Origin: Candidatus Eiseniibacteriota bacterium
GTDB lineage: Bacteria > Eisenbacteria > RBG-16-71-46
Direction of reading: 5' to 3'
Assembly (NCBI GenBank): GCA_963707915.1
Contig: OY970178.1
Location: 3,072,001 to 3,136,000, forward strand
DNA length: 64,000 nt
Notes under the pieces: generated by a model
Told to the model about the DNA's origin: nothing
The model's database searches: none
What the model saw: the letters and a program-made list of their open reading frames with translations, nothing else
Shown: positions 1-64,000 of the stretch, in pieces
Layout of the letters: the number at the start of each line of letters is the position of its first letter
How positions within the stretch are numbered: the stretch's first letter is position 1
Translations under genes and position numbers: made by a program

Positions 1-1
1 G

Positions 2-964
2 GCCCACCCGATCACCCAGAACAGCAGCTTCTTCTTCAACTACGGGCAGTTCACGCAGAACCCCTCATACCGCTACGTCTACTCCCGGCTCACCTCGATC
101 TCGAGCGAGTCGTTCCCGCTGCTGGGCAACCCCAATCTCAACCCGCAGGTCTCGGTCAACTACGAACTCGGCGCCAAGCACATGTTCCTGCCCACCGCCG
201 CCGCCAACCTGACCTTCTTCGTGAAGGACACCTACGACTACCCGACCGCGACGCTGTTCACCGGCGGCGAGGCCGCCGCGGGGCAGTCCCCGACGCCGGT
301 CTTCGTCTACCTGAACGGCCACTTCGCCCGCTCGCGCGGGTTCGAGCTCGAGATCGAGAAGCGGCGCAGCCACTACTGGTCGGGCAAGATCATCTACACC
401 TACCAGCAGACCAAGGGGAAGAGCAGCGACGCCAACGAGCAGAAGGTCGTCCAGGAGAACGGCGGGAACGCCTCCGACACCCGCCTCTCCGAGACCTTCG
501 TTTCCTGGAACCGGCCCCACAAGCTCGCGGTGGTGTTCGACGCGCGCTTCGACAAGACGGCCCCGCTGGCCTGGATCAAGGAGAGCGGGATCAACATCTA
601 CGTCCAGGGCGCCTCCGGGCGGGCCTACACGCCGCAGAACCCGCTCACCAGCCAGGCGGGCGAGCCCAACTCGAAGAACGGGCCCTTCCAGGTCACCACC
701 GACCTGCGCCTGAACCGGTCAGTGCGCGTGCTCTCGAAGCGGCTCGACTTCAGCGTGGTCGGGATCAACATCTTCAGCACCCACATCATCAACCGCATCG
801 ACCCCGTGACCGGCAAGGGCCGGGTCTGGGGCGTGGGCTCGTACGACCCGCTCCTCTACCCGATGACGAGGGGCAACTACTACCTCAAGACTTCCGCCGT
901 CGACGATCCGTCCAACTACGGCGACGGCGTCCAGTGGAGATTCTCGCTCGACTATGACTTCTGA
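2..964 (+). CDS. TonB-dependent outer membrane receptor, C-terminal part (5' truncated by window)
   Basis: Frame is open from base 2 (AHPITQNSSFFFNYGQFTQNP...LGNPNLNPQVSVNYELG); NPxL motif, amphipathic strands, C-terminal YDF. Confidence 0.9.
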   Translation, partial: AHPITQNSSFFFNYGQFTQNPSYRYVYSRLTSISSESFPLLGNPNLNPQVSVNYELGAKHMFLPTAAANLTFFVKDTYDYPTATLFTGGEAAAGQSPTPVFVYLNGHFARSRGFELEIEKRRSHYWSGKIIYTYQQTKGKSSDANEQKVVQENGGNASDTRLSETFVSWNRPHKLAVVFDARFDKTAPLAWIKESGINIYVQGASGRAYTPQNPLTSQAGEPNSKNGPFQVTTDLRLNRSVRVLSKRLDFSVVGINIFSTHIINRIDPVTGKGRVWGVGSYDPLLYPMTRGNYYLKTSAVDDPSNYGDGVQWRFSLDYDF

Positions 965-1961
965 CCTGAGAAGAGCCGCCTCGGCGATGGCACTGGCGGG
1001 CCTCCTGCTCAGCGCAGGGGTCGCCCACGCGCAGTTCGACCTGGGCAGCCAGCGTGCCGGCACGTCGTCGGGAGCGTTCCTGAAGATCGGCGTCGGGGCG
1101 CGTGCCGTCGGCATGGGCGAGGCGTTCGTCGCGGTGGCGAACGACCCGTCGACCATCGCCTGGAACCCGGCCGGGCTCGCGTCGATCCTCCGCAAGGAGG
1201 TGCAGTTCTCGCACGTGGCGTGGCCGGCCGACATCAACTACGACATGCTCATCTGCGTGCTGCCGTCGCGCCGCCTCGGCGGCTCGGTCGCCTTCCAGGT
1301 GGGCATGCTCGGGACCCGGATCGACGAGACCGACGAGTACCACCCGTTCGGCACCGGGACCACCTTCTCGTACAGCGACTTCGTGGTGGGAGCGGCCTAC
1401 GGGCGGCGCTGGACCGACAAGCTCCTCATCGGCGCGGGCATCAAGTACGTGCGCGAGGACCTCGGCTCGCAGGTCGGCGGCCCGGTCACGACCTCCACCC
1501 TGGTGGACCTCGGCTCGATCTACTACCTCGGCTACGGCAGCGTGCGGATCGCGACCTCGCTCAGCAACTTCGGGGCGGAGATGACCCCGTCGGGCTCGTA
1601 CACCTCGCCCTACTCGCAGGAGAAGCGCAACTACGACGGCTTCGACCCGCCCATCCAGTTCCGCTACGGGCTCGCGTTCGAGGCGCTTGAGACGCCGCAG
1701 CAGCGGCTCACGGTCTCGACCGAGATCCTGCAGCCCGCCGACAACTCCCAGCGCATCAAGACCGGGCTCGAGTGGGTCTGGCAGCGGCGCTACGCGCTCC
1801 GCACCGGATACAACTTCAACGCCGACGTCATGAAGTTCTCCGCCGGGCTCGGGCTCTCGCTGCCGTTGATGGGCGTGTCGCAGGGCGCGTTCGACTACAC
1901 CTTCACCGACGGCGGCCCGCTGGGCAGCGTGCACCGCATGTCGCTGGGACTGAGGTTCTGA
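954..1961 (+). CDS. PorV/PorQ-family outer membrane beta-barrel
   Basis: Signal peptide; FLKIGVGARAVGMGEAFVAVANDPSTIAWNPAGL signature; C-terminal HRMSLGLRF. Confidence 0.9.
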   Translation: MTSDLRRAASAMALAGLLLSAGVAHAQFDLGSQRAGTSSGAFLKIGVGARAVGMGEAFVAVANDPSTIAWNPAGLASILRKEVQFSHVAWPADINYDMLICVLPSRRLGGSVAFQVGMLGTRIDETDEYHPFGTGTTFSYSDFVVGAAYGRRWTDKLLIGAGIKYVREDLGSQVGGPVTTSTLVDLGSIYYLGYGSVRIATSLSNFGAEMTPSGSYTSPYSQEKRNYDGFDPPIQFRYGLAFEALETPQQRLTVSTEILQPADNSQRIKTGLEWVWQRRYALRTGYNFNADVMKFSAGLGLSLPLMGVSQGAFDYTFTDGGPLGSVHRMSLGLRF

Positions 1962-3175
1962 TGGGCGCCCGCGCACGCATCCGGCCGGTCCTCGTCCTGC
2001 TCGCGGCGGCCGCCCTCGCGGTCCTCGCCGGCGGCTGCGGCACGTCGTACCGGCTGCCCACCGAGGTCCGCGGGACCGCCAACACCGCGGGGCAGGGCAC
2101 CTACCAGCGCATCGCCACCTGGCGGAACATGGTGGACGTCCAGGACGTGCTGCTCACCCCGGGCGGCGAGTTGTTCATGGTGTTCCAGAACGCCTCGACC
2201 GGGCGCGGCGAGGTGCGCCAGTATCCGCAATCGAGTCCGACGCCGCTCTCGGCGAATTTCCCCGGGTTGCTCAATCCCACCGCCATCTGTTCCGGCGGCA
2301 ACCGGATCTTCGTGCTCGACCAGGGGGACAGCAGCGCTGCGCGCACGCTGTTCACCGGCGGCGACAGCACCCAGTACATCTCCGAGTACGACGCGGACGT
2401 GAACCGGCTCCTCATGCCCCTGAACGGGTTCCGGCGCCCGATCGCGAACCTCGCGTCCTACTGGCACGTGCGCGAGTACCTGCTCGACGGGACCCCGGTC
2501 AGCAGCTTCAGCGACACGAATTTCGCGTGGGTCAGCGGGATCGCCGCCGACGACCAGGGACGCGTGTACGTCTCGGGCATCATCCACTACGGTCGCATCG
2601 ACCCGTACAGCAGCATCGTCCGCACGCTCGAATACCGCTACCGCATCCGGCGCTACGAGCGGGGGACCGGTGACCGCTTCGTCGTCACGGACCTGGGCGC
2701 GATCCCGGGGAACGACCTGACGTCATGGCGACGCGACGCGACCTACGTGCTGCTCGACGGCAGCGGATTCGGCTCGTCGAAGGACCCGCGCGGGATGCAG
2801 TGGGCCGCGCCGCAGGGGCCGGCGCTCTACTTCGCCGACCTGGGGAACAACCAGGTGCAGCGTTTCGGCGATCCGATCGGCGGCCCCTCATCGTTCAAAC
2901 TCGATATCGGCGGCGCGGGCCCCGACAGCATGCTGCTCTCGGCCCCGACCGACGTGGCCGTGGACTCCGCGGGCTACGTCTACGTGGCCGATGCCGGGAA
3001 CCTGCGGGTGTTGCGTTACGACTCCGACGGCCGGTTCGTGCAGCGCGTGGACTGGAACGTGGGAGAGGTCCGGGACCCGCTGAGCCGCCCGGTGGCGGTC
3101 GCGGCGGACAACCGGCAGGTGTACATCGCCGATCGTGGTGCCGGCCAGGTGCTGCGTTTCCGGAGGCGGGATTGA
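1961..3175 (+). CDS. NHL-repeat beta-propeller lipoprotein
   Basis: ATG overlaps upstream TGA (TGATG); lipobox-like LAGGC; repeats PTDVAVDSAGYVYVADAGNLRV and PVAVAADNRQVYIAD. Confidence 0.8.
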   Translation: MGARARIRPVLVLLAAAALAVLAGGCGTSYRLPTEVRGTANTAGQGTYQRIATWRNMVDVQDVLLTPGGELFMVFQNASTGRGEVRQYPQSSPTPLSANFPGLLNPTAICSGGNRIFVLDQGDSSAARTLFTGGDSTQYISEYDADVNRLLMPLNGFRRPIANLASYWHVREYLLDGTPVSSFSDTNFAWVSGIAADDQGRVYVSGIIHYGRIDPYSSIVRTLEYRYRIRRYERGTGDRFVVTDLGAIPGNDLTSWRRDATYVLLDGSGFGSSKDPRGMQWAAPQGPALYFADLGNNQVQRFGDPIGGPSSFKLDIGGAGPDSMLLSAPTDVAVDSAGYVYVADAGNLRVLRYDSDGRFVQRVDWNVGEVRDPLSRPVAVAADNRQVYIADRGAGQVLRFRRRD

Positions 3176-5199
3176 GAAGGTACCTGAGTCTGGTGGCGGT
3201 CCTGTTACTCTGGGCTGGTGTGGCAGCGGCGGCCTCCCCGATCGATCATGAGGCCGTGCCGACCGGCATCGCCGCGCCCGCGCGCGACATCCCCGACACC
3301 GCCCGGTTCGACCAGGAGATCCAGGCCGGCAACGCGATCGCGATGACCCTGACCAACTACGGGTTCTACGGCAACAACTTCTTCCGCCGTGACGCGTCCT
3401 TGGAGTACCCGGCCAACCGCGGCTACGAGCACCTGGTGCGCGGCGGTCTCTGGGTCGGCGGGCAGGCCACCGACCAGTTCGGCGAATTCGTCGGCGTGAC
3501 CTGCGGCGCCCAGGACGCGGCCCAGGGGCCCAACAGCACCAACGCGAGCGAGTTCACGCCGGCCGGGCTGGACATCCTCAAGCGTTCCACCCTGCGCACC
3601 AGCCAGTACTACGATCCGCTGCGGGCGGTGAGCGAGTTGGATTTCGTCGCCAAGTTCAACGACTTCGCGCCCGTCCAGGTGGCCGACGCGGAGCGCCACC
3701 GCCCCATGAGCATCGAAGTCGTCCAGGAAACCTACCAGTGGAACTTCGCGGAGTTCGCGAACATCCTCTTCGTGCACCTCAAGGTGACCAACCGCGGACC
3801 GCTGCTCAAGAACCTGTGGGTCGGCATCTACACGGAGTTGGCGAGCGGTTGCAAGAAGTGCTACGTGAACTGGCCGCCGGGCGCGAGCGATGCGAGCGGC
3901 CTGGGCTCCTGGTACGACAAGAAGTGGATCGCCTTCGACGACTCGCTGTCGCTCCTGCGCGAGCATTACTGCCAGATGTTCTCCCAGCCGCCCACCCCGC
4001 CGACCGACGGCTGCCGTCTCGACATCGCGCCCTACTGGATCGGCGTCAAGTACCTGGGCACCCGCGGCCTGGTCGAGGACACCACCACCCGCCGGATCTC
4101 GTTCTCGGCGTGGAGTTGGACCGTTGGCAGCCCGTTCCGCGACGAGGACACCGAGCGCTACGCGCTCATGAGCACCGGGCTCATCCAGCCGACCAACGGG
4201 GACACCCTGCTGCCCGTCAGCGGTGACCCCGTCGAGATCTTCTCGACCGGGCCGTTCCCGCTGGTCTACCGTGACAGCACGGTCGAAGCGGACTTCGCCT
4301 TCGTCGGCGGGCCGGACCCGGTGACCAACCTCCAGCTCAACGCGAAGTTCGCCCAGTTCGCTTACGACAACCACTACGTCCTGCCGGTCCCGCCGCCCTC
4401 GCCGCGCTTCCGGGTCGTCGCGCGCGACACCGCGCTCGACTTCTACTGGGACAACGAGTCGGAGAACGCGTACGACGTGACCAGCCAGCCGCCCAACGAC
4501 TTCGAGGGGTACAGGCTGTACGTCGGCGAGGACCCGGACACCATGGCGATGGTCGCCCAGTTCGACGTCAAGGGCGACACCGCGAGTTTCAACACCGGGT
4601 TCGACGCGGTGAAGCTGACGACCCCGGTGCAGATCGACTCGGTGACCGCCCGGTACAAGTTCACCGTCAGCGGGCTGCGGAACGGGTTCAAGTATTACGC
4701 CGCCGTGACCGCCTTCGACCTCGGGAACGCCACGATCCGCTCGCTCGAGAGCGGCAAGTCCCAGAACCAGCGCATCGCCGTGCCGGGACCGCAGGCCGGC
4801 GAGCGCGCCGACGACGTGCCGACGGTGTTCCCGAATCCCTACCGGGTCGAGGCCCGCTGGGACCAGGGGCGGAACGTGCGCGACCACTACCTGTGGTTCG
4901 CGAACCTGCCCGAGAAGTGCACGATCCGGATCTACACGCTCGCCGGCGACCTGCTCATCGAGAAGGAGTTCGACGGCACCACCTACCACGGCGAGGGGAC
5001 CCGCGGCGTCTACGACCCCGCCACCTCGCTCGGCAAGCCGACGCTCTCGGGCGCGACGTTCGGCTGGGACCTGATCACGCGGCAGGGGCAGGCCATCGCG
5101 ACCGGGCTCTACATGTACTCGGTGGAGGACCACGGGCCCGGCAAGAAGCGCCACGTCGGCAAGTTCCTGGTGATCAAGTCCGACCGGGAGGGGCAGTAG
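3172..5199 (+). CDS. Secreted protein with FN3-like region and C-terminal T9SS-like/FlgD-Ig sorting domain
   Basis: TTG start overlapping upstream stop; signal peptide; DFEGYRLY; VFPNPY...IRIYTLAGDL...WDLITRQGQAIATGLYMY...GKFLVIK. Confidence 0.8.
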   Translation: MRRYLSLVAVLLLWAGVAAAASPIDHEAVPTGIAAPARDIPDTARFDQEIQAGNAIAMTLTNYGFYGNNFFRRDASLEYPANRGYEHLVRGGLWVGGQATDQFGEFVGVTCGAQDAAQGPNSTNASEFTPAGLDILKRSTLRTSQYYDPLRAVSELDFVAKFNDFAPVQVADAERHRPMSIEVVQETYQWNFAEFANILFVHLKVTNRGPLLKNLWVGIYTELASGCKKCYVNWPPGASDASGLGSWYDKKWIAFDDSLSLLREHYCQMFSQPPTPPTDGCRLDIAPYWIGVKYLGTRGLVEDTTTRRISFSAWSWTVGSPFRDEDTERYALMSTGLIQPTNGDTLLPVSGDPVEIFSTGPFPLVYRDSTVEADFAFVGGPDPVTNLQLNAKFAQFAYDNHYVLPVPPPSPRFRVVARDTALDFYWDNESENAYDVTSQPPNDFEGYRLYVGEDPDTMAMVAQFDVKGDTASFNTGFDAVKLTTPVQIDSVTARYKFTVSGLRNGFKYYAAVTAFDLGNATIRSLESGKSQNQRIAVPGPQAGERADDVPTVFPNPYRVEARWDQGRNVRDHYLWFANLPEKCTIRIYTLAGDLLIEKEFDGTTYHGEGTRGVYDPATSLGKPTLSGATFGWDLITRQGQAIATGLYMYSVEDHGPGKKRHVGKFLVIKSDREGQ

Positions 5200-5201
5200 C
5201 C

Positions 5202-6716
5202 ATGCGCGCGCGCGGGATCCTGGCTGCGATGATCGTGGTCGCCGCGGCCGTCGGCCTGCTGGCCGGCTGCTCGAAGAAGCTGCGCCCGATCCAGAACATC
5301 CCCCCCGAGACCTACGTCTTCATCCAGGGGCCGGTCGACACCGTGAACCACCGGGTGCACCTGTACTGGTACGGCACCGACGCCGACGGCAACGTCGCCT
5401 CCTACGAGTTCCGCTGGGTCTACCCGCTGCCGGCCTCGCAGGACCCCGCGTGGGTCGAGATCAAGCCCGATGGCGGCGCGCTGCGCACCGACTCGATGTT
5501 CACGATGGTCACCGGCGGCGGCCCGGGGGACAGCGTGGTCGTGGTGATGCCGCGCTTCGAGATCCGGGCGGTCGACAACGAGGGCGCGCGCGACCCGGAC
5601 CCCGCGGTGGAGACGTTCGGCCTCAGGAACCGGCCCCCGGTGGTGCGGATCCTCAACCCGCTGGGCACCCGGGACTCGACCTACGCCTCCGCCACCGTGA
5701 GCTGGGAGACCACCGACCTGGACGGCGGCGGGCCGGGCCTCCACTACCGGGTCTGGCTGGACGGCAACGAGGCGTCGTACGACTCGACGACCGACCAGAC
5801 CTACACCGTGCCGAGTTCCTTGTTCATCCAGGACGGCTCGTACCGGTCCGGCATTCGCACGCTCTACGTGCAGGCCGTGGACGACGGAGGCTTCCGCGGC
5901 GCGCCGGCGGTGATGACCTGGTACGTGCGTTCTCCGGGGGCGAATCCCGAGAACAACCAGGGCCGGCTGCTCGTCATCGACGACGTGCCGAGCAACGGGG
6001 CGAACAACTCGGCGCTCGACTCGCTCTACCGGAACGTCGCCAGCCTGCTCCCGGCCGGCACCTACGACGTGCTGCGGCCGCAGTTCAATCCCAACATCTT
6101 CCGCAGCGGACGCGACGTCGCCCAGACCTTCCGCCAGTTCAAGGCGGTGCTCTGGTACCGCGGCCTCGAGATCTCGGTCGCGCCGCTGATCCGGACCTAC
6201 CAGGACAGCATCGGCGGCTACCTGGACGCGGGGGGGAACCTCTACCTGGACGGCCTCTACCTGGTCCAGGGCCTGCTCACTCCGGGCGCCCTGCGCGAGG
6301 ACTTCCTCAGCCGCCACATGGGCGACACCCGGTTCCTCAATTGTTACGCCCAGATCGGCGCCGGGGCCTTCGACTCGACGGCGGGTTGGGGCACGCGCGC
6401 CGGGTACTTCCGGTCCTCGCGCTACGCCGAGGTGTTCCGCTCGATCTCGACCTCCGCCAAGATGTCGGACTCGACCGGAGGCGTCCGGGGGTTCGTCGTC
6501 AGCGACACCAGCAACGTGGCGCTCTGGGGGATGGAGAACACGATGGCCCCCCCCAACCGCGGCTTCGAAGTGGCTGTCGGGGTTGCTTTTGACCAGCCCG
6601 GTGGCGGCCGCCTGGCCATGCTGACCGTGCCGGTCCGGATGGCCCCCGTGCCGCAGGCCTCGAACATCCTGCGTCGCATTCTGCACGAGTTCGGGATCGG
6701 CGTCCCGCTGCCCTGA
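5202..6716 (+). CDS. Lipoprotein with Ig/FN3-like domains and C-terminal alpha/beta domain
   Basis: Lipobox LAGC; PPET...WYGTDADG...FEIRAVDNEGARDPDPA; LLVIDD...YLDAGGNLYLDG. Confidence 0.75.
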   Translation: MRARGILAAMIVVAAAVGLLAGCSKKLRPIQNIPPETYVFIQGPVDTVNHRVHLYWYGTDADGNVASYEFRWVYPLPASQDPAWVEIKPDGGALRTDSMFTMVTGGGPGDSVVVVMPRFEIRAVDNEGARDPDPAVETFGLRNRPPVVRILNPLGTRDSTYASATVSWETTDLDGGGPGLHYRVWLDGNEASYDSTTDQTYTVPSSLFIQDGSYRSGIRTLYVQAVDDGGFRGAPAVMTWYVRSPGANPENNQGRLLVIDDVPSNGANNSALDSLYRNVASLLPAGTYDVLRPQFNPNIFRSGRDVAQTFRQFKAVLWYRGLEISVAPLIRTYQDSIGGYLDAGGNLYLDGLYLVQGLLTPGALREDFLSRHMGDTRFLNCYAQIGAGAFDSTAGWGTRAGYFRSSRYAEVFRSISTSAKMSDSTGGVRGFVVSDTSNVALWGMENTMAPPNRGFEVAVGVAFDQPGGGRLAMLTVPVRMAPVPQASNILRRILHEFGIGVPLP

Positions 6717-6761
6717 GCCGCCGGGCATGGGCCTTGCGCGGCTCCGGCGACCCCTTTTCGG

Positions 6762-6789
6762 TTGAGTCCTGCCGCCCCGGTGGTATAGT
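6762..6789 (+). promoter_or_regulatory. sigma70-type promoter
   Basis: TTGAGT-16 nt-TATAGT with extended TG. Confidence 0.55.
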
Positions 6790-6975
6790 TATCCTATTCC
6801 TTGCGGCCGGTCCGGGAGGCGCCACCGAGCGTAGCTGCGTGCGGGGGCTTCCGGAGCAGCCGGAGTGAGGACTCGCACCCTCGGGCTGACACCTGCTGGA
6901 GGAGGTACACCGACCGCGAAGTAGTCCCTGCCTCCCAACACCTCGACCCATGCACCAGGAAAGAGAGGAGTCACA

Positions 6976-9042
6976 ATGAGTCGGCTTGTTAGCACGTTGT
7001 TCGCCGTAGCGCTCCTGGCTTCCGTCGCCTCCACCGCCTTCGCCGCGGACAAGTATCCCCCGGGGCCCGCCTACCGCTCCTGCCCCGACAGCGTGACCCT
7101 GTTCCAGGTCCAGCAGGCGGACACCACGCTGAACCCCTGCTACCCCGCCATCGGCGACACGGTCCAGGGTCTCCGCGGCATCATCACCGGCTTCCGGCTC
7201 CGCTCCACCGGCCGCATCTACTTCGAGAAGGCCGACGCCTCCGACTACAACGCGCTGCAGGTCTACACCGTCGGTCACACCGAGAGCCAGGGCTTCGCGC
7301 TCGGTGACGAGATCTCGGTCACCGGTCTCTCGCAGGCCTACCAGGGCGAGAGCCAGCTCCAGGGCGCGCTCGGCACCTCGCTGACCGTGCGCAAGATCAG
7401 CAGCGGCAATCCGCTCCCGGCCGCCCGCATTGGCACCACGACCACCTTCAAGTGGGCTCCGGCCGTGGGCGCGGGCAGCGCGTTCGCGACCTGCAACCCG
7501 GCGGAAGGCATGTTCGTCCGGGTCAACGGCCCGCTCACGGTCGCTCGCACGCAGGCCGGCGCCGGCCTCTTCAACCTCACCAACTGGCTGCTGGTCAACG
7601 CCAACGGCAGCGCCCCCGGCGACAGCCTCCTGATCGACGGCTACACGCTGCCGATCCTCAACATCAACGCCCCGCCGCTGGGCGCGCAGGTCGACTGGGT
7701 GCAGGGCATCCTGCGCCGCGCCACCAACAACGGCGTCGACTGCTGGATCCTCTCGCTGCGCGACGTGAACGACCAGCAGGTCGCGGCTCCGCCGAGCCTG
7801 TCGGAGGCCTACCCGGTCGCCGAGAACGTCATCCGCCTGCTGTTCGACAAGAACCTCGACCTGGCGACCGCCCAGGACCCGCTCAACTACACGCTGGGCT
7901 CGGCGCTGAGCGGCTCTGAAGTGACGAGCGCCGTGCTGGTCGGCGGGGCGGGAAGCGCCGTTGACCTGACCATCACGGAAGTCCTGCCGCGTCTCACGTA
8001 CGAGACCATCCAGTCCAGCGGCATCGGCTCGGCGACCTGCCCGACCTGCGTCTCTGCGCAGCAGTCGCTGGGCTTCACGCTGGGCATCGTCTCCTGCGCC
8101 GAGGTCCAGGCGCCGCTGGCGGACTCGCTCGCCGGCGTGCCGTGCCTCGACAAGTCGCGCTTCGCGGCCGGCGGCTCGAGCTGGGGCGCGCGGCTCACCG
8201 TGCGCGGCGTGTTCGTGAAGCAGTACGGCACGCTCTACTTCATGGAGGATGCGGCGGGCGGACAGCGCAGTGGCGTCGCCGCCTACAACGTGCCCTTCGG
8301 CATGACGGTCGGCCACCAGTACCTGCTGGCCTGCCGCGTGCAGGAGTTCTACGGGATGACCGAGCTGTCCAACCCCGCCGGCCTGATCGACGAGGGCGTG
8401 GTCGCGGTCCCGGCGCCGCAGCTTCAGACCGTGGGCGTGCTCAACAGCGCGGCCTGCGATCCGACGCAGACCATCACCAACGCCGAGGACTACGAGGGCG
8501 TGCTGGTGCGGGTCGAGAACGTCAAGGTCGTGCCGTTCAACACCGACCCGGTGCTGCCGTCGCAGGGTGGCTCGTTCCGCGTCGTCGCTCTGCCGGCCCT
8601 GGCCGACACGATCCTGGTGTCGAGCCTTGGCAACACCTACCCTGACTTCACGCCGGTCGTGAACCAGCTGCTGAACATCAACGGCGTGCTGAACATCGAC
8701 ACCGACGTGCCCCGCATCCTGCCGCGCAGCAGTGCGGACATCACCGTCCTGGGCATGCTGGGCGTGCCGGGGACCTCGGCCCCGACCAAGGTCACGTTCT
8801 CGGTCGGTCCGAACCCGGCTCGCGTCGCCAACATCCGCTTCGCGCTGCCGAAGCAGGCTGAAGTCGACCTGTCGGTCTTCGACCTGTCGGGCCGCAAGAT
8901 CGTCACGCTGGCGAAGGGCTCGATGGCCGCGAAGTCGTACGAGTACAAGTGGGACGGCTCCGGCGCCGGCGCCGGTGTCTACTTCGTCCGCCTGCGGGTC
9001 GGTTCGGAGACGTACAACCTCCGCACCGTCACGCTGAAGTAA
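6976..9042 (+). CDS. Secreted OB-fold/Ig-like protein with T9SS-like CTD (copy 1)
   Basis: RBS GAGGAG; signal peptide; OB-fold-like motifs GDEISVTG..QAYQGESQL, VQEFYGMTEL, EDYEGVLVRVENV; CTD PNP...VFDLSGRKI..L...WDG...GVYFVRL. Confidence 0.8.
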   Translation: MSRLVSTLFAVALLASVASTAFAADKYPPGPAYRSCPDSVTLFQVQQADTTLNPCYPAIGDTVQGLRGIITGFRLRSTGRIYFEKADASDYNALQVYTVGHTESQGFALGDEISVTGLSQAYQGESQLQGALGTSLTVRKISSGNPLPAARIGTTTTFKWAPAVGAGSAFATCNPAEGMFVRVNGPLTVARTQAGAGLFNLTNWLLVNANGSAPGDSLLIDGYTLPILNINAPPLGAQVDWVQGILRRATNNGVDCWILSLRDVNDQQVAAPPSLSEAYPVAENVIRLLFDKNLDLATAQDPLNYTLGSALSGSEVTSAVLVGGAGSAVDLTITEVLPRLTYETIQSSGIGSATCPTCVSAQQSLGFTLGIVSCAEVQAPLADSLAGVPCLDKSRFAAGGSSWGARLTVRGVFVKQYGTLYFMEDAAGGQRSGVAAYNVPFGMTVGHQYLLACRVQEFYGMTELSNPAGLIDEGVVAVPAPQLQTVGVLNSAACDPTQTITNAEDYEGVLVRVENVKVVPFNTDPVLPSQGGSFRVVALPALADTILVSSLGNTYPDFTPVVNQLLNINGVLNIDTDVPRILPRSSADITVLGMLGVPGTSAPTKVTFSVGPNPARVANIRFALPKQAEVDLSVFDLSGRKIVTLAKGSMAAKSYEYKWDGSGAGAGVYFVRLRVGSETYNLRTVTLK

Positions 9043-9063
9043 CCGCAGTCCGAGTCACCCGCG

Positions 9064-9091
9064 CGGCCGGGCCTCTTCGGAGGCCCGGCCG
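9064..9091 (+). terminator. Hairpin/terminator with cUUCGg loop
   Basis: CGGCCGGGCCTC-TTCG-GAGGCCCGGCCG; weak U-tract. Confidence 0.7.
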
Positions 9092-9114
9092 TCGGTTCTT
9101 GGGGGAGGAGCACG

Positions 9115-11190
9115 ATGGGCCGCTTCGTCACCACGTCGTTCGCCGTAGCGCTCCTGGCTTCCGTCGCCTCCACCGCGTCTGCCATTGACAAGTATCCTCC
9201 GGGGCCCGCCTACCGCTCCTGCCCCGACAGCGTGACCCTCTTCCAGGTCCAGCAGGCGGACACCACGCTGAACCCCTGCCACCCCGCCATCGGCGACACG
9301 GTCCAGGGCCTCCGCGGCATCATCACCGGCTTCCGGCTCCGCTCCACCGGCCGGACCTACTTCGAGAAGGCTGACGCGTCCGACTACAACGCGCTGCAGG
9401 TCTTCACCGTCGGGCACCTGGAGAGTCAGGGTTTCGCCCTCGGCGACGAGATCTCGGTCACCGGACTCTCGCAGGCGTACCAGGGCGAGAGCCAGCTCCA
9501 GGGCACCCTCGGCACCTCCCTCACGGTCCGCAGGATTAGCAGCGGCAATCCGCTCCCGCCCGCCCGCGTCGGCACCACCTCCGACTACAAGTGGACCCCG
9601 GCCGTGGGCGCGGGCAGCGCGTTCGCGACCTGCAACCCGGCGGAAGGCATGTTGGTCCGGGTCAACGGCCCGCTCAAGGTCGCCCGCACGCAGGCCGGCG
9701 CCGGCCTCTACGCCCAAACCAACTGGCTGCTGGTCAACTCCGACGGCAGCGCCCCCGGCGACAGCATCCTCATCGATGGGTACACGCTTCCGATTCTCAA
9801 CATCACCGCGCCGCCGCTCAACACGGTGGTCGACGGGGTCCGGGGCATCCTGCGCCGGGGCACCAACAACGGCGTGGACTGCTGGATGATCTCCCTGCTC
9901 GACGCGAACGACCAACCGCTTCCGCTCCCCCCCAATCTGTCGGAGGCCTACCCCATCGCCGAGAACCGGATCCGGCTCCTCTTCGACAAGAACGTGGACG
10001 TGGCGACCGCGGAGAACGAGGGGAACTACGCGCTGGGTTCGGCCATCGGCGGCTCTTCCGTGGATCTCGCCACGGTGGTTGGCGGGTCCGGGAACGTCGT
10101 GGACCTGACCGTCACGGAGACCCAGGCGCGGCTCTCGCTCGAATCGATCCAGACCGAGAACCTCGGCTCGGCGACGTGCCCGGACTGCCGCTCGCCGCAG
10201 CAGTCGCTGAGCTTCGTTCTCGGCGTGCTCTCCTGCGCGGAGGTCCAGGCGCCGCTGGCGGACTCGCTCGGCGGCTCGTCGTGCCTCGACAAGTCGCGCT
10301 TCGCGGGCGACGGCTCCTCCTGGGGCGCGCGGCTCACCGTGCGCGGGGTGTTCGTGAAGCAGTACGGCACGCTCTACTTCATGGAGGATGCGGCGGGCGG
10401 ACAGCGCAGTGGCGTCGCCGCCTACAACGTGCCCTTCGGCATGACGGTCGGCCACCAGTACCTGCTGGCCTGCCGCGTCCAGGAGTATTACGGCATGACC
10501 GAGCTGGCCAACCCCGCGGGCCTGATCGACGAGGGCGAGGTCGCGGTCCCGGCGCCGCAGCTCCAGACCGTGGGGGTGCTCAACAACGTGGCCTGCGATC
10601 CGACGCAGACCATCACCAACGCCGAGGACTACGAGGGCGTGCTGGTGCGGGTCGAGAACGTCAAGGTCGTGCCGTTCAACACCGACCCGGTGCTGCCGTT
10701 GCAGGGCGGCTCGTTCCGCGTCGTCGCTCTGCCGGCCCTGGCCGACACGATCCTGGTGTCGAGCCTCGGCAACACCTACCCCGACTTCACGCCGTTCGTG
10801 GACCAGCTGCTGAACATCAACGGCGTGCTGAACATCGACACCGACGTGCCGCGCATCCTGCCGCGCAGCAGCGCGGACATCTCCATGTGCTATCTGCTGG
10901 GTTGCCTGGACGTCCCGCCGACCGGGCCTTCGTCCGGGGTGACCTTCTCGGTCGGTCCGAACCCGGCTCGCGTCGCCAACATCCGCTTCGCGCTGCCGAA
11001 GCAGGCTGAAGTCGACCTGTCGGTCTTCGACCTGTCGGGCCGCAAGATCGTCACGCTGGCGAAGGGCTCGATGGCCGCGAAGTCGTACGAGTACAAGTGG
11101 GACGGCTCCGGCGCCGGCGCCGGCGTCTACTTCGTCCGCCTGCGGGTCGGTTCGGAGACGTACAACCTCCGCACCGTCACGCTGAAGTAA
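9115..11190 (+). CDS. Secreted OB-fold/Ig-like protein with T9SS-like CTD (copy 2, tandem paralog)
   Basis: RBS GGAGGAG; colinear with 6976-9042; identical CTD protein sequence. Confidence 0.8.
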   Translation: MGRFVTTSFAVALLASVASTASAIDKYPPGPAYRSCPDSVTLFQVQQADTTLNPCHPAIGDTVQGLRGIITGFRLRSTGRTYFEKADASDYNALQVFTVGHLESQGFALGDEISVTGLSQAYQGESQLQGTLGTSLTVRRISSGNPLPPARVGTTSDYKWTPAVGAGSAFATCNPAEGMLVRVNGPLKVARTQAGAGLYAQTNWLLVNSDGSAPGDSILIDGYTLPILNITAPPLNTVVDGVRGILRRGTNNGVDCWMISLLDANDQPLPLPPNLSEAYPIAENRIRLLFDKNVDVATAENEGNYALGSAIGGSSVDLATVVGGSGNVVDLTVTETQARLSLESIQTENLGSATCPDCRSPQQSLSFVLGVLSCAEVQAPLADSLGGSSCLDKSRFAGDGSSWGARLTVRGVFVKQYGTLYFMEDAAGGQRSGVAAYNVPFGMTVGHQYLLACRVQEYYGMTELANPAGLIDEGEVAVPAPQLQTVGVLNNVACDPTQTITNAEDYEGVLVRVENVKVVPFNTDPVLPLQGGSFRVVALPALADTILVSSLGNTYPDFTPFVDQLLNINGVLNIDTDVPRILPRSSADISMCYLLGCLDVPPTGPSSGVTFSVGPNPARVANIRFALPKQAEVDLSVFDLSGRKIVTLAKGSMAAKSYEYKWDGSGAGAGVYFVRLRVGSETYNLRTVTLK

Positions 11191-11211
11191 CCGCAGTCCG
11201 AGTCACCCGCG

Positions 11212-11239
11212 CGGCCGGGCCTCTTCGGAGGCCCGGCCG
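11212..11239 (+). terminator. Hairpin/terminator, duplicate of 9064-9091
   Basis: Same stem-loop sequence followed by TCGCGTTTGT. Confidence 0.7.
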
Positions 11240-11286
11240 TCGCGTTTGTATGCGACGCGTAAACATTGGATGTCGCGGCCGACAAC

Positions 11287-11314
11287 TTGACACGCTCCGA
11301 CGCGGTCTGATTAT
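11287..11314 (+). promoter_or_regulatory. Possible sigma70 promoter
   Basis: TTGACA-16 nt-GATTAT. Confidence 0.4.
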
Positions 11315-11426
11315 GTGAAACGAACGCGGCCATCTGCCGAAAGGAGATCCCCCGATGGGCCGCGACCGGAGAAGCTCATTGGGCCCCGAACCTAGCAGCA
11401 TGATGCGCAACGAAAGGAGAACTACG

Positions 11427-13256
11427 ATGCGCCGTGTAGTCGCCCCATTCGTGCTCGCGTCGGTCGCCGCCATCCTGCTCTTGAGTCCTTCCGCCGCTAC
11501 CTCCGATCCTGCCGACGCTCACTGGTCCGCTCTAGCATCCGAGACGGACGGCGCCATCCATGCCCTGGTGGAGGATGGCGCAGGAAACCTGTACGCCGGT
11601 GGTGCGTTCTGGAACGCCGGTGGAGAGTATGCCGGATACGTCGCCAAGTGGGATGGGACTGGCTGGTCCCCGCTGGGCTGGGGGATGAACGGCCCGGTGT
11701 ACGCACTGGCAGTGGACAGCGGCGGAAACCTCTACGCTGGAGGCGCCTTCTCCTACGCCGGGGAAGTGGATGCCAACCGCGTAGCCAAGTGGAATGGGAC
11801 TGCATGGTCGGCCCTGGGCTCGGGGGTCAGCGGGATCATGGGGTCCACGGTGAGGGCTCTTGAACTGGACAGCGGCGGCAACCTGTTCGTCGGCGGGTTC
11901 TTCGAGCAGGCGGGTGGGGTGTGGACCAATTGTCTGGCCAAGTGGAACGTGCAGTCGCAGACTTGGTCGGCGGTCTCCGGGCTGAACTCCGACGTGTTGG
12001 CTCTGGAGGCGGACGGCATTGGGAACCTGTATGTAGGCGGTGGCTTCACCAACGTGGGGGGGGAGGGTGGCAACTACGTCGCCAAGTGGAATGGGACAAG
12101 CTGGTCGACCCTGGGCTCGGGCATGAACTATGTGGTCCGGACCCTGAAGTTGGGCAATGACGGAAGCATTTACGCCGGCGGGGACTTCTGGTGGGCGGGG
12201 GGCGTGAACGCCAACTCCGTGGCCAAGTGGAATGGGGCGAATTGGTCGGCGTTGGGTGAGGGCATGGACGACCACGGCTACCACCGTCCGTTCGTGTATT
12301 CCCTGGCAATGGACGATGGTGGGACGCTGTACGCGGGTGGTGAGTTCGCAGCCGCCGGGGCCTCGGCTGCCCCGTTCATCGCGAAGTGGGATGGGACGAG
12401 TTGGTCTCCCATGGGCTCGGGGATGAACCACATCGTTCATGCGGTGGTGGTCGCCGGCAGCGGGAATCTGTACGCTGGCGGCCAATTCACCACCGCGGGG
12501 GGCAAGTCCGCGAACTACCTGGCAGTCTGGGATGCTGTGCCTCCGGCTGCGGTGACCAATCTTGGCGCCTCGTCCGGCAGGTACACAGCAACGGTGGGAT
12601 GGGTCGCGCCCGGCGATGACGGGAACAACGGGACCGCCACGGGCTACGATCTGCGCCGCTCGACGAACCCGATCAACGCCGGCAACTTCGCCAACGCGAC
12701 CGTCATCACGACCCCCGCCCCCGGGCCTGCGGGTACGACCGAATGCGTGGAGTTGTCGGGGCTGTCCGGCTGCACGACTTACTACTTCGCGCTCAAGACC
12801 GTGGACGAGGCCGGCAACTGGTCGGCGCTCAGCAATCTCCCGAGTACGACGACGCGCTGTTCCGGCAGCCTGGCGGTGGTCTGCAATACCGGCGACATGA
12901 TGGCTGGGCCAGGAGACGCTGAGGCGGCGCTGGGTGCCACGGCCGAGGTGGGAGAGAAGGCCGACGTGATCGAGTTCTCGCTTGGCGCGCCGCGTCCGAA
13001 CCCTGGACGGGACCTTGTCCGTTTGACCTTCGCTGTCCCCGGGCGCGCCGAGGGGCTGCCCTATGATCTCGGCGTATTCGATGTCGCTGGACGTCGCGTG
13101 GCCAGCTTGGACGCTGGAATCGCCAAGACGGGCAGATTTACCGCGGAGTGGGATCTGCGGGGGGCTGCGGCAGGATCCGTTGGTGGAGGCATCTACTTCA
13201 TCCGGCTGCGTCTGGGCGAGGAACAGCAGGTGCGTGCGGTGACAGTGGCCCGCTGA
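11427..13256 (+). CDS. Secreted 7-repeat beta-propeller + FN3 + T9SS-like CTD protein
   Basis: RBS AAGGAG; signal peptide; seven WS.LG...LYAGG.F..AG...AKW repeats; FN3 WVAPGDDG...YYFALK; CTD PRPNP...VFDVAGRRV...WD...GIYFIRL. Confidence 0.8.
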   Translation: MRRVVAPFVLASVAAILLLSPSAATSDPADAHWSALASETDGAIHALVEDGAGNLYAGGAFWNAGGEYAGYVAKWDGTGWSPLGWGMNGPVYALAVDSGGNLYAGGAFSYAGEVDANRVAKWNGTAWSALGSGVSGIMGSTVRALELDSGGNLFVGGFFEQAGGVWTNCLAKWNVQSQTWSAVSGLNSDVLALEADGIGNLYVGGGFTNVGGEGGNYVAKWNGTSWSTLGSGMNYVVRTLKLGNDGSIYAGGDFWWAGGVNANSVAKWNGANWSALGEGMDDHGYHRPFVYSLAMDDGGTLYAGGEFAAAGASAAPFIAKWDGTSWSPMGSGMNHIVHAVVVAGSGNLYAGGQFTTAGGKSANYLAVWDAVPPAAVTNLGASSGRYTATVGWVAPGDDGNNGTATGYDLRRSTNPINAGNFANATVITTPAPGPAGTTECVELSGLSGCTTYYFALKTVDEAGNWSALSNLPSTTTRCSGSLAVVCNTGDMMAGPGDAEAALGATAEVGEKADVIEFSLGAPRPNPGRDLVRLTFAVPGRAEGLPYDLGVFDVAGRRVASLDAGIAKTGRFTAEWDLRGAAAGSVGGGIYFIRLRLGEEQQVRAVTVAR

Positions 13257-13389
13257 TAGTCGACGATCCGAATCGACTCTAGGGGGCGCATCTCCGGCGG
13301 CCACTCCACGGGGTGGCCGCCAGCCTCTCGGGGCCGGCCTCTGCGCGGTGAGCTCCGGTCGCGGGCCTTGGCAGCGCCCGGCCGCCCGA

Positions 13390-13419
13390 TTGCGCCACCC
13401 TTCGGGACGCTCCTATAAT
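13390..13419 (+). promoter_or_regulatory. sigma70-type promoter
   Basis: TTGCGC-18 nt-TATAAT. Confidence 0.55.
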
Positions 13420-13535
13420 CCGGCGCTCGCACGGGAGCCTGCGGAGCCCGCTCCGTCGCCGCCCGTCCGTTCGTCTGCCTCCGTCGTCCCAGGACTCCGG
13501 CCCCGGCCGGAGCGGCCGCGCTCCCCGGAGAACCG

Positions 13536-14894
13536 ATGCCCATCTCGATCGTGGTGCCCCAGCTGGGCGAGAGCGTCACGGAAGGGACCGTCTCGAAGTG
13601 GCTGAAGCAGGCCGGCGAGCGGGTGCGCAAGGACGAGCCGCTGGTCGAGATCCAGACCGACAAGATCAACGTCGAGCTGCCCTCGCCGGCCGAGGGGGTG
13701 CTCGAAGCCATCCTGGTGCCCGAGGGCACGACCGTGCTGGTGGGCACCGAGATCGGCGTGCTGGGGACCCCGGCGGCCGGTGACGCGGTGCCGGCGCCCG
13801 CTGCGGTCCCTGCTGCCGTGCCGCCGCCCCCCGCTGCGGCGCCCGCGGGCGGGGGGCCGGTTCCCGCGCCCTCCGCTCCGGCCGCACTCCCGCCAGCCGC
13901 CCCCACGGTGGCCCGGCCCGGCCCGGATGCCGGCGGGGACTCGGCGCGCGAAGGGAACTTCTCGCCGGCGGTGCGCAGGCTCATGCGCGAGCACAACGTC
14001 TCGCTGTCGGAGGTCGCCGCGATCCGCGGGAAGGGCCTCGCCGGCCGGGTGTCCCGCGACGACCTGCTGGAGTACCTGAAGGGCCGGGCCACGCCGCCTG
14101 CGGCCGCTTCCGCCGGGCCGCCGCCGGCGGCCCCGGTCGCGCCCGCCCTGGCGCTGCCCGGGACCGCCCCGGCCATGGCGCCGGCGCCGTCCGGCCTGCG
14201 CGAGGAGCTGGTCCCGTTCTCGAAGGTGCGCAAGCTCATCGCCGAGAACATGGTTCGCGCCAAGCACACCGCCGCCCACACCCACTGCTTCGACGAGACC
14301 GACATGAGCGCCATCGTCGCGCTGCGCCGGGAGTGGGCGCCGAAGCTCGAGCCGCAGGGCGTGCATCTCACCTACATGCCGTTCTTCATCAAGGCCGCCG
14401 TGCTGGCCCTGAAGGAGTTCCCGTGGGTGAACGGCGAGGTGCGGGGCGAGGCCATGCTGGTGAAGCGCTACTACAACATCGGGATCGCCGTGGGGCGCGA
14501 GGAGAAGGGGCTCATCGTTCCGAACCTCAAGGACTGCGACCGCAAGAACCTGGTGCAGCTCGCCGGCGAGGTGAACGACCTGGCGGCGCGCGCCCGCGCC
14601 GACCGGCTCCGGCCCGACGAGATCGCGGGCGGCACCTTCAGCATCACCAACGCCGGCGTCTACGGCGCGCTGAACTCCGCGCCGGTGATCAACGTCCCCG
14701 AGGTGGCGATCCTCGGCGTGCACAAGATCGCCGAGCGCCCGGTCGCGCGCGGCGGGCAGGTGGTGGTGCGCCCGATGATGAACGTGGCGATCGGCTTCGA
14801 CCACCGCGTGGTGGACGGGGAGCTGGCGGTGAAGTTCCTGCGCCGCGTCTGCGAGCTGCTGGAGCGGCCGGAACTGCTCTGGTTCCACGCGTGA
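13536..14894 (+). CDS. 2-oxoacid dehydrogenase E2, dihydrolipoamide acyltransferase
   Basis: Lipoyl domain EIQTDKINVE; Pro/Ala linker; E3-binding SPAVRRL...GRVSRDD; catalytic DHRVVDG. Confidence 0.95.
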   Translation: MPISIVVPQLGESVTEGTVSKWLKQAGERVRKDEPLVEIQTDKINVELPSPAEGVLEAILVPEGTTVLVGTEIGVLGTPAAGDAVPAPAAVPAAVPPPPAAAPAGGGPVPAPSAPAALPPAAPTVARPGPDAGGDSAREGNFSPAVRRLMREHNVSLSEVAAIRGKGLAGRVSRDDLLEYLKGRATPPAAASAGPPPAAPVAPALALPGTAPAMAPAPSGLREELVPFSKVRKLIAENMVRAKHTAAHTHCFDETDMSAIVALRREWAPKLEPQGVHLTYMPFFIKAAVLALKEFPWVNGEVRGEAMLVKRYYNIGIAVGREEKGLIVPNLKDCDRKNLVQLAGEVNDLAARARADRLRPDEIAGGTFSITNAGVYGALNSAPVINVPEVAILGVHKIAERPVARGGQVVVRPMMNVAIGFDHRVVDGELAVKFLRRVCELLERPELLWFHA

Positions 14895-15643
14895 GCGGGA
14901 CCCTCTCGGTCTGCCACCTCGGCCCCACGCCCTACCGCGAGGGGCTCGCGCTCCAGGAGGCGCTGGTGCGGCGGCGCGTGGCGGACCGCGACGGCGGGCC
15001 CGGCGCGACCGACTGGCTGCTCTATCCCGACCACCCGCCGGTCCTGACCGTGGGCCGGGGCGGGAGCGAGCGGAGCCTGCGCGTGAGCCGGGAGTCGCTC
15101 GCCGGGCGCGGCGTCGAGTGGTTCGAGGCCGACCGCGGCGGCGACCTGACCTGGCACGGCCCGGGCCAGCTCGTGGGCTACCCGATCGTGGACCTGGAGG
15201 CGCGCGGCCGCGACCTGCACCGTTACCTGAGGGACCTCGAGGAGGTCCTGGTCCAGGCGCTCGAGGGCTGGGGGGTGCCCGCCCGGCGGGTGCCCGGCCG
15301 CACCGGGGTCTGGGTCGGGGAGGAGAAGATCGCCTCCATCGGCATCGGCGTGCGCCACTGGGTCGGCTTCCACGGGTTCGCGCTCAACGTGGCGCCGGAC
15401 ATGGGGTTCTTCGACCTCATCCATCCCTGCGGGCTGCGCGGCGTCCGGATGACCTCGGTTGCCGGGCGGCTCGGGGCCTCCGCGCCGACGCTGGACCGGG
15501 CCCGCCGCGAGGTGGCCGGGTTGCTGGCGCGCCGTCTGGGCCACGACGGGACCCGCTGGGTCCCGGCCGGGGAGGTCCGGAACCTGTTTGGCCGCATCGA
15601 AACCGTCACGGCCGTACACACCACCGCACACCACGCCGCCTGA
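14891..15643 (+). CDS. lipB: Lipoyl(octanoyl) transferase
   Basis: GTG overlapping E2 stop; HPPVLTVGR, RGGDLTWHGPGQLVGYPI, KIASIG, HGFALNV, PCG. Confidence 0.95.
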   Translation: MSGTLSVCHLGPTPYREGLALQEALVRRRVADRDGGPGATDWLLYPDHPPVLTVGRGGSERSLRVSRESLAGRGVEWFEADRGGDLTWHGPGQLVGYPIVDLEARGRDLHRYLRDLEEVLVQALEGWGVPARRVPGRTGVWVGEEKIASIGIGVRHWVGFHGFALNVAPDMGFFDLIHPCGLRGVRMTSVAGRLGASAPTLDRARREVAGLLARRLGHDGTRWVPAGEVRNLFGRIETVTAVHTTAHHAA

Positions 15644-15692
15644 AGCGGCCATGACCGCCGGGGCCAGAGGTCCCGCCGGAAGGGAGAAGCGC

Positions 15693-16040
15693 ATGGTCAC
15701 CATCACCGAAGCCGCCAGCCAGAAGCTCGCCGAGGTCATCCGCCAGCAGGGCGAGCACGGCGGCGAGATCTACGGGCTCCGCCTGAGCGCCGCCCCCGGC
15801 TGCTGCTCGGGAGCGCAGTACGGGATGTCGCTCGCCAAGCAGCTCGAAGCCGGTGACTGGGAGGGCGAGTTCGGCGGGCTGAAGGTGCTGGTGGACCCGG
15901 AGAGCGCACCGTTCCTCCAGGGCGTGGCGATCGACTACGTCGAGACGCCCGACGGCTCGGGTTTCACCATCAAGAACCCCAATGCCGTCGAGAGCCCCGA
16001 GGGCGGCTGCGGCTCCGGCGGCTGCTCCTCCTGCGGCTGA
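15693..16040 (+). CDS. A-type Fe-S cluster carrier (IscA/HesB/ErpA family)
   Basis: ITEAA...LRL...GCCSG.QY...VLVDPES...IDY...GFTIKNPN; Cys-rich tail. Confidence 0.9.
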   Translation: MVTITEAASQKLAEVIRQQGEHGGEIYGLRLSAAPGCCSGAQYGMSLAKQLEAGDWEGEFGGLKVLVDPESAPFLQGVAIDYVETPDGSGFTIKNPNAVESPEGGCGSGGCSSCG

Positions 16041-16050
16041 GGACGGGGCC

Positions 16051-17196
16051 GTGAGCGACGAGCCGGACGAGGGACCGCAGGCGCTGCCGTTCGCGGACTT
16101 CGCCCTGCTGCCGGAGGACGAGGTCCGCGAGCGCATCCGGGTCGCGAAGCGCGTGCTCGGATCGCGGCTCGTCATCCTCGGCCACCACTACCAGCGCGAG
16201 AGCGTGATCGAGTTCGCTGACTTCCGCGGCGACTCGCTGAAGCTCTCGCAACTGGCCGCGCTCCAGCGGGAGGCGGAGTTCATCGTCTTCTGCGGCGTGC
16301 ACTTCATGGCGGAGTCGGCCGACATCCTGTGCCGGCCCCGCCAGTCCGTGCTGCTGCCCGACCTCAGGGCCGGCTGCTCGATGGCGGACATGGCCGCCGG
16401 CGCGGACGTCGAGGAGGCCTGGGAGCGGCTGGTCGCGGCGCATGGCGACACCCTGCTGCCGGTCACCTACATGAACTCGACGGCCGAGCTGAAGGCCTTC
16501 TGCGGGGCGCGCGGGGGCGTGGTGTGCACCTCCTCGAACGCCCGCGCCGTGCTCGAGTGGGCCTGGGCGCGCAGGGCGCGCGTGTTCTTCTTCCCCGACC
16601 AGCACCTCGGCCGCAACACCGCCTTCGCGATGGGCGTGCCGCTCGAGCGCATCGCGGAGTGGGACTGGCAGGGCGAGGACCTGGACCGGGTGAACGCCTC
16701 GTGCTACGAGGCGGACCGGCGCCTCATCCTGTGGCGCGGCTTCTGCTCCGTGCACACGCGGTTCACGAAGCAGGAAGTGGACGAGGCGCGCGCGCAGGAC
16801 CCCGCGGTGAAGGTGCTGGTCCATCCCGAGTGCCCGTTCGACGTGGCGCGCGGCGCGGACCTGGTCGGCTCGACGGAGTTCATCATCGAGCAGGTGCGCA
16901 AGGCGCCGGCCGGGACGCACTGGGCCGTCGGCACCGAGATCAACCTGGTCCGCCGTCTCGCGCTCGAGCACCCGGAGCAGCGGGTCGATTCGCTCCAGAG
17001 GACGGTCTGCCCCTGCGCCACGATGAACCGCATCGATCCCCCGCACCTGCTGTGGGTGCTGGAGAACCTGGTCGAGGGCCACCGGGTCAACGTCGTCGAG
17101 GTCCCGGAGACCGTGAAGCACTACGCCCGGCTGGCGCTGGACCGGATGCTGGGCCTCGGGGTCCCCGGCGGGACGGCCCCGATGGCGAGGGACTGA
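16051..17196 (+). CDS. nadA: Quinolinate synthase
   Basis: ILGHHYQ, FCGVHFMAESA, AGCSMADM, TYMNS, CSVH, VHPEC, CPCATM. Confidence 0.95.
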   Translation: MSDEPDEGPQALPFADFALLPEDEVRERIRVAKRVLGSRLVILGHHYQRESVIEFADFRGDSLKLSQLAALQREAEFIVFCGVHFMAESADILCRPRQSVLLPDLRAGCSMADMAAGADVEEAWERLVAAHGDTLLPVTYMNSTAELKAFCGARGGVVCTSSNARAVLEWAWARRARVFFFPDQHLGRNTAFAMGVPLERIAEWDWQGEDLDRVNASCYEADRRLILWRGFCSVHTRFTKQEVDEARAQDPAVKVLVHPECPFDVARGADLVGSTEFIIEQVRKAPAGTHWAVGTEINLVRRLALEHPEQRVDSLQRTVCPCATMNRIDPPHLLWVLENLVEGHRVNVVEVPETVKHYARLALDRMLGLGVPGGTAPMARD

Positions 17197-17198
17197 GC

Positions 17199-18116
17199 GT
17201 GGCGGGCGATCCGGCGCGGCCGGAGGCGACCCCCGCGGCGGCCCCGGAGCCCGGCATCCGCCGGCTCCCGCCGTGGCTCAAGAGCACCCTCCCGGGCCGG
17301 GGCGAGTACGCGGAGACCCGCGCCCTGCTGCGCGTGCAGCGCCTGGCCACGGTGTGCGAGGACGCGCGCTGCCCCAACCTCGGTCACTGCTGGGAGCGCG
17401 GGACCGCCACCATCATGATCCTGGGCGAGCGCTGCACGCGGCGCTGCGGCTTCTGCGCCGTGGGCCCGGGGAAGCCCGACGGGGTGGTGGACTGGGACGA
17501 GCCGCGCCGCGTCGGCGAGGCCGTGGCCGCGATGGGCCTGCGGCACGCGGTCGTCACCTCGGTGACGCGCGACGACCTGGCGGACGGCGGGAGCACGGTG
17601 TTCGCGATGGTGATCGACGAGATCCGCCGGCGCTCGCGGACGGTGGTCGAGGTGCTGGTCCCCGACTTCCGCGGCCGGGCGGAGGACCTGCAGCGGGTGA
17701 TCGAAGCGCGGCCCGACGTCATCAACCACAACGTCGAGACGGTCGAGCGCCTGCACCCGACGGTGCGCCCGAGCGCGCGCTACACCCGCTCGCTGGAGCT
17801 GCTGCAGCGGGTTCAGCGGAGCGGGGCGGGGATCCGGACGAAGTCGGGGATCATGCTGGGCCTGGGCGAGACCGACGCGGAGGTCGAGCGGACGCTCGTC
17901 GACCTGCGCGCGCACGGCTGCGAGCTGCTCACCATCGGGCAGTACCTGCGGCCGACCCCGGCGCACCTGCCGGTGGTCGAGTACGTGCACCCCGACAAGT
18001 TCGCCGCCTGGAAGTCGCGCGCCGAGGCGCTGGGCTTCGAGCGCACGGCGAGCGGGCCGCTGGTGCGCTCCTCGTTCCACGCGGACGAGCTGGCCGGGAC
18101 GGTCGGCGCGGAGTAG
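17199..18116 (+). CDS. lipA: Lipoyl synthase
   Basis: CEDARCPNLGHC and CTRRCGFC motifs; GPLVRSSFHA. Confidence 0.95.
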   Translation: MAGDPARPEATPAAAPEPGIRRLPPWLKSTLPGRGEYAETRALLRVQRLATVCEDARCPNLGHCWERGTATIMILGERCTRRCGFCAVGPGKPDGVVDWDEPRRVGEAVAAMGLRHAVVTSVTRDDLADGGSTVFAMVIDEIRRRSRTVVEVLVPDFRGRAEDLQRVIEARPDVINHNVETVERLHPTVRPSARYTRSLELLQRVQRSGAGIRTKSGIMLGLGETDAEVERTLVDLRAHGCELLTIGQYLRPTPAHLPVVEYVHPDKFAAWKSRAEALGFERTASGPLVRSSFHADELAGTVGAE

Positions 18117-18136
18117 CCGGGCGCGGCCGGGGCGCC

Positions 18137-18631
18137 CTAGCCCGCGGGTGGCGGCTCGAAGTCCCCGGGCTCCAGCACGCGCGTGATCCGCCCGCTCCCC
18201 TGGCCGGCGTCCCACGGGCAGTGGACCCGCACCAGCATCCCGGGCGAGAGGCCCCGCTCGGAACCGGTCAGGCGGCCGACCAGCAGGCCCAGGAGCGGCT
18301 GGTGCCCGACCAGGAGGACGTGGCCCGCGCGGGCCCCGAGGGTGCCGAGCGCGTCCAGCACGTCGGCGGCGTCGTGCTCGGGCTCCAGGTCGCGCAGCAG
18401 CTCGACCTCGACCGGCGGGACGGACGCTGCCGCGACGATCCCGGCACTCTGCCGCGCGCGCTGGTAGGGGCTCGAGAAGACGCGGTCGGGGCGCCAGCCC
18501 TCGCCCGCCAGTCGCTCGCGGAGCGCCTCGAGCCCGCGGACCCCGGCGGGCGAGAGCACGCGGTGACGGTCGCCGGCCGCTCCCGCGGGGAGCGCCAGGC
18601 CGTGTCGGAGGAGGTCGAGGGTGAGGGCCAA
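18137..18631 (-). CDS. sixA: Phosphohistidine phosphatase SixA family
   Basis: LLRHG, SSPYQRARQSA, LLVGHQP; TTG start is uncertain. Confidence 0.85.
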   Translation of the reverse strand: MALTLDLLRHGLALPAGAAGDRHRVLSPAGVRGLEALRERLAGEGWRPDRVFSSPYQRARQSAGIVAAASVPPVEVELLRDLEPEHDAADVLDALGTLGARAGHVLLVGHQPLLGLLVGRLTGSERGLSPGMLVRVHCPWDAGQGSGRITRVLEPGDFEPPPAG

Positions 18632-18753
18632 GCGGGGAGGGTCGCGGCGCGGGGCGGCGTTGTCAAGGACCGGCGCCCGGTTGCGGCACCCCGGAGCCTC
18701 CGATAGGGTCACCCGAGGACCGCGTCCACGACCGCCGAACCCGGGAGCGCCAC

Positions 18754-22254
<3,501 letters not shown>

Positions 22255-22265
22255 GGCGCCCCGAC

Positions 22266-25007
22266 CTACGCCTCGCGCGGCTCCGGCGCTTCCGGGTCGA
22301 GGCCGTAGTCGCGGATGGCGGCCGCCACGGCCTCGGGCGCGACCTGCCCCTCGCGCGCCAGGGCGGCGAGCGTGGCCACGACGATGTGCTCGGCGTCCAC
22401 CTCGAAGTGCCGGCGCAGGGCCTCGCGCGTGTCGCTGCGGCCGAAGCCGTCGGTGCCGAGCGGGGTGAAGGAGCGCGGCACCCAGCGGGCCACCATGTCG
22501 GGCACCGACTTCATGAAGTCGCTCGCCGCGATCACCGGCCCCGGCGCGTCGCCGAGCGCGGCGGTCACGTAGGGCACGCGCGGCGTCTCGAGCGGGTGCA
22601 GGCGGTTCCAGCGCTCGACCGCGAGCGCCTCGTTGCGCAGTTGCTGGTAGCAGGTCACGCTCCAGACGTCGGCCGCGACGTCGTGGCGCTCCGCGAGCAG
22701 CGCCTGCGCCCGCAGGGCCTCGCGCAGGATGACGCCGCTGCCGAAGAGTTGCGCGCGCTTCGTGCCGGCGCCGCCGCGGCGGAACCGGTACAGGCCGCGC
22801 AGGATGCCCTCCTCCACGCCCTCGGGCATCGGGGCCATGGGGTAGTCCTCGTTGTAGAGCGTGAGGTAGTAGAAGACGTCCTCGCCCCGGGTGTACATGC
22901 GCTCGAGCCCGTCGCGGACGATGACCGTCACCTCGTACGCCCAGGCCGGGTCGTAGGCGAGCAGGTTCGGGATGACCGAGGCGAGCACCAGGCTGTGGCC
23001 GTCCTCGTGCTGCAGGCCCTCGCCGTTGAGCGTGGTGCGGCCCGCGGTGGCGCCGAGCAGGAATCCGCGTCCGCGCATGTCCGCGAAGGCCCAGGCGAAG
23101 TCGCCGGTCCGCTGGAAGCCGAACATCGAGTAGAAGATGTAGAAGGGGATCATCGGCTCGCCGTGCGTGGCGTACGACGTGCCCGCCGCGGTGAAGGCGG
23201 CCATCGAGCCGGCCTCGTCGATGCCCTCCTCGAGCACCTGCCCGTCGGCCTTCTCGACGTAGGAGAGGTAGACCCTCGAGTCCACCGGCTCGTAGCGCTG
23301 TCCGCCCGCGGCGTAGATGCCGACCTCCTTGAACAGCACCTCGAGGCCGAAGGTGCGCGCCTCGTCGGGGATGATGGGCACCACCCGCCGGCCCCAGGCG
23401 GGGTCGTGGATCAGGTTGCGCAGCAGCTTCGCGAAGGCCATGGTGGTCGAGACCGCCTGGTCCCCGCGCGTGCCGGTGAAGAACTCGGCGAACACCGCGT
23501 CCTGCGGCGCCGGCAGCGGCCGGGCGCGCACGATGCGGCGGGGCAGGCAGCCGCCGAGCGCGCGGCAGCGCTCGACCATGTACCGCACCTCGGGGCTGTC
23601 CGGCCCGGGATGGTAGTAGGGCGCGTCCTTGAGCCGGTCGTCGGGGATCGGCAGCTGGAGCCGGTCGCGGAACTTGCGCAGCTCCTCCTCGTTCATCTTC
23701 TTCTGCTGGTGCGCGACGTTGCGCGCCTCGGTGGTGCCGCCCAGCGTCCAGCCCTTGACGGTCTTGGCGAGGATGACCGTGGGCTTGCCCTTGAAGCTCA
23801 CCGCCGCGGTGTAGGCCGCGTAGAGCTTGTGGTAGTCGTGTCCGCCACGGCGCAGCTTCGTCAGCTCGTCGTCGCCCAGGTGCTCCACCATCTTGAGCAG
23901 CCGCGGGTCGCGCCCGAAGAACTTCTCGCGGATGTAGGCGCCGTTCTCGACGGAATAGCGCTGCCACTCGCCGTCCACGGTGTCGTTCATCGCCTCGACC
24001 AGGACGCCGTCGTAGTCCTGCGCCAGCAGCGGGTCCCACTCGCGGCCCCAGATGACCTTGATGACGTTCCAGCCGGCCCCGGTGTAGAGCGCCTCGAGCT
24101 CCTGGATGATCTTGCCGTTGCCCCGCACCGGGCCGTCGAGCCGCTGCAGGTTGCAGTTCACGACGAAGGTCAGGTTGTCGAGGCCCTCGCGGCCCGCCAG
24201 CGCCAGCCCGCCGGAGGCCTCCGGCTCGTCCGTCTCGCCGTCGCCGAGGAAGGCCCAGACCCGCTGTTGCGACGTGTCGGCGAAGCCGCGGGCCTGCAGG
24301 TACCGGTTGAAGTGCGCCTGGTAGACCGCGTTGAGCGGGCCCAGTCCCATCGAGACCGTGGGGAACTCCCAGCAGCCGGGCATGAGCCGCGGGTGCGGGT
24401 ACGAGGACAGCCCGAGCCCGCCGACCTCCTGGCGGAAGTGGTCGAGCTGCTGCTCGCTGATGCGGCCCTGCAGGAAGCCGCGGGCGTAGATGCCGGGCGC
24501 GGCGTGGCCCTGGAAGAAGACCTGGTCGCCGGGCCCGTCGTCCTTGCCGCGGAAGAAGTGGTTGAAGCCCATCTCGTAGAGCGAGGCGCTCGAGGCGTAG
24601 GTCGCGAGGTGCCCGCCCAGGCCGGGGAACAGGTGGTTGGCGCGCAGCACCATGACCACGGCGTTCCAGCGGATGATGCGGCGGATGCGGTGCTCCATCT
24701 CCTCGTCGCCCTGGAAGACGGGCTCCTGCTCGGGGGAGATGGTGTTGATGTAGCGCGACTGCACCAGCCCCGGCAGGCCGATGTGCAGCATGCGCGCCCG
24801 CTTGAGCAGCTTGCGCATCAGGAAGTCGGCGCGCTCGGGTCCGTGCGCCTGGACGACCCCGTCCAGCGCCGCCGTCCACTCGCGGGTCTCCACCGGGTCG
24901 GGATCCGGCAGCTGCCGCTTGAAGCCGTCCAGCTGGCCGAGCCGGTAGCTTTCGCCCGGCTGGAGCTCGTCGTGCTCGGTCAGCGACCCGTCGTCGGTGA
25001 TGCCCAT
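22266..25007 (-). CDS. aceE: Pyruvate dehydrogenase E1, homodimeric type
   Basis: GGHLATYAS, SSYPHP, FPTVSMGLGP, TPP motif GDGETDE...NCN, GEGLQHEDG, GTDGFGRSDTR. Confidence 0.95.
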   Translation of the reverse strand: MGITDDGSLTEHDELQPGESYRLGQLDGFKRQLPDPDPVETREWTAALDGVVQAHGPERADFLMRKLLKRARMLHIGLPGLVQSRYINTISPEQEPVFQGDEEMEHRIRRIIRWNAVVMVLRANHLFPGLGGHLATYASSASLYEMGFNHFFRGKDDGPGDQVFFQGHAAPGIYARGFLQGRISEQQLDHFRQEVGGLGLSSYPHPRLMPGCWEFPTVSMGLGPLNAVYQAHFNRYLQARGFADTSQQRVWAFLGDGETDEPEASGGLALAGREGLDNLTFVVNCNLQRLDGPVRGNGKIIQELEALYTGAGWNVIKVIWGREWDPLLAQDYDGVLVEAMNDTVDGEWQRYSVENGAYIREKFFGRDPRLLKMVEHLGDDELTKLRRGGHDYHKLYAAYTAAVSFKGKPTVILAKTVKGWTLGGTTEARNVAHQQKKMNEEELRKFRDRLQLPIPDDRLKDAPYYHPGPDSPEVRYMVERCRALGGCLPRRIVRARPLPAPQDAVFAEFFTGTRGDQAVSTTMAFAKLLRNLIHDPAWGRRVVPIIPDEARTFGLEVLFKEVGIYAAGGQRYEPVDSRVYLSYVEKADGQVLEEGIDEAGSMAAFTAAGTSYATHGEPMIPFYIFYSMFGFQRTGDFAWAFADMRGRGFLLGATAGRTTLNGEGLQHEDGHSLVLASVIPNLLAYDPAWAYEVTVIVRDGLERMYTRGEDVFYYLTLYNEDYPMAPMPEGVEEGILRGLYRFRRGGAGTKRAQLFGSGVILREALRAQALLAERHDVAADVWSVTCYQQLRNEALAVERWNRLHPLETPRVPYVTAALGDAPGPVIAASDFMKSVPDMVARWVPRSFTPLGTDGFGRSDTREALRRHFEVDAEHIVVATLAALAREGQVAPEAVAAAIRDYGLDPEAPEPREA

Positions 25008-25221
25008 GGAGCTTCGTCCCCTTCGAGTGTGTGCCGCAGTCCCGTCCCCGATTCGATGCGGCCCGCGCCGTCCCGACTCACGCTCCGGCCGCGCCAGCAG
25101 GATAGCGCAGCCGCCCTCGCCAGGTGAACGGCAGAGCCGCACGGAGGGCCGGTGCTCGAAAGGTGTGGCGCGGGGGCGTCTGCCGGCGCCCCCGCGCATC
25201 CCGCGGCCCCGCCACGCCGGC

Positions 25222-27585
25222 CTAGGACGTCAGCGGCTGGTGCCGGTCGAGGGCCTCGCGCAGCTTCTGTGCGATCTGCTGGATCCGGTAGGGCTTGGCC
25301 ACGAAGCTCATCGCGCCCGCCTCCATCCACGAGGACTGGCTCTCGACCGTGGCGTAGCCGCTCGCGATGACCACCGGCAGGGCCGGCCGCAGCCTCCGCA
25401 CCTCGTGCAGGACCCGTTCCCCCGAGATGCCCGGCAGCGTCAGGTCGAGCAGCATCACGTCCACGTGCGGCTCGCCCAGGCGCAGGATCTCCAGCGCCTG
25501 CTCCCCGGTCTCCACCGCCACCACGTCGAACCCGCGCTGCTGCAGGCCCGTGCGCGCCAGCGCCCGCAGGCTCGGCTCGTCGTCCACCACCAGCACGGTC
25601 TCGTGGCCGCGCGCGGTCGCCGCCGCCGGCACCAGCAGCGGCGCCTCGTCGGCCGTGTCCACCGGGAAGACCGCCCGGAACGCGGTCTCGTCCGGGCCCG
25701 CCGCGGTCACCAGCCAGCCCCCGTGGGCCCGCATGATGTCCTCGACGATGGTGAGCGTGAGCCCGGCCCGGTCGGGCGCCGGCTCCACCGCGCGACGCGT
25801 CCGGCGGCCGGGCGTCGTGTTCAGCTCGAGCGTGACGGCGTGGCGCGGCTCGCCCGCGCCGAGCGCCTCCTCCGGGGGGCGCGCCTGCTCGACCAGGCGC
25901 GTCGCCAGCGTGAGCGTGCCGCCCGCGCCGATCCGGTCGCGCACCTCCTGCACGAGGTTCACCAGCACCTGCTGGAGCAGCAGCGAATCGCCCAGCAGCA
26001 GCGGCAGCTCCGGCGCCAGCCGCAGCGTCAGCGAGGCGGACGGGTCGAGGGCGCTGCGCAACACCTCGTAGGCGTCCTCGATCACCCGGTTCAGGTGGAG
26101 CGGCAGCCGCTCGAAGCGCGCACTGCGGCTGAACTCCAGCAGCGCCCGGGTGAGGCGCGATGCCCGCTCGGTGGCGCCGACGATCTGCGCCGCCGCCTCG
26201 TGCCGCGGATCGGGCTCGGGGCTCTGCTCGAGCAGCAGCGTGCCGAAGCCGAGGATGGTGCCGAGCAGGTTGTTGAAGTCGTGCGCGACCCCGCCCGCCA
26301 GCCGGCCCATGCTCTCCATCTTCTGCGCCTGCGTGAGCCGGCGTTGCATCACCCAGCCCGCCGTGATGTCCTCCGCCGTGAGGACGCGTCCCACCACGGC
26401 CCCGCTCGCGTCGTGCAGCGGCCCGGTGTAGGTGCGCAGCACGCGCAGGGGCTCGTGCAGCTCGGCGACGTACTCCTCGGCCTGGTCGCTGGTGAGCCGG
26501 GGGACGGACTCGCCGGCCCCGCCGCCCTGCAGGAGCCGCAGCAGGTCGGGCGTGGTCCGCGCCAGCGGGGTGCCCGGCCGGACCGGCTCGTCGAGCCGCA
26601 GCATCTCGGCCAGGCGCCGGTTGCACAGGGCCACCTCCGCCCGGCCGCGCCGCAGGCGCGCCACCAGCACGCCGGTGGGGATCGCGTCGAGGATGTGGCG
26701 CAGGTGCGCGCGCGACTCGGCCAGCTCCTGCTGGAGCGCGTGGCGGGCGCTCAGGTCCTCGATGAATCCCTGCGCCCGGTCGGCCCACGTCTGCTCGCCG
26801 CGCACCGGGACCACGTGGTTCACCAGGTGGGGCAGGTCGCGGCGGTCGCGGTGCACCCCGGTGAAGTGGATGTCGAAGGGCAGGCCGGCGGCGACCCCGG
26901 CGCGGAACTCCGCACGCACCCGCTCGCGGTCCCCGGGGTGGGCCAGCTCGTCCCACGCCCCGTGGCGCCGCAGCAGCTCCGCGGGCTGGTGCCCGAAGAG
27001 GCGCTCGACCGCGGGGCTCACCTCGATCAGCCGCTCCTCGGGCAGCGCCATGGTCCAGGCCACGCCCGGCAGCGCCTCGGCGGCCGCGCGCTGCAGGCCG
27101 TCGGCCGCGCGGACGGTGGCGCGCGCGCGCAGCGCGGCGGTGGTGTCGTGCAGGTGCAGGAGCATGCTCCCGTCCGGCAGGCGCAGCGCCTCGACCTGGC
27201 ACTGGAGCGGCTGGCCCTCGAGGTCCGTCAGCGTGACCTCGTCGCGCAGCGGGCCCGCGCCGTCGGCCAGCCGCCGGGGAACGTCCGCGTCGCCGAGCAC
27301 CCGGGCCAGCAGCGCGGACTCGAGCACCGAGCGGCCGCGCAGGCGGCCTTCGGGCAGGCGGAGCAGGCGGTCCGCGGCGGCGTTCACCATCCGGACGATG
27401 AAGTCGGGCCCGAACAGGATCATCGGGTCCGCCGTGGCCTCGAAGAACGGCGCGAGCGCGGGGTCGGCGGCGGGGGGGCCGCCGCCGCTCTCGCCGGGGG
27501 ACGGATGGCGCGCGGGCGGGAGCCCGACGATCAGCGGATGCGCGGCGAGGAAGTGCCAGGCGGACCGCACTCCGGTGGATCTCAT
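25222..27585 (-). CDS. PAS-PAS-PAS hybrid histidine kinase/receiver with degenerate HATPase domain
   Basis: QKMESMGRLAGGVAHDFNNLL H-box; receiver VVDDE...LLD...SG...KP; N and G boxes eroded. Confidence 0.85.
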   Translation of the reverse strand: MRSTGVRSAWHFLAAHPLIVGLPPARHPSPGESGGGPPAADPALAPFFEATADPMILFGPDFIVRMVNAAADRLLRLPEGRLRGRSVLESALLARVLGDADVPRRLADGAGPLRDEVTLTDLEGQPLQCQVEALRLPDGSMLLHLHDTTAALRARATVRAADGLQRAAAEALPGVAWTMALPEERLIEVSPAVERLFGHQPAELLRRHGAWDELAHPGDRERVRAEFRAGVAAGLPFDIHFTGVHRDRRDLPHLVNHVVPVRGEQTWADRAQGFIEDLSARHALQQELAESRAHLRHILDAIPTGVLVARLRRGRAEVALCNRRLAEMLRLDEPVRPGTPLARTTPDLLRLLQGGGAGESVPRLTSDQAEEYVAELHEPLRVLRTYTGPLHDASGAVVGRVLTAEDITAGWVMQRRLTQAQKMESMGRLAGGVAHDFNNLLGTILGFGTLLLEQSPEPDPRHEAAAQIVGATERASRLTRALLEFSRSARFERLPLHLNRVIEDAYEVLRSALDPSASLTLRLAPELPLLLGDSLLLQQVLVNLVQEVRDRIGAGGTLTLATRLVEQARPPEEALGAGEPRHAVTLELNTTPGRRTRRAVEPAPDRAGLTLTIVEDIMRAHGGWLVTAAGPDETAFRAVFPVDTADEAPLLVPAAATARGHETVLVVDDEPSLRALARTGLQQRGFDVVAVETGEQALEILRLGEPHVDVMLLDLTLPGISGERVLHEVRRLRPALPVVIASGYATVESQSSWMEAGAMSFVAKPYRIQQIAQKLREALDRHQPLTS

Positions 27586-27865
27586 GACGAGCCTCGCGAG
27601 TGTCGCGACCGGCGCGTGCGAGCCGGTGCGAGTCGTTGGATGCTTTCACCGACGGAGAGCGCGGTCAAGAGGTCCCCGTGGGCCCGTCGGGCGGGCGCGC
27701 GATGCGCCCGCCCGCGGCGGTCGTCCGGCCCGCACCCGCGGGCCTGCGGGTTCCCACTCGCACCGTCTCCGTATGACTGCGTATGCCACTCTCCTCAGTG
27801 ATACGGAACCAGCGTATCGGATGCACGAATTCTCCCATCGTAGCGCGTTTCGAGCGCGGATTTCC

Positions 27866-27894
27866 TTGACGCGGCTCGGGCCGCTGCATAGTGT
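27866..27894 (+). promoter_or_regulatory. Possible sigma70 promoter for TonB receptor
   Basis: TTGACG-17 nt-TAGTGT. Confidence 0.45.
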
Positions 27895-28162
27895 CCGCCA
27901 TCCGCGGACGGCGTTCATCCTCACGAGGCTCGTGGAGACGCGCGTCGGTCGCGGCCAGCGCGCGCGCCGGACCTGGATGCCGAAGGCCGCCCGGTCCGTC
28001 ACCCTTGCGCGCGGGTGCGTGCATCCCTCGTTCACATCCGCTGGCACTCCGGGGACGGCGTCCGGGTCCGGCTGTCGGGCCGCATCGCCGCAACGCCAGC
28101 CGCACCGGCCGCGCTCGGACGAGCGCGGCGCCGCGGCTCATCTCGGGAGGAGGCAGGAACCG

Positions 28163-30391
28163 ATGCATCGTCACGATCCCCGCGGGGGCCGCGTGCCCCA
28201 TCCCGCGGCCATGGCGGCAATCCTGGCAGCGGGTCTGGCGCTCGCGGCCGTGGCCCCGGTGCTGGCGGCCGAGGCCGGGCCCCGCGCCGCGTTCTCCGAC
28301 ACGACCCGGCCGGTGGTGTTCCTCAAGGAGACCCTGGTGACCGGCGCGCGCTACCCGCGCGCCTACTTCGAGTCGCCGCAGTCGCTCTCCTTCGTCAACG
28401 CGCAGCAGTTGCGCGAATCGGCGCCGCTGGTCCTCGGTGACGTCCTCTCGACCATCCCCGGCGTCGAGAGCAACAAGGACAGCCCCTGGGAGCAGCGCCC
28501 GTCGATCCGCGGCCTCACCGGCCAGCGCGTGCTGGTGCTGGTGGACGGCACGCCGATGAACAGCGTGCGTGGCAACGGGCCGCACCCTTCGCTCGTCGAT
28601 CCTTCCCAGGTGGAGCGGATCGAGGTCGTGCGGGGCCCGTCGTCCGTGGCGTACGGCTCCGACGCCATCGGCGGCGTGATCAACATCATCACGCGCGAGC
28701 CGCGCTTCACCGGGCCGGACCAGGTCCTGCGCGGTTCGGCGAACATCGGCGGGGGCTTCAGCGGTCTGCCCGAACGGAACGGCTCGCTCGAACTCTCGGC
28801 CCGGATGCAGAAGCTCTCGGGAATCATCGCAGGCAGCGGCCGCAGGAGCGACGACTTCAGGAACGCCGACGGCACGGTCCCGCATTCGAGTTTCAGCGAC
28901 TGGAACGCGCTCGCGAACCTGCGCTACGACCTCACCGACCGTCTCGCGCTCAAGGGCGGCTACCAGTTGTACCGCGCCAGCAAGGTCGGCATCCCCGGGC
29001 TGGACGTCACCGTGCCGGGTTACTCGCAGATCTTCCAGTTCAAGAACTATGACCGCGACTTCGCCCACCTGGCGCTCGACCATCAGTATGCCGAGTCCTC
29101 CTGGCTGTCGACCACGCACATCAAGACCTACTGGCAGCGGGAGAACCGCGACTTCTACTCGGACATCGGCATCGCCATCCCGATGGGCCCGGGGATGAAC
29201 GGGCACCTGGCGCTCGCCAAGGACCGCATCCTCGACCTCAACACCTACGGCCTGCAGGTGCAGATGACGTCGCGGAAGACCGCGCTCTACCGGTTCAGCG
29301 CCGGGGTGGACGCGTCCCGGGACATCACCGGCGGGATCAACTCCGAGCTGCAGACGATGACGACGCCGTTCGGCGACCCGCCCCCGTCGATCGATACGTC
29401 CGGCTCGGTGCCCGTCGGTCGTTTCGACAACTACGCGGGGTTCGCACAGGGCGAGTTCTTCCTCGGGCGGCAGTGGACGCTGAACGCGGGCGGGCGCTAC
29501 ACGCACTACCGCTATCGCACGGACCGCACGTTCATGGAGCACGCGGCGGTCGCGGGGGAGCCGGACTTCTACTTCGAGCCGCAGAGTCGTGACGACGACG
29601 CCCTGTCGGGCTCGCTGGGGCTGGTCTACACGCCGGTCGCGGACCTTCACCTCACGGCGAACGTGGCGAACGGCTATCGCGAGCCGAACGCCCAGGACCT
29701 GTTCTTCAGCGGGCCGGGTTCGGTGGGGTTCGTGGTCGGCAACCCGGACCTCAAGCCCGAGCGGAGCGTCTCGTACGACCTGGGCCTGCGCTGGGGGCCG
29801 CGCACGCTGGCCATCTCGGGCAACGTCTTCTACTCGACCTTCAAGGACCTGATCAACGCCCTGCCAACGGCGCCGCCGCCGGAGGCGAAGGGTGAAAACA
29901 CCTACCGCTACACGAACATCACTACGGCCACGATGTGGGGCGGCGAGGCCGAGGCCGAGTGGCGCTTCCACCCGCAATGGACGGCGCGCACCGGGATGTC
30001 CGGCACGGTGGGTGACATCACCAACCGCGCGGCGATCCTCGAGATCTACGGCGTCAGCGCCGACCGCGTGCCGCTGGAGCTGGTGCCGCCCTTCCGCGGG
30101 CTGGCCTCGCTGCGCTGGACGGAGCCCGCGCGCCGCTTCTGGGCCGAGGTGGGGGCCCGCTATTCCTGGCGCACGAACCGCCTGCCGCCGGTCACTCCCG
30201 GGGCGGAGCAGCTCACCGAGTACAAGAAGGAGTGGATCGTCGGGGACGTGGCTGCCGGGGCCCGCTTCGACACCGGGCAACGCGTCGTGCTGGGCGTGCG
30301 GAACTTCACCGACCTCCGCTACCGGCAGGCGCTGGGCTCGGTCGTGGAGCCGGGCACGACCTTCTACTGCTCGCTGAGCAGCGACTTCTAG
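28163..30391 (+). CDS. TonB-dependent receptor (heme/metal-chelate/B12-type superfamily)
   Basis: RBS GGAGGAGG; ETLVTG TonB box; plug IRGL...VLVDG...ERIEVVRGPSSVAYGSDAIGGVINIIT; YREP/NPDL; C-terminal F. Confidence 0.9.
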   Translation: MHRHDPRGGRVPHPAAMAAILAAGLALAAVAPVLAAEAGPRAAFSDTTRPVVFLKETLVTGARYPRAYFESPQSLSFVNAQQLRESAPLVLGDVLSTIPGVESNKDSPWEQRPSIRGLTGQRVLVLVDGTPMNSVRGNGPHPSLVDPSQVERIEVVRGPSSVAYGSDAIGGVINIITREPRFTGPDQVLRGSANIGGGFSGLPERNGSLELSARMQKLSGIIAGSGRRSDDFRNADGTVPHSSFSDWNALANLRYDLTDRLALKGGYQLYRASKVGIPGLDVTVPGYSQIFQFKNYDRDFAHLALDHQYAESSWLSTTHIKTYWQRENRDFYSDIGIAIPMGPGMNGHLALAKDRILDLNTYGLQVQMTSRKTALYRFSAGVDASRDITGGINSELQTMTTPFGDPPPSIDTSGSVPVGRFDNYAGFAQGEFFLGRQWTLNAGGRYTHYRYRTDRTFMEHAAVAGEPDFYFEPQSRDDDALSGSLGLVYTPVADLHLTANVANGYREPNAQDLFFSGPGSVGFVVGNPDLKPERSVSYDLGLRWGPRTLAISGNVFYSTFKDLINALPTAPPPEAKGENTYRYTNITTATMWGGEAEAEWRFHPQWTARTGMSGTVGDITNRAAILEIYGVSADRVPLELVPPFRGLASLRWTEPARRFWAEVGARYSWRTNRLPPVTPGAEQLTEYKKEWIVGDVAAGARFDTGQRVVLGVRNFTDLRYRQALGSVVEPGTTFYCSLSSDF

Positions 30392-30414
30392 CTCCGCGCG
30401 TCACCGAAAACGGA

Positions 30415-30440
30415 GGGGGCGCCTCGCAGGAGGCGCCCCC
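30415..30440. terminator. Bidirectional intrinsic terminator
   Basis: GGGGGCGCCTC-GCAG-GAGGCGCCCCC, flanked by AAAA and TTGTTTTG, between convergent genes. Confidence 0.8.
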
Positions 30441-30490
30441 GCTCGTTGTTTTGTCGGAGCCGTCGCGCCACGCGTCGGCGCGACGCCCTG

Positions 30491-31579
30491 CTACCGCTTG
30501 AGCTTCGGATTGCTCATCGCCCGCTGCGCGTGGGCGGCCGTGAGCCCCTCGGTCTTCGAGTCGGCGCCGCTGATGAAGTTGATCGAGGACTGCAGCAGCC
30601 CCACGATGTACTTCGGATTGTGCACGCCGTGGCTGCGGTCGTCCTGGACCAGGATCAGGTTGTACACCGCGCCGGCCGAGTCGGCCGACGTCTTCACGGC
30701 CGCCGGCGTCGCGGGGCCGCTCGCATTCGCCGTGACCAGGTTCGCGGCGACCAGGCGCGTCTGCAGATCCAGGATCAGGGCGTCCACCTCGTCCTGCGAG
30801 CGCCCGCTCCCGGCGCCGACCTCCGCGAAGTCGCCGATCTCGCCGTGGCACTTCAGGCAGGCCTCGGTGTTGAGGACCTCCCCGCCGTTCAGCTCGTAGG
30901 CCATGTTGAACGAGTGTCCGCCCACGACGTTCTGGAGCGTCGTCCGCATGTGGCAGTCGAGGCAGCCGTCGGTGGTCGCGGAGCGGTGGTTCGTCCGCTC
31001 GTAGGTGTAGCCGGCGTACTCGTAGCCGTTCGAGCCGATCAGCATGTCACCCTGTGGGCCGTGGTGCGGGCCGAAGCGGTTGCTCAGCGTGGTCCGCGCC
31101 GGAGCGGCGGCGATGTAGGTGCGGATGTCGCGCCGCGAACGGTGGCAGGCCAGGCAGAGGTTGCCGCCCTTCAGGTCGTAGGTCGCGCCGTTCATCAGCG
31201 TCGCGACGGTCGTCCAGCGCACGCGGAAGTCGCCGTTGGTGTGGGGCGCGTGGCAGGTGAAGCAGTGGATCGACGTCGGGTTCTCGACCACGTCGGCGAT
31301 CGGGGCGCCGGTCGCGCGGGCCACGAAGCCCTCGCTGGTGTGGCAGCCCTTGCAGTCGCCGTCCTTCTCGTTGAGGGTCTCGCCGCTCGCGTGCTTGGAG
31401 TGCTCCCACTGCTGCACCGCGGCCACCAGGAACGTGCTGGTGTCGGAGTGGCACTCGAAGCAGCTCTGCGGTCCCGCCACCACCTGCTGGACGCGCGTGA
31501 TGTTGCGCGAACACGCGGCGAGCGCGAGCCCGAGCACCGCGATCGCCGCCAACGCCATGAGTCTCTTGAACGCCACCAT
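30491..31579 (-). CDS. Hexaheme c-type cytochrome lipoprotein (outer membrane partner of porin-cytochrome complex)
   Basis: RBS GGAGGA; lipobox LAAC; CFECH, CKGCH, CFTCH, CLACH, CLDCH, CLKCH. Confidence 0.9.
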   Translation of the reverse strand: MVAFKRLMALAAIAVLGLALAACSRNITRVQQVVAGPQSCFECHSDTSTFLVAAVQQWEHSKHASGETLNEKDGDCKGCHTSEGFVARATGAPIADVVENPTSIHCFTCHAPHTNGDFRVRWTTVATLMNGATYDLKGGNLCLACHRSRRDIRTYIAAAPARTTLSNRFGPHHGPQGDMLIGSNGYEYAGYTYERTNHRSATTDGCLDCHMRTTLQNVVGGHSFNMAYELNGGEVLNTEACLKCHGEIGDFAEVGAGSGRSQDEVDALILDLQTRLVAANLVTANASGPATPAAVKTSADSAGAVYNLILVQDDRSHGVHNPKYIVGLLQSSINFISGADSKTEGLTAAHAQRAMSNPKLKR

Positions 31580-31623
31580 CTCCGTGTCCTCCTCCGTGGT
31601 TGGCAACTGTCGCCTGGTCCGGT

Positions 31624-33183
31624 CTACTTCAGGTGTAGGTTGTATCCGACGTTGATGCGCAGCACGTTCGCCGTGTAGTAGCGGTCCAGCAGGATGTAGT
31701 CGTCGTAGTTGTAGGCGTTGTACTTGAGCTCGAGGATGTACTCGTCCAGCAGCGTGTAGGCGCCCTCCAGGAACACGATCGACTTCTCGATGTCGAGGTC
31801 CCCGCCGATGTCCATGTAGGTCGCGCCGCCGGCGAGCCGCAGGCCCTTGACCCGCGCGAACTCGACCCGCCCCGTCACGAACTGGCTCTCGGTGTGGAAG
31901 CCGGCGGCGAGGTCCTTGTAGTCGTCGTCCGAGTAGCTGTAGTCGGCCGAGAGCGCTCCCCAGGCCGTGATCTCGTAACGGCCGAAGGCGTTCACGGCGT
32001 CGCCGTCGACGGTGACGTTCAGGTCGGGGAACTCGCGCTCGCGCCGCGAATAGCCGCCGCCCAGGGTGACGCCCTCGCGGGGCTGCACCTGGAGCTTCGC
32101 GCGGACCTGCGAGGCCTCGACGTCCTTGAGGAGGGTCAGCTCCTCCTGGTCCTTCTTGACGCGGCTCGCGTAGTCGACCTTGGCGTTCACGACCTTGCCG
32201 TAGCGGAATGCCGTCCCGACGCGCCAGTTGTGGTAGCTGGTGAGCGTTTGGTCGTCGTCGTTGGTCTCGTAGCCGTAGCCGCCGCTGAACTGGCCGTACC
32301 GATAGAGCCAGGTCGCGTCGAAATCGTTCTGGAATCGGTCGGTCATCAGCCCGCTGGACGGGTCGTCGGTGCGGTTCGCATCGAAGCCGTAGCGGAACCG
32401 GAAGGCCTCGACCGGCTCGACCACCCCGGTGTACTGGAAGCTCGACATCGTGAAGTCGCGGTCGCGGTCGGAGTGCGAGCGGGTGCCGTAGGACGCGCGC
32501 AGCAGGTGGGTCCACTTGTCGTAGAACAGGCAGGGCGAGTAGAGCCGGGCCGACACCACCTGCCCGTTGCGGTCCGCCGCCGGGACGAGCTCGTCGCGGA
32601 AGGCCGACGCGCGCAGGCTGATCGCCCCGCCCCGCCGCCCCTTGTGAACGTCCGCCGCGATCTCGCCGGTCCTCAGCGCGTTGTCGTACCCGCTCCCCAG
32701 CACGCTCAGCGTGCCGGACGGGTAGGGCAGGCGGTCGCCGTCGCGCGTCAGGACGCCGAAGCCTCCCGAGAGCCCCAGCCAGGCATTCGGCGTGAACTGG
32801 GCGTTCGCCCTCCAGTCCTTGCGTCCGGAGTTGACGAGGCCGCCCGGGGAGAAGATCTGCCGGTGCTGGTCGAAGGCCGAGGTGAGCTTGAAGGTGCCCG
32901 GCACGCGGAAGACGAGGTCGCCCTGCCGCGAGTCCAGGTTGAGGTCGCGCAGGTCGAGCGAGAAATAGTGACCGCGATCGAGGGCGCCGCTCAGGCTGAT
33001 CTGGGCGAGGGAGAACCCGTCGTAGATGTTGTAGGTCTCCTGGACGGCGGAGCGGTCGCCGGTCTGGTTCATGATGATGCCGCCCAGCTTCACGGTGCCG
33101 TCCAGCGTGCCGGCCCAGGCGGCGGTCGCGGCCAGCGTGACGGCGAGCGTGACGCATGTGGCCGTAATCTTGGTCGTTCGCAT
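31624..33183 (-). CDS. MtrB/PioB-like outer membrane beta-barrel
   Basis: Signal peptide; long run of amphipathic beta-strands; located between a decaheme and a lipoprotein cytochrome. Confidence 0.8.
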   Translation of the reverse strand: MRTTKITATCVTLAVTLAATAAWAGTLDGTVKLGGIIMNQTGDRSAVQETYNIYDGFSLAQISLSGALDRGHYFSLDLRDLNLDSRQGDLVFRVPGTFKLTSAFDQHRQIFSPGGLVNSGRKDWRANAQFTPNAWLGLSGGFGVLTRDGDRLPYPSGTLSVLGSGYDNALRTGEIAADVHKGRRGGAISLRASAFRDELVPAADRNGQVVSARLYSPCLFYDKWTHLLRASYGTRSHSDRDRDFTMSSFQYTGVVEPVEAFRFRYGFDANRTDDPSSGLMTDRFQNDFDATWLYRYGQFSGGYGYETNDDDQTLTSYHNWRVGTAFRYGKVVNAKVDYASRVKKDQEELTLLKDVEASQVRAKLQVQPREGVTLGGGYSRREREFPDLNVTVDGDAVNAFGRYEITAWGALSADYSYSDDDYKDLAAGFHTESQFVTGRVEFARVKGLRLAGGATYMDIGGDLDIEKSIVFLEGAYTLLDEYILELKYNAYNYDDYILLDRYYTANVLRINVGYNLHLK

Positions 33184-33195
33184 TCGTGCCCCGTC

Positions 33196-34158
33196 CTAGA
33201 ACTTGTGGTGGCAGCCGACGTTGAAGCAGCCTCGAAGCGACTCGCTCAGGAACAGGCGGCTGGTGTAGGAGCCGTGGATGTCCGTGTGGCAGTCATTGCA
33301 GGGCATGCCCGCCCATCTCGTCCCGTGCATCGGGTTCGAGTTGTGCCGCGGGACCGAGTGGCACTGCGTGCACAGCTGGAAGTGGGGCGCCTCGTAGGGC
33401 TGCTTGAGCATCCGCGGCAGGTTCGAGCCGTGGGGCTCGTGGCAGGTCACGCAGCCGCCCTCCTCCGTCGAGTAGTCGAGGGTCGCCGGGTGCTCGTAGG
33501 GGAACGGCCCCTCGAACTCGGCATGGCACTTCATGCAGACGTTCGTGCCGTTGGTCGCCAGCTGGCGGCGCGTGGCGTCGAGGGTCAGGTGACACTCGCT
33601 GCACTTGACGATGCCGTCGTTCACCGGGTGCCGGTACGACCGGGAGAACTGCCCTTCGACGTCCTTGTGGCAGCCCAGGCACAGGCCGCTCTCGGCCTGC
33701 TTGAGCAGCGCCGGGTGCTTCGACGCGTGGACACTGTGGCACGTGCTGCAGTTGAGGTCGTTCGCCGCGTGGGCGTTCTTCTCGAGCATGTTCTGCTGGT
33801 GCGCGTTCTGGTGGCACCCCGAGCACACGCGCGCCTCGGCCGCCGCGCCGCTCTTCGAGGGGTTGGCCATCGGGTACTGGGCCGGGTCCTCGTCCCAGTG
33901 GCGGCTGTCGCCGGCATGGCAGTCCGTGCAGGCGACGCGCGCCGTCGGACCGTCCAGCCCGCCGGCCGGCATCCGGTGCCCGGTGGTGGCGAGGGTCAGG
34001 TCCTGGCCGGTGTGGCAGGCGAGGCACGCCTGGCTGACGCGGGGCTTGCCCTGCGCCGCGGGAGCGCCATTCGCCACGGCGAACGACGCGACCAGCACGA
34101 CGCAGGCGATCAGCATCGAGGACGCGGATCGGCATGAAGTCATGTGGGGCGTTGGCAA
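33196..34158 (-). CDS. DmsE/MtrA-family periplasmic decaheme cytochrome with extra CX4CH
   Basis: 10 CXXCH; YRHPV..G.VKCSECH, FEGPFPYEH, CVTCHEPHGSN, CNDCHTDIHGS; terminal CFNVGCH; start TTG 34158 (RBS AAGGAG) or ATG 34143. Confidence 0.9.
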   Translation of the reverse strand: MPTPHMTSCRSASSMLIACVVLVASFAVANGAPAAQGKPRVSQACLACHTGQDLTLATTGHRMPAGGLDGPTARVACTDCHAGDSRHWDEDPAQYPMANPSKSGAAAEARVCSGCHQNAHQQNMLEKNAHAANDLNCSTCHSVHASKHPALLKQAESGLCLGCHKDVEGQFSRSYRHPVNDGIVKCSECHLTLDATRRQLATNGTNVCMKCHAEFEGPFPYEHPATLDYSTEEGGCVTCHEPHGSNLPRMLKQPYEAPHFQLCTQCHSVPRHNSNPMHGTRWAGMPCNDCHTDIHGSYTSRLFLSESLRGCFNVGCHHKF

Positions 34159-34587
34159 CGCGACTCCTTCCGAGAGTGGGTCCGGAATGCGACTTCCGTA
34201 TCGCTGCGTCGTGAGCGGCACCAGGTGGCGGCCCGACCGGTTGATGGGGCGCGTGATGGCGGCTCGCGGCCGAAAGGCATTCGCGTCGGGCTCGGAGGTG
34301 GAGACGTCCGGAGCTTGTCAGGCCCGCTTCCGCAATGCCGTGTTCGTGATCGTGGATCGAGCGCCATCCCTGCGCGCATGACGTGCACTATAGCGCAGAA
34401 CGAAAGCGAAGTCTCCGTAGTAATACCGACCCACCTATCATCGCCCCGCCCCGGGGAATCTTGAGCGATATCGGCGTCCGCATGACGCTTCCGTCGATTC
34501 GGCCGCGCGGTCAAGTTGCGTCCGGCTAAACACGGTGGCGTCGATGGATTCCGCAATGGTGGCCTCATCCGCCCGAGGGGCGGGCCG

Positions 34588-35634
34588 TCAGCTGCCCGTG
34601 GTGTCGGGCGGCGTCGTGTCCTGCGGCAGGGCGAGCACCTGGAGCCGGCCGAGCGCGCGCTCGGTGATGGCGACGAGCCCCCGGCCGTCGGTCACGAACG
34701 AGGTCGGGTAGGAGACCTCGCCGGGAGCCGTGCCCTCGCCCGTGGCCAGGGTGAGGAAGCCGCCGGCGTGGTCGAAGACCTGCACGCTCTGGCGGATCTC
34801 GTCGCACACCCAGATGCGGCCGTCCCGCGTGCCCAGCACCCCCGACGGCAGCGAGATGTTGCCCGGCCCCATCTCGTGCGTCGCGAAGCCGCGCAGGTAG
34901 GCGCCCTCGCCGGTGAACACCTGCACGCCGAGGTCCGTGCGCGCGCAGGTCACCGCCAGCGTGCTGTCCGGCATGACGGCCAGCGCGGTCACGCTGTGCA
35001 GGCGGCCCGGGCCGCTCCCGGGCTCGCCCCAGGAGCCGGCGCGGGAGTAGTCGGCGGCGAAGCGGTGGATCCGGGAGCCCTCTCCGGAACTGGCCACGTA
35101 GATGGTGCCGTCGGGGCCGACGGCGAGGGCGATCGGCCGCTCGCCGGGAAGGTCCAGGCGCCGCAGCGGGCGGCCGCGACGGTCGAGGACGTCCACGTAC
35201 GACGCCGAGTTGTCCGCCACGAGCAGGCGCCCCGCGCGGTCGAAGGCCAGCGCGCAGGGCTCGCCGTCCACCAGCCCGCCGTCGGGACCGGCGACCCGGT
35301 GGACGAACCAGGTGAGGGCGCGCCCGGTCTTCGAGAAGACCTCGATCCGGTGGGCGCCGGTGTTGGCGACGTAGATCGCCCCGTCGAGCGGATCGAACGC
35401 CGCCCCGCGCGGCCGGCTCAGGTTGGTGCCGTCCGCGTAACCCCAGATGACCAGCCTAGGGGTGAGCAGGCGCGGGGCCGCGGCGACCGCGGCCAGCGCG
35501 CACGCGAGCAGCGCGGCCGCCAGCCCCGGGGCGAAGACGTGGCGCCGGACCCGTGCGCTGCGGAGCACCGCGCCCGCTCGGAGGCCGGGCTTCGCCCGGG
35601 CCCCCGGCTTCTCCTCGAGCGTCGCACGCGTCAC
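34588..35634 (-). CDS. NHL-repeat beta-propeller protein
   Basis: PRGAAFD..IYVANTGAHRIEVF, PIALAVGPDGTIYV, PSGVLG..DGRIWVCD...VQVFD; N-terminal hydrophobic segment; start uncertain. Confidence 0.85.
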   Translation of the reverse strand: MTRATLEEKPGARAKPGLRAGAVLRSARVRRHVFAPGLAAALLACALAAVAAAPRLLTPRLVIWGYADGTNLSRPRGAAFDPLDGAIYVANTGAHRIEVFSKTGRALTWFVHRVAGPDGGLVDGEPCALAFDRAGRLLVADNSASYVDVLDRRGRPLRRLDLPGERPIALAVGPDGTIYVASSGEGSRIHRFAADYSRAGSWGEPGSGPGRLHSVTALAVMPDSTLAVTCARTDLGVQVFTGEGAYLRGFATHEMGPGNISLPSGVLGTRDGRIWVCDEIRQSVQVFDHAGGFLTLATGEGTAPGEVSYPTSFVTDGRGLVAITERALGRLQVLALPQDTTPPDTTGS

Positions 35635-35793
35635 GGGGCACGCACCTTTCTGCGGTCGGGCTGGCCCGGGCTCGCCGCCGGGGCGAGGCGGCACGGGGAT
35701 CGAGTCCCTTCGGGTCCGCCCATCGGCGCAGACACTACGGTCAGCCTCGCCCGCTGGCAACGCACGCCCCGCGGCGCCACCCGCGGCCGGGCG

Positions 35794-35823
35794 TTGACGC
35801 GCCTCGACCCCGGCCCCTATGTT
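35794..35823 (+). promoter_or_regulatory. Possible sigma70 promoter
   Basis: TTGACG-18 nt-TATGTT. Confidence 0.45.
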
Positions 35824-35884
35824 GCCGCCGGCCGCGCGGCGGCCCGCAGGGTGCCGGCCCGGGCGGCCGCACGGAGACCACGCC

Positions 35885-37594
35885 ATGACCAGGAACGGGG
35901 CGGTCCATGACCCGCAGGGCGGCAATCCGAGGGGAGCTCGGGACGTGGCCATCGCCGAGCGCGAGCCGGTCCGGCGCGGCGGCGGGCGGGATCACCTGAT
36001 GCCTCGCCGGGCGTCCGTGCTGGTCGCGCTCCTGGCGCTCGCGGTCTACCTGCCCCTCTGCCCGCCGGTGTCGGGGGTCGGGGACGGGAGCGAGTTCACC
36101 CTGGTGCTCGCCACGAACGGGGTCGCCCACCCCACCGGCTACCCCCTGTACGTCCTGCTGGGGCACCTGTTCTGCGTGCTCCTGCACGCGCTGGGCGTGT
36201 CCTGGCCGCTGGCTGCCAACGCCTGGAGCGCGGTCGGGGCCGCGGTGGCCATCGGCTTCCTGCACGCGCTCGGAACGGAGCTCGTCCGGCTCGCCACGCC
36301 GGGCCTGGCGGGGACCGCCCGCTTCGTCGCGGCGCTCGTGCCGGCGGCCCTGATCGCGTTCCAGCCCATCCTGCTGGGAGTGGCGACGTCGGCCGAGGTG
36401 AACAGCTGGAGCCTGGCCTGGGTCTGTGCGGCGGCCTGGGCCTTCCTGCGGCTGTCGGCCGCGGTGGCGCGCGACGGGGGCCCCGAGCCCTCGCCCGGCC
36501 GTGCGGCCGCCCTCTGGGGGCTGGTCTGCGGCCTCGGGTTGGCGCACCACCTCACCTCCGTGGTGGTGGCGCTGCCGCTCTCGGCGGGCCTGGTCGTGCT
36601 GCTCGCCCGGCGGCGGCGTCTTGGGCCCGGTCTGCTGTTCCGGGCCGCCGCGGCGGCGCTGGTCCCGCTCGCGAGCTACGGGATCATCGCCTGGCGCGCC
36701 TGGCACCCGGCCCGGGTGCAGTGGCCGGCGCTGGTCCCGGGAGCGGCCTCGGTGCTCGAGCACATCAGCGGAGCGCAGTACCGCCACTTCCTCGGCTACT
36801 TCGACCCGGCCGCCGACCACCGCGCGTTGCTGGCGCGCGCGGGCTATCCATTCCTCGTCCCGGGGTTGGCGCTGCTCCTGCTCGGTGTCCTGCGCGAGCG
36901 GCGGCCGGAGCGGCGGGTGGCGTGGGCGGCGCTCCTGGCCGCCGCGCTGTCGTCGGCCCTCTTCGCCTTCCGCTACGGGGTTCCCGACCCGGCGCCGTAC
37001 TTCCTGCCGGCGATGGCGCTGGGCGCGGCCGCGGCCGCGCCCACGGTGGCGAGCCTGGCGGGCGGGGCCGGGCGCGAGCGGGCGCTTCGCCTGGGCGTGA
37101 TGGGTCTGGCCGCGCTCGCCCTGGTCGTCCCCTGGATCCGCGGCGGGCTGGCGGAGCGCCGCGGACTGATCGAGAACGAGGCCATGCTCCGCTCGATGTG
37201 GTCCGCCGTGCCGTCGGACACGGCCATCGTCCTGTGGCCCGACGACCGCTTCATCCACCTGGTCGAGTACCAGATCCTGCGCGGCGAGAAGCCCGCGCTG
37301 TGGATCGCCACGCCGGACATGCTGCTGGAGGCCGCCACGCGCGCCGAGCTGCGGGGGCGCTTCGGGACCGACCCGCTCGAGGGGGTGCGCGTTCCCACGG
37401 TTCGCCCCGGCTTGCCGGACGAGGCGGCGACCATCCAGCGGTCGCTCGCCGCCATCGTCAGGAACCTGAACGCCCGCACGCGCGTCCCGGTGATCTGGTT
37501 CGACCCGGGCGTGCCCGAGGTGCGGCAGTTGCGCAAGCCCTGGGAGCCGGTGGAAGGCTCCGGCGCGCGTCCCGCCACGCTCCTGTCGCCGTAG
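35885..37594 (+). CDS. DUF2723/TMEM260-like polytopic membrane protein (GT-C-type glycosyltransferase candidate)
   Basis: GDGSEF...GVAHPTGYPLY...AEVNS...GLAHHLT motifs; many TM helices. Confidence 0.8.
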   Translation: MTRNGAVHDPQGGNPRGARDVAIAEREPVRRGGGRDHLMPRRASVLVALLALAVYLPLCPPVSGVGDGSEFTLVLATNGVAHPTGYPLYVLLGHLFCVLLHALGVSWPLAANAWSAVGAAVAIGFLHALGTELVRLATPGLAGTARFVAALVPAALIAFQPILLGVATSAEVNSWSLAWVCAAAWAFLRLSAAVARDGGPEPSPGRAAALWGLVCGLGLAHHLTSVVVALPLSAGLVVLLARRRRLGPGLLFRAAAAALVPLASYGIIAWRAWHPARVQWPALVPGAASVLEHISGAQYRHFLGYFDPAADHRALLARAGYPFLVPGLALLLLGVLRERRPERRVAWAALLAAALSSALFAFRYGVPDPAPYFLPAMALGAAAAAPTVASLAGGAGRERALRLGVMGLAALALVVPWIRGGLAERRGLIENEAMLRSMWSAVPSDTAIVLWPDDRFIHLVEYQILRGEKPALWIATPDMLLEAATRAELRGRFGTDPLEGVRVPTVRPGLPDEAATIQRSLAAIVRNLNARTRVPVIWFDPGVPEVRQLRKPWEPVEGSGARPATLLSP

Positions 37595-37657
37595 CCACGT
37601 CCGGCGCCCTGCCCGCACCGGCCGCCCCGGGGATCAGGTGGCCGGTGCGGCGCGCCC

Positions 37658-40600
37658 TCAGTCGCGCTTCGGCCCCATGGAGGGGTCGTGGCACTGGATG
37701 CACAGCTCCCGGGTCGGCTCGTGCGTCAGCAGGGAAGGCTGGTCGCTCGAGTGGGGCAGGTGGCAGCCGACGCAGTCGAGCGGCTCGTTGGTGCGCGGGT
37801 CCACGCCTCCCGAGACCTTGTGGAAGTGCTTGGACGTGTCCGAGTGGCACTGCCGGCACAGCGTGTCCACGTCCTCGGTGAGCAGCTTCTTGTGCTTCCC
37901 GCTGTGGGGATCGTGGCACGTCGCGCAGCCCTGCCCGAGCGCGGCGTGCACGTTCTTCCGGCGGAACGGGCGGGGATCGTGGCACTGGAAGCAGAGCTTC
38001 TCGCCCGCGCGCTTCAGCACGCCGGTCGCCATGCCCGCGTGCGCTCCGTGGCAGGAAAGGCAGGCCTCGCGCGACTGCAGCGGCGCGTGGACGACGGGCG
38101 CGGAGAGCCACGCTTTCTGCCCCTCGTGGCAGCGGAAGCACAGGTCGGGCACCGGCTGAGTCGTCGCCCCGGTCTTGCGCTCGCCATGACACTCGACGCA
38201 CCTGCGCTGCGCGAAGGGCATGTGCGAGACGGGCTTGAGCATGCCGGGCCGGCCCGTCGCTCCGACGTGCGGATCGTGGCAGTCCACGCAGTTGGCCTTC
38301 GCGAGGGCGAAGCCCTGGTGCTTCGCCAGGAGCCCCTGCTTCTCGATCGAGTGGCAGGCGGTGCAGAGCGCGGCCCCCTGGCGCTTCGTCATGCCGGGCT
38401 CGTCGGTGCCGTGGCTCGCGTGGCAGGTCGAGCAGAGCCCCATGGCGACCGGCGCGTGGGGCTTGCCCTGCGCGATGCGGGTCTGCAGGTCCGCGTGGCA
38501 GGTGAAGCACAGCGCGCCGGTGCGCTGCTTCAGCAGCGCCGGGTTGGCGCTCTCGTGCGGCTCGTGGCAGGTCGCGCACTGGCCCGCGGCCGCGGGCGGG
38601 TGCCCGTGCTTGAGCCGGGCGTCGGCGACGGCCCCGGCATGGCACCGGACGCACAGCCGGATGGGCTGGGTGACCAGCAGCGCCGCGCGGTCGGAGGCGT
38701 GCGGCGTGTGGCAGGCGACGCAATCGCCCTTCGCGACCGGCGGATGCACGTGGCCGGCGGCCGCGCCCTGCGGTGTGGCCTTCTTCTTCGGGATCTGGTG
38801 GCACGAGGCGCACAGCGTGGCCGCCGGGCGCGCCAGGTTCAGGGCCCCGGGCGCGCCGGTCTTCCCGTGGCACTTGGTGCACTCCTTCGACCCGAAGAAC
38901 GGGTGTTCGCGGGCCGCCAGCAGGCCGGCCGACTTGGACGCGTGCGGGGTGTGGCACGAGAGGCAGTCGACCGCGGTCAGCGTGGCGCCGCCGTGTTTCC
39001 GGGTGAGGTCCGCGTCCTCCAGGTCGTGGCAGTCGCCGCACAGCGCGGGCACCTTCTTCGTCAGGGCGGGCGCCGCCACGCCGCCGTGGGGATCGTGGCA
39101 GGAGAGGCACTCGCCGCTCTCCACCGGGGGATGCACGGTGTCCCCTTCCTTGCCGATGCCGCCGTGGCACCGGGTGCACAGGGCGTTGGGCTCGTCGCGC
39201 AGCAGGGCCGCCCGCGACCCGCCGTGGGGCTCGTGGCAGGCCGCGCACTGCCCGGCCGCGGCCGGGGTGTGGGGTGCGGGGCCCTTGATCTTCGCGGCGA
39301 TGTCGGCGTGGCACTTGGTGCAGAGGGTGGCCCCGCCGGTCGCGAGCAGGCGGTTGGTGAGCCCGCCGTGGGCGCCGTGGCACTCGAGGCACTGCCCGGC
39401 GGCTGCCGGCGCGTGCGGATGGGACGCCTTGGCCGCCATCACCTCCTGGCCGTGGCAGGGCGCGCAGATCTTCGCCGGCTCGCCGCGCAGCAGCTTGCCC
39501 TGGCCCGACTGGTGCGGGTCGTGGCAGGCGGTGCACTGGCCGGAGCGGAACGGCGGGTGCACCTCGAGGCCGACGAGCTTCTGCGCCAGGTCGGCGTGGC
39601 AGGTCCGGCAGAGCGCGCGCATGTCCTTGCGCAGGAGCCGCTCCTCGGCCGCCGAGTGGGGGGCGTGACAGCGCAGGCAGTCCTTCTTCGCGAACGGCGG
39701 GTGCGTCCCGGCGCTGTCGGCGCGGGCCCCGAGGTCCTTGTGGCAGTCGAGGCACATCGCGCCGTCGGCGGTCTTCAGGAGGTGCTCGCGGTCGGATCCG
39801 TGCGGCTGGTGGCAGCCGGCGCAGTCGCCGGCCGCGAACGCCTTGTGGACCACCGGCTGCTTCAGCGCTTCGGCGAGCTGGTCGTGGCACTGGCCGCAGA
39901 GTTCCAGCGGCTTCGACTTGAGCAGGCCCCGGGCGACCCCGCGGTGCGGGTCGTGGCAGGTGAGGCACTCGCCGCCCGCCGCCGGCGGGTGGGGCGTGGG
40001 TTTCTGGGACGCGGTCCGCACGTCGTCGTGGCAGGTGAAGCACAGCTCCGGCACCTCGGTGACGAGCTTCGCGCCCGCCTTGCCGTCCTCCATCGTGTGG
40101 CAGGCGTCGCAGCTGCCCTCGGCCGCGGGCGCGTGCGCGGTCTCGCGCCGGAGCGCGGTCTCGGTCGAGGCGTGCGGGTCGTGGCAGTCGAGGCAGGCCA
40201 GCCCGGCGACCGTGAGCTTCGCGTGCGCGGTGGCCGTGTCGGCGGGCTTGTGGCACGTCGCGCAGAGCTGGTCGGCCGGGCCGCGGAGCAGCCCGGCGTC
40301 CTTCGAACCGTGGGCGTCGTGGCACGCGTAGCAGTCGCCCCGGGCAAAGACCGCGTGCACGTGCGGCTTCTTCGCCTGGGCCGCGGCCTCCTCGTGACAG
40401 GGGAAGCAGGTGGCTTGCGGGCCCCCGGCGCGCAGCAGCCGCGGCTGGTCGGAGGCGTGCGGATCGTGGCAGGAGAGGCACTTGCCCTGTTCGTAGGCGG
40501 CGTGCGCGTGCTCGGGCTTCGCGGCCGTCTTCAGGGCGTCATGGCAGCCGAAGCACAGCTCCGGCGCCGGCTTCACCAGGATCAGCTTCTGCAGGAAGCC

Positions 40601-40819
40601 GTGGCTCTTGTGGCAGGCCGCGCAGTCCACCTTCGCGACCGGCGCGTGAACGAACTTCCTCGACCCGTAGTCCTGCTTCGCGTCCTTGTGGCAGTCGTAG
40701 CAGGGACGGCCCTTCGGCACCGGCTTCGCGGCGTCGACGTGTCCGGGCAGCAGCAGCGGGACGGCGCCGAGCAGTGCTGCCGCGAACAGCGCGCGCAGGA
40801 GACGGGCGGGGCGGCTCAT
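37658..40819 (-). CDS. Giant 42-heme c-type cytochrome of paired-CXXCH repeats
   Basis: Signal peptide; 42 CXXCH counted by hand; repeat HxP...CxxCHxPH...LL...LCxxCH. Confidence 0.95.
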   Translation of the reverse strand: MSRPARLLRALFAAALLGAVPLLLPGHVDAAKPVPKGRPCYDCHKDAKQDYGSRKFVHAPVAKVDCAACHKSHGFLQKLILVKPAPELCFGCHDALKTAAKPEHAHAAYEQGKCLSCHDPHASDQPRLLRAGGPQATCFPCHEEAAAQAKKPHVHAVFARGDCYACHDAHGSKDAGLLRGPADQLCATCHKPADTATAHAKLTVAGLACLDCHDPHASTETALRRETAHAPAAEGSCDACHTMEDGKAGAKLVTEVPELCFTCHDDVRTASQKPTPHPPAAGGECLTCHDPHRGVARGLLKSKPLELCGQCHDQLAEALKQPVVHKAFAAGDCAGCHQPHGSDREHLLKTADGAMCLDCHKDLGARADSAGTHPPFAKKDCLRCHAPHSAAEERLLRKDMRALCRTCHADLAQKLVGLEVHPPFRSGQCTACHDPHQSGQGKLLRGEPAKICAPCHGQEVMAAKASHPHAPAAAGQCLECHGAHGGLTNRLLATGGATLCTKCHADIAAKIKGPAPHTPAAAGQCAACHEPHGGSRAALLRDEPNALCTRCHGGIGKEGDTVHPPVESGECLSCHDPHGGVAAPALTKKVPALCGDCHDLEDADLTRKHGGATLTAVDCLSCHTPHASKSAGLLAAREHPFFGSKECTKCHGKTGAPGALNLARPAATLCASCHQIPKKKATPQGAAAGHVHPPVAKGDCVACHTPHASDRAALLVTQPIRLCVRCHAGAVADARLKHGHPPAAAGQCATCHEPHESANPALLKQRTGALCFTCHADLQTRIAQGKPHAPVAMGLCSTCHASHGTDEPGMTKRQGAALCTACHSIEKQGLLAKHQGFALAKANCVDCHDPHVGATGRPGMLKPVSHMPFAQRRCVECHGERKTGATTQPVPDLCFRCHEGQKAWLSAPVVHAPLQSREACLSCHGAHAGMATGVLKRAGEKLCFQCHDPRPFRRKNVHAALGQGCATCHDPHSGKHKKLLTEDVDTLCRQCHSDTSKHFHKVSGGVDPRTNEPLDCVGCHLPHSSDQPSLLTHEPTRELCIQCHDPSMGPKRD

Positions 40820-41340
40820 CGCGCGGACACGGTGTCGTGGCCGGCCGGCCGCGTCGGGGGCGCGGTGGGCGGGCTCGCCGGGGCGACGGCCGACGTGTCG
40901 ACCATGATCGGCGCCCGCCCGGTGAACTCGACCTTGACCACCTGGAAGGCGAACATGGACTTGCGCGCGAAGTGGGGCGGCATCTTGAGCAGCGCCCAGG
41001 TCGTGTCCTGCGGCGCCTTCTTCTGGAAGACGATGATGCGGAAGGCGGGGTTGTCGGGCTGGTCGGACTTCGACATGATCTTGCGGGTGGTGAGGTCCAT
41101 GGTGAAGTCGGGCACGTACTCGACCACGCGCGCCGAGAAGTCGGTGTCACCGAGGATGAAGTCCTGCTTCAGCTTCACCCGCTGCAGGTCGCGGAAGTCG
41201 TGGAAGACGCGATGCCGCACCAGCAGCGTCACGGCGTCCAGCCGCGCCCCGCCCGCGGCCGCCGGCGGCTTCACCTGCGCCTGGGACGGGAGGACCGCGA
41301 CGAGTCCGATCAGGAGCCCGAGCCACCACGTGCGTCTCAT
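40816..41340 (-). CDS. Exported protein, possibly ResB-like periplasmic domain
   Basis: Signal peptide; YVPDF...SKS..PDNPA..I.V...W motif; overlaps both neighbours. Confidence 0.6.
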   Translation of the reverse strand: MRRTWWLGLLIGLVAVLPSQAQVKPPAAAGGARLDAVTLLVRHRVFHDFRDLQRVKLKQDFILGDTDFSARVVEYVPDFTMDLTTRKIMSKSDQPDNPAFRIIVFQKKAPQDTTWALLKMPPHFARKSMFAFQVVKVEFTGRAPIMVDTSAVAPASPPTAPPTRPAGHDTVSAR

Positions 41341-41969
41341 CTGGATCCTTCCTTGCGGGGGCCCGGCGCGCGGCGCGCGCCCGCCACCCTGAAGTCGCCG
41401 AGCATGTCCTGGGCGAGCAGCGAGACCAGCCGTTCCGTGCTCATGACCCGTCCCCAGCCGAACAGCGTCTCGTGGTCCTCGCCGGAGCGGAAGTGCACAC
41501 CGGCCCACAGGACCCGGCCGCTCGCGGCCTCGACCAGCCGCAGCGTGCCGCCCACGGCGGGCACGTCCAGGTCGCCGCTGCGCAACCGTCCGCTCTCGAG
41601 CACGCTGCCCATCAGCAGGTAGGGGGCGCGCAGGGCCTCGCCCAGCTCGCGGACCTGCGCCGGCGTGAGCGAGCCGCCCGAACGGATGCCCAGCGAGTCC
41701 ATCGCCTCGTCCACCTGCCCGGGCTCGGCCATCTCGAGGGCGCCGCTGGCGACCAGCTGGGCGAAGAACACCTTGCTGAAGAGCGCGCCCTGCTCCTCGC
41801 GGCCCGCGAGGTTCTCGAACGGCACGAGCGCGGCGCGCGGGTGGTCCGCGGGCACGGTGCCTCCGGCGGAGCGACGCAGGGCCGGTGCGCTCCCGGCGCA
41901 CAGCACCGCCAGGCCGGCGAGGACGGCGAGCCGCAGCCCGATCGCGATGCGCCCGTGACGTCGAGCCAT
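41337..41969 (-). CDS. CsgG/PelC/GNA1162-like exported protein
   Basis: AALVPFENLA...LGEALRAPYLLMGSVLE...P.VGGTLRLVEAASGRVLW. Confidence 0.75.
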   Translation of the reverse strand: MARRHGRIAIGLRLAVLAGLAVLCAGSAPALRRSAGGTVPADHPRAALVPFENLAGREEQGALFSKVFFAQLVASGALEMAEPGQVDEAMDSLGIRSGGSLTPAQVRELGEALRAPYLLMGSVLESGRLRSGDLDVPAVGGTLRLVEAASGRVLWAGVHFRSGEDHETLFGWGRVMSTERLVSLLAQDMLGDFRVAGARRAPGPRKEGSR

Positions 41970-41971
41970 GG

Positions 41972-42562
41972 TCAGAACGCCCTCCCGCGCAGCCGGGCCA
42001 CGAGCTCGTCGCAGGCGTCCTGCGTCAGCCGTCCCAGCGAGCGCGAACTCTGGCCGAGGACCGGGATGCGGCTCTTGCCGCGCTTCGCGATCGAGGACCG
42101 CCAGACCACGTTCCCGGTGTTGGCGTCCAGCAGCTCCGCGTCGAACGACAGGACCGGGATGTCGCCGTTCTCCGTGCGCTGCATGGTGTACTCGCTGACC
42201 GCGCCGCGCAGCACGCCGGTGGCTCCCAGCCGGAGGGCCACCTCCTTGAGCTTCTGCAGGTCATACGTCCCGTCCGTCTCCGGCATGACGTTGTCCTTCA
42301 GCAGGGCGGTGCGGAACTCCTCGGGCTGCACGATCTGGTAGCGGTCCGTCATGATCAGCGAGGTGATGAAGGCGCGCGTGACGCGCGGTCCGGCCAGCCC
42401 CTCGCTGCTCAGGTTGGTGAACGGCAGCACGGCGATCCTGGTGTAGAAGGCCATGTCCGCGTCGGGATTCAGGTAGACCCGGGAGACCGGGGCGCAGGAG
42501 AGCAGGAGCAGGCCCAGGGCGGCGGCCGCCATGCGTGCCAGAGGATGGTGCTTCCCGGCCAT
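41972..42562 (-). CDS. CsgG/PelC/GNA1162-like lipoprotein
   Basis: Lipobox LLSC; IAVLPFTNLS...LGATGVLRGAVSEY...AELLDANTGNVVW. Confidence 0.8.
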   Translation of the reverse strand: MAGKHHPLARMAAAALGLLLLSCAPVSRVYLNPDADMAFYTRIAVLPFTNLSSEGLAGPRVTRAFITSLIMTDRYQIVQPEEFRTALLKDNVMPETDGTYDLQKLKEVALRLGATGVLRGAVSEYTMQRTENGDIPVLSFDAELLDANTGNVVWRSSIAKRGKSRIPVLGQSSRSLGRLTQDACDELVARLRGRAF

Positions 42563-42563
42563 G

Positions 42564-44213
42564 CTACCTCCAGAGACTCTGGGACAAGGTCGCGCTCACC
42601 TGCCGGGCGCGGGTGGGAAGACCCGGGTCCGCCTGAGTGTAGCGAATCGTGGCGTGCAGGTCGCGGTTCAATGCCACGGCGAGCCAGGCGCCGTAGGCCT
42701 CACGGCCGGCCGTGAGCGACGTGCCGGGGTCGCGCAGTTGCTGGTTCGCGCGGGTGTAGGTGCCGCTCGCCTGGACGGTGCGCGAGGGGGTCCACTGCAC
42801 GCTGGCCTGCAGCGTCGAGCGGTCGGGCGCGTTGCGCACGAAGCCCCCGGCGCGGCCCCAGCTGCCGCTCGCCTGCAGCTTCTCCGAGGCCCGCCAGTCG
42901 AGGCTCGTCGTGTAGGTGGTCGAGGCCGGGCCGTCGCCCCGCAGCGTCGCGCCGGTGCGGTAGCGCCGCAGGTTCGCATTGAGGGTGACGGTGCGCAGCG
43001 GCACCGCGCGCAGGCCGGCGGCGGTCTGCAGCGTCACCAGGGTCGCGGCCGGGCCGGTTTCGAGGCCCGCGCTGGGGCGGTCGGCCCTGGAGAGCGAGGC
43101 CTCGCCGAAGGCGTCGAACCCCTTCGAGAGCCGCATCCGCGTGTTCGAGCGGATGCTCTGGACCGGGCGGGCGCGGTCGCCGGGGAGCCAGTTCCACGAC
43201 TGGTTCGCGCTCGCTCCCAACCTCCACCCGGGCCGGGCGTCGCCCTCGGCCGAGGCCGACGTGCTCAGGAAGCTCTCGGTCTCCTCGCTGCCCGCGACGT
43301 TGACGCTGCGCACTCCGCCGCCGCCGGACAACTGCACCGCCTTCCAGGGCCGGTGGATGACGCTGAGTGAGCCGTCGTGATCGACCTCGGTCGTGGTGGC
43401 GAACTGCGTGGTGCCCACGCTCCGGAAGCTGTAGGCGAGACTGGCAGAGGTCCGCTTGGAGATCGCCAGCCCCCCGTTCGCGGACGCGCTGTGCACGCGC
43501 GAGGTGGCGTCATGGGCCCCGTCGACCTGCCTGCGCGACTGGTTGTAGTCGTACTGGAGGACGGCATTCGCACGCCGGTTCTCGAGGCGCACGGTCGAGC
43601 CGGCGTTGACGTTCTCCTCGCTCCCGGTCCGCCGCCGCGCGCTGCGGTCCTCGTTGGCCAGGTCGCCGTAGCCCGCGTGGAGGTTCAGCCGCCCCAGGTC
43701 GTAGTTGGCCATCAGGCTGCGCCTCACGGCCGCTGTGCCCGGGAACGGGCCGCTCGCATCCTGGTTGCGACGGTTCCACGAGGCCGACAGCTGGGGAAGC
43801 CCGGCCCGCTGGAAGTAGCCCGTCAGGTTGGTCTCCTGCTGGCGGGTCGTGAGGTTGCGCGAATCGACGACCGTGATCGGCCGGTAGGAGCCGAACAGCC
43901 CGAACAGCGGATGGGCCAGGCGCAGGGAGCCCTGCGGGAGGATCTGGCGGTCGGGTCGTCCGATGGTGCGCTGGTCGGTGAACTGGAACCGGGACGAGAG
44001 CTCGTAGGCCTTGCGGAAGCGGCGGGAGTAGTCGAGTTGCACGGAGGTGAGCCACCATTCCACGTCGTTGGCCGGGTCCAGCAGGCTGAGCTTCGAGTAT
44101 TGCACCTCGGCGACTCCCCGGATCTTCTGCTGGGCGTCAGCGGGCCCGGCGAGCAGAACGGCCGCCATCGATGCCGCCACCAGCCCCGCCCCCAGCGCTC
44201 TTCGCCGCATCAT
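42564..44213 (-). CDS. Large outer membrane beta-barrel
   Basis: ATGA overlap with upstream gene; signal peptide ending ADA; about 520 aa of alternating beta-strand pattern. Confidence 0.75.
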   Translation of the reverse strand: MMRRRALGAGLVAASMAAVLLAGPADAQQKIRGVAEVQYSKLSLLDPANDVEWWLTSVQLDYSRRFRKAYELSSRFQFTDQRTIGRPDRQILPQGSLRLAHPLFGLFGSYRPITVVDSRNLTTRQQETNLTGYFQRAGLPQLSASWNRRNQDASGPFPGTAAVRRSLMANYDLGRLNLHAGYGDLANEDRSARRRTGSEENVNAGSTVRLENRRANAVLQYDYNQSRRQVDGAHDATSRVHSASANGGLAISKRTSASLAYSFRSVGTTQFATTTEVDHDGSLSVIHRPWKAVQLSGGGGVRSVNVAGSEETESFLSTSASAEGDARPGWRLGASANQSWNWLPGDRARPVQSIRSNTRMRLSKGFDAFGEASLSRADRPSAGLETGPAATLVTLQTAAGLRAVPLRTVTLNANLRRYRTGATLRGDGPASTTYTTSLDWRASEKLQASGSWGRAGGFVRNAPDRSTLQASVQWTPSRTVQASGTYTRANQQLRDPGTSLTAGREAYGAWLAVALNRDLHATIRYTQADPGLPTRARQVSATLSQSLWR

Positions 44214-45613
44214 CGAGCATAGTTGATCGTGTACGACTCGGGATCGTGACACGTCGGCGAGCAGGTGCCGCCGCTGGCCGTCTCGGTGTAGGAGCCGATG
44301 CCCGGGTTGCGCCCCGTGGCGATGAGATGGCGCTGGTCGGGCGAGCCGTGCGTGACGTGGCAGGCGTAACAGGGGACGTGCTCCTCGCCGACGTGCTCGG
44401 CGTGGCCCTTGTCCACCCCGGGCTTGTTGAACCGCGAGAGGGCCCTCGTCGCCTCGGGCGCGCCCGGGTCCGCGTAGACTTCGGGGGTGTGGCAGGCGAA
44501 GCAGATCTCGCCGGTGCTCATCGTCCGCGGCTGGGGCGAGGCGGTGTAGGGCTGCGTCAGGATGTAGCGGTACGAGGAGCCGTGCGGCCCGCGCGTGGAC
44601 CCGACGAAATCGCTGCCGTGGCAATCGCCGCAGCGCGTGAGGCTGGCGGCGCTCCAGCCGGGCGCGAACGCGCCGGCCGGGATCCCCGGGTTGCGGCCCG
44701 CGGCCTCGACCGGGTGGAACGACTCGTTCGCCGGGTTCAGGACCAGGGCCAGGTCGGTCTGCCCCGAGGGCTGGCTGGTCCAGGACGAATGGCACTTGAA
44801 GCAGAGCTGGTATTCCGCCACCGGCGCGCTCAGCGTATCGGAGCCGGCGGCGAACGTGAACGTGGGGGGCGTGCCCGCCGGGCCGTTCTGCACCAGCACC
44901 CGACTCACGCCCAGGTTGGTGCGCGAGAGCCCGGGGGCGGCCGGCGTGGCGGGCCGGTCGGCGCCGGCCACGTGCGGGTTGTGGCAGTCGACGCACTCGG
45001 AGTGGCGCGCGTTCGCGGGCGAGACCCCGAAGTCGGCGGGATCGGATTCGGCCGGTCCCTTGTGGCGCCCGGAGTAGAGCCGCACCGGGTGCCGGTAGAC
45101 CTTGGCGAGATCGGCGCCGATGTTGGTGGAAGCGGGCGCGCCGTCATGGCAGGTGAGGCAGAGAGTCTCCTCGCGCCCGATGGCGAGCGCCGGGATCAGC
45201 CCGCCGGCGTCCGACCAGCCGTGCGGGTCGTGGCAGTTGAGGCACTTGCCCTCCGCGCCCGGCTCGGTGCGTGGCGGGGGGGTGGGCCCCGGCCAGGCGG
45301 TCCCGGTGGCCGTGCCGTGAGAGGCGCCGGAGTACACCCAGGGCCCCGCGTAGCTGCCGGCCGTCCAGGGCTTGTCGTGGCAGCGGTCGCAAAGCGAGTT
45401 GTCGTCCGGGCCGAGCAGCGCGTGCCCGTAGACGACATCCCCCTGGCCGTGCACGGTGTGGCACTGGTCGCAGTCGCCCGCGTGCGCGCCCTGCGCCAGG
45501 AGCTTCTCGACGCCGGCGGGGGTGCGATAGGGATGCAGGGGCTGCGCTCCAGTCGCCAGCAGGCACACCAACGCCAGCCCCGCGAGGCTCGAGACGAGAT
45601 CCCTCGGTCGCAT
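44210..45613 (-). CDS. Multiheme cytochrome c, 9 CXXCH + 1 CX3CH
   Basis: Signal peptide; CDQCH, CDRCH, CLNCH, CLTCH, CVDCH, CFKCH, CGDCH, CFACH, CYACH, CSPTCH. Confidence 0.9.
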   Translation of the reverse strand: MRPRDLVSSLAGLALVCLLATGAQPLHPYRTPAGVEKLLAQGAHAGDCDQCHTVHGQGDVVYGHALLGPDDNSLCDRCHDKPWTAGSYAGPWVYSGASHGTATGTAWPGPTPPPRTEPGAEGKCLNCHDPHGWSDAGGLIPALAIGREETLCLTCHDGAPASTNIGADLAKVYRHPVRLYSGRHKGPAESDPADFGVSPANARHSECVDCHNPHVAGADRPATPAAPGLSRTNLGVSRVLVQNGPAGTPPTFTFAAGSDTLSAPVAEYQLCFKCHSSWTSQPSGQTDLALVLNPANESFHPVEAAGRNPGIPAGAFAPGWSAASLTRCGDCHGSDFVGSTRGPHGSSYRYILTQPYTASPQPRTMSTGEICFACHTPEVYADPGAPEATRALSRFNKPGVDKGHAEHVGEEHVPCYACHVTHGSPDQRHLIATGRNPGIGSYTETASGGTCSPTCHDPESYTINYAR

Positions 45614-45692
45614 GCTGCCCAGATTAGCCCAGCGCGTCGAAAACCTCACGCTGCCCACCCGTCCCGGCCTGGAAGTGGATGCCCGATGGACA

Positions 45693-45725
45693 TCCGGCCG
45701 ACTCCGGGATGCGGAGCCGGCCGGA
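45693..45725 (-). terminator. Intergenic stem-loop after omcS-like gene
   Basis: 14-bp stem that is complete only on the minus strand (one G-U pair); no U-tract. Confidence 0.55.
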
Positions 45726-45746
45726 CCTTGCCCGATGTTGCGAGGC

Positions 45747-46820
45747 TCAGGGGATGATCGCGACCGGGTTGCCGGCCGGGAAGCTGCCCTGGGTGTGGCA
45801 CTGACGGCACAGGTCGCGGTACTCGCCGCCGTCACCCTGCTCGGTGATGTCGGTCGGGGTTGCGGGCGTGTTGGGACCGGTCGTGGTGTTGTCCACGAAC
45901 CAGATCAGCCCGAAGCCGTTCTGGTTGCCGTGCGACTTGTGGCAGGTGAAGCACGACGGGGTCGCGGTGGCGGTCGAACCGTCCCACTGGCCCAGCCCGT
46001 CCATCAGCTTGACCTTGTGCGTGTGCAGGTTCAGCTGGGTGCGGTTGCTGGTGCTGAGGTCCACGCCGGCCGTCGGGTGACGGACCACGCCGTCGACGGT
46101 CTCGATGTTGGCGTCCGCCGGTGAGCCGTGGAAGGTCGTGTGGCAGGCCTGGCACCATGCGCCGTAGGCGCTCGTGGTCTGGCTCGGCTCCTGGTAGTTG
46201 ACGTTGTTCCAGCCGTAGCCGCGCGCGGCCGCCTCGTAGACGTCCTTCGTGTTGGTGGGCGTCCCGCCGATCTCGTAGGAGACGAACCGGTTGTAGAAGG
46301 CGTTGGTGCTGCGCGTGCTGCTCTTCAGGTTGCGGTAGTTCGCCGCGCCGTGCGCGGAGTGGCAGTCCGCACAACCCAGGCCGCTCGCGCTCACGGGCGA
46401 AGTCGTGCCGCTGAAGCCCGGCGGCGTGGCGGTCGACCACAGCGTGTGGCCGTCACCGACGGAGTAGCCGGCGTCGTTCGTGTAGCCGTGGCCCGACTCG
46501 ACGTTCAGCGCACCGGCGAGGCGGCCGTTCAGCGGGGCCGCGCTCGTGGTGCCGAGCACGTCCGGAACGTCCGTGCGACCGTCGTGGCACGAGAGGCACA
46601 CCGCGTTGACCGACGACTGGCGCAGCAGCTTCGCGAACGGAGCGCCGGCGCCCGGAGGATTCAGCTCGCCGGTCTCGGGGTAGGTGTGCGACTGCTGGCC
46701 GTGCATCACGTGGCAATCGCTGCAGACCAGCAACTGGCCGACGTGATAGTCGCCCGACAACGCGACGGTCGTGAGACCGGCGAGGGCCAGGACGACGAGG
46801 GAGAGCAACAGGCGCTTCAT
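45747..46820 (-). CDS. OmcS-like hexaheme cytochrome (nanowire subunit candidate)
   Basis: RBS GAGGAG; Sec signal; YHVGQLLVCSDCHVMH, CLSCH, GH...PPG..LGCADCHSAHG, WCQACHTTFH..RHP, CFTCHKSH, YRDLCRQCH. Confidence 0.8.
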   Translation of the reverse strand: MKRLLLSLVVLALAGLTTVALSGDYHVGQLLVCSDCHVMHGQQSHTYPETGELNPPGAGAPFAKLLRQSSVNAVCLSCHDGRTDVPDVLGTTSAAPLNGRLAGALNVESGHGYTNDAGYSVGDGHTLWSTATPPGFSGTTSPVSASGLGCADCHSAHGAANYRNLKSSTRSTNAFYNRFVSYEIGGTPTNTKDVYEAAARGYGWNNVNYQEPSQTTSAYGAWCQACHTTFHGSPADANIETVDGVVRHPTAGVDLSTSNRTQLNLHTHKVKLMDGLGQWDGSTATATPSCFTCHKSHGNQNGFGLIWFVDNTTTGPNTPATPTDITEQGDGGEYRDLCRQCHTQGSFPAGNPVAIIP

Positions 46821-47085
46821 GAGTTTGCTCCTCGTGGTGGTGGGGGATGCTTCGGGTTCGAATCTTCAGGAGTCGGGTCTGAAGGTAACGAGCGAGTTGC
46901 GCTGACCCCCCTTTCGAACCCGGGAGTGGGAACGAGTGCTGGTCCAGCGGCGTTTCGCAGGACCGTGCTCGATTCGAACGGACCTTCCTGAGCCTTCGGA
47001 TCGGGCGGGAGGCGGGAGGCGTTCTGCCTCCCTCCGTCACCCTGCGTCTCGACCACGAGTGACTCAGGACGTTGAGACGGGAACG

Positions 47086-47114
47086 ATGATACGGTAATGT
47101 GAACTGCGCGTCTA
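47086..47114 (-). promoter_or_regulatory. sigma70-type promoter for omcS-like operon
   Basis: Minus strand TAGACG-17 nt-TATCAT. Confidence 0.5.
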
Positions 47115-47378
47115 GGTGAAAGTACTGATGCGAGGTCCGCAGTCCACCTGTGGTCTGGTGTTCTAAAGTACCATGTGCCATCTAGATACGTAGACTAATG
47201 GCTATCAACGACATGAGTCCGCTTCTGGGAACGGATGGTCCTTACCGGCGCTTGCCGAATCAACTGGAGTCTGAAATCCTCCGTCGACTAGGCCATTTCC
47301 CGCTCTTGTGTTCCATAAAGAAACGATTGGTTGGATGGTCTTCCGCCCGTCGAGTGACCCATAATTCCGAGGGAAGTC

Positions 47379-49589
47379 GTGAATCTTGGTGACCTGCTGC
47401 TGAAGCTCGCATTCCTGCTCGCGGTCCCGGCCGCCTTCCTCTTCTTCCAGGACGTCCGGGGCCGCCGCGGGCCCGCAGCGGCTGAATGGATGTTCGGGCT
47501 CCACTCGGCCGCCATCCTCGGCGCGGTCGTCACGCTCTGGGCGCTCTTCCTCGGCCACCGCTTCGAGTACGCCTACATCGCCGAGTACAGTTCCCGCGCC
47601 CTCTCGCCCGCGCTCACCTTTGCGGCCTCCTGGGCCGGGCAGGAGGGCAGCATCCTGCTCTGGGCACTGCTCATGGCGCTGGTGGGCGTCGCCCTGATGC
47701 GGCAGCCGGGGCCGCTCTCCCGGCCGGCGATGTTCTTCGTCGCGCTCGCCCAGCTCGGCCTGCTGGTGCTGCTCCTGGTGCGCAGTCCGTTCCGCGTGAG
47801 CCACGTCACCCCGGCGGACGGCCAGGGCCTGAACCCGCTGCTCGAGGATCCCTGGATGGTCGTCCATCCGCCGGTGCTCTTCGTGGGGTACGCGGCGATG
47901 GTGGCCCCCTTCGCCCTGGCGGGCGCCGCGCTGGTGCTCGGTCTGTGGCGCGAATGGAACCGCGCCGTTTGGCCCTGGGTGCTGTTCGCGGTGCTCTCGC
48001 TCGGAACCGGCATCGCCCTCGGCGGCATCTGGGCCTACAAGGTGCTGGGCTGGGGCGGCTACTGGGGCTGGGACCCGGTCGAGAACGCCTCGCTCGTGCC
48101 CTGGCTCGTCGCGGTCGCGCTCCTGCACGGCCTGTTCATCCAGAAGACCACCGGTGGGCTGGTGCGCAGCAACCTGCTCATGGCGTTCCTGGGATGGCTC
48201 ACCGTGCTCGGCGGGACCTACCTGACCCGCAGCGGCGTGCTGCAGGACTTCTCGGTCCACTCCTTCGCCGACTCGGGCCTCAACGTGCCGCTGATCGTCA
48301 ACCTGGCCGGCGCCCTGCTGATCGCGGCCGTGCTGCTGGCCTGGCGCTGGCGCGCGATCGAGTCGAGGCCCACCCGCTGGACCAGCGTCTCGCGCGAGGC
48401 CGCGCTGTGGGTCGGGCTCGTCACGGTGCTGGTCTTCGCGGCCATGGTGACCTTCGGCACGATCGCTCCGCTGCTCACCTCGCTGGCCGGCCGGCCCGCC
48501 AGCGTGCGCCCGTCGTTCTACCAGTCGATGAGCGTGCCGCTCGGCGTCCTGCTGGTGCTGGTCATGGCGGTCGCGCCGGCGCTGCGCTGGTCGCGGCAGG
48601 TGGGGTTCGGCTGGCTCACGGCGCTCGCCCCGGGGTTCCTGTGCGCGCTGCTGGCGTTCGGGGGCGCGCTCCTCACGGGCGTGCGGGACGGGGCGCACCT
48701 GGCGCTGCTCGCCACGACCGGGTTCGCCCTCGGGATCAACGCGTGGATGACCGTGAAGCTGTTCCGCCGCGGCTGGAGCTACGGCGCGGGCTACCTCGGG
48801 CACGCGGGGCTCGCCATCATGATCCTGGGGATGGTGATGTCCACGGCGCTGGGACGCACCGAGCGCCTGACGCTGCGGACGGGCGAATCGGGGCAGGCCC
48901 TCGGCTACACGATCACCTACCGCGGAGACCATTTCGATCCGCGCGGTGGCCACCAGCTCGACGTGCTGGTGAGCCGCAAGGGCTGGAGCTTCGAGGCCCG
49001 CCCGCAGCTGCTGAAGATGCCGCAGGGCGAGGGCAGCATGCACAAGCCGGCCATCAGCGGCCGGCGCGAGCTCTACCTGTCGCCAGTGGACGTGCAGCGG
49101 CTGGAGAGCGACGCGGACCGGATCGTGTGGCTGCCGCAGGGCCAGGCGGTGCCGGCGCTGGGACTGACCTGGACCTTCGTGGGGTTCCGGATGGAGTCGC
49201 ACGAGGCCATGCAGGTCCTGGCCGACATCGATGTCCGCCGGAGCGGGCCGGCGGTGCGGATCTCCCCCGGGATGCGCGCCGACGCGCAGGGGACCCGGGC
49301 GCTGCCGGTCGAGGTGGCCGGCCTGGGGCAGGTCACGGTCGAACGGATCGACGCGGATCGCAAGCGGGTGGGTGTGCTGCTCCCGGGTGCCGGGGCGGCG
49401 AGCCAGGCGGTGCTGGAGTTCAGCACCAAGCCGCTGGTCAACCTGGTCTGGGTGGGCGCGCTCATCACCCTGCTCGGGGCCGCGCTGGCCGGCCTGCGCC
49501 GTGCCATCGAGGTCGTGCCTGGCGCGCGACGCCGGCGGGCCGCCGCCGCTCCGGCCGCTCCAGCCGTCCCGACCGGCGGGGCCCGGTAA
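47379..49589 (+). CDS. ccmF: Cytochrome c maturation heme lyase CcmF/NrfE family
   Basis: WAGQEGSILLW, GLNPLL..PWMVVHPP, WAYKVLGWGGYWGWDPVENASL, LTRSG...SVHSF, GHAG, KPLVNLVW. Confidence 0.92.
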   Translation: MNLGDLLLKLAFLLAVPAAFLFFQDVRGRRGPAAAEWMFGLHSAAILGAVVTLWALFLGHRFEYAYIAEYSSRALSPALTFAASWAGQEGSILLWALLMALVGVALMRQPGPLSRPAMFFVALAQLGLLVLLLVRSPFRVSHVTPADGQGLNPLLEDPWMVVHPPVLFVGYAAMVAPFALAGAALVLGLWREWNRAVWPWVLFAVLSLGTGIALGGIWAYKVLGWGGYWGWDPVENASLVPWLVAVALLHGLFIQKTTGGLVRSNLLMAFLGWLTVLGGTYLTRSGVLQDFSVHSFADSGLNVPLIVNLAGALLIAAVLLAWRWRAIESRPTRWTSVSREAALWVGLVTVLVFAAMVTFGTIAPLLTSLAGRPASVRPSFYQSMSVPLGVLLVLVMAVAPALRWSRQVGFGWLTALAPGFLCALLAFGGALLTGVRDGAHLALLATTGFALGINAWMTVKLFRRGWSYGAGYLGHAGLAIMILGMVMSTALGRTERLTLRTGESGQALGYTITYRGDHFDPRGGHQLDVLVSRKGWSFEARPQLLKMPQGEGSMHKPAISGRRELYLSPVDVQRLESDADRIVWLPQGQAVPALGLTWTFVGFRMESHEAMQVLADIDVRRSGPAVRISPGMRADAQGTRALPVEVAGLGQVTVERIDADRKRVGVLLPGAGAASQAVLEFSTKPLVNLVWVGALITLLGAALAGLRRAIEVVPGARRRRAAAAPAAPAVPTGGAR

Positions 49590-49662
49590 GCGGTCAACTT
49601 CGGCGTGTCGGTGGCCGATAACCCGAGAGCCGCGAGATCGACTCCGGGAGGATGCCACGACG

Positions 49663-50487
49663 ATGACCCACCCTGACGACGTACTGCGCGCGCGCGAGTG
49701 GCTCGAGCGCCAGTTGGCCGACCTCGGTCAACTGCGCAACGCGACGCGGCGTGACCAGAGTTTCAAGACGTGGCGGCAGCAGACCCTCACGGTGATCCAG
49801 CGGGTCTGGCCCGGCGACGCGCGCCGGGTGGACCGCTTCCGCCGCATCCCGTTCAGTCCGCCGGGCCAGCATGCCACGGCCGACCAGGTGCGCGATGGCT
49901 ACGAGCGCGGCTGGGGCGAGGCGGGGGTGCTGCTGCGGGAGTTCCTCTCCGAGATCAACCTGCTCGGCCTGCCGCAGATCCGCGCGGCCGGGACCAGCGC
50001 GGGCTCGGAGACCGAGGCCGCGATGGGTCCGATCCCGGCGCTGGACGGCCGCAAGGCGCCGCGGCCGCCGGCAGCCGCCGCGCCGGCCGCCGCCGCGCCG
50101 GCCGCCCCGGGCCCGCCTACGGGACCCCCGCCACTCGAACGCCGGTCCGGCGGTGACGTCGGCCGCGCGATGGACCGGCTGCTGGGGCGCGCGCGGGGCT
50201 TTGCCGGACCGGCCGAAGTGCCGCCCGCGCCTCAGGACGCGGCGCCCGAGCCGGGCTCTCCGGCGGCGGAGCTGGAGCGGATCGCGGGCGAGCTGGAGAC
50301 GCTGGGGCTCACGCCGGCGATGGCCGTCCCGGCACGCGCCGCGCTGCTCGCGCTGGCGCGCGAGGCGCGCTCGAAGCCGCCGCGCTGGGAGTTGGTGGGC
50401 GAGGCGCTGGCCCACGCCGGGGCCACCCCGGCGCTGGCGCGGCGCGTGCTGCCGCTGCTGCACGAGTTCGTCGCGAAAGCGGCGTAG
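49663..50487 (+). CDS. Hypothetical protein, two helical domains with Pro/Ala linker
   Basis: RBS GGAGG; GC3-biased codons. Confidence 0.65.
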   Translation: MTHPDDVLRAREWLERQLADLGQLRNATRRDQSFKTWRQQTLTVIQRVWPGDARRVDRFRRIPFSPPGQHATADQVRDGYERGWGEAGVLLREFLSEINLLGLPQIRAAGTSAGSETEAAMGPIPALDGRKAPRPPAAAAPAAAAPAAPGPPTGPPPLERRSGGDVGRAMDRLLGRARGFAGPAEVPPAPQDAAPEPGSPAAELERIAGELETLGLTPAMAVPARAALLALAREARSKPPRWELVGEALAHAGATPALARRVLPLLHEFVAKAA

Positions 50488-50604
50488 CCCCGGTCCCGCC
50501 GGGACGGACCGCGCGGTTGCCCGGGGACGCCACCCGGGCCCTCCGGCCGTGGACCGTTGCGCCACGGCTCCTGTGCTATCCTGCGATTCCCTAAGGGAAT
50601 CCGC

Positions 50605-53274
<2,670 letters not shown>

Positions 53275-53461
53275 ACATGCGCCCGCGCGATTGACCGCGG
53301 GGACGGCTTCGTGTTCCACTGGGCGGGTTCGTCCAGTGTCATCCCGGCAGGGAGCGGCGGGGCCCGACACGATCCGGATCCGAGCGCAGGCCTCCGGATG
53401 ACCCGCCACCCTTCGTCCACGGCCTCCAGGGGCTCCACCTCGAGCGGTGCGCGAATCCTCC

Positions 53462-54706
53462 TTGAAGACCATCCTCTTCGTCGATGACAGCCCGGCCGCT
53501 TCGTACGGTGGATCCAAGCGCGTCCTGGTGGACATCGCCACCCGTCTCGATCGTTCCGAGTGGCGCCCATACGCCGCCTTCCGTACCGACGGTCCGTACC
53601 GGGCCGAACTCGACGCCGCGGGGATCCCCACGCTGGTCTATGGCAGGCTCGCGCAGCGCTCCCGGTCGGTGGCGTTCCCGGCCTGGCTCCGGTGGCTCGG
53701 GCTCGACACCGCCCCCGAGGGGACGGTGCGCCGGGCCGCCCTGCGCCGCGCCCTCTGGAACGGGCGCGCGGCCTTCCGCTGCCTGTGGCCGGACCGCTTG
53801 CTGGCGCGCCGGCTGTGCGCCGCGCTGCCCCGCGACGTCGCGGTGGTCCACTACAACTCCCGCATGTCGGACGGCTGCGAGTGGGCGCACGTGGCGCGGT
53901 GGCTCGGCGCCGCGCTGGTGATCCACGATCACGAGGTGTGGCGGGAGCCGACCAGCCTGTATCGCCGCGTGGCGCGCCGGGCCGCGTGCCTGGTCTGCCT
54001 GACGGAGGAGCGCGCGGGGAAGCTGCGCGAGTTCTGCGGAAGCGCCATCCGGGCGACGGTGGTCTCCAACGGGGTCGATCTGGACGCGCTCCAGGCCCGC
54101 CGCGAGCCGGACAAGGTCGCCGCGCTCCGGGCGGAACTGCGGGGCCGCCCGCTGCTCGTGACGGCCGCTCACTACCGGCCCTGGAAGGGGCAGCTGCAGG
54201 CCCTCGACGCGGCGGCGCGGCTGGTCGCCGAGGGCCGCTCGTTCCTCTGGAGGTTCTGCGGGCACCCGTCGGACCCGGCCTACTTCGAGGCCCTCCAGGC
54301 CCGGGTCGGGGCCCTCGGCCTCGGGAGCCACGTCGTCATCGAGCCGCACCGGGACGACGTGCCGGCGCTGCTCGAGGCCGCCGACGTCGCGGTGCACACC
54401 TCGATCGAGACCGAGCCGTTCAGCCTCTCCATCCTCGAGGCCATGGGCTTCGGCGTTGCCGTCGTCGCGGCGCGTGCCGGCGGACACACGGAGGTCGTCC
54501 GCCACGGCGTGGAGGGTCTCCTCTACGCCCCGCGGGACGTGGCGGATCTGGCGGAGGCGCTCGCCGCGCTGCTCGCGGACCCGGCGCTTCGGCAGCGGCT
54601 CGGCGCGGCCGGCCTGGAGCGCGTTCGCACCTCCTACTCCCTCGCCACCCAGGTGGAGCGCCTCGAAGCGATCTACCGGGAGGCCGTCCTCGCGGGAGCC
54701 GGCTAG
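53462..54706 (+). CDS. GT4 glycosyltransferase
   Basis: YGGS; NGVD; PWKG; EPFSLSILEAM...GGHTEVV; start TTG 53462 or GTG 53447. Confidence 0.9.
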   Translation: MKTILFVDDSPAASYGGSKRVLVDIATRLDRSEWRPYAAFRTDGPYRAELDAAGIPTLVYGRLAQRSRSVAFPAWLRWLGLDTAPEGTVRRAALRRALWNGRAAFRCLWPDRLLARRLCAALPRDVAVVHYNSRMSDGCEWAHVARWLGAALVIHDHEVWREPTSLYRRVARRAACLVCLTEERAGKLREFCGSAIRATVVSNGVDLDALQARREPDKVAALRAELRGRPLLVTAAHYRPWKGQLQALDAAARLVAEGRSFLWRFCGHPSDPAYFEALQARVGALGLGSHVVIEPHRDDVPALLEAADVAVHTSIETEPFSLSILEAMGFGVAVVAARAGGHTEVVRHGVEGLLYAPRDVADLAEALAALLADPALRQRLGAAGLERVRTSYSLATQVERLEAIYREAVLAGAG

Positions 54707-54707
54707 C

Positions 54708-55768
54708 TGTGGAGTCTCAGGACGTTGTTCTCACCCGGGGTCGCAACCGACTGAAGGGTGGTAGGCCGTCCAGACTACCGTGTGGACGTCTCTGGTTGTA
54801 GTAGCGAAGCCAGCGGGGCAGGACGCGGGCCCGGACCTCGGAGGTCAGGTAGGCGGCCCCGTAGGCCCACTCGCGGATCAGGGTCTGGATGAAGCGCTCG
54901 GCCTTGCCGTTCGTCCTCGGGCGGTAGGGCCGCGTACGTTTGTGGACCAAGCGCAGCCGTTCCACCTCGTGAGCAAAGCAGCGCGCGAGGTAGCCCGAGC
55001 CGTTGTCACTGAGGATTCGGCGGATGCGGATGCCCAAGGTGCGGAACCAGGCCACAGCACGACGCAGGAACGCTGCCGAGGTCACGCCGGTCTCGTCCCG
55101 CAGCACCTCGGCATAGGCGATCCGGCTGCGGTCGTCGATGGCGACGTGCACGTAGTCCCAGCCCACCCGATGACCCCGTCGCCGGCGGTCTCCGGTGATG
55201 CGGTGACCGTAGAAGCCACTGATCCGCCCCAGTTTCTTGACGTCGAAGTGGAGCAGGTCCCCCGGGCGACGATGCTGGTAGCGGTTCGCGGGCTCCTGCG
55301 GCTCGAGCTTCTGGAGCCGTTCCAGCCCGGCGCGTTTGAGCACCCGCGCCACCGTTGCCCGCGGACGCTTCAGGTCCCGGGCGATCTGCGGCCCGGTCAT
55401 CCTCGTGCGCCGCAGCAGCAGGATCATCTCCCGCCATTCGATCGGGGTCGCGTGGGGGTGGCGCCGAGGCCGCGAGCTGCGGTCCTGCAGGCTGGCCGAG
55501 TCCTCGGCCTGGTAGCGGCCCAGCCACTTGTGGGCCGTCCGGCGGCTGATCCCTGCGGCCGTGGCCGCTCGGGTCACGCTCCAGCCCGACTCCCGTACCC
55601 GGCCAACAAGCAGTGCTCGACTGGCAGGGCAGGTCCGTGCTCCACTGTGGAGGTTCATCCGGGGTTCCTCGCTGGTCAGACGTTGACGGCTTCGAACACC
55701 ACCAACATCTGTCAGAAGGACCCCGGTTGAACAGTCTCAACCTGTGAACAACCTAGTGAGACTCCACA
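54708..55768 (-). mobile_element. IS481-family insertion sequence, 1061 bp
   Basis: Ends TGT...ACA; imperfect IRs TGTGGAGTCTCAnnnnGTTGTTC; 6-bp duplication GCTAGC at 54702-54707 and 55769-55774. Confidence 0.95.
54717..55658 (-). CDS. IS481-family DDE transposase
   Basis: HTH; LQDRSSRP; LLHFDVKKLG; AIDDRSR; SDNG; PRTNGKAERF; YNQRRPHGSL. Confidence 0.95.
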   Translation of the reverse strand: MNLHSGARTCPASRALLVGRVRESGWSVTRAATAAGISRRTAHKWLGRYQAEDSASLQDRSSRPRRHPHATPIEWREMILLLRRTRMTGPQIARDLKRPRATVARVLKRAGLERLQKLEPQEPANRYQHRRPGDLLHFDVKKLGRISGFYGHRITGDRRRRGHRVGWDYVHVAIDDRSRIAYAEVLRDETGVTSAAFLRRAVAWFRTLGIRIRRILSDNGSGYLARCFAHEVERLRLVHKRTRPYRPRTNGKAERFIQTLIREWAYGAAYLTSEVRARVLPRWLRYYNQRRPHGSLDGLPPFSRLRPRVRTTS

Positions 55769-55769
55769 G

Positions 55770-56726
55770 CTAGCGGCCGACGAGCCGTCCGAGGGCCCTG
55801 CTCAGGACCTTCCCCGGGGCGAAGTCGTAGCGCAGGCTGGTGAGCAGGCAGCGCAATGCCGCCCCGGGGGCGTGGCGGCGGTCCAGGTGGTCGCGGCCCA
55901 GGGCCCACATGCGGCGGGCGTAGATCCGGCGATAGAGCGGGTCGCCCGTGTCGGCGAGCGGCCGGTGGTGGCGCGCGAACACCTGCTCGTACGCGCTCAG
56001 CAGCCGGGCGAAATCGGCGGTGATGCTCCCCGGGGTCTTGACGTAGCGGTACAGCGGGCCGGGCGCGTAGGCGGCGATCACTCCGGAGCGCACCATCCGG
56101 ATGCAGAGCTCCCAGTCCTCGTAACAGCGGAACGCGGGATCGTAGCCGCCGAGCCGCAGCAGCATCCCGCGCTCCAGCAGCACCGTCCGCTCCACGAAGC
56201 AGTGCTCGAGCAGGGCGGGGAGCCAGCCCGAGGTCGGGCCCGCCGGCAGAGCGCTCGCGCGGAACTGCTCGCCTTCGGCGTCCACGCGCACGATGTCGCT
56301 GATGCACCAGCCGGCCCCGGGCGTGCGCCCGACCGCGGCCAGCGCCCGTTCCAGTGCGCGCGGATCGAGCTCGTCGTCCGCGTCGAGCGGCATGATCCAC
56401 TCGCCGTGCGCGCGCCCGACCGCGGCGTTGCGCGCGGCGGAGACGCCGGCGTTGCGCTGCCGGATGACGGCGGCGACCCTGCCCTCCGCCGCGAGCCGCT
56501 CCAGCAGCTGCGGGGTGCCGTCGGTGGAGCCGTCGTCCACGGCGATCACCTCCAGCGCCGGGACGGTCTGGACCTCCACCGAGCGGACCGCGCGCTCCAG
56601 CGTGTTCGCGCGGTCGTGGACCGGGATGCACACGCTGATCGAGCCCCGCACCGACGGTGCCGGGGGGGCCGGGGTCCCGGGCGTGGCCGCGGCGGGACGC
56701 CGGGACGGGTGGGGGCTGTCTTCCAT
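55770..56726 (-). CDS. GT2 glycosyltransferase
   Basis: ISVCIP, VDDGSTD, NAGVSAARN, LDADD, EDWEL. Confidence 0.92.
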   Translation of the reverse strand: MEDSPHPSRRPAAATPGTPAPPAPSVRGSISVCIPVHDRANTLERAVRSVEVQTVPALEVIAVDDGSTDGTPQLLERLAAEGRVAAVIRQRNAGVSAARNAAVGRAHGEWIMPLDADDELDPRALERALAAVGRTPGAGWCISDIVRVDAEGEQFRASALPAGPTSGWLPALLEHCFVERTVLLERGMLLRLGGYDPAFRCYEDWELCIRMVRSGVIAAYAPGPLYRYVKTPGSITADFARLLSAYEQVFARHHRPLADTGDPLYRRIYARRMWALGRDHLDRRHAPGAALRCLLTSLRYDFAPGKVLSRALGRLVGR

Positions 56727-57119
56727 GTCCGTTCGCCTCGCGCCGTGATCGGTCGGTTCGCTCGCGGGCGTCCGGGCGCGCGGAAGACCCGACCGAAGCC
56801 CTGCCGAAGCGGGAGCACCCCGACCGGACTCGCTGCCGGGCTCGACAACACCGTGTGGCGCCGGTGCGTCACTCCCGGGCGTGGGAGGGGAGAAGAGCGG
56901 ACCCGGATACGCGTGTCAAGGGCGGCGTCTCACCGGGTTGCCGGCTCCGGCCCGGATCCCCGCGCGGGGCCGCGGGGGGACCCGTAGAGTGTGGCGGGGC
57001 CATGCATTCCGCCTTGGGAGCGGTCCAGACTTGTGCGCCGCCCGGGGCCGGTGCTCCCGGGGGCGGGGGTCCGCACTCTCAACCCCTTGCGCCGCAACCC
57101 CGGTTGCTCCAACATGCGG

Positions 57120-57135
57120 CGGCACGCTAGGTGCA
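57120..57135 (+). promoter_or_regulatory. sigma54 -24/-12 promoter
   Basis: CGGCACG-CTAG-GTGCA with GG-N10-GC spacing, about 66 nt before the ATG. Confidence 0.6.
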
Positions 57136-57201
57136 ATCGTGGTGAGCCCTTTCCCGAACCACAGTCCCGGCTGAGGCTGGCGACCCTTGTCCCGAGGACC
57201 C

Positions 57202-59154
57202 ATGCACGTCATTCGTGATCGACAGCCGGCCGTCGTCGTCCGGAACGCCTTGATGAGGATCCTGCCGGTGCTGGGCTGCCTGCTCCTCGCGGCGGGCCCG
57301 AGCGCCGCGGCGACCTACTACGTGAGCACCGCCGGCAACGACGCGAACGTCGGCACCCAGTCCTTGCCGTGGCGCACGCTGGCCAAGGCCAATGCCACGC
57401 TCGTGGCCGGGGACGCCTGCTGGATCGCCGCCGGGACGTACGCCGACCCGATCCAGCCCGTCAACTCCGGCACGGGCTACCGCCCCGGCGGGATGATCAG
57501 CTACGTCGGCTCGATCGCGAACCCCGGGGGGGTCGTCGTTCCCTCGCTCGTGCTGCGGGGCCAGTACGTGAGCGTCAAGGGCGTGACCGTCACCATGCCG
57601 TCGACGTCACACCTGGGAGCCATCCTCTCGGGCACCCGCGACTCCCTGTCCTTCTGCACCCTCAACAACGAGTGGGTGCAGATCGACGGCGGCAGCGACA
57701 ACCTGATGGCGAACTGCACCATCAACGCGGGGCATTTCTTCTTCGACGGGCTGGGTACCGCCGACACGACCCCGTTCGTCGTGCGCGACACCATCCGGAA
57801 CTGCACCTTCAACCTGAACCCGACCGACCCTGCCCACACCTCCAACATCACGATGAGCTGGACCGGGGTGAAGTCGTGCCTCATCGACAGCTCCCGCTTC
57901 AACATCACGGCGGGGACGGCCGTCCCCGGTGGCGGCTTCACCAAGCTGTTCTACAGCCAGCGGAACCGGATCGCGGACTGCAAGTGGACGATGACCCTGA
58001 ACACCACCGGGAGCTGCGACGAGTGCTGGAGCTTCCGGATCCGCGACATCAGCCGCTTCAACGTCTTCGAGCGGGACACGTTCTACATGGACGGCGCCGG
58101 CGGTGCGCTGCACGTGGGGTTCTACGCGGCCTGCACGGGGGCGGTGGGGAACAACCTGGCCAACACCAACAACAAGTTCGACCACTGCCTGTGGAAGATC
58201 CCGGTCCAGACCCAGATCGGCGGGGCCGTGGTCTTCCAGGCCCCCGGGACCGCCGACACGCTGGACCACTGCACCATCATCTCGGGGGTCGATCCCGCGA
58301 TCGCGTTCAAGGGCGACGCCGCCACCGTCAACCCGAACTCGCTGGTCATCGACCACTGCACGTTCGTCAGCTTCGGGCCCGAGGGCCGGGTGTTCGACAA
58401 CAGCGACGGGTCGGGCGTGGCGCCGGGCGGGGCGAACGCGTTCACCAACTCGATCTTCTACGCCGCTGCCGCCGCTCCGACGCGGGCGCCGTACTGGCTC
58501 CGCTACCCGACGGGCGTGGCCTCGGATCGCAACCTGTTCTACTCGCAGGGCGGGTCGGGACGCGTGCTCGATCTCGGATTCGCGGACTACCACTCGCTCA
58601 CCCAGGCCTGTACGGACCACGGATACGACTGCAATTCCGTCTTCGGGAACCCGGCGTTCGCCGTCTCGAGTTCGGTCGCGGCCTTCGACCCGCGCCTGCT
58701 GTCGGGCTCCGCGGCGATCGGCCGGGGGGCGGGCGGGAGCGACATCGGCGCGTTCCCTTTCGTCCCCGGCGGCGCTGACCTGACCCCTCCGGCCACGGTC
58801 ACGAACCTGGCGGTCGTGCAGGTGGGCGTCGACTACGCGCTGCTCGGCTGGACCGCCCCGGGCGACAACGGCACCACGGGCACGGTCGCCGCCTACGACC
58901 TGCGCACCTCGACGCAGCCCATCACCGCGGCCAACTTCGCCGCCGCGACCGCGGTGGCGGTGGCGCCCGCGATCCTGCCGGCGGGATCGGCCCAGAGCTA
59001 CGCGGCCACCGGGCTCACCGCATCGACGCCGTACTACTTCGCGCTCAAGGCGCGCGACGCGGCCGGCAACTGGTCCACGGTCAGCAACGTGCCCACGACC
59101 ACCACGACCGCGACGGACCAGGTGCCGCCGGCGCGGATCACCGACCTCCACTAG
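57202..59154 (+). CDS. Secreted right-handed beta-helix protein (pectin-lyase-like) with FN3 domain
   Basis: ATYYVSTAGND..GT...PWRTL..A...AGD...IAAGTY; NCT/HCT ladders; SAAIGRG...DIGAF; FN3; alternative start 57253. Confidence 0.8.
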   Translation: MHVIRDRQPAVVVRNALMRILPVLGCLLLAAGPSAAATYYVSTAGNDANVGTQSLPWRTLAKANATLVAGDACWIAAGTYADPIQPVNSGTGYRPGGMISYVGSIANPGGVVVPSLVLRGQYVSVKGVTVTMPSTSHLGAILSGTRDSLSFCTLNNEWVQIDGGSDNLMANCTINAGHFFFDGLGTADTTPFVVRDTIRNCTFNLNPTDPAHTSNITMSWTGVKSCLIDSSRFNITAGTAVPGGGFTKLFYSQRNRIADCKWTMTLNTTGSCDECWSFRIRDISRFNVFERDTFYMDGAGGALHVGFYAACTGAVGNNLANTNNKFDHCLWKIPVQTQIGGAVVFQAPGTADTLDHCTIISGVDPAIAFKGDAATVNPNSLVIDHCTFVSFGPEGRVFDNSDGSGVAPGGANAFTNSIFYAAAAAPTRAPYWLRYPTGVASDRNLFYSQGGSGRVLDLGFADYHSLTQACTDHGYDCNSVFGNPAFAVSSSVAAFDPRLLSGSAAIGRGAGGSDIGAFPFVPGGADLTPPATVTNLAVVQVGVDYALLGWTAPGDNGTTGTVAAYDLRTSTQPITAANFAAATAVAVAPAILPAGSAQSYAATGLTASTPYYFALKARDAAGNWSTVSNVPTTTTTATDQVPPARITDLH

Positions 59155-59233
59155 GGGCGGGTCGCCGGCCGAAGAACCCGGGCCGGCGGAGGCCGGGACG
59201 CCCGCACGCAGCACCGTGCGGTGGCGCGCGGTC

Positions 59234-60550
59234 CTAGAGGGCGCTGCGCTGGGGCGAGTAGAAGACCACCTTGTTCTTGGGCGGGCGCTTGGCCCTCAGC
59301 AGCGCCTGGTTGGCGGCGCGCCACAGGTCCTCGCCGCTCAGCGCGTGGTCCGGGAACAGCGCCACCCCGAGGCTCATCGTCACGCCCACCGGGTGCCGCT
59401 TGCGGTCGAGCCCCTCGACCTCGATGGCGAGCCGCTCCACCACCGAGCGCAGGCGCTCCGAGACCGTCACCACGTCGTGGGCGTGCACCGGTGAAGTGAG
59501 CAGCACGGCGAACTCCTCGCCGCCCCAGCGCGCCACCGTGTCGAAGGGACGCACGCCGTGGCTCAGCGACTGCGCCACCTGCACCAGCACCTCGTCGCCG
59601 GCCCCGTAGCCGAACGAGGTGTTGAACGACTTGAAGTCGTCGATGTCCGCGATGCACAGCGCCATCGAGGTGCGTTCGCGCTGGGCGCGCGCCATCTCGT
59701 TGCGCAGTTGCAGGTCGAAGTACGAGCGGTTGTAGACCGCGGTGAGCGGATCGATGAAGATCAGCTTCTCGATGCGGGCGGCGCGCTCCAGGACGCCGGC
59801 GCACGAGTCCGCCAGCAGGGCCACCAGCGCCAGCGCGTCGGGCGGGAAGCGGTCGGCGTCGCGCGACAGCACCTCGAGCAGCCCCAGCGGCTCGCCTTCG
59901 AACGTGGCGGCGGCCGCGATCACGGCCGAGCGGATCCCGCGCCGCCGGCCTTCGGCCACGAGCGCGGGACAGCGCTCCGTGTCGGGGCAGTAGAGCAGCG
60001 CGTCGGGCCTCCCGCGCGCCTCGGCGGCGAGCGCGGCGGAGAGCGGTTCGGGGCCGGTGGCCTCGTCGCCGGGGGGGACGAAGCGGACCTCGCTGGCGCC
60101 GAGCAGCTCGCGGCCGGCCCGGTCGAGCTGCTCGATCAGCCCGGGGCGGGTCTGGCCGGAGCGCGGGTCGAAGGCGAGCATGGCCTCGTCGAGCCTGAGC
60201 AGCCGGCGCACCTGCTCGAGCCCGGTCTGGGCCTGCTCGGGCAGGCTCGACCGCAGCACGACCAGCAGCCCGGTGCGCTCCAGTGGGGCGGGCTGCTCGA
60301 GCGTGATGATCCCAAGGGTGTCGCGGGTCTGCCAGCGCCGCACGCGCCGGCCGTTCTCGGAGTCGGGCATGCGGCGCACCGCGCCGGTCTCCTCGAGGCG
60401 CGCGAGCGCGAAGAGGGCGGCCTGCTCGAGCTGGGCCGAGACGCCGGTCTGGAGCGCGCGCTGGACGCGCAGGCGGTCGGTGGGGGGCAATTCGTCCAGC
60501 GGGAGCAGGTGCTCGATGAGCTCCCGAAAGTCGATCGCCTTCTGTCGCAT
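59234..60550 (-). CDS. GAF-GGDEF diguanylate cyclase
   Basis: DPLTAVYNR, DIDDFKSFN, I-site RPFD, ARWGGEEF. Confidence 0.92.
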   Translation of the reverse strand: MRQKAIDFRELIEHLLPLDELPPTDRLRVQRALQTGVSAQLEQAALFALARLEETGAVRRMPDSENGRRVRRWQTRDTLGIITLEQPAPLERTGLLVVLRSSLPEQAQTGLEQVRRLLRLDEAMLAFDPRSGQTRPGLIEQLDRAGRELLGASEVRFVPPGDEATGPEPLSAALAAEARGRPDALLYCPDTERCPALVAEGRRRGIRSAVIAAAATFEGEPLGLLEVLSRDADRFPPDALALVALLADSCAGVLERAARIEKLIFIDPLTAVYNRSYFDLQLRNEMARAQRERTSMALCIADIDDFKSFNTSFGYGAGDEVLVQVAQSLSHGVRPFDTVARWGGEEFAVLLTSPVHAHDVVTVSERLRSVVERLAIEVEGLDRKRHPVGVTMSLGVALFPDHALSGEDLWRAANQALLRAKRPPKNKVVFYSPQRSAL

Positions 60551-60800
60551 GGGGCGTCCCTGCCTCGATTCCGATGCCATCGGGTGCGGCCCTCCGGAGC
60601 CCTGACGAGGTGCGATCTCACGAGGTGCTGGGCCCGCCGATCCCGGTGCGGAGCGAGACAATGGTAGCACAGCCGGGGGGCGCCGGAGCCGTCGCGCGAC
60701 GGACGCGGCGGGCGAGTGGGGCGGCGAGGCGCGGGGCCGGGGCATTCGACCCAGCGGGGGCTCCGCGCCGGGCGGTCGGGCGCGGCCCGTCCGGGGGAGG

Positions 60801-60911
60801 CTAGCGGAAGAACGTGAAGCGCAGGATCAGCAGCAGGAAGAGCAGCAGCAGGTAGAACTGCAGGAAGTACAGGGCGAACCGCTTGCCCTTGGTCATCTTC
60901 ACCGGGGGCAT
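60801..60911 (-). CDS. 36-aa single-pass membrane protein (not in ORF track)
   Basis: MPPVKMTKGKRFALYFLQFYLLLLFLLLILRFTFFR; RBS GAGG; all codons end in G/C; starts 7 nt after upstream stop. Confidence 0.7.
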   Translation of the reverse strand: MPPVKMTKGKRFALYFLQFYLLLLFLLLILRFTFFR

Positions 60912-60918
60912 GGCGGCC

Positions 60919-62208
60919 TCACGTCCTCACCTTGGTCACGACACCCTTCATGACCTCGTTGTAGCGCACCACCCCGAGCAGGTGGTCGTGGTGGTCGACG
61001 ACCGGCAGCAGCCGGTAGTGGTACTTCACGAACAACTCCTGCAGGTCGTCCCGCAGGTCCTCGGCCTCGGCGCTCACCACCGGGGAGATCATGATGTCGC
61101 CCATCAGGGTGTCGTCCTGCGCCAGCACCAGGTCGCGCAGGTCCACCACGCCCTCGAGCACGCGCTCCTCGCCCTCGACCACGTAGACGTACGAGATGCC
61201 ATCGGCCTCGCGGCCGGAGCGGCGGATGTCGCCCAGCACCTCGCCCACGCGGCTCTCCTTGCCGACCGCGAGGAAGTCCGGGGTCATCAGCGAATGGGCG
61301 GTGACCTCGCGCTCCGAGAGGATGGCGTGGAGCCGCCGGGCGGTCTCGGCGGGCAGCATCTTCGTGAGCTCGGTCACGTGGGCATGGGGCAGCACGGTGA
61401 AGAGGTCGGCGAGCTGGGCGACGTTCATCTCCGCGAGCACGGACCGTGCCCGCTCCTCGCGCATGTCGGCGATGATCTGGCGCTGGGCGCGCGGCTCGGC
61501 CTCGAGCAGGGCCTCGGCCGCGGTCTCGGAGTCGAGCGCCGAGAACAGCGCCTCCTGCTCCTTGCCGGAGAGCTCCTCGAGCGCGTCGGCCAGGTCCTCG
61601 GGCGGCAGGTCCACGAGCTGTTTGCGCGTCACCGAGAGCGACACCTTGTCGGTGCTGACGGCGTCCTCGAGGTTGAGCGGCTGGACGTACTTCCAGGTGA
61701 TCAGGTTCTCCTTGAAGAGCTGGAGCCATCCCAGGTGCCAGCGGCGCAGGAAGCCGTTGAACGAGGTGTCCACGTGCACCACGGCCAGCCGGCCGCGGCT
61801 CTCCAGCAATTGCACGTCGTTCACGGCCTCGACGCGGCGGCCGTCGATGTCGAGGATGGTGCGTCCGACCAGGTGGTTCTCGAGCAGCATCCAGCCCGGC
61901 TGGTCCACGAACGGGGGATAGGCCTCGCCCGCCTCGGGCGGCTGCACGAAGATGGCGTCGTCCTCGATGCGCAGCACGCGCTTCCACGGCACGAACTCGG
62001 TGGGCTTGCCCCAGCCGTGCTCGACGACGATGCCGACCGCCTCCGGGTAGAGCTCGGCGAGCGAGAAGACCAGGTCGTCCACCTTGCCGATGCGGTCGTG
62101 GATCTTGCCCTTGCAGACCGGGCGGTGGATCAGCTGCGAGAAATAGAGGAACCGGAACTCTCCCGGCAGCTCGAGGTTCTTCGTGCTCTTCTGGGTGGTC
62201 GCGGTCAT
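60919..62208 (-). CDS. PRC-barrel + MgtE N-terminal + CBS domain protein (no membrane domain)
   Basis: RBS GGAGGTG; ILDIDGRRV..VND; LPPEDLADALEEL; AAEALLEAEP; YVYVV...GVVDLRDL; KYHYRLLPVVD. Confidence 0.88.
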   Translation of the reverse strand: MTATTQKSTKNLELPGEFRFLYFSQLIHRPVCKGKIHDRIGKVDDLVFSLAELYPEAVGIVVEHGWGKPTEFVPWKRVLRIEDDAIFVQPPEAGEAYPPFVDQPGWMLLENHLVGRTILDIDGRRVEAVNDVQLLESRGRLAVVHVDTSFNGFLRRWHLGWLQLFKENLITWKYVQPLNLEDAVSTDKVSLSVTRKQLVDLPPEDLADALEELSGKEQEALFSALDSETAAEALLEAEPRAQRQIIADMREERARSVLAEMNVAQLADLFTVLPHAHVTELTKMLPAETARRLHAILSEREVTAHSLMTPDFLAVGKESRVGEVLGDIRRSGREADGISYVYVVEGEERVLEGVVDLRDLVLAQDDTLMGDIMISPVVSAEAEDLRDDLQELFVKYHYRLLPVVDHHDHLLGVVRYNEVMKGVVTKVRT

Positions 62209-62221
62209 GGTCACCTCCGGC

Positions 62222-63540
62222 TCATCCCTGCGGGAAGAGCCCCGGGAAGAGGGTGCTGAGCGCGAACAGCGTCGAGACGATGACGATCGCCGATCACGAT
62301 GCTCCAGTTCACGATGTTCTGCCAGCGCGTGTTGACGTACTTCCCCATGAAGCCCTCGTCGTTGAGGATCAGCAGCAGGAAGACCAGGGCGACCGGCAGC
62401 AGGGTGACCGCCACGACCTGCACGTACATGGTGATGGTCACGAGCGGGGCGCCGGGGATGAGCACCACGGCCCCGCTGGTGAGCAGCATGCCCAGGTAGG
62501 CCATGTAGAACCAGGGCGCGTCGCGCACGCTCTTGTTGAGCGAGTGGGCCCAGCCCAGCACCTCGCCCATCGCCCAGGAGGAGGACAGCGAGATGCACAG
62601 CGCGCCGAGGAAGCCGGCGTCGAACAGGCCGATGGCGAAGAGCTGCTGCGCCAGCCGGCCCTGCCCGTGGGGCAGCAGGGGCACCAGCGCGTCGGCGGTC
62701 TGCCGGGCGTCCTCGATCGCGATCGGCGGGCTGGTGGTAGTGAAGAGCGGCCCCGGTGACGATGATGATGAACGCCGCCACGATGCAGGTGAGCAGCGCG
62801 CCCGCCAGCGTGTCCCACTTGCCGAAGCGCACGTCGTGGATGTCGAGGCCCTTGTCCACGACCGAGCTCTGCTGGAAGAAGATCTGCCACGGCGTGATCG
62901 TGGTGCCGATGTTCGCCAGCAGGATGAAGATCAGGCCCGGGGTGAATCCGCCCGGGATCTCGGGCTTCACGAAGCCGTCGAGCACCTTGTTCCAGCCGGG
63001 TGCGCCCGGGGCATTCATGGCCCACAGGGCCGCCGGGATGTAGACCAGGTTGAAGATGCAGAAGAAGAGCGTCAGCTTCTCGAAGGTCCAGTAGCGCCCG
63101 GTCACCACCACCGTGAAGAGGATGGCGGTGACCCCCAGGAACGTGATCCAGGGCGGCACGCCGAAGATGCTCGCCGCCGCGATCATGCCGATGTACTCGG
63201 TCACCAGCGTGAGCCAGTTCACGATCGCCAGGTCGAACAGCGAGAACCATCCCCAGACCGGCCCGAAGCCCTCGAAGATGGCCTCGGCGTGCCCGCGCTT
63301 GGTGACCGCCCCCAGCCGCACGGTCATCTCCTGGATGTAGTAGGCGATCGGGACCAGCAGGAGGAAGATCCACAGCAGGCTGAAGCCGTATCGGGATCCG
63401 GTCACGGCGTAGGTGGAGATGCCGCCGGCGTCGTTGTCGGCCACCATGGTGATGATGCCCGGGCCCAGCACGGCGGCGAAGATCGTGATCTGCCGCCGGA
63501 AACGCGAGAGCTTGTGGATGCTCTTGCTGAGCCAGTACAC
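62222..63540 (-). pseudogene. NRAMP-related divalent metal (probable Mg2+) transporter with two +1 frameshifts (pseudogene or sequencing error)
   Basis: GPGIITMVADNDAGGISTY, QEMTVRLG, ANIGTTITPWQIFFQQS; frame breaks near 62730-62750 and 62290. Confidence 0.8.
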
Positions 63541-63608
63541 GTGCACCTCGAGGTGGGTCCGGCAGGGGGGCGGAGGCCTGGGCAGCCTGGCGCTGGACGA
63601 TTCGGCGC

Positions 63609-63637
63609 AGAGTAGGCCGCGGCTCCGCGGTCGGCAA
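63609..63637 (-). promoter_or_regulatory. sigma70-type promoter for NRAMP operon
   Basis: Minus strand TTGCCG-17 nt-TACTCT. Confidence 0.45.
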
Positions 63638-63694
63638 GCGGAAATGGGCCGGATGCGCGCCGGGACGCGACGCGCGACGCGAATTGGAAACGGC

Positions 63695-63724
63695 TTGACA
63701 CTCCGCGACGGAGGCCGATACGGT
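63695..63724 (+). promoter_or_regulatory. sigma70-type promoter for PTS IIA
   Basis: TTGACA-18 nt-TACGGT. Confidence 0.45.
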
Positions 63725-63771
63725 GGAAGTCGTCGCTTCCTTCGTCGGCTCGCCATGGAGTCCTCCCCGCC

Positions 63772-64000
63772 ATGCTGCTCTCCGAGCTCCTCAATCCCGA
63801 CGCGATCTGCCTGCGCCTGAAGGGCCGCGCCAAGCGCGAGGTGCTGGTCGAGCTCGTGGACCTGCTCGAGGCCAGCCACGGCTTCGCGAGCCAGGGCGAG
63901 ATCCTCGACCGCGTGCTGCGGCGCGAGGCCATGATGTCCACGGGGCTCTTCCCCGGCGCGGCCATCCCGCACGGCAAGGCCCGCTCGGTGAACCGCATGG
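63772..64000 (+). CDS. PTS IIA (Ntr/fructose type), 3' truncated
   Basis: MLLSELLNPDAI...KREVLVELV...VLRREAMMSTG...AIPHGK. Confidence 0.88.
   Translation, partial: MLLSELLNPDAICLRLKGRAKREVLVELVDLLEASHGFASQGEILDRVLRREAMMSTGLFPGAAIPHGKARSVNRM

Follow-up and report, generated by a model that had tools for sequence, protein, structure and literature searches.

The window, a stretch of 64,000 nucleotides from an uncultured soil and sediment bacterium, carries five multiheme cytochrome genes within 19 kb, which raises the question of whether its host encodes the means to make, export and charge cytochrome filaments, and whether the genes concerned constitute a single system. The host was predicted to lie probably outside the Geobacteraceae, in a candidate phylum, and its placement in Candidatus Eiseniibacteriota rather than Desulfuromonadia agrees with this. 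The accompanying supposition that the phylum is not known for electroactivity is tenable only in part, as the phylum is indeed little known, but marker genes for OmcS or iron cycling have already been noted in nearby candidate phyla, Krumholzibacteria among them (preprint 10.1101/2020.09.22.307553), and the taxa with iron-cycling genes include Eisenbacteria (PMC8478452). Similarly, of the PDH and PorV/CTD secretome attributed to the host, PDH E1 and E2 are encoded, while the PorV-like and Por_Secre_tail matches fall below the Pfam cut-offs. The locus is reasonably likely to represent two adjacent extracellular electron transfer modules, namely an OmcS-type cytochrome cluster and a classical porin-cytochrome conduit.

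Gene content and modular structure of the island

Only five frames in the window contain at least two CXXCH motifs in a six-frame count, and all of these are located on the minus strand within positions 30491-49589, with six (30491..), ten (33196..), forty-two (37658..), nine (44210..) and six (45747..) motifs, respectively. Additional single sites occur at the C-terminus of the decaheme (CX4CH) and of the nine-heme protein (CX3CH). Together with two barrels, two PelC-like lipoproteins, an NHL propeller and a CcmF paralog, these five genes make up the inventory that was originally predicted, and which stands (Table 1). The genes from 45613 down to 37658 overlap or abut one another as described, with gaps of 11, 1 and 2 nt followed by two overlaps of 4 nt each, and seven genes are linked by translational coupling. 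Two genes had been overlooked, the plus-strand GT-C/TMEM260-like gene and the gene for the 174-aa secreted protein. The former converges on the 42-heme gene, a position and orientation shared by only two of the 79 loci compared below (L002 and L003). No inner-membrane quinol dehydrogenase is encoded within the island, no island gene matches a rotamase/PPIase family (Pfam, NCBIfam), and pel biosynthesis genes are not present.

Table 1. Positions of the features in the window and the evidence for their assignment
Feature	Position	Strand	Evidence or remark
Terminator-like hairpin, two-way	30415..30440	.	Consensus scan only; flanked by the end of the conduit operon and a TonB-dependent receptor gene
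Lipoprotein hexaheme cytochrome, lipobox LAAC	30491..31579	-	PF22113 (MtrC/MtrF domain II/IV), 35.1 bits (cut-off 30)
Barrel B, putative conduit porin, 519 aa	31624..33183	-	Invariably between decaheme and lipoprotein hexaheme
MtrA/DmsE-family decaheme, 315 aa, extra C-terminal CX4CH	33196..34143	-	TIGR03508, E 1.7e-49, 168.6 bits (cut-off 192.2)
15.4-kb segment: NHL, GT-C, seven-gene operon, CcmF	34219..49592	.	In the window and G059; 323 bp instead in same-genus G120
NHL-repeat beta-propeller, about 320 aa	34588..35550	-	PF01436, E 2.3e-14
GT-C type TMEM260-like (protein O-mannosyltransferase-like) membrane protein	35999..37594	+	PF11028, E 5.3e-17
42-heme cytochrome, predicted periplasmic, 1053 aa	37658..40819	-	21 doubled-CXXCH units, MtrA/DmsE-like repeats
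Small secreted protein, 174 aa	40816..41340	-	Without known family
PelC-like lipoprotein 2, 210 aa, paralog of lipoprotein 1	41337..41969	-	Pfam LpoB, 18.2 bits, below cut-off
PelC-like lipoprotein 1, 196 aa	41972..42562	-	Pfam LpoB, 26.1 bits, above cut-off
Outer-membrane beta-barrel A, 28 strands	42564..44198	-	Fold prediction
Nine-CXXCH cytochrome, 467 aa	44210..45613	-	Conserved C-terminal CX3CH
OmcS-family hexaheme cytochrome, 357 aa	45747..46820	-	Signal peptide, six CXXCH
Second CcmF/NrfE-type heme lyase paralog	47379..49589	+	PF01578 (100.9 bits) and PF16327 (83.6 bits), both above cut-offs

The proposal that the 19 kb form one self-contained unit has to be revised, since two modules can be distinguished, with the conduit being resident and the nanowire module an insertion/deletion polymorphism within the genus. 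In blastn comparison, G120 aligns to positions 26001-34218 of the window (82 % identity) and resumes at 49593 (76 % identity), while in G059 the order ClpB/orf/CcmF/hexaheme/nine-heme/barrel A is observed. Of the 201 genomes sampled from the phylum, 23 encode the conduit barrel and 67 the hexaheme, with only 12 of the 23 barrel-B genomes containing both. They lie next to each other in three genomes, which represent two lineages, and apart in G001. A co-directional string in two genomes of another family (G069 and G036; f4) starts with the hexaheme, a 6-heme protein, a lipoprotein and the small protein, and continues with a 42-heme or 35-heme protein, the decaheme, barrel B and the lipoprotein hexaheme. 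Because the modules have been rejoined in a different way in this other family of the phylum, they probably cooperate.

The OmcS-family cytochrome and its companion genes

The predicted kinship of the hexaheme at 45747-46820 with OmcS is borne out by both profile and fold. A search with the single hexaheme sequence found nothing, whereas positions 25-341 of a profile of 38 homologs align with residues 1-405 of OmcS (PDB 6ef8; E 8.9e-9), with all six motifs collinear. OmcS is the sole significant fold match of the hexaheme model, which is of mediocre quality (pLDDT 69). The residue H40, three residues past the histidine of the first heme motif, aligns with His16 of OmcS and is invariant (38/38 sequences), and the OmcS heme and histidine pattern as a whole is likewise entirely invariant across these diverse homologs. 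His16 is taken here to be the ligand to the heme of the next subunit. A cross-subunit His-heme bond has been described (PMC12307469).

A string comprising NHL, hexaheme, 9+1-heme, barrel, two lipoproteins, small protein and giant cytochrome genes recurs in 79 loci from several phyla, confirming that the companions of the OmcS-like hexaheme are co-conserved. Counted over those of the 79 loci with sufficient flank, an NHL homolog is found directly upstream of the hexaheme in 67/74 loci, the second cytochrome after it in 57/73, lipoprotein 1 downstream in 51/64, lipoprotein 2 after lipoprotein 1 in 50/64, the small protein at its conserved position in 48/62, and the giant cytochrome downstream in 52/61, while a barrel is present by profile in 52/79. 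The order of cytochrome, barrel, lipoproteins and giant cytochrome is kept across phyla, and exactly 42 motifs occur in 39 of the 46 complete giant cytochromes, again across several phyla. The 42-heme protein and the lipoprotein pair, which had been seen as a distinct architecture, are rather standard parts of a widespread cluster type. In the window, the NHL gene is displaced to the far end of the module relative to its usual location.

The CX3CH site is retained in all 39 homologs of the nine-heme protein, and residues 309-436 of this protein align with the first three-heme portion of the OmcS-like family (hhalign probability 96 %, E 5e-9); no solved structural relative of this protein was found. 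Barrel A is modelled as a 28-strand beta-barrel with high confidence (pLDDT 91), and its structural matches are generic large barrels, with MtrB being both the best Foldseek match and the longest VIA alignment. MtrB serves as a sheath around a cytochrome and not as a secretion pore. Both lipoproteins belong to the LpoB/PelC fold (Pfam, NCBIfam), and the family profile matches the PelC structures 5t11 (E 5.7e-12), 5t0z (E 2e-8) and 9h80_C, which is named PelC (E 5e-8), dodecameric entries being included among these. The lipobox cysteine C23 of lipoprotein 1 is nearly invariant, and to judge by their sequences the lipoproteins are kin of PelC with a predicted lipid-anchor cysteine. For the 174-aa protein, no Pfam match was obtained, and in the Atlas it matches only its own Eiseniibacteriota cluster. 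The 42-heme protein incorporates 21 matches to PF09699 and ten stretches matching TIGR03508, and has a Sec-type signal without a lipobox. The CcmF gene is divergent in orientation from the hexaheme operon, and a strong homolog is located upstream in 10/56 loci. It is one of two copies in the genome, with a mutual identity of 41 %; both copies fall below the cut-offs of the NCBIfam subfamily models, and judged by the family models this second paralog is no more divergent than the other copy.

The probable porin-cytochrome conduit and the proposed working of the modules

The prediction of an Mtr-type conduit is supported in that the decaheme belongs to the MtrA family and the decaheme/barrel/lipoprotein-cytochrome operon is conserved in relatives. 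In the Mtr complex entry 6r2q, the decaheme finds its match in chain A (E 2.9e-24), which is presumably MtrA, the molecule label in the PDB being wrong. Two of the 13 barrel B family members match Pfam MtrB_PioB (PF11854; best E 9.9e-6); the barrel B of the window itself has no Pfam match, and its family profile none in the PDB. An ESM Atlas feature search, which serves as a lead only, places it among outer-membrane barrel clusters, and no homology between barrels A and B is detectable (hhalign probability 6 %). The lipoprotein hexaheme, the C-terminal part of which is NrfA-like and matches PF02335, is encoded downstream of barrel B in 15 of the 16 loci of relatives which hold this site (L081-L097; the exception is L098), and is the probable outer-face partner of the conduit.

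The favoured arrangement comprises module A (34219-49592) as the OmcS-type cytochrome cluster, and module B (30491-34143) as a putative porin-cytochrome conduit of MtrA-type decaheme, barrel and surface lipoprotein hexaheme. The second CcmF paralog probably helps to load the roughly 75 hemes of the whole island. The Sec-exported 42-heme cytochrome, with its MtrA-like repeats, would be a wire of fixed length that spans the periplasm, while passage across the outer membrane would be provided by the 28-strand barrel with a predicted ring of the two PelC-like lipoproteins beneath it. The hexaheme may be exported through this passage and probably polymerises head to tail via the conserved H40, with the nine-heme protein, through its OmcS-like three-heme module, likely joining the base of the filament to the periplasmic wire. 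The NHL propeller and the small secreted protein probably serve in assembly, and modules A and B presumably work together. From this, we infer that filaments may be made, exported and charged; the topology, the contacts between the proteins and the direction of electron flow are likewise predictions.

The same genes could possibly, if on the unlikely side, constitute a giant porin-cytochrome conduit and make no filament. In such an arrangement, barrel A would enclose either the nine-heme protein or the end of the 42-heme protein, much as MtrB encloses MtrA, the lipoproteins would stabilise or assemble the barrel, and the hexaheme would act at the surface as a monomer or small oligomer, in the way that has been proposed for PCC3 and Mtr systems. 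The resemblance of barrel A to MtrB and the MtrA/DmsE-like repeats of the 42-heme protein are consistent with such a conduit, as is PCC3, which combines a 21-27-heme periplasmic cytochrome with a porin and an extracellular multiheme cytochrome (PMC10734462). Furthermore, OmcS itself is the only known wire former of Geobacter, and wire formation is not known for the GSU2501-type hexaheme, the constant partner of the companion block (PMC12977616). Against this, the equivalent of His16 and the full OmcS heme and histidine pattern are invariant in the 38 homologs, polymer export is known to use PelC-type rings (PelBC, 9h80), and another plain conduit would in part duplicate the complete, separate MtrA/barrel/lipoprotein conduit which adjoins it.

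It is unlikely that the same architecture runs in reverse, taking up electrons from Fe(II) minerals, cathodes or partner cells for oxygen or nitrate respiration, like MtoAB, PCC3 and Uet, in which case it would not serve Fe(III) reduction. The decahemes of Mto and Mtr are indistinguishable by sequence and may work in either direction, and the Uet cluster for electron uptake likewise contains NHL proteins (PMC10734462). Cyc2-type iron oxidase homologs have been reported in Eisenbacteria genomes (PMC9769843), and a heme-copper oxidase locus is encoded in the present genome. The sequence sets no direction. Electron export is the role with which OmcS and its relatives have been associated so far, and the expression of an OmcS homologue rose more than 100-fold when Desulfurivibrio grew by coupling the oxidation of sulfide to the reduction of iron(III) oxide (PMC12545173). 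Very improbable is a periplasmic function apart from extracellular transfer, such as electron storage or soluble N/S reduction, with the barrels and lipoproteins as unrelated neighbours: the NrfA-like part of the lipoprotein hexaheme and the lack of a quinol dehydrogenase in the island are compatible with it, but the translational coupling of seven genes, the gene order conserved across phyla, the OmcS fold of the hexaheme, and the position of the lipobox cytochrome beside a barrel and a decaheme of the MtrA family all speak against it. Returning to the two-module reading, a wire-type cytochrome, a likely export channel, a 42-heme cytochrome and conduit genes lie side by side, which probably enables Eiseniibacteriota to exchange electrons with extracellular minerals.

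Comparison with known systems

The companion block of Geobacter presumably also includes a beta-propeller protein, taken here to be OscD with its influence on the morphology of the filament, and an NHL protein. The omcS/osc (OmcS-companion) operon of Geobacter sulfurreducens reportedly corresponds to GSU2504-GSU2493, as is said to have been described by Shen et al. in Cell Chem Biol in 2025. Folding, secretion and shaping of OmcS have been proposed as the tasks of this operon, with OscEFG as proposed channel-type secretion parts (PMC13194489), and an OmcS-like hexaheme followed by an eight-gene block with a 26-heme cytochrome has been described (PMC12977616). The present cluster is alike in that an OmcS-family hexaheme heads a companion block with a giant, 'peptide-minimized' periplasmic cytochrome. 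Compared by description, its barrel and two PelC-like lipoproteins hold the place matching OscE, OscF and OscG, and the NHL propeller linked to the hexaheme in most loci is a candidate counterpart of OscD. The cluster differs in the number of hemes in the giant cytochrome (42, against 26 in Geobacter), in the identity to OmcS of only about 17-20 % in structural alignments, and in having a nine-heme partner with a CX3CH site. Unlike in Geobacter, the NHL gene of the present cluster type is normally upstream of the hexaheme, the island is without a prolyl isomerase of the OscH type, the chaperone proposed for OmcS folding, with the familyless 174-aa protein at that position, and it has its own CcmF paralog and GT-C gene in a host belonging to the Eiseniibacteriota.

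Module B shares with Shewanella MtrCAB (6r2q) and Geobacter OmaB-OmbB-OmcB an operon of MtrA/DmsE decaheme, barrel and surface lipoprotein multiheme cytochrome, the last of which exceeds the cut-off of the MtrC/MtrF domain II/IV model. In contrast to MtrCAB, barrel B misses the MtrB_PioB model, the decaheme falls below the curated cut-off of TIGR03508 and has an eleventh site, and the outer cytochrome combines six hemes with an NrfA-like tail, where MtrC is a decaheme. The PCC3 of Gallionellaceae/Sideroxydans and the Uet of Ca. Tenderia likewise combine a long multiheme cytochrome, presumed to span the periplasm, with a porin and an extracellular cytochrome, with Uet also adding NHL proteins and a prolyl isomerase (PMC10734462). 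Both are, however, without an OmcS-family cytochrome and a PelC-like lipoprotein pair, vary in their heme numbers where 42 is nearly fixed here, and are assigned to iron oxidation or electron uptake. Finally, in PelBC exopolysaccharide export (5t11, 9h80) a ring of PelC lies under the PelB barrel, and the present lipoproteins match PelC and are encoded directly after the barrel gene. There are two lipoprotein paralogs rather than one, the 28-strand barrel is not PelB-like in sequence, and the cargo would be a heme protein instead of a polysaccharide.

Gene content of the cytochrome cluster

The gene map, compiled through GC3-guided gene calling, translations and family scans, places an OmcS-type cytochrome cluster (module A) next to an Mtr-like conduit (module B, hereafter the conduit). 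A six-frame count over the whole window distinguished only five frames with at least two CXXCH motifs; these minus-strand frames, within 30491-46865, contain 6, 10, 42, 9 and 6 motifs, respectively, from 30491 upward. This count agrees with the five multiheme genes (6, 10+1, 42, 9+1 and 6 motifs) of the original prediction, the additional C-terminal sites being CX4CH for the decaheme and CX3CH for the nine-heme protein. All genes listed in that prediction are present, as is the tight packing described from 45613 down to 37658 (gaps of 11, 1 and 2 nt, otherwise 4-nt overlaps), while a GT-C gene and a small secreted protein had been overlooked. A sigma-70-like promoter match (47086-47114, minus strand) lies upstream of the hexaheme gene in a 558-bp divergent spacer and a strong two-way hairpin (30415-30440) at the end of the conduit operon, both being consensus matches only.

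Features of the two modules, with window coordinates and strand
Feature	Coordinates	Strand
Lipoprotein hexaheme	30491-31579	-
Barrel B	31624-33183	-
MtrA-like decaheme	33196-34143	-
NHL propeller	34588-35550	-
GT-C/TMEM260-like membrane protein	35999-37594	+
42-heme cytochrome	37658-40819	-
174-aa secreted protein	40816-41340	-
Two LpoB/PelC-fold lipoproteins	41337-41969, 41972-42562	-
Barrel A	42564-44198	-
Nine-heme cytochrome	44210-45613	-
Hexaheme (OmcS family)	45747-46820	-
CcmF/NrfE-type lyase	47379-49589	+

Protein families and their co-conservation

Single-sequence phmmer searches with both hexahemes against the PDB returned no match. The family profile of the module A hexaheme (38 relatives) covered mature residues 1-405 of OmcS (6ef8; E 8.9e-9), with all six heme motifs of each paired, and OmcS was the sole Foldseek match at E <=0.001 (E 2.8e-5; TM 0.45/0.40) to its AlphaFold2 model (pLDDT 69). 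Furthermore, His40 of the hexaheme, invariant in 38/38 sequences, pairs with OmcS His16, the ligand of a heme in the adjacent subunit. A cross-subunit bond of this kind has been described (PMC12307469). As judged from the profile and the model, the hexaheme is a distant relative of OmcS. Its metagenomic relatives number in the hundreds (44-88% identical; 377 with E <=0.001 among the candidates scored), and a weak second OmcS-family paralog with six CXXCH motifs, 30% identical to the module A hexaheme (E 1.7e-9), is encoded elsewhere on the host contig, outside the window (G000:C1:1453522-1454931).

A scan of species-representative genomes yielded 154 hexaheme relatives, of which 79 loci were kept, and neighbouring genes were counted over those loci with enough flank for the gene concerned. 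The NHL gene lies directly upstream of the hexaheme in 67/74 loci and a second cytochrome downstream in 57/73, followed by lipoprotein 1 (51/64), lipoprotein 2 (50/64), the small protein (48/62) and the giant cytochrome (52/61), while barrel A was detected in 34/68 loci by tblastn and in 52/79 by family profile. Of 46 complete copies of the giant cytochrome, which come from several phyla, 39 contain exactly 42 CXXCH motifs and the others 18, 19, 21, 25, 26 (twice) and 35; this fixed number suggests a length constraint. On the basis of these counts, the 42-heme protein and the lipoprotein pair, previously proposed to give this genome a distinct architecture, are standard parts of a widespread cluster type rather than an oddity of this genome. 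More variable are the second cytochrome (nine motifs in 32 loci, six in 14; the C-terminal CX3CH kept in 39/39 nine-heme copies) and the position after the giant cytochrome, where no gene, a 13-heme protein (five loci) or a decaheme with a barrel (two loci) occurs.

The 42-heme protein consists of 21 doubled-CXXCH units with MtrA/DmsE-like repeats, and carries a Sec signal without a lipobox. The lipoprotein family profile matches PelC structures (5t11, E 5.7e-12; 9h80 chain C, named PelC, E 5e-8), which upholds the PelC-like label first given to these proteins; among the matches listed, a further search with this profile found close relatives only. No solved relative of the nine-heme family was found in the PDB by profile, and residues 309-436 of the nine-heme protein align with the hexaheme family over its first three-heme part (probability 96%). 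For the small protein, the ESM Atlas returned its own cluster only. The barrel A profile has no meaningful relative in the PDB, and a specific kinship to MtrB is not claimed because many barrels tie in VIA-align. A strong CcmF homolog is located upstream in 10/56 loci. The host genome encodes two copies, 41% identical, which score alike and under the NCBIfam cut-offs, so that the ccmF earlier termed divergent is better regarded as an extra paralog. The GT-C gene, protein O-mannosyltransferase-like and convergent on the 42-heme gene, is found in 2/79 loci (L002 and L003, the two closest cluster relatives); its product might glycosylate a secreted part, and a Thr/Pro-rich stretch is present near the C-terminus of the hexaheme.

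In the conduit, the decaheme matches TIGR03508 (E 1.7e-49; 168.6 bits against a cut-off of 192.2) and chain A of the Mtr complex entry 6r2q (E 2.9e-24), and the lipoprotein cytochrome scores over the cut-off of the MtrC/MtrF domain II/IV model. Two of thirteen barrel B family members reach Pfam MtrB_PioB, and the family profile found no meaningful relative in the PDB. Related loci in several families of the phylum share this gene order, with barrel B between the decaheme and the lipoprotein hexaheme. Barrels A and B were treated as unrelated, given an hhalign probability of 6%.

Host, distribution and linkage of the two modules

The host genome is a single 3.62-Mb contig of 72% GC, and both the nearest loci and the hexaheme tree assign it to the Eiseniibacteriota, in line with the expectation of a host outside the Geobacteraceae. 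The 79 locus titles are mostly Candidatus Eisenbacteria, with the remainder including Zixibacteria, Latescibacterota, Krumholzibacteriia, Gemmatimonadota, Acidobacteriota, Planctomycetota, Armatimonadetes and Ignavibacteriales. The closest, L001 (genome G059, of the window's genus), encodes an 87% identical hexaheme and has the same gene order (ClpB/orf/CcmF/hexaheme/nine-heme/barrel). In a quick maximum-likelihood tree (73 rows, those outside 300-420 aa dropped), the window and L001 group together and are in turn sister to L002 and L003 (support 99 in both cases), within an Eiseniibacteriota-dominated part. A sequencing-run search (DNA shares <=0.16, RNA runs none listed) was uninformative on expression or habitat.

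Among 201 sampled genomes of the phylum, the hexaheme is present in 67 (44/121 high-quality) and barrel B in 23 (22/121 high-quality), with twelve holding both; bins of Zixibacteria, Latescibacterota, Krumholzibacteriota, Gemmatimonadota, Acidobacteriota and Planctomycetota also contain the hexaheme. The DNA of G120, a genome of the same genus, aligns to window positions 26001-34218 and resumes at 49593, with 323 bp in place of 34219-49592 and clean indel boundaries. This alignment indicates that the NHL gene, the GT-C gene, the seven-gene operon and CcmF form a 15.4-kb presence/absence segment, through gain or loss and possibly as a mobile element, beside a resident conduit. The single 19-kb island proposed initially thus stands as regards the genes present and fails as a unit, since module A is lacking from G120 while the conduit stays. 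In the blastn alignment with G120, ~70 bp stand in for the greater part of clpB (50945-53291), next to the island, through a true deletion or a fault in the assembly of that genome. In two genomes of another family (f4; G069 and G036), both modules occur in one co-directional string, comprising hexaheme, six-heme, lipoprotein, small protein and 42-heme (35 in G036) genes, followed by decaheme, barrel B and lipoprotein hexaheme genes, and in G001 the two modules are not adjacent. That the modules are linked more than once, in different arrangements, is the strongest argument for their probable cooperation.

Several further loci were observed. Outside the window, a second multiheme set (G000:C1:2604929-2620400 and 2648309-2653508) encodes proteins with 13, 19, 9, 8, 18, 9 and 20-23 CXXCH motifs, of which the 18-heme frame (G000:C1:2617191-2619008) carries an N-terminal part of NapC/NirT type (PF03264, E 1.7e-10) and could be the quinol-oxidising entry point absent from the island. 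The sole match to heme-copper oxidase subunit I (G000:C1:1399300-1400573, also outside the window) is split into five pieces over alternating frames, which suggests assembly frameshift errors or a broken gene. Tandem paralogs of ~690 aa in the window (6976-9042 and 9115-11190, plus strand) carry a C-terminal sorting-domain-like tail (PF18962, below cut-off) and, with an upstream PorV/UPF0164-like gene (954-1961), would fit a cargo set for type IX-like secretion.

Proposed machine and comparison with known systems

The identification of the cluster, in its genes and families, is sound. As for the mechanism, the hexaheme is probably exported through the barrel with its PelC-like ring and polymerises through His40, charged by the 42-heme protein as a wire across the periplasm and acting together with the adjacent conduit. 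A giant conduit without a filament is the main, less likely rival, and electrons may flow in either direction. In a tentative and rather doubtful extension, the cluster type would be a distinct, self-contained machine made up of the NHL propeller, the OmcS-family hexaheme, the nine-heme protein (9+1) as adaptor, the barrel of 28 strands, the PelC-like lipoprotein pair, the small protein and the cytochrome with exactly 42 hemes. The latter, as a wire of fixed length, would bridge the whole periplasm and plug into the pore of barrel and lipoprotein ring, from which an OmcS-type filament would grow, so that hemes would run without a gap from the inner membrane to a point micrometres beyond the cell. 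If the hexaheme polymerises, these phyla would have to be counted in estimates of which organisms drive iron cycling at minerals and the direct transfer of electrons between species, and the fused ten-gene operon of family f4 would become a possible minimal gene set for making nanowires in a heterologous host. The near-invariant heme count suggests a molecular ruler for the periplasm, the PelC-type ring suggests that secretion uses a mechanism taken over from polymer export, and the presence/absence variants within one genus provide a natural experimental handle. The uncultured phyla concerned are common in soils and sediments and, if the self-contained machine exists, those bearing the hexaheme would form a large, so far overlooked reservoir of electroactive bacteria that make nanowires.

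Work on OmcS nanowires and on the genes that assemble them has been confined almost entirely to Geobacter. A literature search on Eisenbacteria with cytochrome, OmcS or EET returned marker-gene mentions only, with the cluster architecture undescribed, its scope leaving aside the primary osc paper (that of Shen et al. 2025), the title of which reportedly speaks of widespread machinery. These mentions include OmcS marker matches in Krumholzibacteria and the listing of Eisenbacteria among iron-cycling taxa, in FeGenie-type surveys (10.1101/2020.09.22.307553 and PMC8478452, respectively), and Cyc2 homologs in Eisenbacteria (PMC9769843). In the Geobacter osc operon around omcS, OscH is proposed to fold, OscE/F/G to secrete and OscD to shape OmcS (PMC13194489). 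An eight-gene block always follows the OmcS-like hexaheme GSU2501, and GSU2495 has 26 hemes (PMC12977616). The porin-cytochrome and electron-uptake clusters PCC3 and Uet are the closest analogues without OmcS (PMC10734462). Set beside these systems, the cluster is a version of the OmcS system in uncultured phyla that is compact, strongly conserved and built in a different way.
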